From NCBI RefSeq assembly GCF_000012285.1, contig NC_007181.1:1710001-1742000 (forward strand): a stretch of DNA of 32,000 bases. The letters are read 5' to 3'. The notes under the pieces were generated by a model. It saw only the letters and a program-made list of their open reading frames with translations. It searched no databases and was not told the origin of the DNA. The DNA is from Sulfolobus acidocaldarius DSM 639. GTDB lineage: Archaea; Thermoproteota; Thermoprotei_A; Sulfolobales; Sulfolobaceae. The position numbers and the translations under genes are program-made. Positions 1 to 32,000 of this stretch are shown here, piece after piece. Within the stretch, counting starts at the first letter, position 1, and each line of letters opens with the position of its first letter.

Positions 1-348
1 CTCTTTCCTAGTCTCAGAAAAATATCAGATTTCCAATCAGGTGTTAAAGTAGTTAAGAGAAGTAAAGTGATCAGTGTTGCAGACGAGTTAATTTCTAACG
101 ATCTATTATTTGATGTTAACATAATTTACGCGTTTAAGAGAAGAGGATATACCATAAAGGAAGTTGAAATTCAATACTTAAATGACGAGGATGGCAGCAA
201 AATAGGAAAATCCTTGTCAAAAACTATAGTCCTTATGGCGTTATCACTTCTCAGGCTTAGAATTTTCTATTCTCCCTTCAAAAAATTACTTTACTATCCA
301 TTAATGGTAAGGTTCCAGCGTTGGGTATTTAATAGACTGAACTCCTAG
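1..348 (+). CDS. GT2-family glycosyltransferase, C-terminal part (dolichyl-phosphate-hexose synthase-like); 5' end lies outside the window
   Basis: Frame 1 is open from nt 1 (LFPSLRKISDFQSGVKVVKRS...) to the TAG at 346-348. The D-x-QSG-x-K motif, the FDVNIIYAFKRRGYTIKEVEIQY..DGSKI block and a hydrophobic C-terminal tail match the usual C-terminal layout of Dol-P-sugar-forming GT2 enzymes. Confidence 0.7.
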   Translation, partial: LFPSLRKISDFQSGVKVVKRSKVISVADELISNDLLFDVNIIYAFKRRGYTIKEVEIQYLNDEDGSKIGKSLSKTIVLMALSLLRLRIFYSPFKKLLYYPLMVRFQRWVFNRLNS

Positions 349-350
349 CC

Positions 351-1343
351 TCACTTTCCTTTTCTCCTATAAATGATGTCTAAAGTGAACGCTACTGCAG
401 TTATGGCTATGGCTAAACCGAATATAAGCATAGGCTCTACAGGGTATTCAACTTTGATACCTACACTTCCTTGAGGAGGAGACTCTCCGTATACGTTTAT
501 CACTTTAAAGGTCTTCAGTTTAGGGAAAGTTATGTTTACTGTCATGGACGTGGAATTTACAGTTAAAGTAAATTTACCGTTACCATAATTATCTGTGTAA
601 CCACTATAATATTGATGATTGTTAACGAAAACTACGTATGGCTCATCTGAGAACGGTGCTATCACAGAGAACTCTAAAGGTCTAACGGTGGCGTTATCTA
701 ACCTAAAACCAACATACGTTATATTCCACGGAAAATTGGTCTTAATGCCTACATAATATTCACTACCATTTATAAATACTCTAGATAATTCTGCCTTCCC
801 GTTATCATCAGTCAACACAACTGTATAATTAACAGGCTTATTGATTATCAAAGTATCCCCTATATAGTTTCCTGACGGACCAGGTATAGGTCCTATGAGG
901 TCCCAACTATTATTCATGTTCTGCCATAGGTATCCGTTCAGAGCGACTGTAAGTATTGACGTGTTAGACTTATAGTCAGGTAGTGGCGGAGTAAAGTTTT
1001 GCCCATAAAAAACTATACCTGATATCCTTGAAAGATTACAAATACCCACGAATGAGACTATCATCTCATTTGATATCGAGAAGTTAACAGGGAATAGAAT
1101 ATAGTTAGCCACAAAACCTTGGTAAGTTAATAGGTTACCATTCTTTATTAACTTGACACCTGTAGAGATGTTAGGGAAATTTATTGAGTTTATCTTGGTC
1201 TCTAAGACAGAGAACTTAATTTCTATATTCTGACCCAAATATACACTATTAGGATAACTAAGTTGCACCATAAGAGAATTGGTGTAGGTTGGAATTAACA
1301 TCAAGAGAAGGAAAAGCATCAACAGAATTATCACAGATCTCAT
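351..1343 (-). CDS. Secreted, membrane-anchored hypothetical surface protein rich in N-glycosylation sequons
   Basis: 330-aa ORF. It has a hydrophobic N-terminal signal/anchor (MRSVIILLMLFLLLMLIP) and a C-terminal TM helix followed by a basic tail (LIFGLAIAITAVAFTLDIIYRRKGK). About a dozen N-x-S/T sequons are present (NIS, NFS, NLS, NFT, NTS, NNS, NYT, NGS, NIT, NAT, NST, NIT). A TATA-like box lies upstream. Confidence 0.6.
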   Translation of the reverse strand: MRSVIILLMLFLLLMLIPTYTNSLMVQLSYPNSVYLGQNIEIKFSVLETKINSINFPNISTGVKLIKNGNLLTYQGFVANYILFPVNFSISNEMIVSFVGICNLSRISGIVFYGQNFTPPLPDYKSNTSILTVALNGYLWQNMNNSWDLIGPIPGPSGNYIGDTLIINKPVNYTVVLTDDNGKAELSRVFINGSEYYVGIKTNFPWNITYVGFRLDNATVRPLEFSVIAPFSDEPYVVFVNNHQYYSGYTDNYGNGKFTLTVNSTSMTVNITFPKLKTFKVINVYGESPPQGSVGIKVEYPVEPMLIFGLAIAITAVAFTLDIIYRRKGK

Positions 1344-1360
1344 ACAATACTATTAAGTAT

Positions 1361-1429
1361 TATAATATTTAAGCCAAATGAAAGCGTTTTCAAGTCTCTC
1401 TATCGGAAATGAGGGATTTTAATATAAAG
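1361..1429. promoter_or_regulatory. Divergent promoter region with two TATA-like boxes
   Basis: tataatatttaag (1361-1373) reads CTTAAATATTATA on the minus strand, about 24 nt upstream of the ATG at 1343. ttttaatataaag (1417-1429) lies about 30 nt upstream of the ATG at 1453. Both spacings fit archaeal leaderless or short-leader transcripts. Confidence 0.4.
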
Positions 1430-1452
1430 CAGATAAACATAAGATAAATATA

Positions 1453-2238
1453 ATGTGGTCGATTGAGATCCCAGTTGTTCATGGGAAGTATCTAAGAAAT
1501 GTGTTAGAGTCCATAAGAACCCAAACCTATCAAGACTTTGAGGTGATAGTCGTAAATTCTGGTGACGAATTGATATCAGACCTCATAAGAGAATATGGGT
1601 TTAAGGAGGTCAGGGAGAAAGTGAACTTGTTAAATGCTAGATATTTAGCCCATAAAAATTCATCAGGAGAAAAGGCTTTAGTTCTTGATGAGACTAGAGT
1701 TCTAAGGAAAGATACTTTAGAAATACTATCAGAAATAGAACACGATATGATAATCGTGGGAGAGGCTGAAGTAGGGAATTCGTCTTTGTGGATAAGATTA
1801 GCACAACTTGACAAGGATAACCTCATAAATTGTAATGAACCAGATGCAGTTAAAGGTTTTTTACTTCCCAGAGCATTTAACTCAGAACTGCTTACTAAGA
1901 CATTTGAGTTGTTAAGGGATAAACTGGGGGATAAGTTTGATAAGGTGTTATATCCTGATCATGAGTTGATTTATTTTACGTCTCGAATGTTTTCCAATAA
2001 GTTACATGTTATTAGAGATTCATTGATTTTTCATTATGGCGATGAAACTTTCTTGAGCATAATTAGAAAATATTATAGGTATGGGAGGAGTTTAAGGATA
2101 TTGAAAGGAACTGAGTTTCAAATTTTGACTAAGACATCTAGAAAGAAGAGGAAAATATGCAAGGGAAGTAAACTTGGACTGTATACCCTGTATGTGGTTA
2201 GAGGCATTCCATTCATATTAGGCTACTTATTAGGATGA
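1453..2238 (+). CDS. GT2-family glycosyltransferase with hydrophobic C-terminus
   Basis: 261-aa ORF. The N-terminus IPVVHGKYLRNVLESIRTQTYQDFEVIVVNSGDE is the classic GT-A/GT2 opening (hhP.hN....L...L.Sl..Qt...hEhIVVdd). An LVLDET acidic motif follows, and the C-terminus has a TM-like tail (LGLYTLYVVRGIPFILGYLLG). Confidence 0.7.
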   Translation: MWSIEIPVVHGKYLRNVLESIRTQTYQDFEVIVVNSGDELISDLIREYGFKEVREKVNLLNARYLAHKNSSGEKALVLDETRVLRKDTLEILSEIEHDMIIVGEAEVGNSSLWIRLAQLDKDNLINCNEPDAVKGFLLPRAFNSELLTKTFELLRDKLGDKFDKVLYPDHELIYFTSRMFSNKLHVIRDSLIFHYGDETFLSIIRKYYRYGRSLRILKGTEFQILTKTSRKKRKICKGSKLGLYTLYVVRGIPFILGYLLG

Positions 2239-2335
2239 AAACTTTCATGTCATAAATTGATTAAGACACTGTTGAATAAAAAATTCGATATACTGGAATT
2301 CACTGTTCATTAAAGTCACATGTTATCAGTCTCCA

Positions 2336-4666
2336 CTATTTACTTTCACGCAACCTTTCACTAATTAATAGAGATGACAAAATGAGTAACGGTAGGAATG
2401 ACACAAAAAATAGCACTTTTTTAACATTACTGTACTTGAACTCAATAGTTGCTGTGTAATTCCCAGATGGCATTAACCAGGCATTTCCAAATCCGTTAGC
2501 TACGTAGTGATTATTATTAATTTTACCGTTTACCGATAACTCCCACCAATGATTATATCCTGTTGTAAAGACAAGATAAAAGCTCGTGTCACTGTTTACT
2601 TTAACTACTATTTTATCGGGACTTTCAATTTGATACTCTAAATGCACATTACTCACGTTTGAGATATTTAGCTTAGGTCCTCCGTCAATAAATGAGACAT
2701 TAAAAGCCTTGAACTTTCCAGTAGAGAAATTCCAAAAGATTTCATCATAACTCAAATTACCTGTTACTCCACTGCTCGCATAAACTAAGGGTACGTTGCC
2801 TTCAACTTCATAAATCTTATACGGGCCATAACTTCCAACGTATTTCAACCCTTTTGAGGAGTTCAACATAATCTCAAAAGCTGTGAAATTCCATGGATAA
2901 GCCCCTGAAAAATTATAGTATGGTCTAGCGAATGTACCCGGACCTGGATATGCTCCTTTATTTAACACTACATATTTAACACCAAGTACCTTAAGTAAAT
3001 TTACTAGGTCTGTTATGTTGTTTGAAGGTAAATATTTAGCCAATACGAAGACAATGGGTGATTTGCCAGCATCCGAGATCACCTGGCCCATGAAGAAGTA
3101 GGTTTGGGGAGGTGTGTTTGATCCAACCCAGCTTCCATTGTAATATGTGGCTGTTGAGAGTGCTAACTGTATAGGTAAGAACAGTACGTTATTATAGCCA
3201 GCTTTCGACAACACCTCAGAAGATGCAACAAACCACTGAGGATAGTTAAAGGTATTCAGGATCTTCTCGTCTGTATTACCTAACAAAAGGCTGTAATAAC
3301 TAGTAGATGAATGAGTTATTCCTACATATGAAAATATTATAGAATTAATGAGCAAAAATAAATAGAGGAGAGCATTAACTATTCTTCTAGCGGGGAAGGG
3401 ATGTCTTCTTATGAAGTCATAACTTAGTATGAGGAGAATTAGGAGACTCAAGTTTATCATATAACCTACATGCACCGGTTGCACCATGTACGAAAAGCCT
3501 GTAATTAATATACCAAGAATAGGTAACTTGATTATATTCGATTCAATGAGTGGGACTAGACTTATCACGCCACTTTGGAGGAGGAAGAGTAATATCAGAG
3601 TTAAAGTTAAGGACAATCTTAGAGGGAAATACATCTTTGGCTGAGCTCTGAAGATGACACTGAATATTAATGGTACAACAACAGTTACACCGAGTCCAAT
3701 AGCTCCAACTAAGTAATTAAGGAGAGATGGAGTTACAGATATTGCAGGATAATAAAGCAGAAAAGATGTAGAAAGGTTATAGTTTTTATAGGTGTCCAAT
3801 AATTGATATACTACAACGTTTTGACCTGAAAACGTCTGGAGAGAGGAAGAATATGCTCCCGTGCTTGAGAAATAGAGATAAAAGATTAGGTAGGAGCCAG
3901 AAATTAAGAGAATAGTGAAGAAAAGTAAGAACCTAAATAAGACTTTTCTAACGGATAATTGGAATATCTTGATCAAGGGAACTGTTACCACTATCATAAA
4001 TAAAATAAAGTAAGCTGTCATTGTCTGAAACTCATATATCATGCCTCCTAGACCTATTAATGATACAAGTACAAGAAGATTTAATGATTGTTTAATTGAG
4101 TTGACTGTTATCAGTCTGAGATAAGAGTAGATTAGTAAAGGAGTAGTAAAGTAACCATATAGAGGTGGAACAATTTCCCCCATTATCCAATTTATACCAA
4201 TAGTGTAGTAGTCCAGAATGAAGAAGTAGGTGACAAAAATAACAAAGAGATAGTCCAATAGGTCAAGTTCTTGTCTCCTGAAGAACTTGAATGTATAGAG
4301 GATTCCTACATAAGCAACGTTTGCCATTAACTGCACAACTATCCACTGCACTAAACCTATTCCTAGACCTAGTATGTAAAATGGAACGCTTAATACAGCG
4401 AGAGGAAAGTAAGTAACAAATCCGAACTCAGGACCTCCCGGAAAGACTCCGTAGTTCCAAATATTCACGTATCTCTCCAGGAAGTTTAACGGGTTTAGGG
4501 GAAAACCCCCGTCCCAGTAATATATAACATCTCCCCTTGTGTATAACCACCAAAATACGGAAAATATCACGTTAAAAGCTATTAAAGACATGATGGGGAG
4601 TAATCTCGCTTTCTGAGAGAACACAATAGTCGTATGCTTTTTCATTATAAAAAATATGATGAACAC
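2336..4666 (-). CDS. Large polytopic membrane protein, GT-C-fold glycosyltransferase-like (pair A, paralogue of 8771-11044)
   Basis: 776-aa ORF. By eye the N-terminal ~480 aa holds more than 10 hydrophobic helices, with first-loop motif YWDGGFPLNP...WNYGVFPG. A sequon-rich soluble region follows (GVKYVVLNKGAYPGPG, YPWNFTAFE). It ends in GYNHWWELSVNGK..NHYVANGFGNAWLMPSGNYTATIEF plus a final TM helix. That C-terminal signature resembles YfhO/AftD-type GT-C proteins. The exact start (4666 or 4645) is uncertain. Confidence 0.65.
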   Translation of the reverse strand: MFIIFFIMKKHTTIVFSQKARLLPIMSLIAFNVIFSVFWWLYTRGDVIYYWDGGFPLNPLNFLERYVNIWNYGVFPGGPEFGFVTYFPLAVLSVPFYILGLGIGLVQWIVVQLMANVAYVGILYTFKFFRRQELDLLDYLFVIFVTYFFILDYYTIGINWIMGEIVPPLYGYFTTPLLIYSYLRLITVNSIKQSLNLLVLVSLIGLGGMIYEFQTMTAYFILFMIVVTVPLIKIFQLSVRKVLFRFLLFFTILLISGSYLIFYLYFSSTGAYSSSLQTFSGQNVVVYQLLDTYKNYNLSTSFLLYYPAISVTPSLLNYLVGAIGLGVTVVVPLIFSVIFRAQPKMYFPLRLSLTLTLILLFLLQSGVISLVPLIESNIIKLPILGILITGFSYMVQPVHVGYMINLSLLILLILSYDFIRRHPFPARRIVNALLYLFLLINSIIFSYVGITHSSTSYYSLLLGNTDEKILNTFNYPQWFVASSEVLSKAGYNNVLFLPIQLALSTATYYNGSWVGSNTPPQTYFFMGQVISDAGKSPIVFVLAKYLPSNNITDLVNLLKVLGVKYVVLNKGAYPGPGTFARPYYNFSGAYPWNFTAFEIMLNSSKGLKYVGSYGPYKIYEVEGNVPLVYASSGVTGNLSYDEIFWNFSTGKFKAFNVSFIDGGPKLNISNVSNVHLEYQIESPDKIVVKVNSDTSFYLVFTTGYNHWWELSVNGKINNNHYVANGFGNAWLMPSGNYTATIEFKYSNVKKVLFFVSFLPLLILSSLLISERLRESK

Positions 4667-4740
4667 TTCAATTTAACTTTACAAGGTGATAAATTAAAGA
4701 TGCTTACGCTATCTATGTCTACAACATCCTAAAACAATCC

Positions 4741-5088
4741 TTAAACTCCTTGCAGGTTTTGAAGTAAAAACTTTAAGAGTAAAGAGGAGAGATGGAAATC
4801 AATTTCTAAGAATTTTGAAACATTAGCCTCCCACACGAAATTCTTCCTTATCTTCACATTAATTATTATCTTGAACATCTTACTCGCCAAACTAACATGA
4901 TCATCTCTACAACATTTCTGAAAATCACTACTTAGCATGTTATAATATCTTCTCACGTGCTTACTGTCCAAGAGAAAATAATAACCCCACTTGCTAAAGT
5001 ACTTTACCTTTCTCACATACCTTACACTACTCATATATCTTGACATAGTCAAAAACCTTCCAATTGCTTTTAGGAACTTTTTTATCAT
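4741..5088 (-). CDS. Hypothetical basic protein (only weak, unverified sulfotransferase-like motifs)
   Basis: 115-aa ORF with no TM segment. Its ATG overlaps (ATGA) the stop of a 31-39 aa upstream ORF (5085-5204). YYFLLDSKHVRRYYNML and IRKNFVWEAN loosely recall sulfotransferase 3'-PB and RKG..GdW regions, but the spacing is compressed. Confidence 0.35.
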   Translation of the reverse strand: MIKKFLKAIGRFLTMSRYMSSVRYVRKVKYFSKWGYYFLLDSKHVRRYYNMLSSDFQKCCRDDHVSLASKMFKIIINVKIRKNFVWEANVSKFLEIDFHLSSLLLKFLLQNLQGV

Positions 5089-5285
5089 CTCACAAAATCT
5101 CTAAGATAGACTCCTAAGCTCACGCTCTTTTTACAAAGCTTAGTCTTCTTGAGAAGCTCGATTGTTGTATCCTTAAACATGTCAACGATCAATCCCTTTC
5201 CCACTAAGACCTTGATACTTAAGTATGAGTGTTAATATTTCTACATGGACTGGATAAGGTTAAGAATTAATTCACTAAAGAATAT

Positions 5286-6353
5286 ATGCATTATGTGGAG
5301 ATTAGTTTAATTACGACATACCTTAAGAAGTTTGACGGTCAAAGTAGGGCAACAATAAACTTTGCTAAAGGTTTGAGTAAGCATGGAGTAAAAGTAAAGA
5401 TTGTGTCTCTTGGGCTAGAGGATGGTATTAAAGAGGAGCTTAAAAACAATGACATAGAGGTAATTAGTCTAGATCAGCCTAGAAGCGTTTATTATGATAT
5501 ATCTCTACTCTTTGGTTCTCCAAGCCCATTTAAGAAAATTGCCAATTATGTAAACGACTCTATTAGCATAGTTACCAATGATGAGGCGGTACCGGTGGTA
5601 AATAGTATCAAAGGACGTATTATATACTGGAGTCAGGGAGCATTAATGAGCGTGTTCCTATGGAAGCCATTTTACGCAAAAAAGGGTACTCTAAAGAGAT
5701 TAGTTAGTCTTTTCTTAGTTAGAAACTCCCACAGGTTCTCAGACTTTGTATCGAAGTATCATATGTTATTGGCTAATAGTAATACAAGCGCTTTAGTTGT
5801 TTCCCTTTTCTACAACAGGGTCCCACAGGGAGTTGTATACCCACCCATAGATATTGATAGTTTTAAATATTCTTCTGAAAAAGAAAAGTTTGCATTAGTG
5901 ATTTTAAAGAGATCATACCCTACTCATATAGACTTGCTGAGAAAGATTGCCAATTCTGGGATAAAGTTGAAAGTGATTGGGTATAAAATCGACGGGGCAG
6001 AATATTTAGGGGACAGAGTAGATGAAGAGAGGTTAAGAGATTTGTACTCGTCTGCATTAGTTACATTATACCCTGTTGATTTTGAGTACTTCGGATATAT
6101 TCCAGTAGAGTCCATGGCGTCAGGAACTCCAGTTATTGCTTTTAAGTATTCAGGTGGTCCTTCGGAATCCATAATACATGATGAAACAGGATGGTTAGTC
6201 TCTAACGAAAAAGAGTTTTATGAGGTTACTTTAAAAGTTTATGAGAGAGGTTACGAAGAAGCCTTACCACAAAAATGTAGAAATAGAGCCGAATATTTTT
6301 CTCTATTGACGCAGTCTAAGAGACTTTTAAGTTATATACATCAATCAGAGTAA
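5286..6353 (+). CDS. GT4-family (GT-B) glycosyltransferase
   Basis: 355-aa ORF. The C-terminal block FEYFGYIPVESMASGTPVIAFKYSGGPSESIIHDETGWLV is the canonical GT4 E-x7-E nucleotide-sugar-binding motif. Confidence 0.8.
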   Translation: MHYVEISLITTYLKKFDGQSRATINFAKGLSKHGVKVKIVSLGLEDGIKEELKNNDIEVISLDQPRSVYYDISLLFGSPSPFKKIANYVNDSISIVTNDEAVPVVNSIKGRIIYWSQGALMSVFLWKPFYAKKGTLKRLVSLFLVRNSHRFSDFVSKYHMLLANSNTSALVVSLFYNRVPQGVVYPPIDIDSFKYSSEKEKFALVILKRSYPTHIDLLRKIANSGIKLKVIGYKIDGAEYLGDRVDEERLRDLYSSALVTLYPVDFEYFGYIPVESMASGTPVIAFKYSGGPSESIIHDETGWLVSNEKEFYEVTLKVYERGYEEALPQKCRNRAEYFSLLTQSKRLLSYIHQSE

Positions 6354-6445
6354 AGGTTGAAAGATAAAGTAAATCTGTTATTAGTAAAAGCACGACTTAC
6401 TATTCCTCTAACACGTTTGTATATGGAGGTCCTCTTAATCTATTG

Positions 6446-7402
6446 TTAACTAAACATCGAATTACTCCTTAACATCCTAAGGTAGATCTTCCTGGCTAAC
6501 TTGTTTGATGCTGAATTAATTACAGAAAGTAGAAACATAAACCAGTCCCACTTAATCCACTGAAGATCCTTAGCAATTCTCCAAACGTAACTTAATCCAC
6601 TTTTCTCGCCTGACATAATCTTATATAACAACTCTCTATACACTTTCATCTTTTGAATGTTCTCCATAATTATTTTGTCAGTGAACACCTTTTCGAATAA
6701 CTCAGCATCCTCTAATTGCATCTTGAATACCTCAAGGTTAACTGTATCTTTACTTTGCTGAACTCTCCTGTAAAAAGTTAGGGTGTTTTTATCAATAGCT
6801 ATATTTCTCCTTTTCTCCCAAGCATAAAAGAAAAGGAAAGTGTCAGCCGTTAACTTCACTTTTCCTAGAAGATCAGATGACTCCACAGCAAAATTTCTGT
6901 CGAGAACTATAGAACTTACATTAAATCCTGCCTTATGTTTATGATAAAGAGTGTTAAGTAATGACCTTGAATTATTAGATGGCTTAAAAACGTCTACTTC
7001 ATTCTTTACCTCAATCTTGTTGGGGATCTGGTCGGAGAAAGTTAATGCTGCATTATGATAAAAATCTATTCTACTTATGCTGGCTCTATTGCCAAATGTA
7101 TTTAGGACCCTTGGAATCTTGTCAGGGTGAAATAAGTCATCGTCTTCTACAAAGAATATAATATTACCACTACTCCTACTGATGCCATCCTTTAACTTAC
7201 CACCCAATGTCGTATCCTTCGAATAAATGTTAATCACAGGCAGGGAATCAAGATAAGAATCTATCCTCTCGTCAAGGAAGTTTTTAACAACTATAATCTC
7301 GGAGTCATAATTCTTGGTGTAAATTAGGAGGGAGTCAATTAAACTAGTTAGGAACTGTTTCCTATTATATGAGGTTATAATGACACTGAAGTCTTTGGGC
7401 AT
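6446..7402 (-). CDS. GT2-family glycosyltransferase
   Basis: 318-aa ORF. FSVIITSYNRKQFLTSLIDSLL is the GT2 N-terminal motif and IIFFVEDDDLFHPDKI is the DxD region. It is the last gene of a tightly spaced minus-strand trio (gaps of 25 and 14 bp). It is an intact paralogue of the broken gene at 27837-28892. Confidence 0.8.
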   Translation of the reverse strand: MPKDFSVIITSYNRKQFLTSLIDSLLIYTKNYDSEIIVVKNFLDERIDSYLDSLPVINIYSKDTTLGGKLKDGISRSSGNIIFFVEDDDLFHPDKIPRVLNTFGNRASISRIDFYHNAALTFSDQIPNKIEVKNEVDVFKPSNNSRSLLNTLYHKHKAGFNVSSIVLDRNFAVESSDLLGKVKLTADTFLFFYAWEKRRNIAIDKNTLTFYRRVQQSKDTVNLEVFKMQLEDAELFEKVFTDKIIMENIQKMKVYRELLYKIMSGEKSGLSYVWRIAKDLQWIKWDWFMFLLSVINSASNKLARKIYLRMLRSNSMFS

Positions 7403-7416
7403 ATCTTCCCTTCTCC

Positions 7417-8745
7417 TTATACTTTCATTAAATCCTCATATAGCCTTTCGCTTACATTCCTCCATCCTGTATGATCCCTTATGAAACTCTCTACCTTGTC
7501 GTTGTAGACAATCTTCCTGTAGTCCTCCCATCCAGCCTTGAAAAGATTTGCCACCTCTTTTGACATGGCATCTATATCGTACTCCCTTACGAACTTAACT
7601 GCAGGAAGACCATTGAATACACTCTTTGGTCCAGGAATATCATAACTAACTACAGGTGTGCCAACAGTTATGGACTCAAGAATACTGAGGGAGAACGTGT
7701 CCTCATGAGAAGGATAAACTACACATTTAGCCTTACTTACCACATCATAAAGCTCATTACCAGTCAGATAACCTTTGTATACTATGTGGTCTGACAAGCC
7801 CATTTCCTCCACAAGGTTAAAGAAGTAATCCTGAAAACTCTCATTCTTCTTTCCTCTAATGTCCTCGGGAAATTTCCCTACGATAAAGAGTTTAGCCTCT
7901 TTCACTATCTCCTTGACTTTAGAGAGGATAAAGGGTAGTTCCAAAGTACCTTTTAAAGGTAAAAGTCTTGCAAAAAACACCATATAGTCATCCTTATCAG
8001 TCCTCTTCTCCCTAAACGAGAGTAGCTCTCCTTCTATGGCTGCTGCAGGATAAAGTACTTTACCCTTTCCTGAATTAAGGACTCCGAGAGAGTTTAGTTG
8101 CCCTGGAGACATACCATAAATCCTTACCACATTTGGGGAGTTCTTCAATTTCCTCACTATAAACTTCTCCCTAAATCCCTTATACAAAGTGTAGACTATC
8201 TTATTCTTATGATTAATAAATACGTCAATTGGAAAACCCCTTAATCTGTTCTTTAAATAACGTAATACATTTAGGGGTACTCCAAAAAAGTAGTCATGCG
8301 ATGCAATACCTTGAAGAAGTACCGAACTTCTAAGATCTGCTTTGTAAGATATATACATGACTTCACCATATTTAAGCGAAGGCTCCATTAAAAGCTCTGA
8401 AAACTTAAACATCCTGTAAAACCTATATGACGGACCGTAGTTTATATCTAGTAGGATTGTCCTATTACCCTTTAATTTCTCCACAAACTTCCTCAGCCTC
8501 TCAACTGGGTCCAGGTCTTCCTCTAGGTATTCAAAGCCTATGATCTTGTCCGATATTTTGCTCAAGGACGAATATGAATTATTCCCATCGAGGAAGGAGT
8601 TCAACTTAGGTAAAATGAAAACGTTGTCTTTATCCAGAAGATGTTTCACCAAATTATATTCAACCTTCTCCCCACCACCTTCAAAAGAGTTGTTCTTCAA
8701 TATCCTTAGGCTCGTCAGAATAGCTATCGGTTTTTCCATTATCAA
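7417..8745 (-). CDS. GT4-family (GT-B) glycosyltransferase
   Basis: 442-aa ORF. PSHEDTFSLSILESITVGTPVVSYDIPGPKSVF is the GT4 E-x7-E motif. Confidence 0.8.
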   Translation of the reverse strand: MIMEKPIAILTSLRILKNNSFEGGGEKVEYNLVKHLLDKDNVFILPKLNSFLDGNNSYSSLSKISDKIIGFEYLEEDLDPVERLRKFVEKLKGNRTILLDINYGPSYRFYRMFKFSELLMEPSLKYGEVMYISYKADLRSSVLLQGIASHDYFFGVPLNVLRYLKNRLRGFPIDVFINHKNKIVYTLYKGFREKFIVRKLKNSPNVVRIYGMSPGQLNSLGVLNSGKGKVLYPAAAIEGELLSFREKRTDKDDYMVFFARLLPLKGTLELPFILSKVKEIVKEAKLFIVGKFPEDIRGKKNESFQDYFFNLVEEMGLSDHIVYKGYLTGNELYDVVSKAKCVVYPSHEDTFSLSILESITVGTPVVSYDIPGPKSVFNGLPAVKFVREYDIDAMSKEVANLFKAGWEDYRKIVYNDKVESFIRDHTGWRNVSERLYEDLMKV

Positions 8746-8770
8746 GTATAATCACATTTTAGCCATTATA

Positions 8771-11044
8771 TTATTTTTCCCATCTTACATGACGAAGTCG
8801 AATCCTATCTTTCACTAGAATTATCAAAGCGATAACTACTGGACTCAGTAAGGAGATTATGAAAAAGTACGGAATAATGTTAGCCGGATAAAACTCTACA
8901 ATAGCAGTATATTCACCAGCTGGCATTAGCCAACTGTTAGCATAACCATTTGCCAGATAATGACTTTTCACCTCATGACTCTTAATTATGACTCTCCAAA
9001 AATTACTATAACCCTCATCTAGCACCAAGTAAAATGGCTTTGTAGCGTTGACCTTTACAACATACATCACGTTGTTGTAGTTATTTATAACTGTCATTTT
9101 AACGCCTGAAATGTTAGTTATGTTTACAGCACCATTACCGTAAATTAAGCTCTGCCTCTGAGCAGTCAATAGATTGTTGGAGTAGGTTAGGAAAATTTGG
9201 TTATAGTCCAGTGTATTTACAACTATACCCTCTGAGGCATAGATTAGGCTGACATTTAGGTTTATCCGATAAACGTTGTAGTAGTTGTTCTCCAAAGTTA
9301 ATGTCGCATTAGGTAAGTGAGAAAGGTAATACTCAAATTTACTGAAATTCCATGGGTATCCACCAGCTTGATATAATGGCACTCCTGGACCAGGATACTC
9401 ATTCTTGCTCAATACTATGTACTTTATACCAAGCAGGACTAGGAAATTTGTCACATTCTTAAAATTTCCAGGGAAGTACAAGTAAAGCGGGTTCGTAACC
9501 GTGTTGGGTATGGGAAGCTTCACAATTGTGCCCGTTATGAACTGAGAGAGAGGGTCAATATTGTGCAATGAAGCCATGGTAACGTTATCATGAATGTAAT
9601 ATATACCTGCAATATACTGTAAAGGTAATAATAATACATTATAGTTTTCTGCATTCTGGTGTAAATAGTAACCTACTTCTAAAAGCTCCTCTGGAGGATA
9701 GAACACATTAGTTGCTGCAACTGGTAAATAATCAAAGGTCTTTATTTGTTGATAAGAATCAGAGACAACAAAAGTGGACATGTAAACACTGACCAGTATT
9801 GACAGGAAAAGTAGCGATAGTATTTTCTTACGATTACTATTGAAAGTCCTCAAAAAGATAACTATTGCATACGAAACTAAAAAAGAGAGGAAAAATGCTA
9901 CGGGGAATCCAGAGAAAACAAATTGAACGCTAAACATCAATCCTACAGCAATGAAACCTATGGAAGATTGAGACAATGAAAATAATGGGACTAGGTTTAC
10001 GAAACCTACTGTTGCCCCTCCGATGATCAGAAGACTGAAAAAGGAAGGGTTGAATAACTTATTATCAGTCTTATTCTTCACAGACAAAATAGAGATTATA
10101 ACTAATACGACGAAGAGGAGTAAACCAATCCAAGTATACCGATTAGGAGCGAAGAGTGAAAAGAGTGACAGAGGTGTAAAACTGTTATACTGATCTTGTA
10201 ATTCAGCAATAGCCAGTGGCATCCCGTTAAACTGTCCATAAACACCGCTAGAGAAGGCATTTAAGGATGCAAAATAAACATTATATAACTCCTCCAATCC
10301 GGCTATAATTGCTAAACCATATAAAATGAGATTCTTTGTGAGGAATAACTTGAAGCTAATATTCTTTCTCCTCTCAGTGTATAAGGATATGAACATGATT
10401 AGGTAAATTACTAAGATCCAAAGGGTGTAGGAGGCAGTAACAAATTGATTACCACTTAACATGATGATATAAATAGGCAAAAGGGTCAACGTCAGGTAAT
10501 TTCTCTCCAAAAATACATACTTCATTGCGAAGTGGAGTAGGAGTGGGAATAGCATATAAAAGACAAAGAACGGATAATTAACCCCTAATATCGGTGGTCT
10601 ATATCCAAAGAACCCCCATGTATACATAAACCCTCCTAGAATCCCAGAGAGATAGATGTATGACTTATTCGTCTCTCTACCTAACAACGAGAGGAGAGTG
10701 TCAATCATCTTTACAAACCCAACTTTGGCTAAGAAAAAGAACAAGAGAAGGTATACCAGTTCTGATGTGGAGAAAGAGAGGTTAAGAACCTGAATTAAAA
10801 GGTAAAATATTAGTGCAGTGAAGAGGTTATGCTGTGAATAGGAGAAAGGAGCACCAGGAAAGAAATTATAATTCCAATAATCTACAAATATCTTATAAAG
10901 CCAGAGGGAAGGTATGAACGGAAAGCCTGAATCTATCCAGTAAATTATCCCACCTTTCAAGTAGTGTTCGAGAAGGAATAGGTCTAACAATAAGGTAGGT
11001 GGATAAAAGATAAGATCAAGCCGGCGAGCCCTGAGAAAGTCCAT
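8771..11044 (-). CDS. Large polytopic membrane protein, GT-C-fold glycosyltransferase-like (pair A, paralogue of 2336-4666)
   Basis: 757-aa ORF with the same architecture as 2336-4666. Shared motifs are YWIDSGFPFIP...WNYNFFPG, GIKYIVLSKNEYPGPG, GGYPWNFSKFE, GYSNFWRVIIKSHEVKSHYLANGYANSWLMPAGEYTAIVEF and a terminal TM helix. A TTTATATA box lies about 30 nt upstream of the ATG. Confidence 0.65.
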   Translation of the reverse strand: MDFLRARRLDLIFYPPTLLLDLFLLEHYLKGGIIYWIDSGFPFIPSLWLYKIFVDYWNYNFFPGAPFSYSQHNLFTALIFYLLIQVLNLSFSTSELVYLLLFFFLAKVGFVKMIDTLLSLLGRETNKSYIYLSGILGGFMYTWGFFGYRPPILGVNYPFFVFYMLFPLLLHFAMKYVFLERNYLTLTLLPIYIIMLSGNQFVTASYTLWILVIYLIMFISLYTERRKNISFKLFLTKNLILYGLAIIAGLEELYNVYFASLNAFSSGVYGQFNGMPLAIAELQDQYNSFTPLSLFSLFAPNRYTWIGLLLFVVLVIISILSVKNKTDNKLFNPSFFSLLIIGGATVGFVNLVPLFSLSQSSIGFIAVGLMFSVQFVFSGFPVAFFLSFLVSYAIVIFLRTFNSNRKKILSLLFLSILVSVYMSTFVVSDSYQQIKTFDYLPVAATNVFYPPEELLEVGYYLHQNAENYNVLLLPLQYIAGIYYIHDNVTMASLHNIDPLSQFITGTIVKLPIPNTVTNPLYLYFPGNFKNVTNFLVLLGIKYIVLSKNEYPGPGVPLYQAGGYPWNFSKFEYYLSHLPNATLTLENNYYNVYRINLNVSLIYASEGIVVNTLDYNQIFLTYSNNLLTAQRQSLIYGNGAVNITNISGVKMTVINNYNNVMYVVKVNATKPFYLVLDEGYSNFWRVIIKSHEVKSHYLANGYANSWLMPAGEYTAIVEFYPANIIPYFFIISLLSPVVIALIILVKDRIRLRHVRWEK

Positions 11045-11069
11045 ATTCCAATTTATCTAAAACTGCCAG

Positions 11070-11077
11070 TATATAAA
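11070..11077 (-). promoter_or_regulatory. TATA box for the 8771-11044 / 7417-8745 / 6446-7402 transcription unit
   Basis: The minus strand reads TTTATATA, centred about 30 nt upstream of the ATG at 11044. Confidence 0.4.
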
Positions 11078-11167
11078 GTCTAACCTTAATATTTAAAAAT
11101 AATTAAGTGGTTTGAAAATGATTTTAATTATCATTATAGACTAAGTGGCTAAATTAAAGCACTTCTC

Positions 11168-11947
11168 ATGAAAAAATTTATAATTGAATCCAGGGGAGTA
11201 AAAGTTAGATTGTACAGTCCTACAATAAAGAGACTAATTGAACTCTTGAGACAATACAAGAAAACTTACAAGAACTGGTATAGCGTGATGATAGATATAT
11301 TCAGAAGTAAGGATAGGGTCAAATGTGCGTTTAAATATGGAGAAGTAATTGAACTGACTAGGCTAGAGGCTATTCTGTTGTCAGGGTTGGACGTAAAGAA
11401 GTTGACCGATGATGAGGTCACTTTTTCCTTTCTTGGTAAGAACCTGATCTTAAGGGGTTGGAAGGATGGGTTCCCAGGAGATGCATTTAACGACTATCGA
11501 AAGGCAGATGTAAGGGAAAAGAAGGTATTAGACATTGGGGCAGCGATAGGAGACTCACCAATATACTTCAGCCTAATGGGGGCGAAAAGTGTAGTAGCAG
11601 TTGAGCCTGATCCGAAAAAGGTCAAGTATATGAAAGTTAACCTGGAACTAAATGACATAAGAAACGTAATAGTAGTTGATAAGGCTCTATCAACAGTCGA
11701 TAATGAAAGAGAAGTAAGATTGAATACACTTCTAGAGAAGTTCGGACCTTTTGATATAGCCAAGATTGACTGTGAAGGGTGTGAAAGGAGAGTTATCTCG
11801 GACATAAAAGGTATACCTGAAATAATTATTGAATGGGATTTTGAATATAGAAGTTTAGCCGAGAAGTTAAGGGAGGAAGGTTATGAGGTAAAGGTTGAAA
11901 AGCATGCTAGAGACCTTGGAATGATTTATGCTAGGTTTAAAAGGTAA
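11168..11947 (+). CDS. FkbM-family SAM-dependent methyltransferase
   Basis: 259-aa ORF. VLDIGAAIGDSPIYFSLMGAKSVVAVEPDP is the SAM-binding motif I plus the acidic strand-2 end. DIAKIDCEGCERRV is the FkbM-type K-h-D-h-E-G-x-E motif. Confidence 0.8.
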   Translation: MKKFIIESRGVKVRLYSPTIKRLIELLRQYKKTYKNWYSVMIDIFRSKDRVKCAFKYGEVIELTRLEAILLSGLDVKKLTDDEVTFSFLGKNLILRGWKDGFPGDAFNDYRKADVREKKVLDIGAAIGDSPIYFSLMGAKSVVAVEPDPKKVKYMKVNLELNDIRNVIVVDKALSTVDNEREVRLNTLLEKFGPFDIAKIDCEGCERRVISDIKGIPEIIIEWDFEYRSLAEKLREEGYEVKVEKHARDLGMIYARFKR

Positions 11948-12457
11948 AATTGGTAAGAAAAAGGGTATTTAGAGGTTTATTGTCCTAGTCCAAATAATAA
12001 CTTATAGTGTTATAAAAAAGGAAAAATCTTCTTGTCATATATTCGTAAACATACGAAACTTAACCCTTAAATATTTAGTCCTCGTAATATCTCCTGGACG
12101 ACAAAGATGCTTAAATTAAATTAGATTGACCCATATACTAATGTACGTTTCGAAGATGCCTGTTAATCAAATTTTCTTTCAGGTTAAAACCATGTACTAT
12201 AGCCCTACTGAACTTAAAATATAACACTTTACTAAAGAGCAAACTTTGTACAAATACGAGGTTACGCTCATAATACGTAAAAATTTCTTGTGTAGCTTCA
12301 GGGCCAAATCATTAGTAAGAGTGACCTTAACGTCTCGTAATAGACTTTAATCTTAATGTAATGATAAATATAACAACTTCATCTATTAACATATCTTAGT
12401 CTATACTGAGGAAAGAGATCGTGATTAGCATCTCCAAGTTTTAATATCTCTCAATAA

Positions 12458-12466
12458 TTTTATAAG
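12458..12466 (+). promoter_or_regulatory. TATA box supporting the GTG start at 12488
   Basis: TTTTATAAG is centred 26 nt upstream of GTG 12488. No in-frame ATG precedes the first TM helix. Confidence 0.4.
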
Positions 12467-12487
12467 TCAAGCGTTTCATATGGTTCT

Positions 12488-14938
12488 GTGCGTAGGCTAA
12501 AGTTATCAAGAGATAAATTAAGCTTCAAAACACTGATAAACAACTATCACCTGATAATTCTGGCACTTTCTTTCGTATTATTTAACATTATTATAAACTT
12601 CTTGTTTTTCGTAGTGCTTTATAATCTCAACTATTCGTCCTACAATTTGAGCATGTTCATACAAGAGTTGTATTCCGCATCTCAAGGAAAGCCCTTCTAT
12701 GATACTATAAATTTACTTTTTAGGGGAATTCCATATGGGTTAGCCATACATCCTTACCTCATACTATATATTTTAGTACCCCTGTACAAGGCATTTCCGT
12801 CTTGGTTGACCCTATCGTTAGTGGAATCTCTTGTACTAACATTGGCTTCCCTCTACCTTTATAAGATAGCTCGAGAGGTATTACCTCAGAGTAAGTTACT
12901 TCCAGTTATATCATCTATGATCTTCTTATTTAATCCTTTAACAGTTGCATCTTTTCTCTCTGGCTTCCAGGTTTTATCATTCATACCCCTCTTTTATCTA
13001 GCGTCCTACTATTACTACCTTACTAAAAGATGGAAGCTATTCATAATATCAACAGCATTGTTATTACTCACATCGGAGGCATCATACCCAATTGTATTGA
13101 CTTATATGGTTCTTTTGATTATAAAGAACAAAAATAATAACAAGTTACTTAGCAAGTCGTTCTTTAGGAGAAATATACTTTTCTTATCTGTGATTGTAGC
13201 TACTATAGTCATTGCATTAACACTTCCAACTTTTCTGCAAACTAAGTATACTGGTACATCACATAGTATCTTACAAGACATTGAACAATATTACTCGTTA
13301 AATTACGTTAATTATGATATACTTAATAAACTGGAATACTGGCTACTTGTATTTGGATCATTTGGTGCATTATCACTTTTCTCTCCTCTAGAATTATTAC
13401 CAGCATTACCCTACATTTTACTTACTGTTATGTCATTTTATCCAAATTATTACACACCAGGGTATTACTACTTCTTCCTAGTACTACCTATGTTAGCTGT
13501 TGCTTTAGTTTACACCTTGAAAAAAATACATGATATAAAAAGGGTAGTAAGAGTAGCATTAGTGTTTGTCCTTCTTATTGGTGTTTTCTTCAATCCCTAC
13601 ATCTATACTACTTTTCAATCCTATAACTCCCCAAAAATAGTCTCGCCCGGCTATCCTCCATCCTTTAATACTACATTAGCTAGTGTTAACCAAATGTACA
13701 TTAATGAGCTTACTTCACTTATTCCACCAAACTCCAGTATAGTAGCAACTACTGATCTCTTACCGTTTGTCTCAAATAGTATGAATGCATATGTTCTTCC
13801 ACCATACTCTAACGTAAATTTAAATATATTGAAAAATTTAAACGTATTGAAACGATTAGCACCTACACCTAATTACTTATTAATTGACGGGTCATTTTTG
13901 ACCCCGTCTTTTAATTCAATTGAAGGAAATTATGGTATATATGCTGAGACCAATGGTATATCATTATATAAGTTGAACTACTCAGGAGAAGTGAAACTAT
14001 TTGCCCCGTTAATTCAGTTTATCCCTGCCTACGATTTTTACATTTGGTCTTATGTTCCACCCACACAAGTTAATGTGGTAAATGATAATCAATTCGGGAA
14101 AGTTTATATGTACGTTAAAAATGGTTATAAATCCGATGGAGCTACTCTGTGGTTTGGTCCTTACATTCATTTACCCCAAGGTACATATCTCGCTGAATTC
14201 TATCTTAAATTTGATAACGTCACTACTAACGGTAGTTTACTTAGGATAGACATTAATATAAATCCTTATGGGTCTCCAATTTACAAAATAATTAACTCGA
14301 GTGACATCGTTCAAGGAAAATGGATGAAATTCGATCTATTATTTACTATTCCTTATAATGAGCTATTATCGAGTGTGGAATTCAGAGGCTTCTCTATATC
14401 AAATCAATCCAACATTTATTTTGCAGGTGTCAAGTTAATTCAGATTAGTCCATATGTAAACTACATATATCCTGCCTGTGATTTCGCCACTATTAATGGT
14501 ATTAAGCAGACCCAAGGAAATTTCATACTAGGTGGTTGTGACATAGTATTAAATAGTAGTACAGCTATCTGGTATGGTCCTTATATAACCTTACCAGAAG
14601 GAAATTTCACTGCCTATTATATTTTCTCTATGGACTTAAATAAACGGAACTTTACCCCTAACACTACTATACTTACTTTAGATATATCCTATGACATAGG
14701 CAAATACATTTTAAACACTTTGAACATCAACGATAGTGAACTCATTAGATATAATGTTAATGGAGTTTATCTAGTCCCCTTGACGTTTTCGCTTAACCAA
14801 ACTACAAGTTATGTTGAATTTAGAGGATTTAATTTTAATGCCGAAGGAGAAGTATATTTCTACGGTGCAATAATAGTGCCAGACTATGATAATTATACCC
14901 CTAGTTTTTTAATAAATTATCTCAATTCTCTACAATAG
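12488..14938 (+). CDS. DUF2079-like polytopic membrane protein (GT-C-like) with duplicated C-terminal soluble module (pair B)
   Basis: 816-aa ORF. The N-terminal ~380 aa is multi-TM, with the DUF2079-type first-loop region (YNLSMFIQELYSASQGKPFYD). The C-terminal ~430 aa is soluble and sequon-rich. It contains two copies of a module marked by LWFGPYIHLPQGTYLAEFY...VEFRGFSISNQSNIYFAGV and IWYGPYITLPEGNFTAYYI...VEFRGFNFNAEGEVYFYGA, at about nt 14090-14460 and 14530-14890. Confidence 0.7.
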   Translation: MRRLKLSRDKLSFKTLINNYHLIILALSFVLFNIIINFLFFVVLYNLNYSSYNLSMFIQELYSASQGKPFYDTINLLFRGIPYGLAIHPYLILYILVPLYKAFPSWLTLSLVESLVLTLASLYLYKIAREVLPQSKLLPVISSMIFLFNPLTVASFLSGFQVLSFIPLFYLASYYYYLTKRWKLFIISTALLLLTSEASYPIVLTYMVLLIIKNKNNNKLLSKSFFRRNILFLSVIVATIVIALTLPTFLQTKYTGTSHSILQDIEQYYSLNYVNYDILNKLEYWLLVFGSFGALSLFSPLELLPALPYILLTVMSFYPNYYTPGYYYFFLVLPMLAVALVYTLKKIHDIKRVVRVALVFVLLIGVFFNPYIYTTFQSYNSPKIVSPGYPPSFNTTLASVNQMYINELTSLIPPNSSIVATTDLLPFVSNSMNAYVLPPYSNVNLNILKNLNVLKRLAPTPNYLLIDGSFLTPSFNSIEGNYGIYAETNGISLYKLNYSGEVKLFAPLIQFIPAYDFYIWSYVPPTQVNVVNDNQFGKVYMYVKNGYKSDGATLWFGPYIHLPQGTYLAEFYLKFDNVTTNGSLLRIDININPYGSPIYKIINSSDIVQGKWMKFDLLFTIPYNELLSSVEFRGFSISNQSNIYFAGVKLIQISPYVNYIYPACDFATINGIKQTQGNFILGGCDIVLNSSTAIWYGPYITLPEGNFTAYYIFSMDLNKRNFTPNTTILTLDISYDIGKYILNTLNINDSELIRYNVNGVYLVPLTFSLNQTTSYVEFRGFNFNAEGEVYFYGAIIVPDYDNYTPSFLINYLNSLQ

Positions 14939-15043
14939 TATATTTGACCTTTTTATTTAGACTATAAGGTCTAGACAGTAATATTGAATTATTATAGTAA
15001 ATTTTTGGTTTGGAGGAGAATTAAATGAGAAAAAATTCAGATT
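14939..15043. terminator. Shared terminator region of the convergent pair-B genes
   Basis: A T-tract (ctttttattt, from 14950) lies 12 nt after the plus-gene stop. A T6 run on the minus strand (15030-15035) lies about 9 nt after the minus-gene stop. A small inverted repeat tagac-tataag-gtcta sits between them. Oligo-T tracts are the usual archaeal termination signal. Confidence 0.35.
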
Positions 15044-17485
15044 TTACTTAAATTGAAAGTTATAAAGGAACAATTGATAATTATTTTCAAAATACTTTAA
15101 AGTATATGTATCATTTGAATAAGTTACTAATACTCCATAAAAGTATATATGAGCAGGCAGGTTAAAGTTGAATCCTCTAAACTCTATAAAACTCGTCGTT
15201 GAATTTAAAGTAATATTTACCTTTACTAGAAACAGATTATCATTAATTCTTAAGAGATCATTGGCAGTAATGCCCTTAGATACAATTATCTTACTAACCT
15301 TCTCAATAGGTATATCTATGTTCAATATTGTAGTGTTTTTATATAGACTAAGATCTGCGGTGTTATCTATGCCGATTATATAATACACAGTATAGTTGCC
15401 CTTAGGTAAGGTCACATAAGGACCGTACCATATAAATTCTGAAGTCTCATCACTGACTATATAAGGTGCTAAAAATGGGCTGTAAACTTTCTGACCGTGA
15501 TAAACATCAAACATGCTGGCAGGATAGAAATAGAAAGAGTAAGGACTTATCTCAGTTATGTTAACACCTCCGAAATATATAGTTATATTTGGATAGTAAG
15601 ATAAACCTCTAAACTCTAGTTGTTCAAAGTAGTCTTTTATCGTGAATATTATATTAAACACCATCCACTTCCCTTGAACAACATCATTTGAAGATATGAT
15701 ACTATAATTCAATGTACCTGAGGACGTACTTACAACCTCAACTCTCATAAGGTTTGTAATATAAAGTGGGACGTTTTCTAATTTGACGTAGAACTGAGCT
15801 ACGTAAGTACCTGTAGGTAGGTTGTAATAGGGACCATACCAGAGAGGTGTATTTAATGGATAAGTGCCATTTTTATATACGTAAACTGTGCCAATTTGAG
15901 GATCATTTACTTCAAAATAAGTCGGTGATCCTACATAGAAGTTTAATGCAGAGAAATACTTTGAAAACGGTTTAAAGTAGACTATGGGACCAGTGTAATT
16001 TGCCTTAAGTAAGAGTAGACCGTTTGCCTCTGCCAACATACTGTAATTTCCTCGGATGTAACTTAGAAACAATTCAGGTTCACTGAGGAAAATATAGTCT
16101 GGAAATCTTGGTGAATATTTTAATTGGCTAGATGTTATTAAACTACCATATAACGGGTAGGAATTAAGGTTATTTGCCACAAATGGAAATAAATTATTAC
16201 TAGCTAACACAACAGCATTTTCAGGTATTAATGAAGTCATATTAGATATGACCTCGTAATTTGAATTAGCTAAACTTAAATTGAAGGGTGGAACATACCC
16301 TCCACCGTAATATCTTGGGGAATTCATAGCTTGTAAGTTGTTATATGTAAAAGGATTTAGTAGAAATGAAATAAAGAGAACTATAACTAGAGCTACCTTA
16401 ATTACTCCTGGTCTTTTCAACAATGTATTTAATGAATGTAGTGAGGCTGTTGCCATCGGTCCTAATGCGATAAACACGTATTGGTAACCTATTCCTGAAT
16501 ACGTCAACATTATTGAAAATAAAGATGTGCCAATATATGGTAGAGCTGGCAGTAACTCTATGGGGGAGAACAACGGAAGGAAACCGAAGGAAGCGAAATA
16601 CATAAGCCAAAAACTCGACTTAAAGCTCCACGCATAATTTATTCCTTTTAGAAATAAATAAGTTATAGTAGAGTATAGATAATGGGTAGTAGAGGAATGA
16701 GAAGAGGTTGCGAAAATAGAGTTAAGATAATGAGGTATAGTTAGCCCCATTATTATTGATATAATAATAAAAATTAAAAATAATGTAGTATTTTTAAGAA
16801 AAAATTTAATTTTTGTTCCTTTTTTATAACTTTTTATTATCAAGTAAATCATAAATAGGATAACTATTGGGTACGCCGCTTCCATGGATAATAGTAAAAA
16901 GATAATGAATGTGGAAAACCTTCTCCAAGCTTTAATAAGGTAATAATAATATGCACCTAAATAAAATAAAGGAAAAAACACTTCTGCGTGGAAATCATAT
17001 AGGTAACCAGATATAGAAAGAGGATTAAATAAATACAGGATAGTAAATATTAGTGGTAATGTTCTAAATCCATTTTCCTTAAATAATGTAGAGCCTATCT
17101 TATATACATATATCGATGATAATGATATAATAAGAGATTGAGTTAATGAAAGCGTTAGCCAAGATGGGAAAAAATAGTATATCGGTAATAAGAAGAACAT
17201 TATGAAATATGGGTGGATACCCAATCCACTTATTACTCCATAATATGTAAAATTAGGCGAATCATAAAATATTCTTCCATGCAGAGTAGAATAAAGCTCC
17301 TGTAAGAAAATACCTAGGTCAAAAGCACCAGAGTAAAGATCATATAACCTTATATAAAACATCAAATTCACAAGAATGTTGAAAATGACATTCATAATAA
17401 TCAAGACAACATAGTCTCGTTTTAAGTATCGGGATAAGGAAAGTATTGTATTATAATTAACATAGAATGCATAACGTCTAGCCAT
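15044..17485 (-). CDS. DUF2079-like polytopic membrane protein (GT-C-like) with duplicated C-terminal soluble module (pair B)
   Basis: 813-aa ORF. It has the canonical first-loop motif GAFDLGIFLQELYSTLHGRIFYDS. It shares FPSWLTLSL, FSP(I/L)ELLPALPYI, S(S/N)D(I/V)VQGKWM and EFRGFNFN with 12488-14938. Its two C-terminal modules are marked by PLWYGPYYNLPTGTYVAQFY and FIWYGPYVTLPKGNYTVYYI. Confidence 0.7.
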   Translation of the reverse strand: MARRYAFYVNYNTILSLSRYLKRDYVVLIIMNVIFNILVNLMFYIRLYDLYSGAFDLGIFLQELYSTLHGRIFYDSPNFTYYGVISGLGIHPYFIMFFLLPIYYFFPSWLTLSLTQSLIISLSSIYVYKIGSTLFKENGFRTLPLIFTILYLFNPLSISGYLYDFHAEVFFPLFYLGAYYYYLIKAWRRFSTFIIFLLLSMEAAYPIVILFMIYLIIKSYKKGTKIKFFLKNTTLFLIFIIISIIMGLTIPHYLNSIFATSSHSSTTHYLYSTITYLFLKGINYAWSFKSSFWLMYFASFGFLPLFSPIELLPALPYIGTSLFSIMLTYSGIGYQYVFIALGPMATASLHSLNTLLKRPGVIKVALVIVLFISFLLNPFTYNNLQAMNSPRYYGGGYVPPFNLSLANSNYEVISNMTSLIPENAVVLASNNLFPFVANNLNSYPLYGSLITSSQLKYSPRFPDYIFLSEPELFLSYIRGNYSMLAEANGLLLLKANYTGPIVYFKPFSKYFSALNFYVGSPTYFEVNDPQIGTVYVYKNGTYPLNTPLWYGPYYNLPTGTYVAQFYVKLENVPLYITNLMRVEVVSTSSGTLNYSIISSNDVVQGKWMVFNIIFTIKDYFEQLEFRGLSYYPNITIYFGGVNITEISPYSFYFYPASMFDVYHGQKVYSPFLAPYIVSDETSEFIWYGPYVTLPKGNYTVYYIIGIDNTADLSLYKNTTILNIDIPIEKVSKIIVSKGITANDLLRINDNLFLVKVNITLNSTTSFIEFRGFNFNLPAHIYFYGVLVTYSNDTYTLKYFENNYQLFLYNFQFK

Positions 17486-17863
17486 GACAGATATAGTTAT
17501 AAGGTCAAGTTTATATTTTTAACTTAAACCATTTAATGTATTTTGTAGAGTACGTCTTTTTATTTATTTTAGCCCAATTATTATGTTAAATTTTTTAATA
17601 ATAAAATAAATAGATGAAATTATTTAATAATGATAAAAATCTGTTCTTTTATGTTAGTGTTTGCTGTTATCATAAAAATGACATGAAACGTACAGCTCAA
17701 AATTTTTCATGATCGATGTAAAAAATATTACCAACTAGGGAAACCCTAGAATTCGTATTTTACTTATAAAAAGAAATAAAATTCTGCTCATTCCTCTAAG
17801 TTTTTTAGGTAAAAGGTTTATAGCTAGTGAAACTTTTTCCTTTCTTTATAATTTTTAAAGATT

Positions 17864-17894
17864 TTATAATTATAAAAATAGTTATAATTATAAA
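17864..17894. repeat. AT-only direct repeat of TTATAATTATAAA (two copies, 18-bp period), built from tandem TTATAA palindromes
   Basis: ttataattataaa occurs at 17864-17876 and again at 17882-17894. A third partial copy (tttataatt) lies near 17845. All sit inside a long A/T block. Confidence 0.6.
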
Positions 17895-18079
17895 TTCCTT
17901 TGAAATTAAATAGATAAAAGAAATTAATATTAATACCAACCTTTAAGTTCATGGTTATAGAGTGGTAATATTCCTTGATTTACACTAAAATGTAGGTAAG
18001 TAAGCTTGTTGTTATAATATTTATGATTTGGGAATTGATGCACTAAATATCCTTAGAGTTTGGGAATAAGATACAAGGA

Positions 18080-18800
18080 CAGACTTACAGCCTTAACACT
18101 CGCAACAGCATCTATAATCAGCAAAATAGTCCGAGATAAAACCACTATATATCAAAGCTATTCATGGAAAAAGGATGTTGGTTGAGAAAAGTCATCTGAA
18201 GGTTATGAAAATAGCCATTCCAAAGTTACTTTCCGTGAACTTGCCTAGAACATTAAAGTATAAGATAATGGATGGCGACCAACAAATGGTTAGATAAAAT
18301 TAGAGGAACAAGAAGAAGAGGGGTATTATGAACAAGGGAAAAGTTAATTTAGTGTAAACCAGATTACTCATTTCGGCGTCCGTGGATAACTTTTAGACAA
18401 TCTCTCTTATAATCAAGTAATTATACATTATATATAATGTGTGAAAACTTCAGCTTAATTGAATTTACGCGATGATACTAAAAAATTCAGGCGTAATCAG
18501 GTTGACAAAGAACAAGAAGAATATAGGTTAAAAGTATATTCAAAACTAAGGTAGAGAGAAAATTCATTCCAGGACTTAATGGGTTCACAAGTTCGGTTAT
18601 TTGATATGGAGATAAATCTCTTTTAAAGAACTGTTAGTGTTTCATTGATTTTTGAGGAAATGGTTCATTTCCTATTTATGGGTACAGTGCAGTTATATGG
18701 GTAAAAATCGTAGCAAAACATTTCCTTGTAATTTAATTTATGTTATCATGAACGTGTTAATTGTCCAGCTAACATACTCTGTGTATCACCCTTCTGATGC
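18080..18800 (+). pseudogene. Decayed IS200/IS605-family tnpB (orfB)-like remnant
   Basis: Peptides in shifting frames appear in the order expected for TnpB. These are LTALTLATASIISKIVRDKTTIYQSY (N-terminal helix), MKIAIPKLLSVNLPRTLKYKI (the l.iPklg...l..pr. strand), CENFSLIEF (E-x-L RuvC-II-like), KTKVERKFIPGLNGFTSS (compare YKa..Gi.v..vNP.yTS) and C-SYMG-KNRSKTF-PC (degenerate Zn finger). Many stops and frameshifts interrupt them. No tnpA is visible. Confidence 0.35.
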
Positions 18801-19693
18801 AAAAAGGACCAACAAACTTTGCGTACATAATTACATGATGTGTATGGGCAATCATTTTGTTATTTTAATATAAAATTAATTTTTCTTCTGTTTATGATCT
18901 AAAATAGGTGTTTTCAGGGTGAGATTTAGAACTAGTTATGAGGTGAGGAAAGTAAACAGATTAGAACTGCTTTACCTCATTCAAATAATACCTATTCTTC
19001 TAATGTATATAGGTAAAAAGGTTTCAACGCTTTGGATTAAATCTCAGAGGCTTGCCTTTTACTTGATAGTCTAGTTGGGAGACTATATTGGCACACATAA
19101 CATTACTCTACTACCTCCATAAGTTTGCTAACTAATTATGGGCTTTATCTTGACATCAAGCGAGAGATTACTTACTTATTAACAAGATTAAGGTCTTGTT
19201 GGTGATTTAGGTATTATTATGTACGTGTTATTAGACACTGTGAGATTGGACTAATTACATTCTTTATGTCTAAGGAGTAGTTTTAATAGCTATGTAATGT
19301 TGAACGGTATTAAACTTATGGACTGGAGGAAGAAAAATGATCCCCGTATATGGCAAGGCACTAGCATACAACGCATTTAACTGGTTTGATACAAAACACT
19401 ATGTTAACATTTTTAATAAGAGGAGTTTACTGAGTTAGTGTTCAAGGAGTTTAATATATAGATTTCCAAATATTGATCATTGCTTTACATACAAGGAGGA
19501 TGATAGCTATACGACTAAAGGTATCTATCTCAGTGTATAACTCGATTTACTCAAGTGTTATTAGCATAACAAATATAAAATTGAATTTTATATATGTGAA
19601 TGAAATTTTTGTTCATACTATATAAATAATTAATGAGAATATATCAACGATTTTGTGAGTGGTGACTCCTGATCCCTATTTTATCAGCTTACT

Positions 19694-20845
19694 CTATATA
19701 TCAACTTCAATCTGTTTCAAGACATCAATCCAACGTTCTATCACGTTATCCCAATCATTTGCCTTAGCAGTCTTTATCCCATTCTCAACCAGTCTTAATG
19801 CTAAGCGAGGGTTACTTAACACTTCGAGAACTAGACTCAGTAACTCTTTTTCGTCATGATGTTTACTTACAAGCGCGTTTTCTCTATTTATTACATACGC
19901 CCTCATGCCTATGTTGTCTGTGGTTACAACAGGTGTACCGCACGACATTGCCTCAACAGTGGTTAACGAATAACTTTCTAGTCTAGAAGTTATTAAAAAC
20001 ACAGAAGCTTCATTATATAATTTGACCATCTCCTCATATGTTGGATGTGAATAGCTGATATATTTGAACTTGATTTTGTCTTTTAAAGTATTTAACACAC
20101 CGTGATCCACAATTATTGCAGAGAAGTTAATCTTTTCAGCCAAAGAGTTCAAAGTACGTATAGCTAACTCTGAGTTCTTGATTTTCTCGCTTCTGAGAAT
20201 AGTCATGATAACGTTTTTCTCGCGTTTATCGTAACTTTTTAGAACTCTAAATAACTTACTATCCACACCTACTCCAGTCACAAAGACTCTAGTACTACTT
20301 CTGAGCAAGGGTTTTGCTAACTTAGCATCTATGTTTGATAATGCAAAGTAGTAATCATGAGGTAGGAAATAAGAAAGATACCACCTAGGGTCACTTGAAT
20401 ACAGAACTGACATTGGCACTAATAGCTGAGGGAAAAAAGCTAAGCGTTTTACTTTTCCTTGCCATTTAGCTAAGAAACCCCATAAAGCTGTTTTAAACTC
20501 ATTTACTATTAGTAAGTCTGACTGAGGTATTATCTCCATAACCCTTTTAGCAAAGTCGAAATCAATCCCTAAAAGGTGAGATAGAGCATAGTAATAGTCA
20601 AATCCTGCAAATTCCTTAATCATTTTGTATTTAAAGCTGAGAGGTGAAAGTAAGTACTTTAACACCTTTGGCTCTTTAGGGTATATTATGGGGACTTTGT
20701 TGTGATCATAATACCACACCTTAGCTCCTGTAGTGACTATCTTTACGTCAAATCCTCTCCTTAAGAGTCTATTAGCTATTTCGAGTATGGAGTAGTTACC
20801 TCCAGTTAAAGGTAAGCGTCCAATAAGGAATGTTATACTAAGCAT
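19694..20845 (-). CDS. GT4-family (GT-B) glycosyltransferase
   Basis: 383-aa ORF. SRLESYSLTTVEAMSCGTPVVTTDNIGMRAYV is the E-x7-E motif. The N-terminus LSITFLIGRLPLTGGNYSILEIANRLLRRGFDVKIV is typical of GT-B N-domains. Confidence 0.8.
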   Translation of the reverse strand: MLSITFLIGRLPLTGGNYSILEIANRLLRRGFDVKIVTTGAKVWYYDHNKVPIIYPKEPKVLKYLLSPLSFKYKMIKEFAGFDYYYALSHLLGIDFDFAKRVMEIIPQSDLLIVNEFKTALWGFLAKWQGKVKRLAFFPQLLVPMSVLYSSDPRWYLSYFLPHDYYFALSNIDAKLAKPLLRSSTRVFVTGVGVDSKLFRVLKSYDKREKNVIMTILRSEKIKNSELAIRTLNSLAEKINFSAIIVDHGVLNTLKDKIKFKYISYSHPTYEEMVKLYNEASVFLITSRLESYSLTTVEAMSCGTPVVTTDNIGMRAYVINRENALVSKHHDEKELLSLVLEVLSNPRLALRLVENGIKTAKANDWDNVIERWIDVLKQIEVDI

Positions 20846-21074
20846 GGTTATACTTATAACTAATTTGTACTATATTAACATTTAAAATCTCTCGTCTTTA
20901 GGAAGCTAATGAACGTTAGGAGATCAATTATGGTTCATTTACGAATTAACCTGGTATTATTACTGAGGCACATAACTTAACCTGAGTTTACCACATCAAC
21001 TCCAGAGTAATCACGGATTTACTAAGTCTATATCTATATCGCAAGAGTTATCAAACATAGTAAGTAATGATCTT

Positions 21075-22388
21075 ATGAGTAGAAAAACTAATAAGAACAT
21101 AACAACCTACAGTCTTGTAAGAGATATGTTAAAGAAAGTACTTGTAGTGACAGATCCTCTTTCACCTGGAGGCGCATCAAAACATGCTAGAGAGGTTCTT
21201 AAAATATTACCGAAACTAGGTCTGGAAGTAAAACTATATATACCCTTTATTCACGCAATCCCACAATCTCCTGAAGAAAAAGAAAGGAAGTATTTAAACT
21301 TAAAAGAGCTAGAACGCAATGGAGTAGAGGTATTCCCAGAGGTTTGGAAATACTTGGAGATGGAAAAAGAAAAAGAAAATATATTCCCTTATCTGTTAAC
21401 GCTTACTTCTGGTTATATTCCAAAGAAAGATATGGAGTTTTCAAATGATTTACGTGAAAATTTTTCTTTAGTATATGATATGAGCGAAAATGAGTACCAC
21501 TTTAAGGTTTCACACATGATTGCAAAGAAACTTCATGTACCTTTAGTAATATTATTACAGAGTGAATCTTACGCGAATTCGTTCGGGAGAGGGTACCGTA
21601 AAGTATTAGGAATTAAAGGACTGTTTTATGATCTTGGGATTACGTATATATTCATGTTTAATAGAAGGAGGTTTGTAAATGCATTAAGAGAAGGTGTACT
21701 AAGAGGTATCCTTTCAGTATCTAGAGCAATCATTAAGCAATCTAAACTTGAAAGGCTAGCCCAAGATTATAAAGTATATACAAACGTATTAAAACCTGCT
21801 AATGCAATAGACGGAACTTCAATTAGTCACTTTAGAAGTAAAAAAGTAAAGGAAAACTTTGCTTTGTATGCAGGGAGAATAACATATCTTAAAGGTATTA
21901 TAGACTTAATTAAGATAGCAAAAGAGACAAACGTAAAAATCATGTTAGCAGGATCCTTTGATAATCATAAGGAAATGGAAAGACTTTTCAGTAAATTCCC
22001 GCCCAACTTAGTATATTTAGGCTCTTTCATGAACAATGAATTATACAAGATAATTTCCAATTCAAAAGTCACTTTATTACCTTCTTATAAGGAAAGTTTT
22101 TCACTGATAACCATGGAATCGTTAGCCTTAGACACACCTGTTATAGCTTATAATTTACCAGCTATCAACGAAATTTACGGTGATATTAAAGCAGTTATAA
22201 AAATCCCTGTAGGGAACTATAAGTTAATGGCTAAAACGCTAGAATCTTTAATGGAAAAGGACATTCGAGAGTTATTTGACCCTAAAGTAGAAGAACTCAT
22301 AAAATTTTATTCGTCATGGGAAAAGGTAGCTGAAGCTACATTACACGAACTGGAGAATGTAAAAAAACTGGCTTCAACTCCCTCTTAA
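21075..22388 (+). CDS. GT4-family (GT-B) glycosyltransferase
   Basis: 437-aa ORF. PSYKESFSLITMESLALDTPVIAYNLPAINEIY is the E-x7-E motif. The in-frame ATG at 21126 (MLKKVLVVTDPLSPGG) looks like a more typical GT4 N-terminus, so the true start may be there. Confidence 0.75.
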   Translation: MSRKTNKNITTYSLVRDMLKKVLVVTDPLSPGGASKHAREVLKILPKLGLEVKLYIPFIHAIPQSPEEKERKYLNLKELERNGVEVFPEVWKYLEMEKEKENIFPYLLTLTSGYIPKKDMEFSNDLRENFSLVYDMSENEYHFKVSHMIAKKLHVPLVILLQSESYANSFGRGYRKVLGIKGLFYDLGITYIFMFNRRRFVNALREGVLRGILSVSRAIIKQSKLERLAQDYKVYTNVLKPANAIDGTSISHFRSKKVKENFALYAGRITYLKGIIDLIKIAKETNVKIMLAGSFDNHKEMERLFSKFPPNLVYLGSFMNNELYKIISNSKVTLLPSYKESFSLITMESLALDTPVIAYNLPAINEIYGDIKAVIKIPVGNYKLMAKTLESLMEKDIRELFDPKVEELIKFYSSWEKVAEATLHELENVKKLASTPS

Positions 22389-22670
22389 AACATATATGTA
22401 ATGTTTTAAGGAGGACGTCCTTATCATATAGTCATAAAGTGTAATTATGTTAATGTAGTTAGTGCCTTTACAGGAGCAATTATCTGCAGTGAAAAATTAA
22501 TTCCACAATTGGAATAATATTCCTCAAGAGATAAGTATATGATTTATCAATTTTTAATGGTTTAGAAAGTTCCTTCCTGCTCTGAATTACTAATGAAAGG
22601 AAAATTATAAGTCATAATTCCCGCCTAATCTTAAATAATCTGTAAAGGATCTTCTTATAGGTATCCCCTT

Positions 22671-23780
22671 ATGAGTAAGAGAGGAATAATTTTTATAGAG
22701 GAGTTCACTAGGCTTGGTGGAGGACAAATTGCATTCATAAATATTTATAACGCTATTATGCAAAGGTTTGATTACCTCTTACTCTATACAGATAAGTTTC
22801 ACCCAAAACTGCCCAAACTACGGTTCGATAGAGTATTTGAAGGAAAATACACGTACTCTGAAAACGACCCTCTTATCGTTTTCCCTATAAGAATGTTCAG
22901 AGAAAGAAGGCTATTGAAGAAGTTCATAGAAAAAGAGAAGAGGAACGTTAATAATAGTAGAACATTATTCGTATTTAATAATCACCCTAATGTGTTTGTG
23001 TATAACGGCACCTTAAACCTCGTCCATGAGAACTTCTTAACTCCCTTCACTGATGAAAATGGCAATATAAGGAACTGGATAGGCGTCAAATTACTGAAGC
23101 TGTCAGGCATATACAAGGAATACGAGAAGGCGAATTTGATAGTGACAGGAAACTATGCAAGAAAAATGGTCTCACGTTCACTTGATATCTTAGGAGTAAC
23201 TCCAAACTCTATACATGTTATTAACTTACCGGTTAAGATGCCTGAGAACGTAGAGCTTGATAATAGGGAAGAATGTGTTTTAATTTTCGGTAGGATAAAT
23301 AGGGAGAAAAAACTAGATGTAGTGATAGAAATTGCTAAGAGAAGTAGATACAGATTCATTGTTGCAGGCGCAGTTAACAAAGGTGATGAGAGTTATTTCA
23401 ACTCCTTAAGGGCTAAATCACCTGATAACGTCAACATTATACCTAATCCTAATGAAGAAAATAAAGATATTCTCTTTAGAAAATGTAGCGTGTTCCTTCA
23501 AACAAAGAGGTATGAGCATTATGGACTTTCGGTAGCGGAGGCTATATCATATGGACTAATACCTGTTGTACCTAAGGTGGGTGGACCCTGGGAGGACATA
23601 ACAGAGTATGGTAAGTATGGCTTTGGCTATGAGGACATTGAAGAGGCTATTTCTGCTATCGGCCAAGTTATGAAAGTTAATCCAGTTTTTAGAAAAGAGG
23701 TCTTTGAATCAAGATACAGGTTCAGCTTTGATAGATTTCATGCTAAACTCAATGAGTTGTTAGATAAGTTTTTAATGTGA
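22671..23780 (+). CDS. GT4-family (GT-B) glycosyltransferase
   Basis: 369-aa ORF. TKRYEHYGLSVAEAISYGLIPVVPKVGGPWEDI is the E-x7-E motif. The N-terminus is IIFIEEFTRLGGGQIAFINIYNAI. Confidence 0.75.
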   Translation: MSKRGIIFIEEFTRLGGGQIAFINIYNAIMQRFDYLLLYTDKFHPKLPKLRFDRVFEGKYTYSENDPLIVFPIRMFRERRLLKKFIEKEKRNVNNSRTLFVFNNHPNVFVYNGTLNLVHENFLTPFTDENGNIRNWIGVKLLKLSGIYKEYEKANLIVTGNYARKMVSRSLDILGVTPNSIHVINLPVKMPENVELDNREECVLIFGRINREKKLDVVIEIAKRSRYRFIVAGAVNKGDESYFNSLRAKSPDNVNIIPNPNEENKDILFRKCSVFLQTKRYEHYGLSVAEAISYGLIPVVPKVGGPWEDITEYGKYGFGYEDIEEAISAIGQVMKVNPVFRKEVFESRYRFSFDRFHAKLNELLDKFLM

Positions 23781-23969
23781 CAAACCATTTCAATTCAGCC
23801 TGTTACACACCTCAACGAAAGAAACATTAAGGCTAGTAGTTAGCCACCCTAAACTAATAAATTACTTCTTCAAAGCGTTAGTGAAGTCCCGTTTTAGAGT
23901 ACTAAAGGACTTAACTTACTACGAGCCTCTTTGAAACAAGTTACTAACTGAGTTAATAGAAATTTGGGG

Positions 23970-24563
23970 ATGAATGTAGTTGAGGATTACTTGCTCTTAA
24001 AATATAAAGATAAGATATTCAAATTCTTTCAGGGAGGCGTTATTGTTAACATAGCAGGAAGACTTGTAGAGAATTTCATCCTTGAAGAATATAAGCCTTT
24101 AAACGTAGAGGATAGAGTCGTAGTCGATATATGAAGTTAAATCTATGGCTCCTCAATATACTTCGCCCTAAAAAACGTCAAAAATTGTCTATGAATTTGA
24201 ACTCTATCCCAAGTAATGTCAACTCTAAATAAAGAACATCCAAGTTAATGAGTTTAGCTCAAGGATAATTACTCATAAGTATGCCATATAGGAGAGGAAA
24301 GAGGTGATAAAAGTAGATCCTGGTGTCTTAAACCCTTATGCTGAATTGAAATTAATAGATGAGGGAGTGGAGATTGAGGCTAATTCTATTGAACATGTGG
24401 TAATAAGATTTTTGAGTAGTGAAGATGCAATACTGAAGATTGACTGTGAAGGGTGTGAAAGGTATATGACTTCTTTCCCTGAGTCCTTGAATAAGTTTAT
24501 GGGATATCCTGTTTCCTATTTTAACTTAATTAAACTCATTCTTTTCAAGAGTATCGGAAATAA
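23970..24563 (+). pseudogene. FkbM-family methyltransferase pseudogene (multiple stops and frameshifts)
   Basis: The fragment from ATG 23970 reads ...EDRVVVDI then TGA. It is followed out of frame by IYGSSIYFALK (motif I: vvDiGA.iG.ssiYFalk). Later comes AILKIDCEGCERY. The 24-nt string attgactgtgaagggtgtgaaagg is identical to that in the intact FkbM gene (11767-11790). Confidence 0.6.
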
Positions 24564-24880
24564 TCAATTTGTTTCGAACGGTTTCGGGTCAAATCCTCTC
24601 TCTTTTAACCAGTGGTGACATGCTAACAACTCCTAGTAAGATAAGATTCTTAATGGTTCTTTTCACTCCCATTAGTGCTCTGGCTTCATTTAAACTTGAC
24701 AATATTAATTTCAGCATATCATTATTTCACACTTCATACCTAATTCTACAATGAGTGGAATAATGATAGGTCATCCAAACTAAAATAGACAATGCTACTT
24801 ACTGACTTAACACTAATTTTTTAAGATAGGGTCAGTTTTTACGTATTCGTAGAATGTGGACAAATCTAGCGCATACATGC
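24395..24880. repeat. Segmental duplication copy 1: convergent junction of an FkbM 3' end and a GT2 3' end
   Basis: Collinear with 27711-28180, in direct orientation about 3.3 kb apart. Both the GT2 part and the inter-gene spacer align (tattttaacttaattaaactcattcttttcaagagtat versus tattttgactaaattaaactgatttcttcccaagggtat). Confidence 0.55.
24564..24880 (-). pseudogene. 3'-terminal remnant of a GT2 gene (degraded copy of 27837-28180)
   Basis: By eye it aligns at roughly 75-80% nucleotide identity with 27837-28180. Examples are tcaatttgtttcga..tttcgggtcaaatcctctc, ggtgacatgctaa, cctagtaagataag, cttaatggttctt, gctctggcttc, ctgacttaa.actaatt and tttacgtattcgta. There is one ~27-bp deletion and no long open frame. 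Confidence 0.55.
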
Positions 24881-24966
24881 TTCAGCGTGCTTGGTATATA
24901 AGGTCTTATAATAATCTACAACGTCTAAAGTAGTCTAACCTTTAACGTATTGGTTCAATAAATTTT

Positions 24967-25674
24967 TTAACTGTTATTTGATAGTTTACCTTCATAAACA
25001 TATTCCTTGGAATATGGTTCATGTGCATCCATCAAGTTTATGAAGAGAGAATAAGGTATGCTTAACTCTTTTATCTTTTTCCTTACCCAATTAGTTATCT
25101 GCTTACAACCCTTGTATACAACACTTCCCTTTCTCCTGAGCGATTTTCTTGATCGAAAACACAGGTCGTGAGCAACGTAATTAGTAGTGAGCTTCAAAAC
25201 TCTTTTGTTAAATCTCTACAAAAACCCACTTTTAGACTTCTTAAATAACTTCCTTTACTCAACAATAGTAAGCATATCATTTCTGTCTAATACAATCTCT
25301 GCTGGCGTGTAAACTGCTAAGCTCTTATCGAAGTTAAAGCCAAATCTATTCATTACAAAGAAGTTAGTACTTATCCCTATAGTCTGATAACTCTCCTCTC
25401 TTAAAACGGTATTTACATTATCATACTTTCTCAATGCTCTCCTTACTAGCTACATATAGTCAGTAACACTACGAATTTCATACCCCTCATAGACTCCGTG
25501 GAATGTAAGATAGAGACCAGTGAACATGCTTATGTGAGAGGGTAAAGTCCAGGGAGAGGTAGAGTACGCGTTCTCGTATTTTACAAACCCGTACTCCAAC
25601 AACTTGTCTAAACCATGAGAGTAATCATACCTGAGTGTGTAGAGGACTATTAAGATCATATTAGGTCTCTTCAA
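24967..25674 (-). pseudogene. Sulfatase-family (alkaline-phosphatase superfamily) gene, fragmented and truncated
   Basis: The N-terminal fragment PNMILIVLYTLRYDY...YSTSPWTLPSHISMFTGLY is a typical sulfatase-family N-terminus, but it stops at 25450. Homology resumes in other frames. The 24967-25197 fragment carries LFINLMDAHEPY. Total length is about half that of a normal family member. Confidence 0.6.
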
Positions 25675-25732
25675 TTAGATGCACCTTTACCAAGCAAGGT
25701 CTCTCCATAGCTAACTCTCTTTTCCTTCCTCA

Positions 25733-26638
25733 TTACATATACCCGTGTCTTCTAAGTATCTCCATTATATTCCCCTTGTCTTGAGCCCTACCTACCCTCT
25801 CAGGAGTGTTTTCTAAGTTCTGCTCCCACGCAGGTTTATCGCTCACCTTCTTAGTCTCATACTTGTCGTCTAAACTCCTATAGCCCTTATAATACAAGGG
25901 GTGAACAGGTAGTCTGTTCCCAAGTGTGAACTCCCATATGTCCCTCTCTGTGAAGAGGAGTATAGTGTGAACCCTAGTGTGTGGTGGGTCTTCCCTGGGC
26001 GAAAAGAAGGTCTCACTAGCCCTAGCCGGGTTCTCGTCCCACCTCACCCCGACAATGAGGGCATCAATCTTTAGATCTTTTACTGCCTCCTTAAGCGGTA
26101 CAGTTTTCAATAAGTGATTACCAGCTATGTTATTTAGGGCAAAGACAAACTCCTCCCTGTTATAACCTAGCCTCTGTAGCTCTTCCCTGTCTTCTCTTGA
26201 CAGTTCAGAGACCTTCACCACGTCACCGTACTTATGACCTTTAAGCCTCTCATTCCCCTTAACGACAACACTAACCCCCCACTCCTTCTTTACCCTTTCT
26301 ATGAACTCCCAGGTCTCGTCAAAGTGCATAAAGTGGTCTATCACAATCGCTTTAACTTCCTTGTTCAACTTTTTAGCTACTTCTTTAGCGAAGTAAAGTG
26401 TTAAAGTACTGTCCTTTCCACCACTCCAGACTACATAGACGTTTTTAAAAGTTGTATATGAGGCTTCTGTTATTATCTCTGCTATCCTTGCCTTAAATTG
26501 TAAGGGGAGGTGCTCTACCCTTTTGGTAGTCCTTGACTGTAAAACTGAAATTAGGTAGTTGTCTGGTGATACTCCAATAGTAGAGGATAGGTTATAAAGA
26601 AGTTCTGCTGCTTTACCTCTAAGCGTCAGCGATCACAT
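25733..26638 (-). pseudogene. CysD-like / PAPS-reductase-family PP-loop ATPase with TGA as codon 2
   Basis: One frame is open from 26632 down to 25733. It contains the PP-loop VVWSGGKDST (26408-26434), upstream of the first usable start (TTG 26368). Its C-terminus PERVGRAQDKGNIMEILRRHGYM resembles the E. coli CysD C-terminus (SERQGR..D....ME...R.GYF). The frame begins ATG(26638-26636) TGA(26635-26633) TCG CTG. No ATG, GTG or TTG lies between that point and 26368. Confidence 0.55.
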
Positions 26639-27710
26639 AAAAATACATACTTTATTGAGATAAAGACTAATATAAAATTTTTCATTTGTCAAAACATATT
26701 TAATGAATCCGAAGAGTTTTCCACGACCATGACTCTATTTATAGACTTTATCCTAGAGAGAATAAACATTTATTAAAACTTATAAGGGGTAAGAATGTTT
26801 TACTATCACTTTACTGTTTTCTTAATGTGATTTTGTCATTAAATTAAGTTGTGAAGTATGGATTAATTGGTTATATCTGACATAGTCTGAGACATTACAA
26901 TTAACTTCTACTCCTCAGAACATGTTTAATGGAATAATCAAATCAGTTGAAGGAAATTTGAGAGCTTTCTGACATTTCCAGTTGTTATGTGAGTATAGTA
27001 TCATTACAAATTGAGGAACTCTAAATTTATGGCAGGGATGATGAAATACATATACTGTTATCTCTCTTCCTATGTTGTGAGAAGGGGGAGTTAGCATGAA
27101 GAAGGATGGGTTAGGGATTAATTTTGTATTTAAAGATAAGATTCGCCAAAAGGGCTTCGTAAGTGAGTTGTTTATCTTGTTAAATTAATGGGTGTGTTAC
27201 TGCTATATTAAAGGGTTTGACTTCCTTCCTCCTTGCCATAAATGACGCTCCCCATTTTGTAAAAAATTAGGATAATAGCTTTAGTGTAGACACAACTGGT
27301 ATTTTAGCTGTTGGATTTACTACACTTAGGAGGGATTTTCATAAGGTGAATAATGAGGTGGTTGAAATCCATAATAATTCGATATAGGAGTGATCGATGA
27401 CGGCATAGTAGTAATACAGGCTGGGACACGGAAATAACATCGAGACTAAAAATAACTAATATTATAGTATGTCCTGAACTCAGAGTTGAGCTAAGAAAAC
27501 TCCTGTGTGAGGATCTCATGGATATACTGGGTGAATGTTAAACAAGTTGGAAATTTGTCAGTCCTTGAGACAGGAAAATTTTTAGAATTTAAAGAATTAA
27601 GAATCTAAGGAAATTACAAGAGAATAAAGGAATGAGAATAGAAATTGTCTGTTCTTTACTTTGCAGAGTTTTTATGGAGAAATTGGAAGTAATGCGAAAT
27701 TGGAAAGGTA

Positions 27711-28180
27711 AATGAGTTTAGAGACTTGTAGGAATAATGTCAGAGGAAGATACACTGTTTACAGTCGATGTATAGACAACAATTTTGTTATTTTGACTAA
27801 ATTAAACTGATTTCTTCCCAAGGGTATTTGAGATAGTCAATTTGTTTCGAAAAATTTCGGGTCAAATCCTCTCCTTTTTAACCACCAGTTCGCAATCCTC
27901 TTCCTTTTAACTAATGGTGACATGCTAATGAATCCTAGTAAGATAAGGTACTTAATGGTTCTTCTCCTTCTCATTAACGCTCTGGCTTCGTATAAACTCG
28001 ACCATATTATTTTTAGCATATCACTAGTTGAGATTTCATATGTAGTTTTACAATGGGTAGAATAAGGACTGATAATCCAAACAGTATAAGAATGTATTGC
28101 TAACTGACTTAATACTAATTTCCTTAAGACAGGGTCACCTTTTACGTATTCGTAAAGTATCGATAAGTCGAGCGCGAATC
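27711..28180. repeat. Segmental duplication copy 2: convergent junction of an FkbM 3' end and a GT2 3' end
   Basis: See copy 1. The FkbM part is more decayed here (gaagatacactgtttacagtcgatgtatagac versus gaagatgcaatactgaagattgactgtgaagggtgtgaaaggtatatgac). Confidence 0.55.
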
Positions 28181-28892
28181 TATTCCATATACAGAATAGT
28201 GACTTGATTTGTTTGTAATTCCCTTTTGAGAACTGGGAATTTCCAGCGCCTAACCTATATAAAGTTAATTTATCAGCAATGTGTAATAGTTGACCTTCTC
28301 TCAGTGCAGTAATGAAACACACAAAGTCAGGCGATAACTCTATCCTGTTAAATATTTGTCTGTTATTTTCGATAACGTCTCTTCTTATAGTCATAGATGA
28401 AACATTATGGTGAAGTAGAGGATATTGTTTGTATATTTTTAAAATATTTTGTTTATTTAGTATAATATTTGTGGTCGGTTGCCAGGTAATATATTACGAA
28501 AATCTATTATGGTCCATCACAACGTTCCCCTCTGTATCTATGTATTCCTGGAGATTGTGTACTGCTACCACATCTTTTTTAGATTGAAAGATTTCCTTGA
28601 CTATCTTTACTTTATCTTTGTGAAAGAGGTCGTCATCTTCCAGGAAAAATATTAAATCGCCTGTTGAAGCCCTAAAGCCTTCAATTATCTTGGTGCCATA
28701 TTTCTCGTCCTTAGACTCTATAACGTAAACTTTGTCTCTGTAAGGGACCTTGTCCGGATCGTCTGCAATGACTATGACCTCATTGGGTTTAACGCTCTGG
28801 GTAAAAACTGATTCTAGTGCAAAAGGGAGATATTGGTATCGCTTGTACACGTTGATTATCACACTAGTCTTTAGCTCACTTACCGTGCTCAT
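27837..28892 (-). pseudogene. GT2-family glycosyltransferase interrupted by a single in-frame TAA
   Basis: ORFs 28494-28892 (SVIINVYKRYQYLPFALESVFTQ..., IFFLEDDDLFHKDKV) and 27837-28394 are in the same frame. The 99 nt between them contain no further stop. Homology to the intact paralogue 6446-7402 runs across the junction (HNVSSMTIRRD versus FNVSSIVLDRN). The only lesion seen is the TAA at 28494-28496. Confidence 0.7.
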
Positions 28893-29122
28893 ACCATATT
28901 CTAGCTAAGCAGTGATATAAAACTAATGACTAAGGTTAGTTTAGTAGGGTAGTGTATACATAAACCAATGAGGGAAACTCCCTGAGTAGAGTAGCTGACC
29001 TATTAAACAGCGAGGCTTATCTTTTTCTTGTAGCCTCTTCATATCGAGTTTTCTCTAAATCAAATCTACACTAATCCAGCATACCATTAACCCTTATTTG
29101 TCTTAAAGTCATACTTAATACT

Positions 29123-29647
29123 ATGTACGTAATAAACTTAGCAGGTGATTGGGGGAAGGCGTTATTTAAGTTCTCAGAAAGTCTAGTCAATAAGCTTGGC
29201 GATAATCTGGTCATGATAATTGGACTAGAGAACGAGGATGAACTAGTTTATGATAGTAATGTTCTTGTTGTGGTTAGGAGTAAGGATGATGAGACTGTTA
29301 GGGAGATAGCTAGGACAGCACTGGAGGTGAACGCAAAGTATAAATGCTCAATAAACTTCCACGTTGCAAGTGAAAACGATAAGGAGCTCATTAAAGCCTT
29401 TCTGACGTACAGGAGTGAAGGAGAGGACTGTGATGCTTCGTTTAATTACTTCAAGGAGAAGTTGATGAAACTAGGTAATGTCGTTAGTGTAGAGTATTTT
29501 AACGGCTATGATAGTAATGTTCTTGTTGTGGTTAGGAGTAAGGATGATGAGACTGTTAGGGAGATAGCTAGGACAGCACTGGAGGTGAACGCAAAGTATA
29601 AATGCTCAATAAACTTCCACGTTGTCGAAGAAAATGAACAAGGCTGA
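29123..29647 (+). CDS. Two-domain minimal-nucleotidyltransferase-like protein with degenerate catalytic motif (putative partner of the downstream HEPN protein)
   Basis: 174-aa ORF with two MNT-like halves: LVNKLGDNLVMIIGLENEDELVYDSNVLVVV... and LMKLGNVVSVEYFNGYDSNVLVVV.... The expected hG[GS]-x9-D-x-D signature reads IGL...DSN. The gene overlaps the HEPN ORF by 14 nt. Confidence 0.55.
   Translation: MYVINLAGDWGKALFKFSESLVNKLGDNLVMIIGLENEDELVYDSNVLVVVRSKDDETVREIARTALEVNAKYKCSINFHVASENDKELIKAFLTYRSEGEDCDASFNYFKEKLMKLGNVVSVEYFNGYDSNVLVVVRSKDDETVREIARTALEVNAKYKCSINFHVVEENEQG
29249..29366 (+). repeat. 118-bp perfect direct repeat, copy 1
   Basis: Base-for-base identical to 29507-29624 (tatgatagtaatgttcttgttgtgg...aaacttccacgttg). 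The offset of 258 bp is in frame. Confidence 0.95.
29507..29624 (+). repeat. 118-bp perfect direct repeat, copy 2
   Basis: Identical to 29249-29366. The flanking bases differ on both sides (t versus c upstream, c versus t downstream). Confidence 0.95.
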
Positions 29648-29975
29648 TATTCTGCTTAACGAAGCGGAGATCGACCTAAAATTCAAGTGTTTTAACAAGT
29701 CAGTCTCAGCTTCGTATTTCGCTGTGAGAAAAGAGATAGAGTACTTAGCAATAAAGCTCGGTTCGACGATACCTAGGAGGGACGATAAGCTGATAAATAT
29801 CCTTAAACACCTGGGTAAGGATAAATTAGCTGAAGATGTGTTATACCTTTACGAGAGGAGGAAAGACGCAGATTATGGTGATACAGGTATGGATGAGGGA
29901 ATTGCGATAAACTGTCTAAATATTGCCAAGATAGTTATTACTGAGGTCAGAAGGCTCTCACAGAGTATTACCTAG
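29634..29975 (+). CDS. HEPN-domain protein (MNT-associated type)
   Basis: 113 aa from ATG 29634; the ORF track starts it at TTG 29622. It looks all-helical. The N-terminus ADILLNEAEIDLKFKCFNKSVSASYFA and the C-terminal LYERRKDADYGD...EGIAINCLNIAKIVI match the small archaeal HEPN layout (l..A..dL......a...aY.A ... R..adY....t.eeA......a). It overlaps the upstream gene. Confidence 0.6.
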   Translation: MNKADILLNEAEIDLKFKCFNKSVSASYFAVRKEIEYLAIKLGSTIPRRDDKLINILKHLGKDKLAEDVLYLYERRKDADYGDTGMDEGIAINCLNIAKIVITEVRRLSQSIT

Positions 29976-30626
29976 TCCTTTCTAATTTAGGGTAGGTTTT
30001 ATTCATGAGATACCTGAATGGAAATCGATAAACTACTTTTGCTAGATAGGGATTCAGACAAATGCAAAATTCACGTTAAACAGTCTTTCGACTTAATTGA
30101 TCTCCTCACCTCCCTGAAGGGGGAGTCTATCTCCCTCATGTAAAGAATTAAGACTTCTTGTAGTTAGGTCTTTCATAGCATTGGTAATATAATTCTCGAC
30201 TTCACACTTCACACGTCATAGTTAATGGTTTAACTAAATCCATGTTACGTCATTTCATAAGGCAACTACACTCTTCGCTTCTTAAGGTAAGAGGGGAGTC
30301 AGATGCGGAATGGATGGTTGTTAAAGAAGGGTAATTTAGTACTCACATACGGATGTATGAACATTTCTTGACTTGGGAGAGAGTAGAGAGCATATTTACG
30401 ACTTACGATGTTATTACCTGGAACAGTTATGAGTATATAGGATTTAAGTCTGACTTTAAGAGTAAGGCTGAGGTCAGGTATAATGTAGTATAGTGACCGA
30501 TAGATTGATCAATATTCATTCTGAGGTAACACATAACTAATTACTTCCTCCTCTCATATGGACGTGTTCAGAGAGTTGTAGGAATAGTGTTAGATGGAGT
30601 CAATGTTCTCAGCTCTCTCCAACACT

Positions 30627-31877
30627 CTAGCTTAGTAGCCACTTCCATAAGGGTATTGCCTTAATACCATTGATCTCGCCTTCATAGTCCCAAGTCAGTA
30701 TGATCGCATTATCGACCTTAAGCTCAGACTTAGCCTCCACTATAGCCTCAACTTCTCTATCTTCTACCCTATCACCAGCATATGTTACTTGAATTAGAGT
30801 AGTGGGACTGAAATTTCTAGCTATTACAAAGTCTATCTCCCTTTTCTTTTTCCAATAGAACACCTCTCTATACCCCCTCCTTAAGAGTTCTATAAACACT
30901 GCGTTCTCCATGGCGTGGGATATCGAGAACTCATAGCCCAAGGCTGTAGGGTAACCTGTGTCTATTATGTACAGCTTTTTCGGATTAGCTTTCCTCTTTC
31001 TCTCGCTCTTCTCGAACTCCTCTACCAAGAACGAGAAGTAAGTCTCTTTAGCCCTCTCAAAGAGTTCTATTACCGTTTCCTTTCCTATCTTAATCCCTAA
31101 GCCCTTCATGTATCCATAGACCTTATTGATAGTTATTGGTCTAGCGTAGTTGGATATCAAATAACTGGCGAAAAGTGAGGCGATATCGGGCTTAACTATC
31201 GAGAAGTCTCTAACAATAACGGAGTCAAAGTAGGATTTCAATAGCCTTAATTTCTCACTGTTCTCGATCTCAAGAACAACTGCGGGATATGAACCGTGGT
31301 ATAAGTATTCCCTTAGAAGTGATAAGATTTTACCTCTTTGAACAGTGTATTCCATTAACTTGTTGTACTCAAAGCCTTTAAACCTCAAAAACTCCTTAAA
31401 GGACAGGGGGTAAATTTCATAGTTCACACTTCTCCCCCTCAGCTCTTCAGCAATCCTAAATGGAGTCAGGCTTGATGAGGAACCAGAGAGATAGACTCTG
31501 AAATTCGATCTCTTTCTAAACCAGCTCCCGTAATTTTCTATGTTTTGTATCTCGTCCAGGAAAACGTATTTTGGCTGTTTCCCAGTAAGCTCCACAAAGA
31601 TGGTCAGGATCTTGTCCAGATCATCTACCTTGGAGCCCTTTAGTCTGTAGTCTTCAAAGTCAACGTAAAGTATTTCGTCTTGAGATGCGAGACCACTCCT
31701 CATTAGTTCTTGTATTGTTTGGTATAGCAAGAATGTCTTGCCATTTCTTCTACCTCCTGTTACAGTTATTATGTAGTCTCTCTGTAACGGTAGTGAGATA
31801 TCTCTTTTTATAATGTTTGGTAATGAGGAGGTTAACCACTCTGCAATGTAACTCCTAAACCTCTCTTCTGGTACCAC
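30627..31877 (-). CDS. AAA+ ATPase of the AAA_14 / DUF4143 type
   Basis: 416-aa ORF. It has a Walker A-like motif VTGGRRNGKTFLL, a Walker B-like motif YVFLDEIQ, and a C-terminal region (FYWKKKREIDFVI...) typical of the DUF4143 nuclease-like domain fused to these archaeal ATPases. Confidence 0.75.
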   Translation of the reverse strand: MVPEERFRSYIAEWLTSSLPNIIKRDISLPLQRDYIITVTGGRRNGKTFLLYQTIQELMRSGLASQDEILYVDFEDYRLKGSKVDDLDKILTIFVELTGKQPKYVFLDEIQNIENYGSWFRKRSNFRVYLSGSSSSLTPFRIAEELRGRSVNYEIYPLSFKEFLRFKGFEYNKLMEYTVQRGKILSLLREYLYHGSYPAVVLEIENSEKLRLLKSYFDSVIVRDFSIVKPDIASLFASYLISNYARPITINKVYGYMKGLGIKIGKETVIELFERAKETYFSFLVEEFEKSERKRKANPKKLYIIDTGYPTALGYEFSISHAMENAVFIELLRRGYREVFYWKKKREIDFVIARNFSPTTLIQVTYAGDRVEDREVEAIVEAKSELKVDNAIILTWDYEGEINGIKAIPLWKWLLS

Positions 31878-32000
31878 AAAAGTTATAAGAACCTAGGCTA
31901 ATAAGTCTAATTCTGACCACTTTAACGTTAAGACTGGTCTGTTAGAGACCATGTTTTTATAATGATGTATATAAGAAAATTAATAAATAGTTTAAAACAA

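Follow-up and report, generated by a model that had tools for sequence, protein, structure and literature searches.

The window analysed here, a 32,000-nucleotide stretch of Sulfolobus acidocaldarius DSM 639 (NC_007181.1:1710001-1742000), was identified as saci_1909 to saci_1923 and the sequence beyond, because published cloning primers for saci_1904, 1909, 1911, 1915, 1916, and 1921 match exactly the expected ORFs (Table 1); the numbers saci_1910, 1912, 1913, 1914, 1917, 1918, 1919, 1920, 1922, and 1923 were assigned by gene order. The exoprotein is also encoded in S. acidocaldarius CP046615.1, with an identical gene order. Starting at the 3' end of saci_1909, the window covers the middle of saci_1904-1927, which is named in the literature as a putative EPS cluster under the control of AbfR1 (PMC9549778; PMC5961385); the connection of this cluster to the measured EPS is a literature proposal only. 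An initial annotation, made from the sequence alone, had listed the ORFs of this locus, and ORF calling placed all of them at the same coordinates, including the minus-strand unit from 11044 to 6446 with its gaps of 25 and 14 bp.

Table 1. Genes and other features of the locus, in window coordinates.
Feature	Position	Strand	Evidence
saci_1909, 3' end (244-aa GT2 in full)	1..348	+	reverse primer, exact match at 320-345
saci_1910, 330-aa anchored exoprotein, sequon-rich	351..1343	-	hydrophobic segments, sequon count
saci_1911, 261-aa GT2	1453..2238	+	forward primer match at 1456-1472; Pfam
saci_1912, giant A1, predicted AftD-like GT-C	2336..4666	-	family profile A3
saci_1913, 115-aa basic protein, upstream of A1 on its strand	4741..5088	-	ORF; gene call in genome record
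saci_1914, GT4	5286..6353	+	Pfam Glycos_transf_1
saci_1915, GT2, last gene of the A2 operon	6446..7402	-	primer match at 7384-7399; Pfam
saci_1916, GT4, 25 bp downstream of A2	7417..8745	-	primer match at 8724-8742; Pfam
saci_1917, giant A2, predicted AftD-like GT-C, heads operon A2-GT4-GT2	8771..11044	-	family profile A3
saci_1918, FkbM-family SAM methyltransferase	11168..11947	+	Pfam Methyltransf_21, TIGR01444
saci_1919, giant B1, DUF2079, predicted GT-C fold, tandem CBM-like C-terminal region	12488..14938	+	PF09852
saci_1920, giant B2, DUF2079, predicted GT-C, two CBM-like beta-sandwich domains	15044..17485	-	PF09852, AF2 model
AT-rich gene-free stretch, includes B2 upstream region	17486..19693	.	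ORF scan, composition
saci_1921, GT4	19694..20845	-	reverse primer match at 19697-19718; Pfam
saci_1922, GT4	21075..22388	+	Pfam Glycos_transf_1
saci_1923, GT4	22671..23780	+	Pfam Glycos_transf_1
Decayed right cluster end	23964..28892	.	tblastn and Pfam
FkbM methyltransferase fragments	24075-24459	+	tblastn match in two pieces
Sulfatase remnant	24997-25674	-	tblastn
PAPS-reductase-like ORF	25733-26368	-	within decayed right end
GT2 split into two ORFs	27837-28394 and 28494-28892	-	tblastn

Nine Leloir glycosyltransferases (four GT2 and five GT4) were counted in the window, including saci_1909 at its edge, and two further GT4 genes lie just to its left, making eleven cytoplasmic enzymes of this kind in the window and left flank. 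The GT2, GT4, and FkbM assignments of the initial annotation were supported by Pfam, with GT2 scores of 29.3 bits (cutoff 23.3) for saci_1911 and 52.8 bits for saci_1915, Glycos_transf_1 scores of 52.4, 77.2, 75.5, 67.6, and 65.0 bits for saci_1914, saci_1916, saci_1921, saci_1922, and saci_1923, respectively, and a Methyltransf_21 score of 40.8 bits for saci_1918, which also matched TIGR01444 (fkbM_fam) with 68.5 bits (cutoff 37.7) and probably acts in sugar O-methylation. The fragment 1-348 alone gave no Pfam match, and the edge GT2 was supported only through the full-length gene (Saci_1909, genome record L004; 74.6 bits). The top PDB match of this protein was the P. furiosus Dol-P-Man synthase 5MLZ (E 1.2e-6), GtrB was matched as well, and its best NCBIfam model was PpgS, a polyprenyl-P-GalNAc synthase, at E 1.6e-11 over nearly the full length and below cutoff, all its scores against NCBIfam polyprenyl-P-sugar synthases being far below the curated equivalog cutoffs. 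Judged by these resemblances, which agree with its earlier description as similar to a Dol-P-hexose synthase, Saci_1909 is a candidate dolichyl-phosphate sugar synthase, closest to the polyprenyl-phosphate sugar synthases.

The product of saci_1910 shows hydrophobic segments at residues 1-26 (signal or anchor) and 300-326 (anchor), and 12 N-X-S/T sequons, a number reached in 1 of 500 residue shuffles, so its description as a sequon-rich anchored exoprotein was borne out; it has no Pfam or NCBIfam match, and saci_1913 has no credible Pfam match. The AT-rich stretch upstream of B2 covers 2.2 kb of about 28.6% GC, with a longest ORF of 73 aa and 70 stop codons in frame +1 alone, and no Rfam, tRNA, or notable repeat was found in it. 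At the decayed right end, searched by tblastn with S. tokodaii and Sulfolobales contig L006 proteins as queries, residues 1-175 of the sulfatase matched 25527-24997 (E 8e-24), and the GT2 match was continuous over 28874-28086, spanning the ORF break.

The four giants had been described as two paralogue pairs of GT-C-like proteins, and both points hold. A1 and A2 share 27% identity (E 2e-54), whereas B1 and B2, encoded by convergent genes, share 41% (E 8e-180). No similarity between the pairs was found by BLASTP, and hhalign aligned 179 core TM columns of families A and B with a probability of 79.8% (E 1.4e-5). Pair A gave no Pfam match with the window proteins themselves, and A2 no NCBIfam match either. 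An exhaustive profile search recovered 726 relatives, several of which match PF11847 (GT-C_AftD, 27.7-53.6 bits) or DUF6541 (35.7 bits) above cutoff. The family profile A3 (31 sequences, A1 among them), aligned over its positions 36-485, matched mycobacterial AftD (PDB 6W98/6WBX) in the membrane GT-C domain at E 3e-12. Residue D38 of A2, just after TM1, is invariant among nine close relatives and falls within 2 residues of D41, an essential residue of AftD, in the HMM alignment; AftD E251, K361, and D474 did not map to conserved family-A residues. A1, whose GenBank start is probably at 4645, giving 769 aa, carries the motif YYWDGGFPLNP, which includes the family-invariant Asp; its polytopic N-terminal domain is followed by a beta-rich extracytoplasmic domain and by a TM anchor at the C-terminus. 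In addition, AftD provided the top three Foldseek matches of a low-confidence model of A2 (pLDDT 49). From these comparisons, A1 and A2 are predicted to be GT-C-type proteins of an AftD-like family.

Both members of pair B matched PF09852 (DUF2079), at E 1.3e-127 for B1 and 1.3e-131 for B2. In Foldseek searches against the PDB with the AF2 model of B2 (pLDDT 75.3), the TM domain matched ALG12 (9s6t; TM-score 0.51, target-normalised), STT3, ArnT, and AglB, the membrane-protein matches at E<=1e-3 being GT-C enzymes only, and the C-terminus matched CBM4/6/22/51. B1 and B2 are thus predicted to be GT-C-type proteins. B2 keeps D56, Q62, H91, D164-F-H166, and E202; in B1, N53 (within an N-L-S sequon) replaces the family Asp and G-F-Q replaces the family D/E-F-H, so that B1, lacking two conserved DUF2079 motif residues, may be non-catalytic and perhaps a partner of B2. 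A literature search on saci_1912, 1917, 1919, 1920, DUF2079, and PF09852 returned nothing relevant on the giants.

Sequon enrichment was limited to the exoprotein and the four giants, in which the observed count was reached in at most 7 of 500 shuffles, and the same test gave no enrichment for the cytoplasmic glycosyltransferases and the methyltransferase. In the giants the sequons cluster in the C-terminal domains; most sequons of A1 (11 of 13) lie within its C-terminal 321 aa, and most of those of B1 (14 of 16) within its C-terminal 438 aa. Because of this enrichment, the C-terminal domains of the giants are probably extracytoplasmic.

Co-conservation of giants and glycosyltransferases was found for A2. 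An A-type giant followed by a GT4 gene, together with orthologues of the GT2, GT4, GT2, and methyltransferase genes, is kept in Sulfurisphaera tokodaii and in the uncultured Sulfolobales metagenome contig L006, with identities at these loci of 62% for saci_1911, 53-54% for saci_1914, and 46-51% for saci_1918; orthologues of saci_1915 are 42-45% identical, and that of saci_1916 in S. tokodaii (49%) likewise stands directly after the A-type giant. Pair B is absent from both syntenic loci. Neighbouring DUF2079 and glycosyltransferase genes occur in a Thermoplasmataceae genome and on contig L009; on the latter, the DUF2079 gene and a GT2 gene overlap, close to a Polysacc_synt flippase gene. A third DUF2079 gene of S. 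acidocaldarius and an actinobacterial-type one have no such neighbours.

The initial annotation had seen no flippase, polymerase, exporter, or STT3 and had proposed a route used instead of Wzx/Wzy. Inside the window the absence stood, as no ORF of at least 100 aa matched the MOP/Wzx, Wzy, ABC, or STT3 Pfam models at E<=0.1. For the cluster it did not, since the window cuts saci_1904-1927 and leaves outside saci_1905, located through primer-anchored gene order 6.9-8.3 kb left of base 1 and encoding a MOP/Wzx-type Polysacc_synt_3 protein (34.6 bits; cutoff 23). The missing flippase is therefore an artefact of the window edge, and the "instead of" falls with it. The genes of two unassigned polytopic proteins, Saci_1906 and Saci_1908, adjoin the flippase gene, and neither a priming phosphoglycosyltransferase nor a recognisable Wzy was found in the window or in its 10-kb left flank. 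In a single-membrane archaeon an outer-membrane-type exporter is not expected, so the absence of an exporter is uninformative. From the overall interpretation, the GT-C giants, the outward domains, the resemblance of Saci_1909 to donor synthases, and the A2 synteny survive, and the flippase-free headline is lost.

We propose, with a probability of about 0.6 for the explanation taken as a whole, that saci_1904-1927 serves specifically to make a surface or secreted polysaccharide, and that in this process assembly on dolichol by cytoplasmic GT2 and GT4 enzymes would be followed by flipping and by extracytoplasmic elaboration by GT-C enzymes. The Leloir enzymes, soluble or peripheral, and the FkbM methyltransferase would make and modify a dolichol-linked oligosaccharide at the cytoplasmic face, and Saci_1905 would flip a lipid-linked intermediate, which may be this oligosaccharide, a Dol-P-monosaccharide donor, or both, the Dol-P-sugar donors coming probably from the small GT2 Saci_1909. 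At the outer face, A1, A2, B1, and B2 would move sugars from lipid-phosphate donors to the growing glycan, elongating, branching, or decorating it while their C-terminal beta-sandwich or CBM-like domains hold it, with B1 perhaps serving as a non-catalytic partner of B2. The donor type, the acceptor, and the order of steps are those we infer, and the product would be EPS and not another glycoconjugate. Precedents for elaboration by GT-C enzymes are found in mycobacterial arabinan synthesis, in haloarchaeal AglD/AglR/AglS of Haloferax (PMC3871713), and in bacterial three-component systems that combine a GT-C with a CBM (PMC11127046).

An alternative that we regard as unlikely dispenses with a Wzx-type flippase and has the glycan built essentially outside the membrane by paired GT-C enzymes from Dol-P-monosaccharides, in the manner of mycobacterial arabinan or lipomannan extension. 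The four predicted GT-C enzymes, the candidate Dol-P-sugar synthase, and the lack of Wzx, Wzy, and ABC matches inside the window are consistent with it, but the cluster contains saci_1905, Polysacc_synt genes also lie near the S. tokodaii and L009 loci, Saci_1906 or Saci_1908 could be the polymerase, and the eleven cytoplasmic Leloir enzymes argue for substantial cytoplasmic assembly. The flippase itself can be read both ways: the cargo of the MOP/MATE flippase in bacterial three-component systems is the monosaccharide donor and not a repeat unit (PMC11127046), so Saci_1905 could serve the GT-C enzymes and not a Wzy route.

The giants might also be en-bloc transferases, acting as polymerase, ligase, or oligosaccharyltransferase like Wzy, WaaL, or AglB. 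In that case they would use Dol-PP-oligosaccharides to polymerise repeat units or to link the completed glycan to a membrane lipid or a protein, for example the sequon-rich Saci_1910. The model of B2 is STT3/AglB-like too, the cluster has no distinct gene recognisable as a Wzy or a ligase, it encodes an anchored exoprotein, and the narrow size of the S. acidocaldarius PS (44-92 kDa) suggests controlled polymerisation (PMC9549778). This reading is nonetheless doubtful, as the giants gave no STT3 Pfam match at E<=0.1, pair A is closest in sequence to AftD, which uses decaprenyl-P-arabinose to transfer a monosaccharide, B2 is structurally matched best by the Dol-P-Man mannosyltransferase ALG12, and the cluster includes a GT2 resembling Dol-P-sugar synthases. 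Most improbable is that the giants are transporters or structural membrane proteins merely lying near glycosyltransferase genes. The lack of direct Pfam or NCBIfam matches for pair A, the DUF2079 genes with other surroundings, and the motif residues missing from B1 could be read that way, but the match of the family-A profile to AftD, the restriction of the B2 membrane-domain matches to GT-C enzymes, the conserved acidic residue that follows TM1 closely, as it does in GT-C enzymes, the CBM-like domains, and an operon linkage to glycosyltransferase genes kept in three Sulfolobales lineages all point to glycosyltransferases.

As regards the preferred reading of a dedicated polysaccharide locus, the S-layer N-glycan was unchanged after deletion of saci1907 or saci1921 (PMC8993221), which counts against a role of the cluster in N-glycosylation. 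In conclusion, the cluster itself was already known, and its four giants are now placed, as predicted from their homology and fold, among the GT-C enzymes.

Exact matches to published cloning primers for S. acidocaldarius glycosyltransferases (PMC11627041, Table S2) served as anchors for locus-tag assignment, and the gene counts between these anchors fitted the locus-tag numbering perfectly. From their spacing, the exoprotein corresponds to saci_1910, the giant membrane proteins of pair A (A1 and A2) to saci_1912 and saci_1917, those of pair B (B1 and B2) to saci_1919 and saci_1920, a 115-aa ORF to saci_1913, a GT4 gene to saci_1914, and the FkbM methyltransferase gene to saci_1918, so that the window is the core of saci_1904-1927. 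This cluster has been proposed as an exopolysaccharide (EPS) synthesis and secretion locus under the control of the biofilm regulator AbfR1 (PMC9549778; PMC5961385). It is, then, already a known candidate EPS cluster, with membrane proteins that carry no assignment in the literature searched; this search, which included the locus tags saci_1905-1923, returned no functional study of the four giants, of DUF2079 or of PF09852, and no characterised DUF2079 member.

The ORF listing, together with Pfam and NCBIfam scans, recovered every element listed in the initial annotation, and the gaps of 25 and 14 bp within the minus-strand unit running from 11044 to 6446 were verified. The S. acidocaldarius record CP046615.1 also encodes the exoprotein, with the gene order of the window, and B1 matched, at 100% identity, an S. 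acidocaldarius protein that carries the DUF2079 annotation at NCBI. Within the pairs, A1 and A2 showed 27% identity (E 2e-54) and B1 and B2 41% (E 8e-180), and no similarity between pair A and pair B was detected by BLASTP.

Features of the saci_1904-1927 cluster and its surroundings. Positions are those of the window unless L004, the CP046615.1 locus covering the left flank, is named; the four polytopic proteins have 757-816 aa and form two paralogue pairs (A, B).
Feature	Position	Strand	Remarks
Saci_1904	left flank, beyond Saci_1905		GT4
Saci_1905	6.9-8.3 kb left of window base 1		461 aa, MOP type
Saci_1906	L004 15672-17600, ~4.3-6.3 kb left of window		642 aa, no family match
Saci_1907	left flank, between Saci_1908 and Saci_1906		GT4
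Saci_1908	L004 11828-13354, ~0.5-2.0 kb left of window		508 aa, hydrophobic throughout, no family match
Saci_1909, GT2	1-348 (3' end); rest in left flank, leftwards from base 1		whole protein 244 aa
Exoprotein (saci_1910)	351-1343	-	330 aa, anchored at both ends, 12 sequons
GT2 genes	1453-2238 and 6446-7402	+, -	Pfam/NCBIfam scans
Polytopic protein A1 (saci_1912)	2336-4666	-	pair A
GT4 genes	5286-6353, 7417-8745, 19694-20845, 21075-22388, 22671-23780	+, -, -, +, +	Pfam/NCBIfam scans
Polytopic protein A2 (saci_1917)	8771-11044	-	pair A
FkbM methyltransferase	11168-11947	+	Pfam/NCBIfam scans
Polytopic protein B1 (saci_1919)	12488-14938	+	pair B
Polytopic protein B2 (saci_1920)	15044-17485	-	pair B
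FkbM methyltransferase fragments	24075-24459
Sulfatase remnant	24997-25527		only residues 1-175 of intact homologue
PAPS-reductase-like ORF	25733-26368		amid decayed-looking right-end genes
GT2 split into two ORFs	28494-28892, 27837-28394		continuous alignment to intact GT2 proteins
AAA_14/DUF4143 ATPase gene	30627-31877	-	416 aa; window right edge, outside glycan cluster
Saci_1904 forward primer	left flank, L004
Saci_1909 reverse primer	320-345
Saci_1911 forward primer	1456-1472
Saci_1915 forward primer	7384-7399
Saci_1916 forward primer	8724-8742
Saci_1921 reverse primer	19697-19718

Analysis of A1 and A2 revealed no match to Pfam (E<=0.1), to NCBIfam, or to PDB sequences, the latter searched with phmmer and with a 9-sequence profile. 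A word-indexed search yielded only eight relatives, all of about 48% identity, one of them, from S. tokodaii, labelled as "YfhO family" in UniRef, and an exhaustive profile search recovered 726, many of them full length. The threshold of PF11847 (GT-C_AftD) was reached only by more distant relatives, P0045, P0092, P0053, P0083, and P0063 (53.6, 51.4, 35.5, 34.9, and 27.7 bits, respectively), and one further model, DUF6541, had its threshold passed by one relative. The link to AftD emerged only with a 31-sequence profile built from this exhaustive search (A3), which matched M. abscessus AftD (PDB 6W98/6WBX) with an E value of 3e-12, aligning positions 36-485 to chain residues 41-469 and spanning the entire membrane GT-C domain. 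On these comparisons the homology of pair A with AftD is real, but transitive or profile-level, A1 and A2 themselves being below the PF11847 threshold.

Only one acidic residue was invariant among close relatives of pair A, D38 in A2 numbering, located just past TM1 in a motif YWxDxxFP found in both A1 and A2. In AftD, D41 and K39 are essential (bioRxiv 10.1101/2019.12.22.885152), and the HMM alignment placed D38 at most 2 residues from D41. No conserved acidic residue aligning with AftD E251 was found in pair A, and K39, K361, and D474 were not traceable either. The AlphaFold model of A2, built from a 9-sequence alignment, was poor (pLDDT 49); its top three Foldseek matches were AftD entries, followed by STT3, which may be taken as weak corroboration. 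In conclusion, the two proteins of pair A are GT-C enzymes of AftD-like type and are not orthologues of AftD.

At their C-termini (last ~100 residues), the A giants carry a beta-rich module marked by the motif H..ANGYANAW..P.G.Y, with a TM anchor after it. Searched by itself, this region had hundreds of matches (E 1e-9 to 1e-16), in large proteins that otherwise differ. Among eight module-bearing proteins scanned, three reached PF11847, one DUF6541, two were just under PF11847, and two had no Pfam match, which suggests an unnamed C-terminal module that is widespread in this GT-C clade.

Pair B are clear DUF2079 members, with scores against PF09852 (cutoff 28.2) of 427.2 bits for B1, over model positions 2-459 of 459, and 440.3 bits for B2, over positions 1-459. 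The AlphaFold model of B2, from a 12-sequence alignment, reached a mean pLDDT of 75.3, mostly above 84 in the membrane domain, and showed helices up to around residue 375 and beta domains beyond. When this model was compared with the PDB by Foldseek, GT-C enzymes were the only matches spanning the membrane domain, among them ALG12 (9s6t; E 7.8e-6, target-normalised TM-score 0.51) and ArnT (5ezm, 5f15; target-normalised TM-score 0.42-0.44), as well as STT3 from several OST complexes and AglB (3wak). The likeness to STT3 is at the fold level only, with no match of any giant to the STT3 model (PF02516) at E<=0.1. The C-terminal 400 aa of B2 matched CBM4-2, CBM6, CBM22, and CBM51 (target-normalised TM-scores 0.6-0.72) and also resembled CBM-like domains present in the Vip3 and Cry toxins. 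Comparison of family A with family B by hhalign gave 79.8% probability (E 1.4e-5) over 179 core TM columns.

The conserved residues of DUF2079, in B2 numbering, are D56 (in DLGIF, right after TM1), Q62, H91 (in IH), D164-F-H166, and E202 (in KE), and all of them were retained in B2 in the 12-sequence alignment. D56 was kept in nine of the ten aligned DUF2079 sequences covering the region, the exception being B1, in which N53, inside an N-L-S sequon, replaces the Asp and G-F-Q (~159-161) replaces D/E-F-H; in the same 12-sequence alignment B1 retained the Gln, H88, and E197. The third S. acidocaldarius DUF2079 paralogue (P0010), like B2, keeps both motifs altered in B1. This pattern, seen in a shallow alignment, suggests that B1 may be catalytically impaired and a partner of its tail-to-tail neighbour B2. 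A tail-to-tail DUF2079 pair that mirrors the convergent B1/B2 arrangement was also observed at another CP046615.1 locus, close to where the record ends (L008 3024-5895), formed by a 644-aa protein and a 289-aa fragment.

Hydropathy analysis showed multiple TM segments at residues ~20-450 in the A giants and 20-380 in the B giants, with non-hydrophobic C-terminal regions beyond them. The exoprotein and the four giants were the only proteins with significant sequon enrichment, their observed counts being reached by at most 7 of 500 residue shuffles; the seven soluble glycosyltransferases and the methyltransferase that the window encodes in full showed none. Each giant had 8-14 sequons in the C-terminal soluble regions versus 2-4 in the membrane domains, a pattern that fits an extracytoplasmic position of the C-terminal domains. 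The GT-C reading made in the initial annotation was supported for the four giants, by the match of profile A3 with AftD for pair A and by the GT-C matches of the B2 model for pair B. On these same matches the reading of the giants as transporters was rejected.

The initial annotation had also described a locus with no visible flippase, polymerase, or exporter, and proposed that the glycan was built without a Wzx route. Within the window this description stands, as none of its ORFs of at least 100 aa matched MOP/Wzx, Wzy, ABC, or STT3 models. For the locus as a whole it does not: in the genome record, which continues for 10 kb past the left edge of the window, the same cluster includes Saci_1905, a MOP-family protein (Polysacc_synt_3, 34.6 bits, cutoff 23; Polysacc_synt, 26.8 bits), and Polysacc_synt genes were also found near the S. 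tokodaii locus and near a metagenome DUF2079 locus. The absence of a Wzx route is a window-edge artefact, and a new export route cannot be argued from absence at such an edge. With no GtrA-like ORF detected, Saci_1905 is the sole candidate for a dedicated flippase of lipid-linked monosaccharides. Neither a Wzy polymerase nor a priming phosphoglycosyltransferase was matched by Pfam or NCBIfam in the window or the left flank. Saci_1906 is laid out like the A giants, its polytopic N-terminus being followed by an external domain with sequons and by an anchor at the C-terminus, and Saci_1908 is a candidate polymerase. When Saci_1906 and Saci_1908 were searched as further GT-C or Wzy-like proteins by phmmer against the PDB and hhalign against the A and B profiles, the results were negative or very weak, the best value being that of Saci_1906 in hhalign (37.6% probability).

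With respect to donor supply, the full-length Saci_1909 showed its best PDB match to the Pyrococcus Dol-P-Man synthase 5MLZ (E 1.2e-6), with GtrB also present among the matches. Among NCBIfam models the best was that of the mycobacterial polyprenyl-P-GalNAc synthase PpgS (E 1.6e-11, an almost full-length match), and models of AglJ and of a haloarchaeal Dol-P hexose transferase appeared lower in the list, all the scores being far under the equivalog cutoffs. This left-edge GT2 is therefore best read, at the family level, as a candidate Dol-P-hexose synthase.

Synteny was analysed on five looked-up contigs encoding relatives; two scans of the genome collection by alignment gave no confirmed locus. 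In S. tokodaii, the orthologue of the GT4 Saci_1916 lies 6 bp after an A-type giant that is flanked by orthologues of Saci_1911, 1914, 1915, and 1918, and the same set, minus Saci_1916, was found in a contig of an uncultured member of the Sulfolobales (L006), with orthologue identities of 42-62% across both loci. These shared orthologues indicate that A2, with its glycosyltransferase and methyltransferase partners, constitutes a conserved module. The expected co-conservation of the giants with glycosyltransferase genes was confirmed for A2 but not for A1 and the B pair, which are absent from both loci. Regarding DUF2079, a Thermoplasmataceae genome has a gene of this family next to those of a GT4, an epimerase, and two GT2 enzymes, and in the metagenome contig (L009) the DUF2079 gene overlaps one for a GT2, the operon also including EamA transporter, epimerase, and Polysacc_synt flippase genes. 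No glycosyltransferase neighbours were found for the third S. acidocaldarius paralogue, which converges with a DUF2079 fragment of 289 aa, or for an actinobacterial-type member.

An AT-rich gap of 2.2 kb (17486-19693, ~28.6% GC) separates the B2 start from the saci_1921 end; it showed no ORF longer than 73 aa and stop codons throughout the six frames, and its length is unusual for so gene-dense a genome as that of Sulfolobus. Searches of this gap returned neither an Rfam family nor a tRNA, and no repeat of note; a long 5' UTR or promoter region, a ncRNA, or genes that have decayed completely could occupy it. At its right end (23964-28892), the cluster looks decayed. Farther to the right, a 174-aa ORF (within 29123-29975) carries a near-exact internal duplication of ~38 residues, with DSNVLVVVRSKDDETVREIARTALEVNAKYKCSINFHV present twice, and overlaps the start of a HEPN-domain ORF (29622-29975, 38 bits); both may form a toxin-antitoxin-like pair unrelated to the glycan locus.

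Several known systems can be compared with this cluster. In the mycobacterial AftD/Emb/Aft arabinan system, pair A finds a homologue of its membrane GT-C domain, an Asp after TM1 near the position of D41, and an extracytoplasmic beta-rich domain after the TM domain, and several GT-C enzymes act jointly on one polymer from lipid-phosphate sugar donors, as is proposed here; both arabinan and lipomannan synthesis in mycobacteria follow this logic of extracytoplasmic GT-C transfer. However, A1 and A2 (757-776 aa) are about half the size of AftD (~1400 aa) and show a single C-terminal TM anchor, without the three CBMs and the ACP-binding helical TM bundle at the C-terminus of AftD; in addition, the carriers in this archaeon are dolichols. 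Three-component systems, namely GtrA/GtrB/Gtr*, CsbB/GtcA/YfhO, and PPPRS/MATE/GT136 (PMC11127046, PMC8035078), share with the cluster a synthase-like small GT2 (Saci_1909), a MOP flippase candidate (Saci_1905), GT-C enzymes, and the CBM-like domains of pair B, GT-C enzymes with CBMs and MOP/MATE flippases being documented in bacterial representatives (PMC11127046). They have, in contrast, one GT-C gene, whereas here there are four among eleven Leloir glycosyltransferase genes (counting the two left-flank GT4), and their GtrA/GtcA-type small flippase is absent here. As for DUF2079, B1 and B2 carry ~320 aa of extra CBM-like domains in tandem, a region missing from most aligned relatives, and B1 is devoid of the conserved Asp and His of the family.

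A bacterial-like Wzx/Wzy route for EPS or O-antigen would agree with the multiple GT2 and GT4 genes, the modifying enzymes, and the MOP/Wzx-type flippase gene saci_1905, but no recognisable Wzy, chain-length regulator, priming phosphoglycosyltransferase, or outer-membrane exporter is present, and four GT-C enzymes are unusual for Wzx/Wzy-dependent clusters. In a single-membrane archaeon, an outer-membrane exporter is not expected. An archaeal precedent for a synthase/flippase/transferase logic is AglD/AglR/AglS of Haloferax volcanii, in which mannose is loaded onto Dol-P by a GT2, translocated with the help of a Wzx-like protein, and put on the glycan outside the cell by a membrane enzyme (PMC3871713). 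That system completes an N-linked pentasaccharide on the S-layer protein, whereas deletions of saci1907 and saci1921, two glycosyltransferase genes of this cluster, leave the S-layer N-glycan unaffected (PMC8993221), which makes a role in N-glycosylation unlikely. The dispensability of both genes for the N-glycan favours a separate product, such as the polysaccharide of 44-92 kDa, rich in mannose, glucose, and ribose, described in S. acidocaldarius (PMC9549778).

The best-supported model is one of four steps, in which the Leloir GT2 and GT4 enzymes and the methyltransferase would assemble a glycan on dolichol in the cytoplasm, Saci_1905 would flip a lipid-linked species, Saci_1909 would provide Dol-P-sugar donors, and the four GT-C enzymes would transfer these sugars to the glycan on the extracytoplasmic side, where the CBM-like domains of the B pair could hold the acceptor. 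S. acidocaldarius EPS contains ~26 mol% of RNase-resistant ribose (PMC9549778), and pair A has a pentofuranosyl (arabinofuranosyl) transferase as its nearest characterised relative; together these facts point to a possible link between pair A and ribose, which we regard as speculative. The window showed neither a polyprenyl-phosphoribose synthase nor an epimerase. A more specific proposal, to which we give roughly one chance in eight, is that the four GT-C enzymes finish the EPS outside the cell, with pair A as Dol-P-pentofuranose (ribofuranose) transferases accounting for the EPS ribose, and pair B as a heteromer of catalytic B2 and a degenerate, N-glycosylated pseudo-enzyme B1, like EmbA-EmbB or Pmt1-Pmt2.

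As of 2018, no archaeal exopolysaccharide pathway had been characterised (PMC5961385), and the literature searched returned no later characterisation of the membrane proteins of the cluster, saci_1904-1927 being the only candidate in the main crenarchaeal genetic model organism. The GT-C assignment of its four largest membrane proteins provides targets for mutation, D38 in Saci_1917 and D56 in Saci_1920, in addition to gene deletions, and a testable assembly logic that runs from Saci_1909 as Dol-P-sugar synthase, through Saci_1905 as flippase, to the GT-C enzymes. DUF2079 would thereby get its first functional context; if the proposal of a ribose-transferring pair A and a B1-B2 heteromer finishing the EPS were true, it would represent the first function for this family and the first defined archaeal EPS pathway.

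Follow-up and report, generated by a model that had tools for sequence, protein, structure and literature searches.

Two membrane proteins in a candidate exopolysaccharide island

We analysed a 32,000-nucleotide stretch of Sulfolobus acidocaldarius DNA, referred to here as the window, in which two minus-strand open reading frames encode diverged polytopic membrane proteins, P0001 and P0002. Primer matches for Saci_1911, Saci_1915 and Saci_1916 identify the locus as the saci_1904-1927 island. Gene position, these primer matches and the gene table of Anderson 2017, which lists both ~760-aa membrane proteins as "hypothetical, no matches", indicate that P0001 and P0002 probably correspond to Saci_1912 and Saci_1917, respectively. 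The island has been put forward, as a proposal only, for exopolysaccharide (EPS) synthesis (PMC9549778, PMC5961385), and according to a 2018 paper no archaeal exopolysaccharide pathway has been characterised (PMC5961385). S. acidocaldarius is a genetically tractable model in which saci_1904-1927 is the standing candidate island for such a pathway. The main text of the literature searched makes no mention of saci_1912 or saci_1917, and the search found no characterised archaeal orthologue of the pair, in agreement with an earlier sequence-only reading of this DNA that had recognised none. The genes considered here are as follows.

1-348, plus strand: 3' part of Saci_1909, a 244-aa GT2 (Pfam GT2); the gene starts 386 nt before the window
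1453-2238, plus strand: Saci_1911, GT2 (primer match, Pfam GT2), convergent with paralogue 1
2336-4666, minus strand: paralogue 1 (P0001; Saci_1912 by position), 776 aa, GTG start; putative AftD-like GT-C membrane glycosyltransferase, clade I
4741-5088, minus strand: Saci_1913, 115 aa, basic and non-hydrophobic (translation), 74 nt upstream of paralogue 1
5286-6353, plus strand: Saci_1914, GT4 (Pfam), near paralogue 1
6446-7402, minus strand: Saci_1915, GT2 (primer match, Pfam GT2), 14 nt downstream of Saci_1916
7417-8745, minus strand: Saci_1916, GT4 (primer match, Pfam Glycos_transf_1), co-directional with paralogue 2 and 25 nt downstream of it
8771-11044, minus strand: paralogue 2 (P0002; Saci_1917 by position), 757 aa, ATG start; putative AftD-like GT-C membrane glycosyltransferase, clade II
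11168-11947, plus strand: Saci_1918, FkbM-family methyltransferase (Pfam Methyltransf_21), divergent from paralogue 2
12488-14938, plus strand: Saci_1919, DUF2079 (Pfam PF09852)
15044-17485, minus strand: Saci_1920, DUF2079 (Pfam PF09852)
19694-20845, minus strand: Saci_1921, placed by size and order only; its forward primer has no exact match within the window

P0001 and P0002 are the only two proteins of this type in the S. acidocaldarius genome, and the N- and C-termini of both are basic. The reading frames lie exactly where the sequence-only reading had placed them, and every motif from which it had derived a shared architecture is present in both translations: YWDGGFPLNP or YWIDSGFPFIP, WNY..FPG, (V/I)KY(V/I)VL.K..YPGPG and YPWNF, followed by the C-terminal HY(V/L)ANG(F/Y).N(A/S)WLMP(S/A)G.YTA..EF and, at the very end, a hydrophobic helix. 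The start of P0001 is ambiguous between the GTG at 4666, an ATG at residue 8 and an ATG at residue 26; the residue-8 start fits the orthologue N-termini best, and the database representative of the protein has 751 aa.

Conserved residues, fold and family membership

Several short elements of the two proteins can be placed on the DNA.

4511-4513, minus strand: D52 codon of P0001 (GAC), first-loop Asp, a candidate catalytic or donor-binding residue
10931-10933, minus strand: D38 codon of P0002 (GAT), aligned with D52 of P0001
4436-4459, minus strand: second first-loop motif W70-N71...F75-P76-G77 of P0001; P0002 equivalent at 10853-10876; codons checked
2462-2545, minus strand: beta-sandwich motif W708...H720...N724...N728.W730...G735 of P0001; P0002 equivalent at 8915-8998; codons checked
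2342-2431, minus strand: C-terminal transmembrane (TM) anchor of P0001, residues 746-775; P0002 equivalent at ~8795-8884; a helix in the model

The AF2 model of P0001 (pLDDT 88.3, pTM 0.90) contains one alpha/beta plus beta-sandwich region (residues 452-745), with beta-strands at 674-743, and then a single terminal helix; the strongest hydropathy peak of the protein, at 751-769, falls within this helix, and the beta-sandwich motif ends 11 residues ahead of it. As described earlier, the soluble domain is enriched in N-glycosylation sequons, 11 versus 2 in P0001 (soluble region taken as residues 456-745) and 8 versus 4 in P0002. Their concentration in 456-745, together with the basic termini, hints indirectly that the soluble domain and active site may be extracytoplasmic. 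The first loop and the C-terminal beta-sandwich are also the regions of highest identity between P0001 and P0002 (45% and 39%, respectively), and the TM helices are the lowest (13-20%).

The acidic residue of the first loop, which in the model lies 9 residues past the TM1 helix, is conserved among orthologues: Asp occupies the position in all 14 close homologues, in 35/38 of a wider set and in 59/62 of the widest. Within the second first-loop motif, the Trp is found in 60/62 sequences covering the column and the Gly in 63/63, and W708, H720 and N728 of the beta-sandwich are invariant in 66/66 family members from many phyla. The C-terminal W..H...N...N.W motif is strictly invariant across a larger family. 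An exhaustive search with the family profile (A1) collected 1,898 representatives at E<=1e-3, clustered at 50% identity, and the wider range takes in Micrarchaeota, Marsarchaeota, Bathyarchaeia, Nitrososphaerota, Patescibacteria and Actinomycetota.

Structural comparison points to the GT-C fold, the assignment on which the earlier reading had depended. Foldseek ranks 1-12 in the PDB for the P0001 model are occupied by GT-C enzymes only (E 1.7e-11 to 1.4e-2), among them AftD, AftA, PglB, STT3, ALG12 and ArnT. The AftD structures 6W98, 6WBY and 6WBX take ranks 1-3 with both models (6W98 at E 1.7e-11, probability 1.0), and an earlier, weaker P0001 model returned the same order. Global TM-scores against AftD are modest (0.48), with a large rmsd and an identity of ~11%. 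The beta-sandwich of the model additionally matches GH127 (probability 0.99 over 77 columns).

Direct sequence models do not reach the pair. Pfam and NCBIfam give no matches for P0001 or P0002; PF11847 (GT-C_AftD) matches neither at E<=0.1 and nothing in the whole genome at E<=10; and the WWD[YWF]G motif is absent from both proteins, as is any Pfam STT3, PMT or ArnT match. Searches of PDB sequences with phmmer and the family profile returned nothing meaningful, the profile finding no PDB sequence. Distant homologues do pass Pfam GT-C_AftD (cut-off 26 bits), namely 7/38 full-length members (best E 3.6e-39) and 6/8 longer members. Given that there is no direct Pfam or PDB-sequence match, family membership therefore rests on these intermediates and on predicted structure. 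The "YfhO/AftD-like" signature proposed earlier thus stands on its AftD side, through intermediate homologues that match PF11847, and falls on its YfhO side, where PF09586 matched neither the pair, nor the genome at E<=10, nor any of the 46 homologues scanned. One UniRef record names the S. tokodaii orthologue a 'YfhO family protein'; a match to the YfhO model was not reproduced. The enzyme kind itself is already known, and the pair forms a subfamily that the Pfam and NCBIfam models miss. Transitive sequence links to PF11847 and the predicted fold suggest that both proteins are Sulfolobaceae branch members of the AftD-type GT-C glycosyltransferases.

Some distant members have NCBIfam matches to the MmpA trehalose-lipid delivery family, which raises the question of whether the pair could instead be non-catalytic proteins of GT-C fold, such as scaffolds of the MmpA kind or proteins that assist the transport of lipid-linked glycans. 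These matches are weak, at 17-26 bits against a cut-off of 210. Moreover, neither paralogue has lost the Asp or any other invariant residue, and conserved positions cluster in the loop and the domain that house GT-C active sites. We therefore regard a non-catalytic function as very unlikely.

Duplication and conserved neighbourhoods

BLASTP aligns P0001 and P0002 essentially from end to end (residues 42-773 with 28-749, 27% identity, E 2e-54), far above chance, and identity extends beyond the short blocks noted earlier. The claim that the duplication is old is supported. The copies fall into separate clades with 100% support, and orthologues of each occur in other genera. Clade I includes the S. 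shibatae orthologue, and clade II contains P0002 and the S. tokodaii orthologue, at ~50% identity. Of the genomes sampled from the family, those that carry the protein (G083, G118 and G111) have a single copy, in G111 a disrupted one, and the 9 kb on either side of the S. tokodaii and S. shibatae orthologues contain no second copy.

Two reasons for keeping both copies had been suggested, distinct specificities and a heteromeric pair. The genes lie in the same island, 4 kb apart, and some GT-C enzymes are hetero-oligomeric, for example EmbA-EmbB and Pmt1-Pmt2 (PMC11127046). However, Saci_1912 and Saci_1917 are neither adjacent nor co-oriented as a unit. Because the sampled relatives are single-copy and the two copies have separate neighbourhoods, distinct specificities are favoured, and an obligate heteromer appears extremely unlikely.

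The neighbourhoods themselves are partly conserved. Directly downstream of the S. tokodaii-type orthologue lies a GT4 to which Saci_1916 is 48% identical, and the S. tokodaii orthologue is directly preceded upstream by a GT2 that matches Saci_1915 at 29% identity (E 1e-20). Beside the clade I orthologue of S. shibatae lies a Saci_1918 homologue (30% identity, E 6e-31), and an FkbM homologue also lies near the S. tokodaii orthologue; FkbM genes occur in 11/79 loci of distant relatives. Saci_1914 resembles the GT4 next to the S. shibatae orthologue only as GT4s generally do. The glycan clusters that contain the S. tokodaii and S. shibatae orthologues are comparable to the island, with GT2, GT4 and FkbM partners conserved, and a GT2 + GT-C + GT4 (+ FkbM) module is common to S. 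acidocaldarius and S. tokodaii.

We considered whether adjacent genes could complete a GtrA/GtrB/GtrV-type trio and rejected this arrangement: Saci_1913 is not a membrane protein and has no GtrA match, nor any other match in Pfam or NCBIfam. The adjacent GT2s were likewise rejected as Dol-P-sugar synthases, as they resemble GalT1, heparosan-synthase or TarS-type enzymes. Upstream in the island lie a Wzx-like flippase and Saci_1909, whose best solved relatives are the Pyrococcus Dol-P-Man synthase 5MLZ (E 1.2e-6) and the GtrB sll0501 (E 7e-4), a similarity to a GT2 catalytic domain at a level that is not specific among GT2s; Saci_1909 has 244 aa and the 5MLZ chain 374. On this similarity, Saci_1909 may tentatively be considered a candidate dolichol-phosphate-hexose synthase supplying the donor.

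The flippase also bears on a different view of the pair, as en-bloc transferases or polymerases acting on dolichol-pyrophosphate oligosaccharides in the manner of oligosaccharyltransferases, WaaL-type ligases or Wzy-type polymerases, so that EPS would be polymerised or anchored to protein or lipid and not extended by single sugars. PglB and STT3, which use oligosaccharides from pyrophosphate-linked lipids, are strong fold matches too; no Pfam-recognisable Wzy was found in the island to accompany the Wzx-like flippase; and the reportedly defined size of the EPS implies controlled polymerisation (PMC9549778). Nevertheless, the nearest enzymes by fold and sequence are AftD and AftA, whose donors carry a single sugar on a monophosphate link, and the pair has neither the WWDYG motif nor an STT3 match. 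The island also encodes unassigned polytopic proteins of 508 and 643 aa that are available as polymerase candidates, and two paralogues plus two DUF2079 proteins exceed the copies that a polymerase or ligase would need. En-bloc transfer or polymerisation is therefore unlikely.

Proposed role and comparison with known systems

Taken together, we consider it probable that P0001 and P0002 are two anciently diverged AftD-type GT-C enzymes that depend on dolichol-phosphate sugars, differ in specificity and modify a surface glycan outside the membrane; the catalysis, donor, acceptor and topology in this proposal are inferred. Each protein would consist of a ~13-helix polytopic membrane core whose outward-facing first loop carries D52 or D38, followed by an extracellular, N-glycosylated domain of alpha/beta and beta-sandwich structure that the last TM helix keeps against the membrane. 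A sugar would be taken from a dolichol-phosphate-linked donor at the outer membrane face, as with AftD/Emb and GtrV/YfhO-type enzymes, and passed to a surface glycan, probably an exopolysaccharide built by the cytoplasmic GT2 and GT4 enzymes and exported by the Wzx-like flippase. The beta-sandwich with its W/H/N/N/W cluster would hold the acceptor, and the two copies would act independently, with different sugar or linkage specificities.

The same enzymology could serve another acceptor, either proteins (S-layer, pilins, O- or other non-N-linked sites) or membrane glycolipids, with variation in the island tuning the cell surface against viruses. The GT-C class includes protein O- and C-mannosyltransferases, with Pmt4 at Foldseek rank 14; natural populations show parallel deletions for which the island is a hotspot, read as diversifying selection (PMC5554439); and its EPS role is itself a proposal from the literature. 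On the other hand, the AftD, AftA and Emb-type relatives work on polysaccharides, the beta-sandwich, with its GH127 match, resembles carbohydrate-binding or glycosidase accessory domains, and a Wzx-type flippase, like the dTDP-rhamnose genes of the S. tokodaii locus, is typical of polysaccharide loci. A protein or glycolipid acceptor accordingly seems quite unlikely to us.

A narrower version of the EPS proposal would make the pair archaeal pentofuranosyltransferases that add EPS ribose from a dolichol-phosphate-ribofuranose donor. Ribose, an unexplained component, is reported to make up 26% of S. acidocaldarius EPS monosaccharides, a proportion that is the same after RNase treatment (PMC9549778), and such enzymes would parallel, in archaea, the decaprenyl-phospho-arabinose/ribose route of mycobacteria and the GT136 systems of bacteria (PMC11127046). 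No evidence emerged for a pentofuranose donor route: the three UbiA-family genes map to 1.34, 1.39 and 2.17 Mb, well away from the island, and single-sequence phmmer, a search of limited sensitivity, detected a UbiA homologue within 8 kb in 0/79 loci of distant relatives. We give the ribose version very little credence.

For the general proposal of AftD-type, lipid-donor enzymes, the predicted GT-C assignment would place part of glycan building or decoration outside the membrane. It names D52 and D38 as targets for point mutants, and it gives the pair a testable role in a still unsolved archaeal exopolysaccharide pathway.

Within the island, the two DUF2079 proteins offer a superficial parallel, as ~815-aa polytopic proteins with large soluble domains that also form a diverged pair. 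They belong to PF09852 (E 1e-127 and 1e-131), however, and have no terminal-anchor motif in common with P0001 and P0002; a shared origin or shared C-terminal module was rejected, there being no pairwise similarity. Among solved and characterised enzymes, AftA, EmbA/B/C, PglB, STT3, AglB, ArnT and ALG12 have the GT-C fold in common with the pair and are significant Foldseek matches, with scores below those of AftD.

Three-component extracytoplasmic glycosylation systems, such as GtrA/GtrB/GtrV, CsbB/GtcA/YfhO and that of C. youngae ORF12 (GT136, with a CBM), use a GT-C enzyme, often carrying a CBM, to decorate an exported polymer with a polyprenyl-phosphate monosaccharide donor made by a GT2 (PMC11127046). 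The island may resemble them in containing Saci_1909, a GT2 weakly similar to Dol-P-Man synthase and GtrB. It differs in that no GtrA-, MATE- or SMR-type small flippase adjoins the pair, and in that the GT2s coupled to it, Saci_1911 and Saci_1915, are not synthase-like.

The closest known system is the mycobacterial arabinofuranosyltransferase AftD (6W98, 6WBX, 6WBY; PF11847). The pair is shorter, at ~760 aa versus ~1,400 aa, and has one soluble region where AftD has a GT-C soluble domain and three CBMs (10.1101/2019.12.22.885152). It ends in a single helix, in contrast to the helical bundle of AftD that binds acyl carrier protein (10.1101/2019.12.22.885152), and the decaprenyl-phospho-arabinose-type donor pathway of AftD is without a counterpart near the island. 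First-loop residues K39 and D41 are essential in AftD (10.1101/2019.12.22.885152); by position, among K39, D41, E251, K361 and D474, only a first-loop Asp could be matched in the pair. What AftD and the two archaeal proteins appear to share is a polytopic GT-C core, the Asp of the first outer loop, an extracytoplasmic beta-sandwich and a C-terminal re-entry into the membrane.

Identity and genomic setting of the paralogous genes

Both open reading frames proposed by the sequence-only reading were recovered in the window with exactly the coordinates and lengths it had given, and all the motifs it quoted are present in both translations:

2336-4666, minus strand: P0001, the 776-aa paralogue, Saci_1912 by position
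8771-11044, minus strand: P0002, the 757-aa paralogue, Saci_1917 by position

BLASTP aligns residues 42-773 of P0001 with residues 28-749 of P0002 at 27% identity (E 2e-54). The pair is therefore diverged, as had been proposed, but the alignment spans nearly the full length, and identity is uneven rather than limited to short blocks: the first loop after the first transmembrane (TM) helix reaches 45% and the C-terminal beta-sandwich 39%, against 31% for the remaining soluble domain and 13-20% for the TM helices. Most N-x-S/T sequons of both proteins fall within the soluble domain (11 versus 2 elsewhere in P0001; 8 versus 4 in P0002), in agreement with its earlier description as sequon-rich. 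Across the whole S. acidocaldarius genome (one contig, 2,225,959 bp), the family is represented by exactly these two genes. The start of Saci_1912 is ambiguous, with a GTG at 4666 (776 aa), an ATG at 4645 (residue 8; 769 aa) and an ATG at 4591 (residue 26; 751 aa), and the database form, P0003, has 751 aa. We favour the residue-8 ATG, as the predicted 769-aa form best fits both the N-termini of the orthologues and the basic MKKH...K.R tail.

Three ORFs of the window, 261, 318 and 442 aa long, were identified as saci_1911, saci_1915 and saci_1916, respectively, through published cloning primers (supplement of PMC11627041) whose sequences match the ORF starts exactly; the ORF sizes agree with the published tagged masses. 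By position, this identifies the 776-aa gene as Saci_1912 and the 757-aa gene as Saci_1917. Gene order and lengths reported by Anderson et al. 2017 are consistent with this, and their gene table lists each as "hypothetical protein - No matches". A literature search found no main-text mention of either gene. The saci_1904-1927 cluster, which contains both, has been proposed, without test, to direct exopolysaccharide (EPS) synthesis (PMC9549778; PMC5961385). The same region (positions 1,694,040-1,732,388 of DSM 639) is a variable island: natural strains from Yellowstone show six patterns of deletion that arose independently, and some strains lack the island entirely (PMC5554439), indicating that Saci_1912 and Saci_1917 are dispensable for growth.

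A candidate ORF for Saci_1921 (19694-20845, minus strand) fits in gene order and size (383 aa versus 47.7 kDa tagged); an exact match to the published forward primer is absent from the whole window, and the cloned start may differ from that of the ORF. Between the second DUF2079 gene and this glycosyltransferase (GT) gene, a GT4, lies a 2.2-kb stretch (17486-19693) with no ORF of at least 100 aa, also apparent from the Anderson 2017 coordinates, and G+C falls to 0.286 at 16001-18000. The right side of the island (24304-28892) carries short or truncated genes, including 104- and 185-aa ORFs without matches, a pattern suggestive of decaying genes at the edge of the island. Named features in and beyond this part are:

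25733-26368: PAPS-reductase-domain ORF, 211 aa
28494-28892: GT2 fragment, 132 aa
30627-31877, minus strand: AAA_14 / DUF4143 ATPase, 416 aa, with a weak Mrr_cat match, just beyond the glycan island

An AftD-like fold and its conserved residues

Neither P0001 nor P0002 matched a Pfam or NCBIfam model, and searches of PDB sequences with single proteins or the family profile returned no match. A profile search of 1.84 billion representatives recovered 1,898 proteins at E<=1e-3, 565 of them at E<=1e-10. Pfam GT-C_AftD matched 7 of 38 full-length family members (best E 3.6e-39) and 6 of 8 longer ones, whereas the YfhO model matched none of the 38 or the 8; against the whole S. acidocaldarius genome, both models returned nothing even at E<=10.

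AftD was already the top-ranked structural match of a first AlphaFold model of mediocre confidence (14-sequence input, pLDDT 66). For a second model (66-sequence input, pLDDT 88.3, pTM 0.90), Foldseek ranks 1-12 against the PDB consisted exclusively of GT-C enzymes, namely AftD (three entries, E 1.7e-11 to 1e-9), AftA (E 1.6e-5), PglB, yeast STT3, ALG12 and ArnT, with Pmt4 at rank 14. Because these ranks are uniformly GT-C for a confident model, we consider the predicted GT-C fold, on which the sequence-only reading had staked its proposal, to be solid. The pair is AftD-like by fold and transitive sequence links, the family models matching neither protein directly. Of the YfhO/AftD-like signature suggested earlier, the AftD part stands through the fold and the GT-C_AftD matches of relatives, while the YfhO part found no match anywhere tested; the overall interpretation is supported, and the family is better named AftD-like than YfhO.

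An acidic residue in the first loop is generally regarded as the hallmark of GT-C catalysis. The corresponding codons are:

4511-4513: D52 of P0001, first-loop Asp
10931-10933: D38 of P0002, first-loop Asp

This Asp is kept among orthologues, as the sequence-only proposal required, occurring in 14/14 close homologues, 35/38 wider members and 59 of the 62 sequences of the 66-sequence set that cover the position. The same loop also contains the nearly invariant residues W70 and G77. In AftD, K39 and D41 of the first loop are needed for function (10.1101/2019.12.22.885152). The strictest conservation in the family falls in the C-terminal beta-sandwich, with W708, H720 and N728 present in 66/66 sequences, N724 in 63/66 and W730 in 64/66. 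In the second AlphaFold model, this W/H/N/N/W motif stops 11 residues short of the terminal TM helix and would thus be held near the membrane surface, the site of GT-C active sites; we infer an acceptor-binding or active-site-completing role. Since both paralogues retain all these conserved residues, neither resembles a pseudo-enzyme. A non-catalytic, MmpA-like role was also considered, in view of NCBIfam matches of distant family members, which score 17-26 bits where the cut-off is 210 bits, but the retention of every invariant residue argues against it.

Distribution and history of the pair

There are few close homologues, all of them in the Sulfolobaceae: of 13 further family genomes sampled, two carry the gene intact and in one it is broken by stop codons, and 107 genomes from the other families of the order yielded no match. 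The disrupted gene (genome G111) contains TAA stops, one in its C-terminal and four in its N-terminal part, and is a decaying copy, consistent with dispensability of the island genes. A maximum-likelihood tree resolved three clades (SH-aLRT 100% each): clade I with P0001, a Saccharolobus shibatae protein and metagenomic relatives (40-45% identity), clade II with P0002, a Sulfurisphaera tokodaii protein and others (~50% identity), and clade III with Metallosphaera-type proteins. For each S. acidocaldarius copy, counterparts in other genera are far more similar than its own paralogue, so either the split predates those genera, in line with the old duplication suggested earlier, or the copies were joined by transfer into the island. 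The two sampled family genomes with an intact homologue carry it once each, a third has the disrupted copy, and the S. tokodaii and S. shibatae loci carry one copy each within 9 kb either side; the heteromeric option raised earlier, an obligate one, is therefore disfavoured.

Clade II has a fixed Asp within the first TM helix (about residue 21 of P0002; 10982-10984, minus strand) where clade I has Phe (column of P0001 F35). Its position within the helix is probably why hydropathy misses TM1 of P0002, and this clade-specific buried acidic residue could be linked to a different lipid donor or partner.

Relatives in the wider family, most of them recognised through the C-terminal motif, are present in Micrarchaeota, Marsarchaeota, Bathyarchaeia and Nitrososphaerota, as well as Patescibacteria (Woese-, Davies-, Levyibacteria), Actinomycetota (Acidimicrobiia, Bifidobacteriaceae) and some Gammaproteobacteria.

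Gene neighbourhood and proposed role in EPS assembly

Saci_1917, Saci_1916 (GT4) and Saci_1915 (GT2) run in the same direction with gaps of 25 and 14 nt. The S. tokodaii orthologue of Saci_1917 has a GT2 upstream (29% identical to Saci_1915, E 1e-20) and a GT4 downstream (48% identical to Saci_1916, E 3e-111), with an FkbM methyltransferase and dTDP-rhamnose genes close by and transposases at one side. The S. shibatae orthologue of Saci_1912 is flanked by a homologue of Saci_1918 (E 6e-31), an FkbM methyltransferase, and by a GT4 whose resemblance to Saci_1914 is of a generic GT4 kind, with a Wzx-type flippase and transposases nearby. The S. acidocaldarius island also encodes several further GT4 enzymes and two DUF2079 proteins, which at the sequence level are unrelated to the pair. 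A 115-aa ORF adjoining Saci_1912 was ruled out as a GtrA-type flippase, being basic and non-hydrophobic. The left part of the island extends into L009, the stretch upstream of the window, in its own coordinates:

L009:9689-11074, minus strand: Wzx-like flippase
L009:11744-13675, minus strand: polytopic protein, 643 aa, no Pfam match
L009:15990-17516, plus strand: polytopic protein, 508 aa, no Pfam match
L009:17614-18348 and window 1-348, plus strand: Saci_1909, GT2, 244 aa

The 508- and 643-aa proteins, unrelated to the pair, adjoin the flippase and are possible Wzy-type polymerase or chain-length candidates. We also considered the pair itself as en-bloc transferases or polymerases, given that PglB and STT3 are among its fold matches and that no Wzy gene was recognised; against this, the WWDYG motif was not found in the pair, its closest relatives are AftD and AftA, and these other polytopic candidates are available.

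The most economical reading is that cytoplasmic GT2 and GT4 enzymes would build a dolichol-linked glycan, which Wzx would flip to the outer face; there, outside the membrane, the pair, perhaps joined by the two DUF2079 proteins, would act as GT-C enzymes that attach or extend sugars. Fold, residue conservation and gene context are what the analysis established, and catalysis, donor, acceptor and topology are inferred. The donors would be dolichol-phosphate monosaccharides, possibly products of Saci_1909. The best solved relatives of this protein are the Pyrococcus Dol-P-mannose synthase 5MLZ (E 1.2e-6), whose 374-residue chain is much longer, and GtrB (E 7e-4). Saci_1909 is a candidate supplier of the donor for all four GT-C-type island proteins. 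The acceptor would be held by the beta-sandwich, and each paralogue would install a different sugar or linkage. A protein or lipid acceptor instead of EPS is a less likely alternative.

On a more speculative and improbable reading, the pair could be ribofuranosyltransferases, because ribose is reported at 26% of the EPS, a proportion unaffected by RNase treatment (PMC9549778), and polyprenyl-phosphate pentofuranoses serve as donors for AftD-type and GT136 enzymes (PMC11127046). This ribose reading drew no support from the three UbiA-family genes of the genome, all distant from the island, or from 79 loci of distant relatives, where single-sequence searches found a UbiA homologue within 8 kb in none, a Saci_1909-like GT2 in 10, an FkbM methyltransferase in 11 and a GT4 in 13.

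The pair represents, in effect, a new and unrecognised subfamily of a known enzyme kind. An enzyme of this class is no surprise in itself; what counts is that two proteins of a tractable model organism receive a concrete and testable assignment in a so far uncharacterised archaeal EPS pathway, and that the family has a strictly invariant C-terminal motif. The mechanism proposed for the pair follows the same logic as AftD/Emb and as the Gtr/YfhO/GT136 three-component systems (PMC11127046).

Follow-up and report, generated by a model that had tools for sequence, protein, structure and literature searches.

Convergent paralogous DUF2079 proteins of Sulfolobus acidocaldarius combine a GT-C-like membrane fold with tandem CBM-like modules, and one of them lacks the predicted catalytic aspartate

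Two large genes that face each other in an uncharacterised glycosyltransferase cluster of Sulfolobus acidocaldarius DSM 639, here called A and B, encode paralogous DUF2079 membrane proteins. We read these as extracytoplasmic glycosyltransferases of the GT-C_A type belonging to an exopolysaccharide (EPS) cluster, with B active and A an inactive glycan-binding partner, and give this reading a probability of roughly 0.6. In both proteins a predicted membrane core, N-in and of ~11-13 helices, would be followed by an alpha/beta cap outside the cell and by two beta-jelly-roll modules in tandem that resemble carbohydrate-binding modules (CBMs). The analysis covered a stretch of 32,000 nucleotides, referred to as the window.

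Gene A (AAY81222.1 / Q4J7K9; 12488-14938, plus strand) is an intact ORF of 816 codons with a GTG start, lying in a region of 32% GC, and gene B (AAY81223.1 / Q4J7K8; 15044-17485, minus strand) encodes 813 aa from an ATG start. These coordinates bear out the tail-to-tail arrangement across 105 bp described in an earlier sequence-only reading, as does pairwise comparison the paralogy proposed there (41% identity across 800 aa, E = 8e-180), and the shared blocks that it listed, FPSWLTLSL, LFSP(L/I)ELLPALPYI, S(S/N)D(I/V)VQGKWM and EFRGFNFN, are all present in both proteins. The convergent spacer (14939-15043) was found to have T-tracts 3' of both stop codons, with no terminator-like hairpin reported within it, and an Rfam scan of the window gave no matches. 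A TATA-like box, TTTTATAA (12458-12465, plus strand), was read from the sequence ~23-30 bp 5' of the GTG start of A. As a weak argument of the consensus type, it is consistent with a leaderless transcript and favours the 816-aa start over the M56 start of some annotations. Protein A is 100% identical to the S. acidocaldarius database protein, and A and B are each invariant in all contigs recorded (at least 41).

The suspected likeness of the N-terminal domain to DUF2079 was confirmed by profile search, with Pfam DUF2079 (PF09852, gathering threshold 28.2 bits) matching A at 427.2 bits (residues 44-493, profile positions 2-459 of 459, E = 1e-127; 12617-13966, plus strand) and B at 440.3 bits (residues 46-492, profile positions 1-459, E = 1e-131). 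In the AlphaFold model of full-length A (pLDDT 88.1, pTM 0.87) the last membrane helix stops near residue 376, so that the matched region would comprise a GT-C membrane core of ~11-13 helices and an extracellular alpha/beta domain (~380-500), and, with the two modules, ~440 aa would lie outside the membrane, close to the ~430 aa estimated earlier. N-X-S/T sequons, counted as an indication of extracellular location, fall after residue 380 in 14 of 16 cases in A and 13 of 15 in B. Foldseek searches with the full-length model returned GT-C structures at E values of 3e-6 to 3e-4 and a probability of 1.00; the closest whole-domain matches were ArnT (5f15/5ezm, TM 0.46-0.48) and ALG12 (9s6t, TM 0.47), and ALG9, STT3, AftD (6wbx, 6wby) and EmbB (6x0o) were also matched. 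One DUF2079 relative weakly matches Pfam PMT_2. PDB sequence searches with single proteins and with profiles returned nothing relevant, and no functional study of DUF2079, PF09852 or the likely locus tags turned up in literature searches. The remaining large membrane proteins encoded in the window, at 2336-4666 and 8771-11044, proved unrelated to DUF2079 (hhalign probability 1%). A GT-C fold for the N-terminal domain of A and B is thus supported by modelling. The polytopic N-terminal module, the juxtamembrane helices between TM1 and TM2 and the likeness to solved GT-C structures point to DUF2079 being a GT-C_A family, with motifs of its own (xDLGxxxQ, DFH and K281).

Like ArnT, PimE, AftB, ALG12 and ALG9, DUF2079 proteins have a TM1 followed by a juxtamembrane helix that bears their most conserved Asp, a hallmark of GT-C_A (PMC12041299, PMC12041525), although identity to these enzymes is only 7-15%. 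All GT-C_A enzymes depend on an Asp that sits at the tip of the first juxtamembrane helix (JM1), the AftB D62A mutant being inactive (PMC12041299) and D58 being the essential residue of this type in PimE (PMC12041525). In the model of A, helices span residues 20-45 and 52-65, so residue 53 opens the first helix after TM1 at the JM1 tip; the catalytic role was assigned from position, conservation and secondary structure rather than from 3-D superposition. In B the Asp is present as D56 (17318-17320) of 'FDLG' (17312-17323, minus strand), the predicted catalytic residue, and a second conserved acid as D164 (16994-16996) of 'LYDFHA' (16985-17002, minus strand).

Neither acid is present in A, a loss that had gone unnoticed in the earlier reading. 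'YNLS' (12641-12652, plus strand) replaces the family 'xDLG', with N53 (AAT, 12644-12646) for the near-invariant Asp and S55 where the family has Gly, by which an N-X-S sequon is created, and 'LSGFQV' (12956-12973, plus strand) replaces 'xxDFHx', with G159 (12962-12964) for the second Asp and Q161 for His. N53 is fixed across the S. acidocaldarius records. A is the sole sequence without Asp in the JM1 column of 48 aligned sequences (Asp in 47/48, Gly two residues on in 46/48). The column holds Asp in 84 of the 89 members of a larger family set, and is substituted only in A (Asn) and in one other protein, P0168 (Ser), in both of which the second Asp is missing too. With only moderate conservation of this second residue (69/89), its loss in A is by itself weak evidence.

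The membrane domain of A is the most diverged of three paralogues (A, B and P0002, a B-like protein encoded elsewhere in the genome), with 8 of the 25 best-conserved positions lost compared with 4 in B and P0002. It retains the conserved H88, E197 and K281, and no acid found in A alone was seen close by that could compensate. The modules of A are as close or closer to outgroups than those of B (43/36/39% versus 38/31/37% identity). Its intact ORF, invariant records and the conservation of its modules show that A is no pseudogene in decay. Since it has the fold and fails the catalytic hallmark, we classed it as a GT-C-fold protein and probable pseudo-enzyme. Judged from these motifs A is most likely catalytically inactive; the loss of the catalytic Asp suggests a non-enzymatic role, and A has probably been kept as a partner or regulator of B that binds glycans and perhaps lipids.

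Following the cap, each protein carries a module twice. In A, HMM borders place module 1 at residues 526-662 (14063-14473, plus strand) and module 2 at residues 663-804 (14474-14899, plus strand), with a short C-terminal helix (803-814) after it; in B, they place the two at residues 521-655 (15521-15925, minus strand) and 656-795 (15101-15520, minus strand). The duplication read from the sequence was upheld and its size of ~120-130 aa was a slight underestimate, the period being ~140 aa with a core of ~105-110 aa. Pairwise, the duplication is weak (19% identity, E = 2e-4). An HMM built from first modules only (A, B and P0002) detected the second modules of A and B at 44.0 and 44.6 bits (E ~1e-12), compared with a maximum of 9.0 bits for 1000 composition-matched shuffles, and the reciprocal test gave 49, 24 and 20 bits against 9.1 for the control.

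The C-terminal region was modelled by AlphaFold as a well-folded, all-beta jelly roll (pLDDT 89.7), in agreement with the beta-sandwich or carbohydrate-binding character read from its composition, with sugar binding itself being predicted. Neither predicted disorder nor a best match to a fold foreign to glycan binding was seen, nor a failure of the N-terminal domain to match DUF2079 or GT-C, the outcomes that would have spoken against the earlier reading. In Foldseek the best single-domain matches were CBM16 (TM 0.62-0.65, rmsd 3.8-3.9 A, ~17% identity), and tandem CBM22-1/CBM22-2 was matched at E = 6e-7. The same search also yields MAM domains, reelin repeats and domains of Cry and Vip3 toxins, so a CBM-like fold is no proof of sugar binding. 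No module of A or B matched Pfam CBM_4_9 (PF02018, cut-off 25.9 bits) at E <= 1, nor any other Pfam family, and 5 of 58 scanned relatives did so at E <= 0.01 (P0040 at 36 bits, P0011 at 25.4). The module family has 272 representatives among 1.84 billion proteins. An exhaustive profile search was far more informative than a word-indexed homologue search with full-length queries, in which hydrophobic words dominated and which gave 4 and 12 matches. More than 100 proteins, mostly archaeal, combine DUF2079 with 1-6 modules, and the module also accompanies DUF2961, a DUF2298 membrane protein and a GxGYxYP protein that resembles glycoside hydrolases. By sequence the modules form a distinct family that is distantly related to CBM_4_9 and lies outside Pfam coverage, with the signature W(Y/F)GPYxxLPxGxY ... 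EFRG. They resemble CBM families 4/9/16/22 in fold (CBM16, CBM22), in tandem arrangement, as in many CBMs, and in the CBM_4_9 scores of some relatives, which exceed or come close to the threshold, but differ in their signature and in being attached to glycosyltransferases rather than glycoside hydrolases.

The window corresponds to the uncharacterised GT/EPS cluster saci_1904-1927, a context that the earlier reading had missed, and contains five GT1/GT4 genes, two GT2 genes and one FkbM-family methyltransferase gene. The last of these, identified by Pfam and NCBIfam, lies directly 5' of A (11168-11947, plus strand), and a methyltransferase-DUF2079 neighbourhood recurs in a related metagenomic locus (L005/L006 synteny). 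The cluster has been proposed to direct EPS synthesis (PMC9549778, PMC5961385) and is the leading EPS candidate in S. acidocaldarius, the main genetic model (PMC9549778); the EPS pathway has been worked out in no archaeon (PMC5961385). The window contains no GtrB-type GT2, no recognisable Dol-P-sugar synthase and no flippase, and its GT2s have no TM helices, so the donor pathway is not visible there.

A second convergent pair is present elsewhere in the S. acidocaldarius genome, also overlooked before, in which P0002 faces a 289-aa partner that is closer to A (41% identity, 158 bits) than to B (33%, 100 bits). For reference genomes, gene copy number and orientation were judged from exact-protein look-ups. 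Convergent DUF2079 pairs are conserved on two Bathyarchaeia-type contigs, where the sole partner with a readable N-terminus (L008) keeps the JM1 Asp, so pairing does not in general point to an active/inactive couple. P0168, the only other Asp-less member, has no paired partner on its 9-kb contig. One further candidate pair, L010, was rejected as a single gene split into two co-directional DUF2079 ORFs.

The mycobacterial and corynebacterial Emb arabinofuranosyltransferases (EmbA/B/C) and AftD share with A and B a polytopic GT-C core followed by an extracytoplasmic region with lectin/CBM-like beta-sandwich domains, and Emb paralogues are encoded side by side and act on the same polymer. EmbC, EmbB and AftD, and the conserved combination of DUF2079 with its modules, run counter to the earlier statement that no characterised protein has such an arrangement. 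In EmbC, chain extension requires the CBM-like domains, which bind the acceptor polysaccharide (PMC3044687). The likeness is one of fold and architecture, with no sequence match in Pfam, NCBIfam or PDB to place A and B in these families. Emb and AftD use decaprenyl-phosphate arabinose, whereas the donor for A/B, the host being archaeal, is presumably a dolichyl-phosphate sugar. A and B further differ from them in having two tandem copies of one module type behind the alpha/beta cap and in being encoded convergently rather than co-directionally, and A in its missing catalytic Asp. ArnT, PimE, AftB, ALG12 and ALG9 lack tandem CBM-like modules, and A differs from them in having Asn at the hallmark position.

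Three-component systems (GtrA/GtrB/GtrC, GT136) consist of a polyprenyl-P-sugar synthase, a flippase and a GT-C enzyme, the last of which acts on the extracytoplasmic side, on a glycan that is finished or still growing (PMC11127046). Proteins related to A and B recall this arrangement in lying beside a GT2-GtrA_DPMS_TM fusion and MatE/Polysacc_synt flippases, unlike the window itself, and the Gtr-type GT-Cs differ from A and B in having no CBM tandems. For a GT-C-like membrane fold kept for binding rather than glycosyl transfer, as proposed for A from its predicted inactivity, there is a parallel in PIGU, a non-catalytic GT-C-fold subunit of the GPI transamidase (PMC12041525), although PIGU comes from eukaryotes, has no sequence relationship to A and belongs to another complex.

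On the reading we prefer, B would take a dolichyl-phosphate-linked sugar, a donor suggested by the fold only, from the outer leaflet and, with Asp56 at the JM1 tip as catalytic base, transfer it to an extracellular glycan, either exopolysaccharide or another surface glycoconjugate, which the neighbouring cytoplasmic GT1 and GT2 enzymes would have made. Its tandem modules may keep the polymeric acceptor by the active site, as does the C-terminal CBM of mycobacterial EmbC. A more specific proposal, which we put forward tentatively and think less likely than not to be correct in full, is that A is a dead GT-C pseudo-glycosyltransferase selected for its glycan-binding modules and a lipid-phosphate-binding core, and that together with B it sets the amount or length of EPS. 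In that case A and B might, for example, act as a heterodimer by which the growing chain is presented or measured; the EPS of S. acidocaldarius is of well-defined length (4-9 x 10^4 Da). The earlier idea of a processive or template-measuring enzyme is not among the points that the analysis supports.

It is unlikely, in our view, that A and B are both active GT-C enzymes of different specificity, adding two sugars or linkages in sequence to one glycan in the manner of EmbA/EmbB, with A using non-canonical catalysis. The convergent pairs of two distinct DUF2079 types in other archaea, with an Asp in the readable partner, would fit such an arrangement, as would the intact and invariant A gene, its retention of H88, E197 and K281 and most of the fold, and the differing position of the catalytic acid among arabinosyltransferases (PMC12041299). 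Against these stand the absence of the JM1 Asp from A, together with that of the second acidic motif and of any compensating acid. The losses in A cluster in these motifs, and the membrane domains of B and P0002 evolve more slowly than that of A. Only a 289-aa remnant is left of the A-like protein paired with P0002, which suggests that a catalytic core of the A type can be dispensed with.

We consider it similarly improbable that the modules are structural spacers or protein-protein interaction domains, which might, for example, tether the enzyme within the pseudo-periplasm, either to the S-layer or to further products of the cluster. The jelly roll binds protein in MAM domains, reelin repeats and Cry/Vip3 toxins, no module of A or B reaches any Pfam CBM threshold, the copy number varies from 1 to 6 as that of a spacer would, and the most conserved residues (GPY, EFRG) could belong to the structural core. 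However, the best single-domain matches are true CBMs, several relatives are above or near the CBM_4_9 threshold, and the module occurs almost only with the carbohydrate-active scaffolds DUF2079, DUF2298, GxGYxYP and DUF2961; Emb and AftD are earlier examples of GT-C enzymes whose CBMs bind the acceptor (PMC3044687). Far less probable than either is that the pair forms an invertible or phase-variable element in which the inverted paralogues recombine to flip the intervening DNA or swap module cassettes. Recombination-mediated inversion had been raised from the inverted orientation, which is its sole support, and was not borne out: the longest inverted DNA match between A and B is 47 nt at 72% complementarity with exact seeds of ~10 nt, and we rejected the invertible-segment class because long, near-identical inverted repeats are not present. 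There is no cargo with a promoter in the 105-bp spacer, the ORFs of the window that were scanned yielded no recombinase, and the sequences of A and B do not vary between the recorded contigs.

With B as a predicted enzyme and A as its probable non-catalytic partner, two of the largest unannotated genes of the cluster are given a testable role, that of extracellular lipid-donor glycosyltransferases with acceptor-holding modules, and residues are named for mutagenesis (D56 and D164 in B; N53, S55 and G159 in A). DUF2079, until now a 'predicted membrane protein', would become a family of GT-C_A type whose catalytic motif is defined, and A, if confirmed as a pseudo-enzyme, would be a rare prokaryotic non-catalytic protein of the GT-C fold. 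Should the pseudo-glycosyltransferase proposal be true, the C-terminal module would be the founding member of a new CBM family confined to archaeal GT-C enzymes, and the convergent pair of a B-type and an A-type protein would be a functional unit that has been duplicated once in the S. acidocaldarius genome.

Two genes, A (12488-14938, + strand, 816 aa, GTG start) and B (15044-17485, - strand, 813 aa, ATG start), face each other tail-to-tail across a gap of 105 bp, and their products were 100% identical to the S. acidocaldarius proteins AAY81222.1/Q4J7K9 and AAY81223.1/Q4J7K8, respectively. The sequence-only reading had described them as convergent paralogues with a DUF2079 membrane domain and a twice-occurring C-terminal module, and these points were borne out: BLASTP aligned A with B over 800 residues at 41% identity (E = 8e-180), with all the sequence blocks quoted in that reading present in both proteins, and Pfam DUF2079 (PF09852; threshold 28.2 bits) matched A at 427 bits and B at 440 bits, with practically the entire model covered. 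Comparison of module 1 with module 2 in a two-sequence search was faint (19% identity, E = 2e-4), but an HMM built from the first modules of A, B and a third S. acidocaldarius DUF2079 paralogue (P0002) only found the second modules of A and B at approximately 44 bits (E ~1e-12), where 1000 shuffled second modules scored 9 bits at best. The reciprocal profile test was concordant. By profile, these data clearly indicate an internal duplication that is barely visible pairwise, and the HMM borders placed the modules at residues 526-662 and 663-804 of A and at residues 521-655 and 656-795 of B. The further idea of recombination-mediated inversion did not hold, as inverted DNA similarity between the two genes extends over at most 47 nt, with 72% complementarity that reflects the WYGPY motif they conserve, and only 105 bp separate them.

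Full-length A, modelled by AlphaFold2 on a 49-sequence alignment (mean pLDDT 88.1, pTM 0.87), comprised a helical membrane domain to approximately residue 376, a small alpha/beta domain (residues ~380-500), which lies within the Pfam DUF2079 model, and two all-beta domains. Foldseek searches of the PDB matched the membrane part to the GT-C enzymes ArnT (5f15/5ezm, target TM-score 0.46-0.48), ALG12 (9s6t, TM 0.47), ALG9, yeast STT3, AftD and EmbB, all with probability 1.00, in agreement with the GT-C-like domain expected from sequence, and matched the C-terminal part to carbohydrate-binding modules (CBMs). For a separate model of residues 496-816 (pLDDT 89.7), the best single-domain matches were family-16 CBMs (TM 0.62-0.65, rmsd 3.8-3.9 Å, ~17% identity) and the best two-domain match was the tandem CBM22-1/CBM22-2 of a xylanase (E = 6e-7), with further matches to the jelly roll of GH101, Vip3/Cry toxins, reelin repeats and meprin MAM domains. 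No Pfam CBM family matched A or B at the sequence level; among their relatives, P0040 scored 36 bits and P0011 25.4 bits against CBM_4_9 (threshold 25.9 bits), which was found at E <= 0.01 in 5 of the 58 relatives scanned. The CBM16 and CBM22 matches of the predicted model agree with the beta-sandwich, CBM-like fold anticipated for the module, which was neither disordered nor of a non-glycan fold, and the membrane domain matched both DUF2079 and GT-C. This supported the modules of A and B being CBM-like by predicted fold, with putative sugar binding. Most N-glycosylation sequons lie after residue 380 (14/16 in A, 13/15 in B) and the N-terminus is basic, both consistent with extracellular modules.

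Within the membrane domain, conservation in the 49-sequence alignment peaked at the Asp of an xDLGxxxQ motif directly after the first transmembrane helix (TM1), which was D in 47 of 48 sequences, the sole exception being A, which reads YNLS (N53, S55); A also carries G159 and Q161 at the family DFH motif. In a larger set of 89 sequences spanning the region, the first-Asp position was D in 84, the others being two entries of A (the second as P0001) with N, P0168 with S and two gaps, and the second Asp was absent from both A and P0168. Both acids are kept in B (D56, D164) and in P0002 (D42, D151). As the A model places TM1 at residues 20-45 and the next helix at 52-65, residue 53 lies at the tip of the first juxtamembrane helix (JM1). 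The D62A mutant of AftB is inactive (PMC12041299), and D58 of PimE is the position equivalent to AftB D62 (PMC12041525). By model and analogy, A thus apparently lacks the predicted catalytic Asp at the JM1 tip. The codons of N53 (AAT) and S55 (AGC) are each one transition from Asp and Gly and, since every database version of A has the same sequence, with only the start calls varying, the substitutions are fixed and not sequencing noise. Together the D to N and G to S changes (12641-12652, A residues 52-55) make an N-X-S sequon, N53-L-S55, which at the former active-site tip could be a coincidence or a glycan 'plug'.

Public annotations differ in the start of A (816, 774, 761, 730 and 705 aa versions) and of B (813, 783 and 772 aa versions). 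In its 761-aa version A starts at M56 (12653 rather than 12488), so that TM1 and the JM1 tip are lost; the shorter B versions start within TM1 and still include D56. A TATA-like box lies 23-30 bp 5' of the GTG of A and coding similarity to B is conserved upstream of M56, so the long, 816-aa form is favoured, and the predicted catalytic Asp is missing from A whichever start is right, GTG or M56.

Simple decay of A was weighed against retention as a pseudo-enzyme. The membrane domain of A has diverged furthest among the three paralogues (39-41% identity to B and P0002, versus 51% between B and P0002), and 8 of the top-25 conserved family positions are lost from A compared with 4 each from B and P0002, the losses unique to A including both DLG-motif and both DFH-motif positions. 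The reading frame is intact, with 816 codons in DNA of 32% GC, and the similarity of the A modules to outgroup proteins is equal to or above that of the B modules (module 1, 43/36/39% for A versus 38/31/37% for B; module 2, 36/33% versus 31/25%). H88, E197 and K281 are also retained; residues of this type might bind the donor phosphate, by analogy with K195 and H322 of PimE. Judged from these sequence comparisons, A is not simply decaying, and its pattern fits a pseudo-enzyme with binding functions kept.

A second convergent DUF2079 pair, with a gap of 67 bp, was observed elsewhere in S. acidocaldarius, near the chromosome end of CP046615.1 (3024-5895 of locus L001). P0002 (644 aa, one module) is B-like, with 49% identity to B and 35% to A, and its partner, of 289 aa, is A-like, being closer to A (41% identity, 158 bits) than to B (33%, 100 bits), so a B-type and an A-type gene in convergent orientation were duplicated together. 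The partner has neither TM1 nor the DFH motif and none of the extracellular domains; the DFH motif was already gone from the A-type lineage when the pair was duplicated, and the A-type gene of this second pair has become still shorter. Independently, two Bathyarchaeia-type contigs (L008 6636-17636; L009 6579-15436) share a conserved gene order: a membrane protein of ~745 aa, GT87-like or unannotated, then DUF2079 with 4-6 modules, a GT2 with or without a methyltransferase domain, and lastly a DUF2079 gene with 3 modules in convergent orientation. One family member, P0037 (1349 aa), has six tandem modules. Orthologues of these pairs are 47% and 58% identical across genomes and only 27% identical within a pair; the partner with readable sequence keeps both acids. 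As other relatives are single-copy, tail-to-tail DUF2079 pairing is a recurrent and not a universal theme, and a degenerate partner is so far confined to S. acidocaldarius.

When the C-terminal profile was run exhaustively with HMMER against 1.84 billion representative proteins, only 272 matched at E <= 1e-3, and 64 of these reached E <= 1e-10. Among 177 sequences in which modules were counted (175 proteins plus A and B), DUF2079 was joined to one module in 33, two in 56, three in 11, and four and six in one each, the rest being mostly fragments off short contigs. Named sources were mainly archaeal (Ignisphaera, Bathyarchaeia, Nitrososphaerota, Thermococci), with occasional bacterial matches. 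From this survey, the combination of DUF2079 with modules is conserved across an uncharacterised family rather than peculiar to Sulfolobus. The module family lies outside Pfam coverage. Full-length module proteins without DUF2079 were few and were also carbohydrate-related or surface proteins, including Calx-beta and CARDB proteins. Three metagenomic fusions, with three modules on a DUF2298 polytopic membrane protein (P0130), two on a GxGYxYP putative glycoside hydrolase (P0122) and two on a DUF2961 protein (P0149), suggest a mobile glycan-related module.

The 32-kb window is dense in glycosyltransferases (five GT1/GT4 and two GT2 genes) and also carries a PAPS-reductase-domain gene; an FkbM-family methyltransferase gene adjoins A on its upstream side. 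The window corresponds to the saci_1904-1927 cluster, which is under the control of AbfR1, a regulator of biofilm formation, and has been proposed, without proof, as the maker of exopolysaccharide (EPS) (PMC9549778; PMC5961385), and six of its soluble glycosyltransferases have already been expressed (PMC11627041). Gene count from these anchors suggests that A and B are Saci_1919 and Saci_1920; our literature search found no paper naming these tags or mentioning DUF2079. Two more large polytopic membrane proteins, of 776 aa (2336-4666, - strand) and 757 aa (8771-11044, - strand), form a second paralogous pair (27% identity, E = 2e-54), each with about 12 or more hydrophobic segments, a big extracellular region and a C-terminal membrane anchor. 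They had no match in Pfam or NCBIfam and no kinship with DUF2079 detectable by hhalign, and may represent a further uncharacterised family in the EPS cluster, of polymerase or GT-C-like type. Between the B start and the next GT1 gene, 2.2 kb (17486-19693) with GC down to 25% and AT-rich palindromes at 17834-17923 gave no ORF of >=75 aa and no Rfam match, and could be a long regulatory/promoter region or degraded sequence. A 330-aa protein (351-1343, - strand) without a Pfam match is probably a glycoprotein of the cluster anchored at the cell surface: it starts with a signal-like hydrophobic segment, ends in a membrane anchor and contains many N-X-S/T sequons.

A GT2-GtrA fusion, of the polyprenyl-phosphate sugar synthase type, and MatE/Polysacc_synt flippases adjoin relatives of A and B. 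These neighbours fit the three-component logic of extracytoplasmic glycosylation (PMC11127046). In the window itself the GT2s lack membrane helices and a flippase was not seen; donor supply would have to be encoded elsewhere. The view that no characterised protein has this arrangement stands for the DUF2079 family, of which no member has been studied, but not at the architecture level, since mycobacterial EmbC, EmbB and AftD are likewise GT-C enzymes that carry lectin/CBM-like domains outside the cytoplasm; EmbC neither binds its acceptor nor extends the chain once a tryptophan of its CBM is mutated (PMC3044687). We propose that B would use a dolichyl-phosphate-linked sugar on the outer face of the membrane, with D56 as catalytic base, and that its acceptor would be an extracellular polymer or glycoconjugate that is built by cytoplasmic GT1 and GT2 enzymes encoded nearby and held by the tandem modules, as in EmbC. 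A, without the catalytic base, would be a glycan binder, possibly a lipid binder, acting as partner, scaffold or regulator.

The sequence-only observation was thus confirmed and its interpretation partly supported. A and B belong to an archaeal, uncharacterised family of the GT-C glycosyltransferase type with putatively acceptor-binding CBM-like modules, in which a catalytically dead paralogue is apparently encoded tail-to-tail with a predicted active one. On purification, S. acidocaldarius EPS gives one fraction, of 4-9 x 10^4 Da (PMC9549778), which makes a role in chain length testable, but the template-measuring enzyme suggested from sequence gained no direct support from these results. The GT-C and CBM-like architecture would not surprise a GT-C specialist; the pairing with a pseudo-enzyme would, and it opens the unsolved archaeal EPS pathway to residue-level experiments in a tractable organism.
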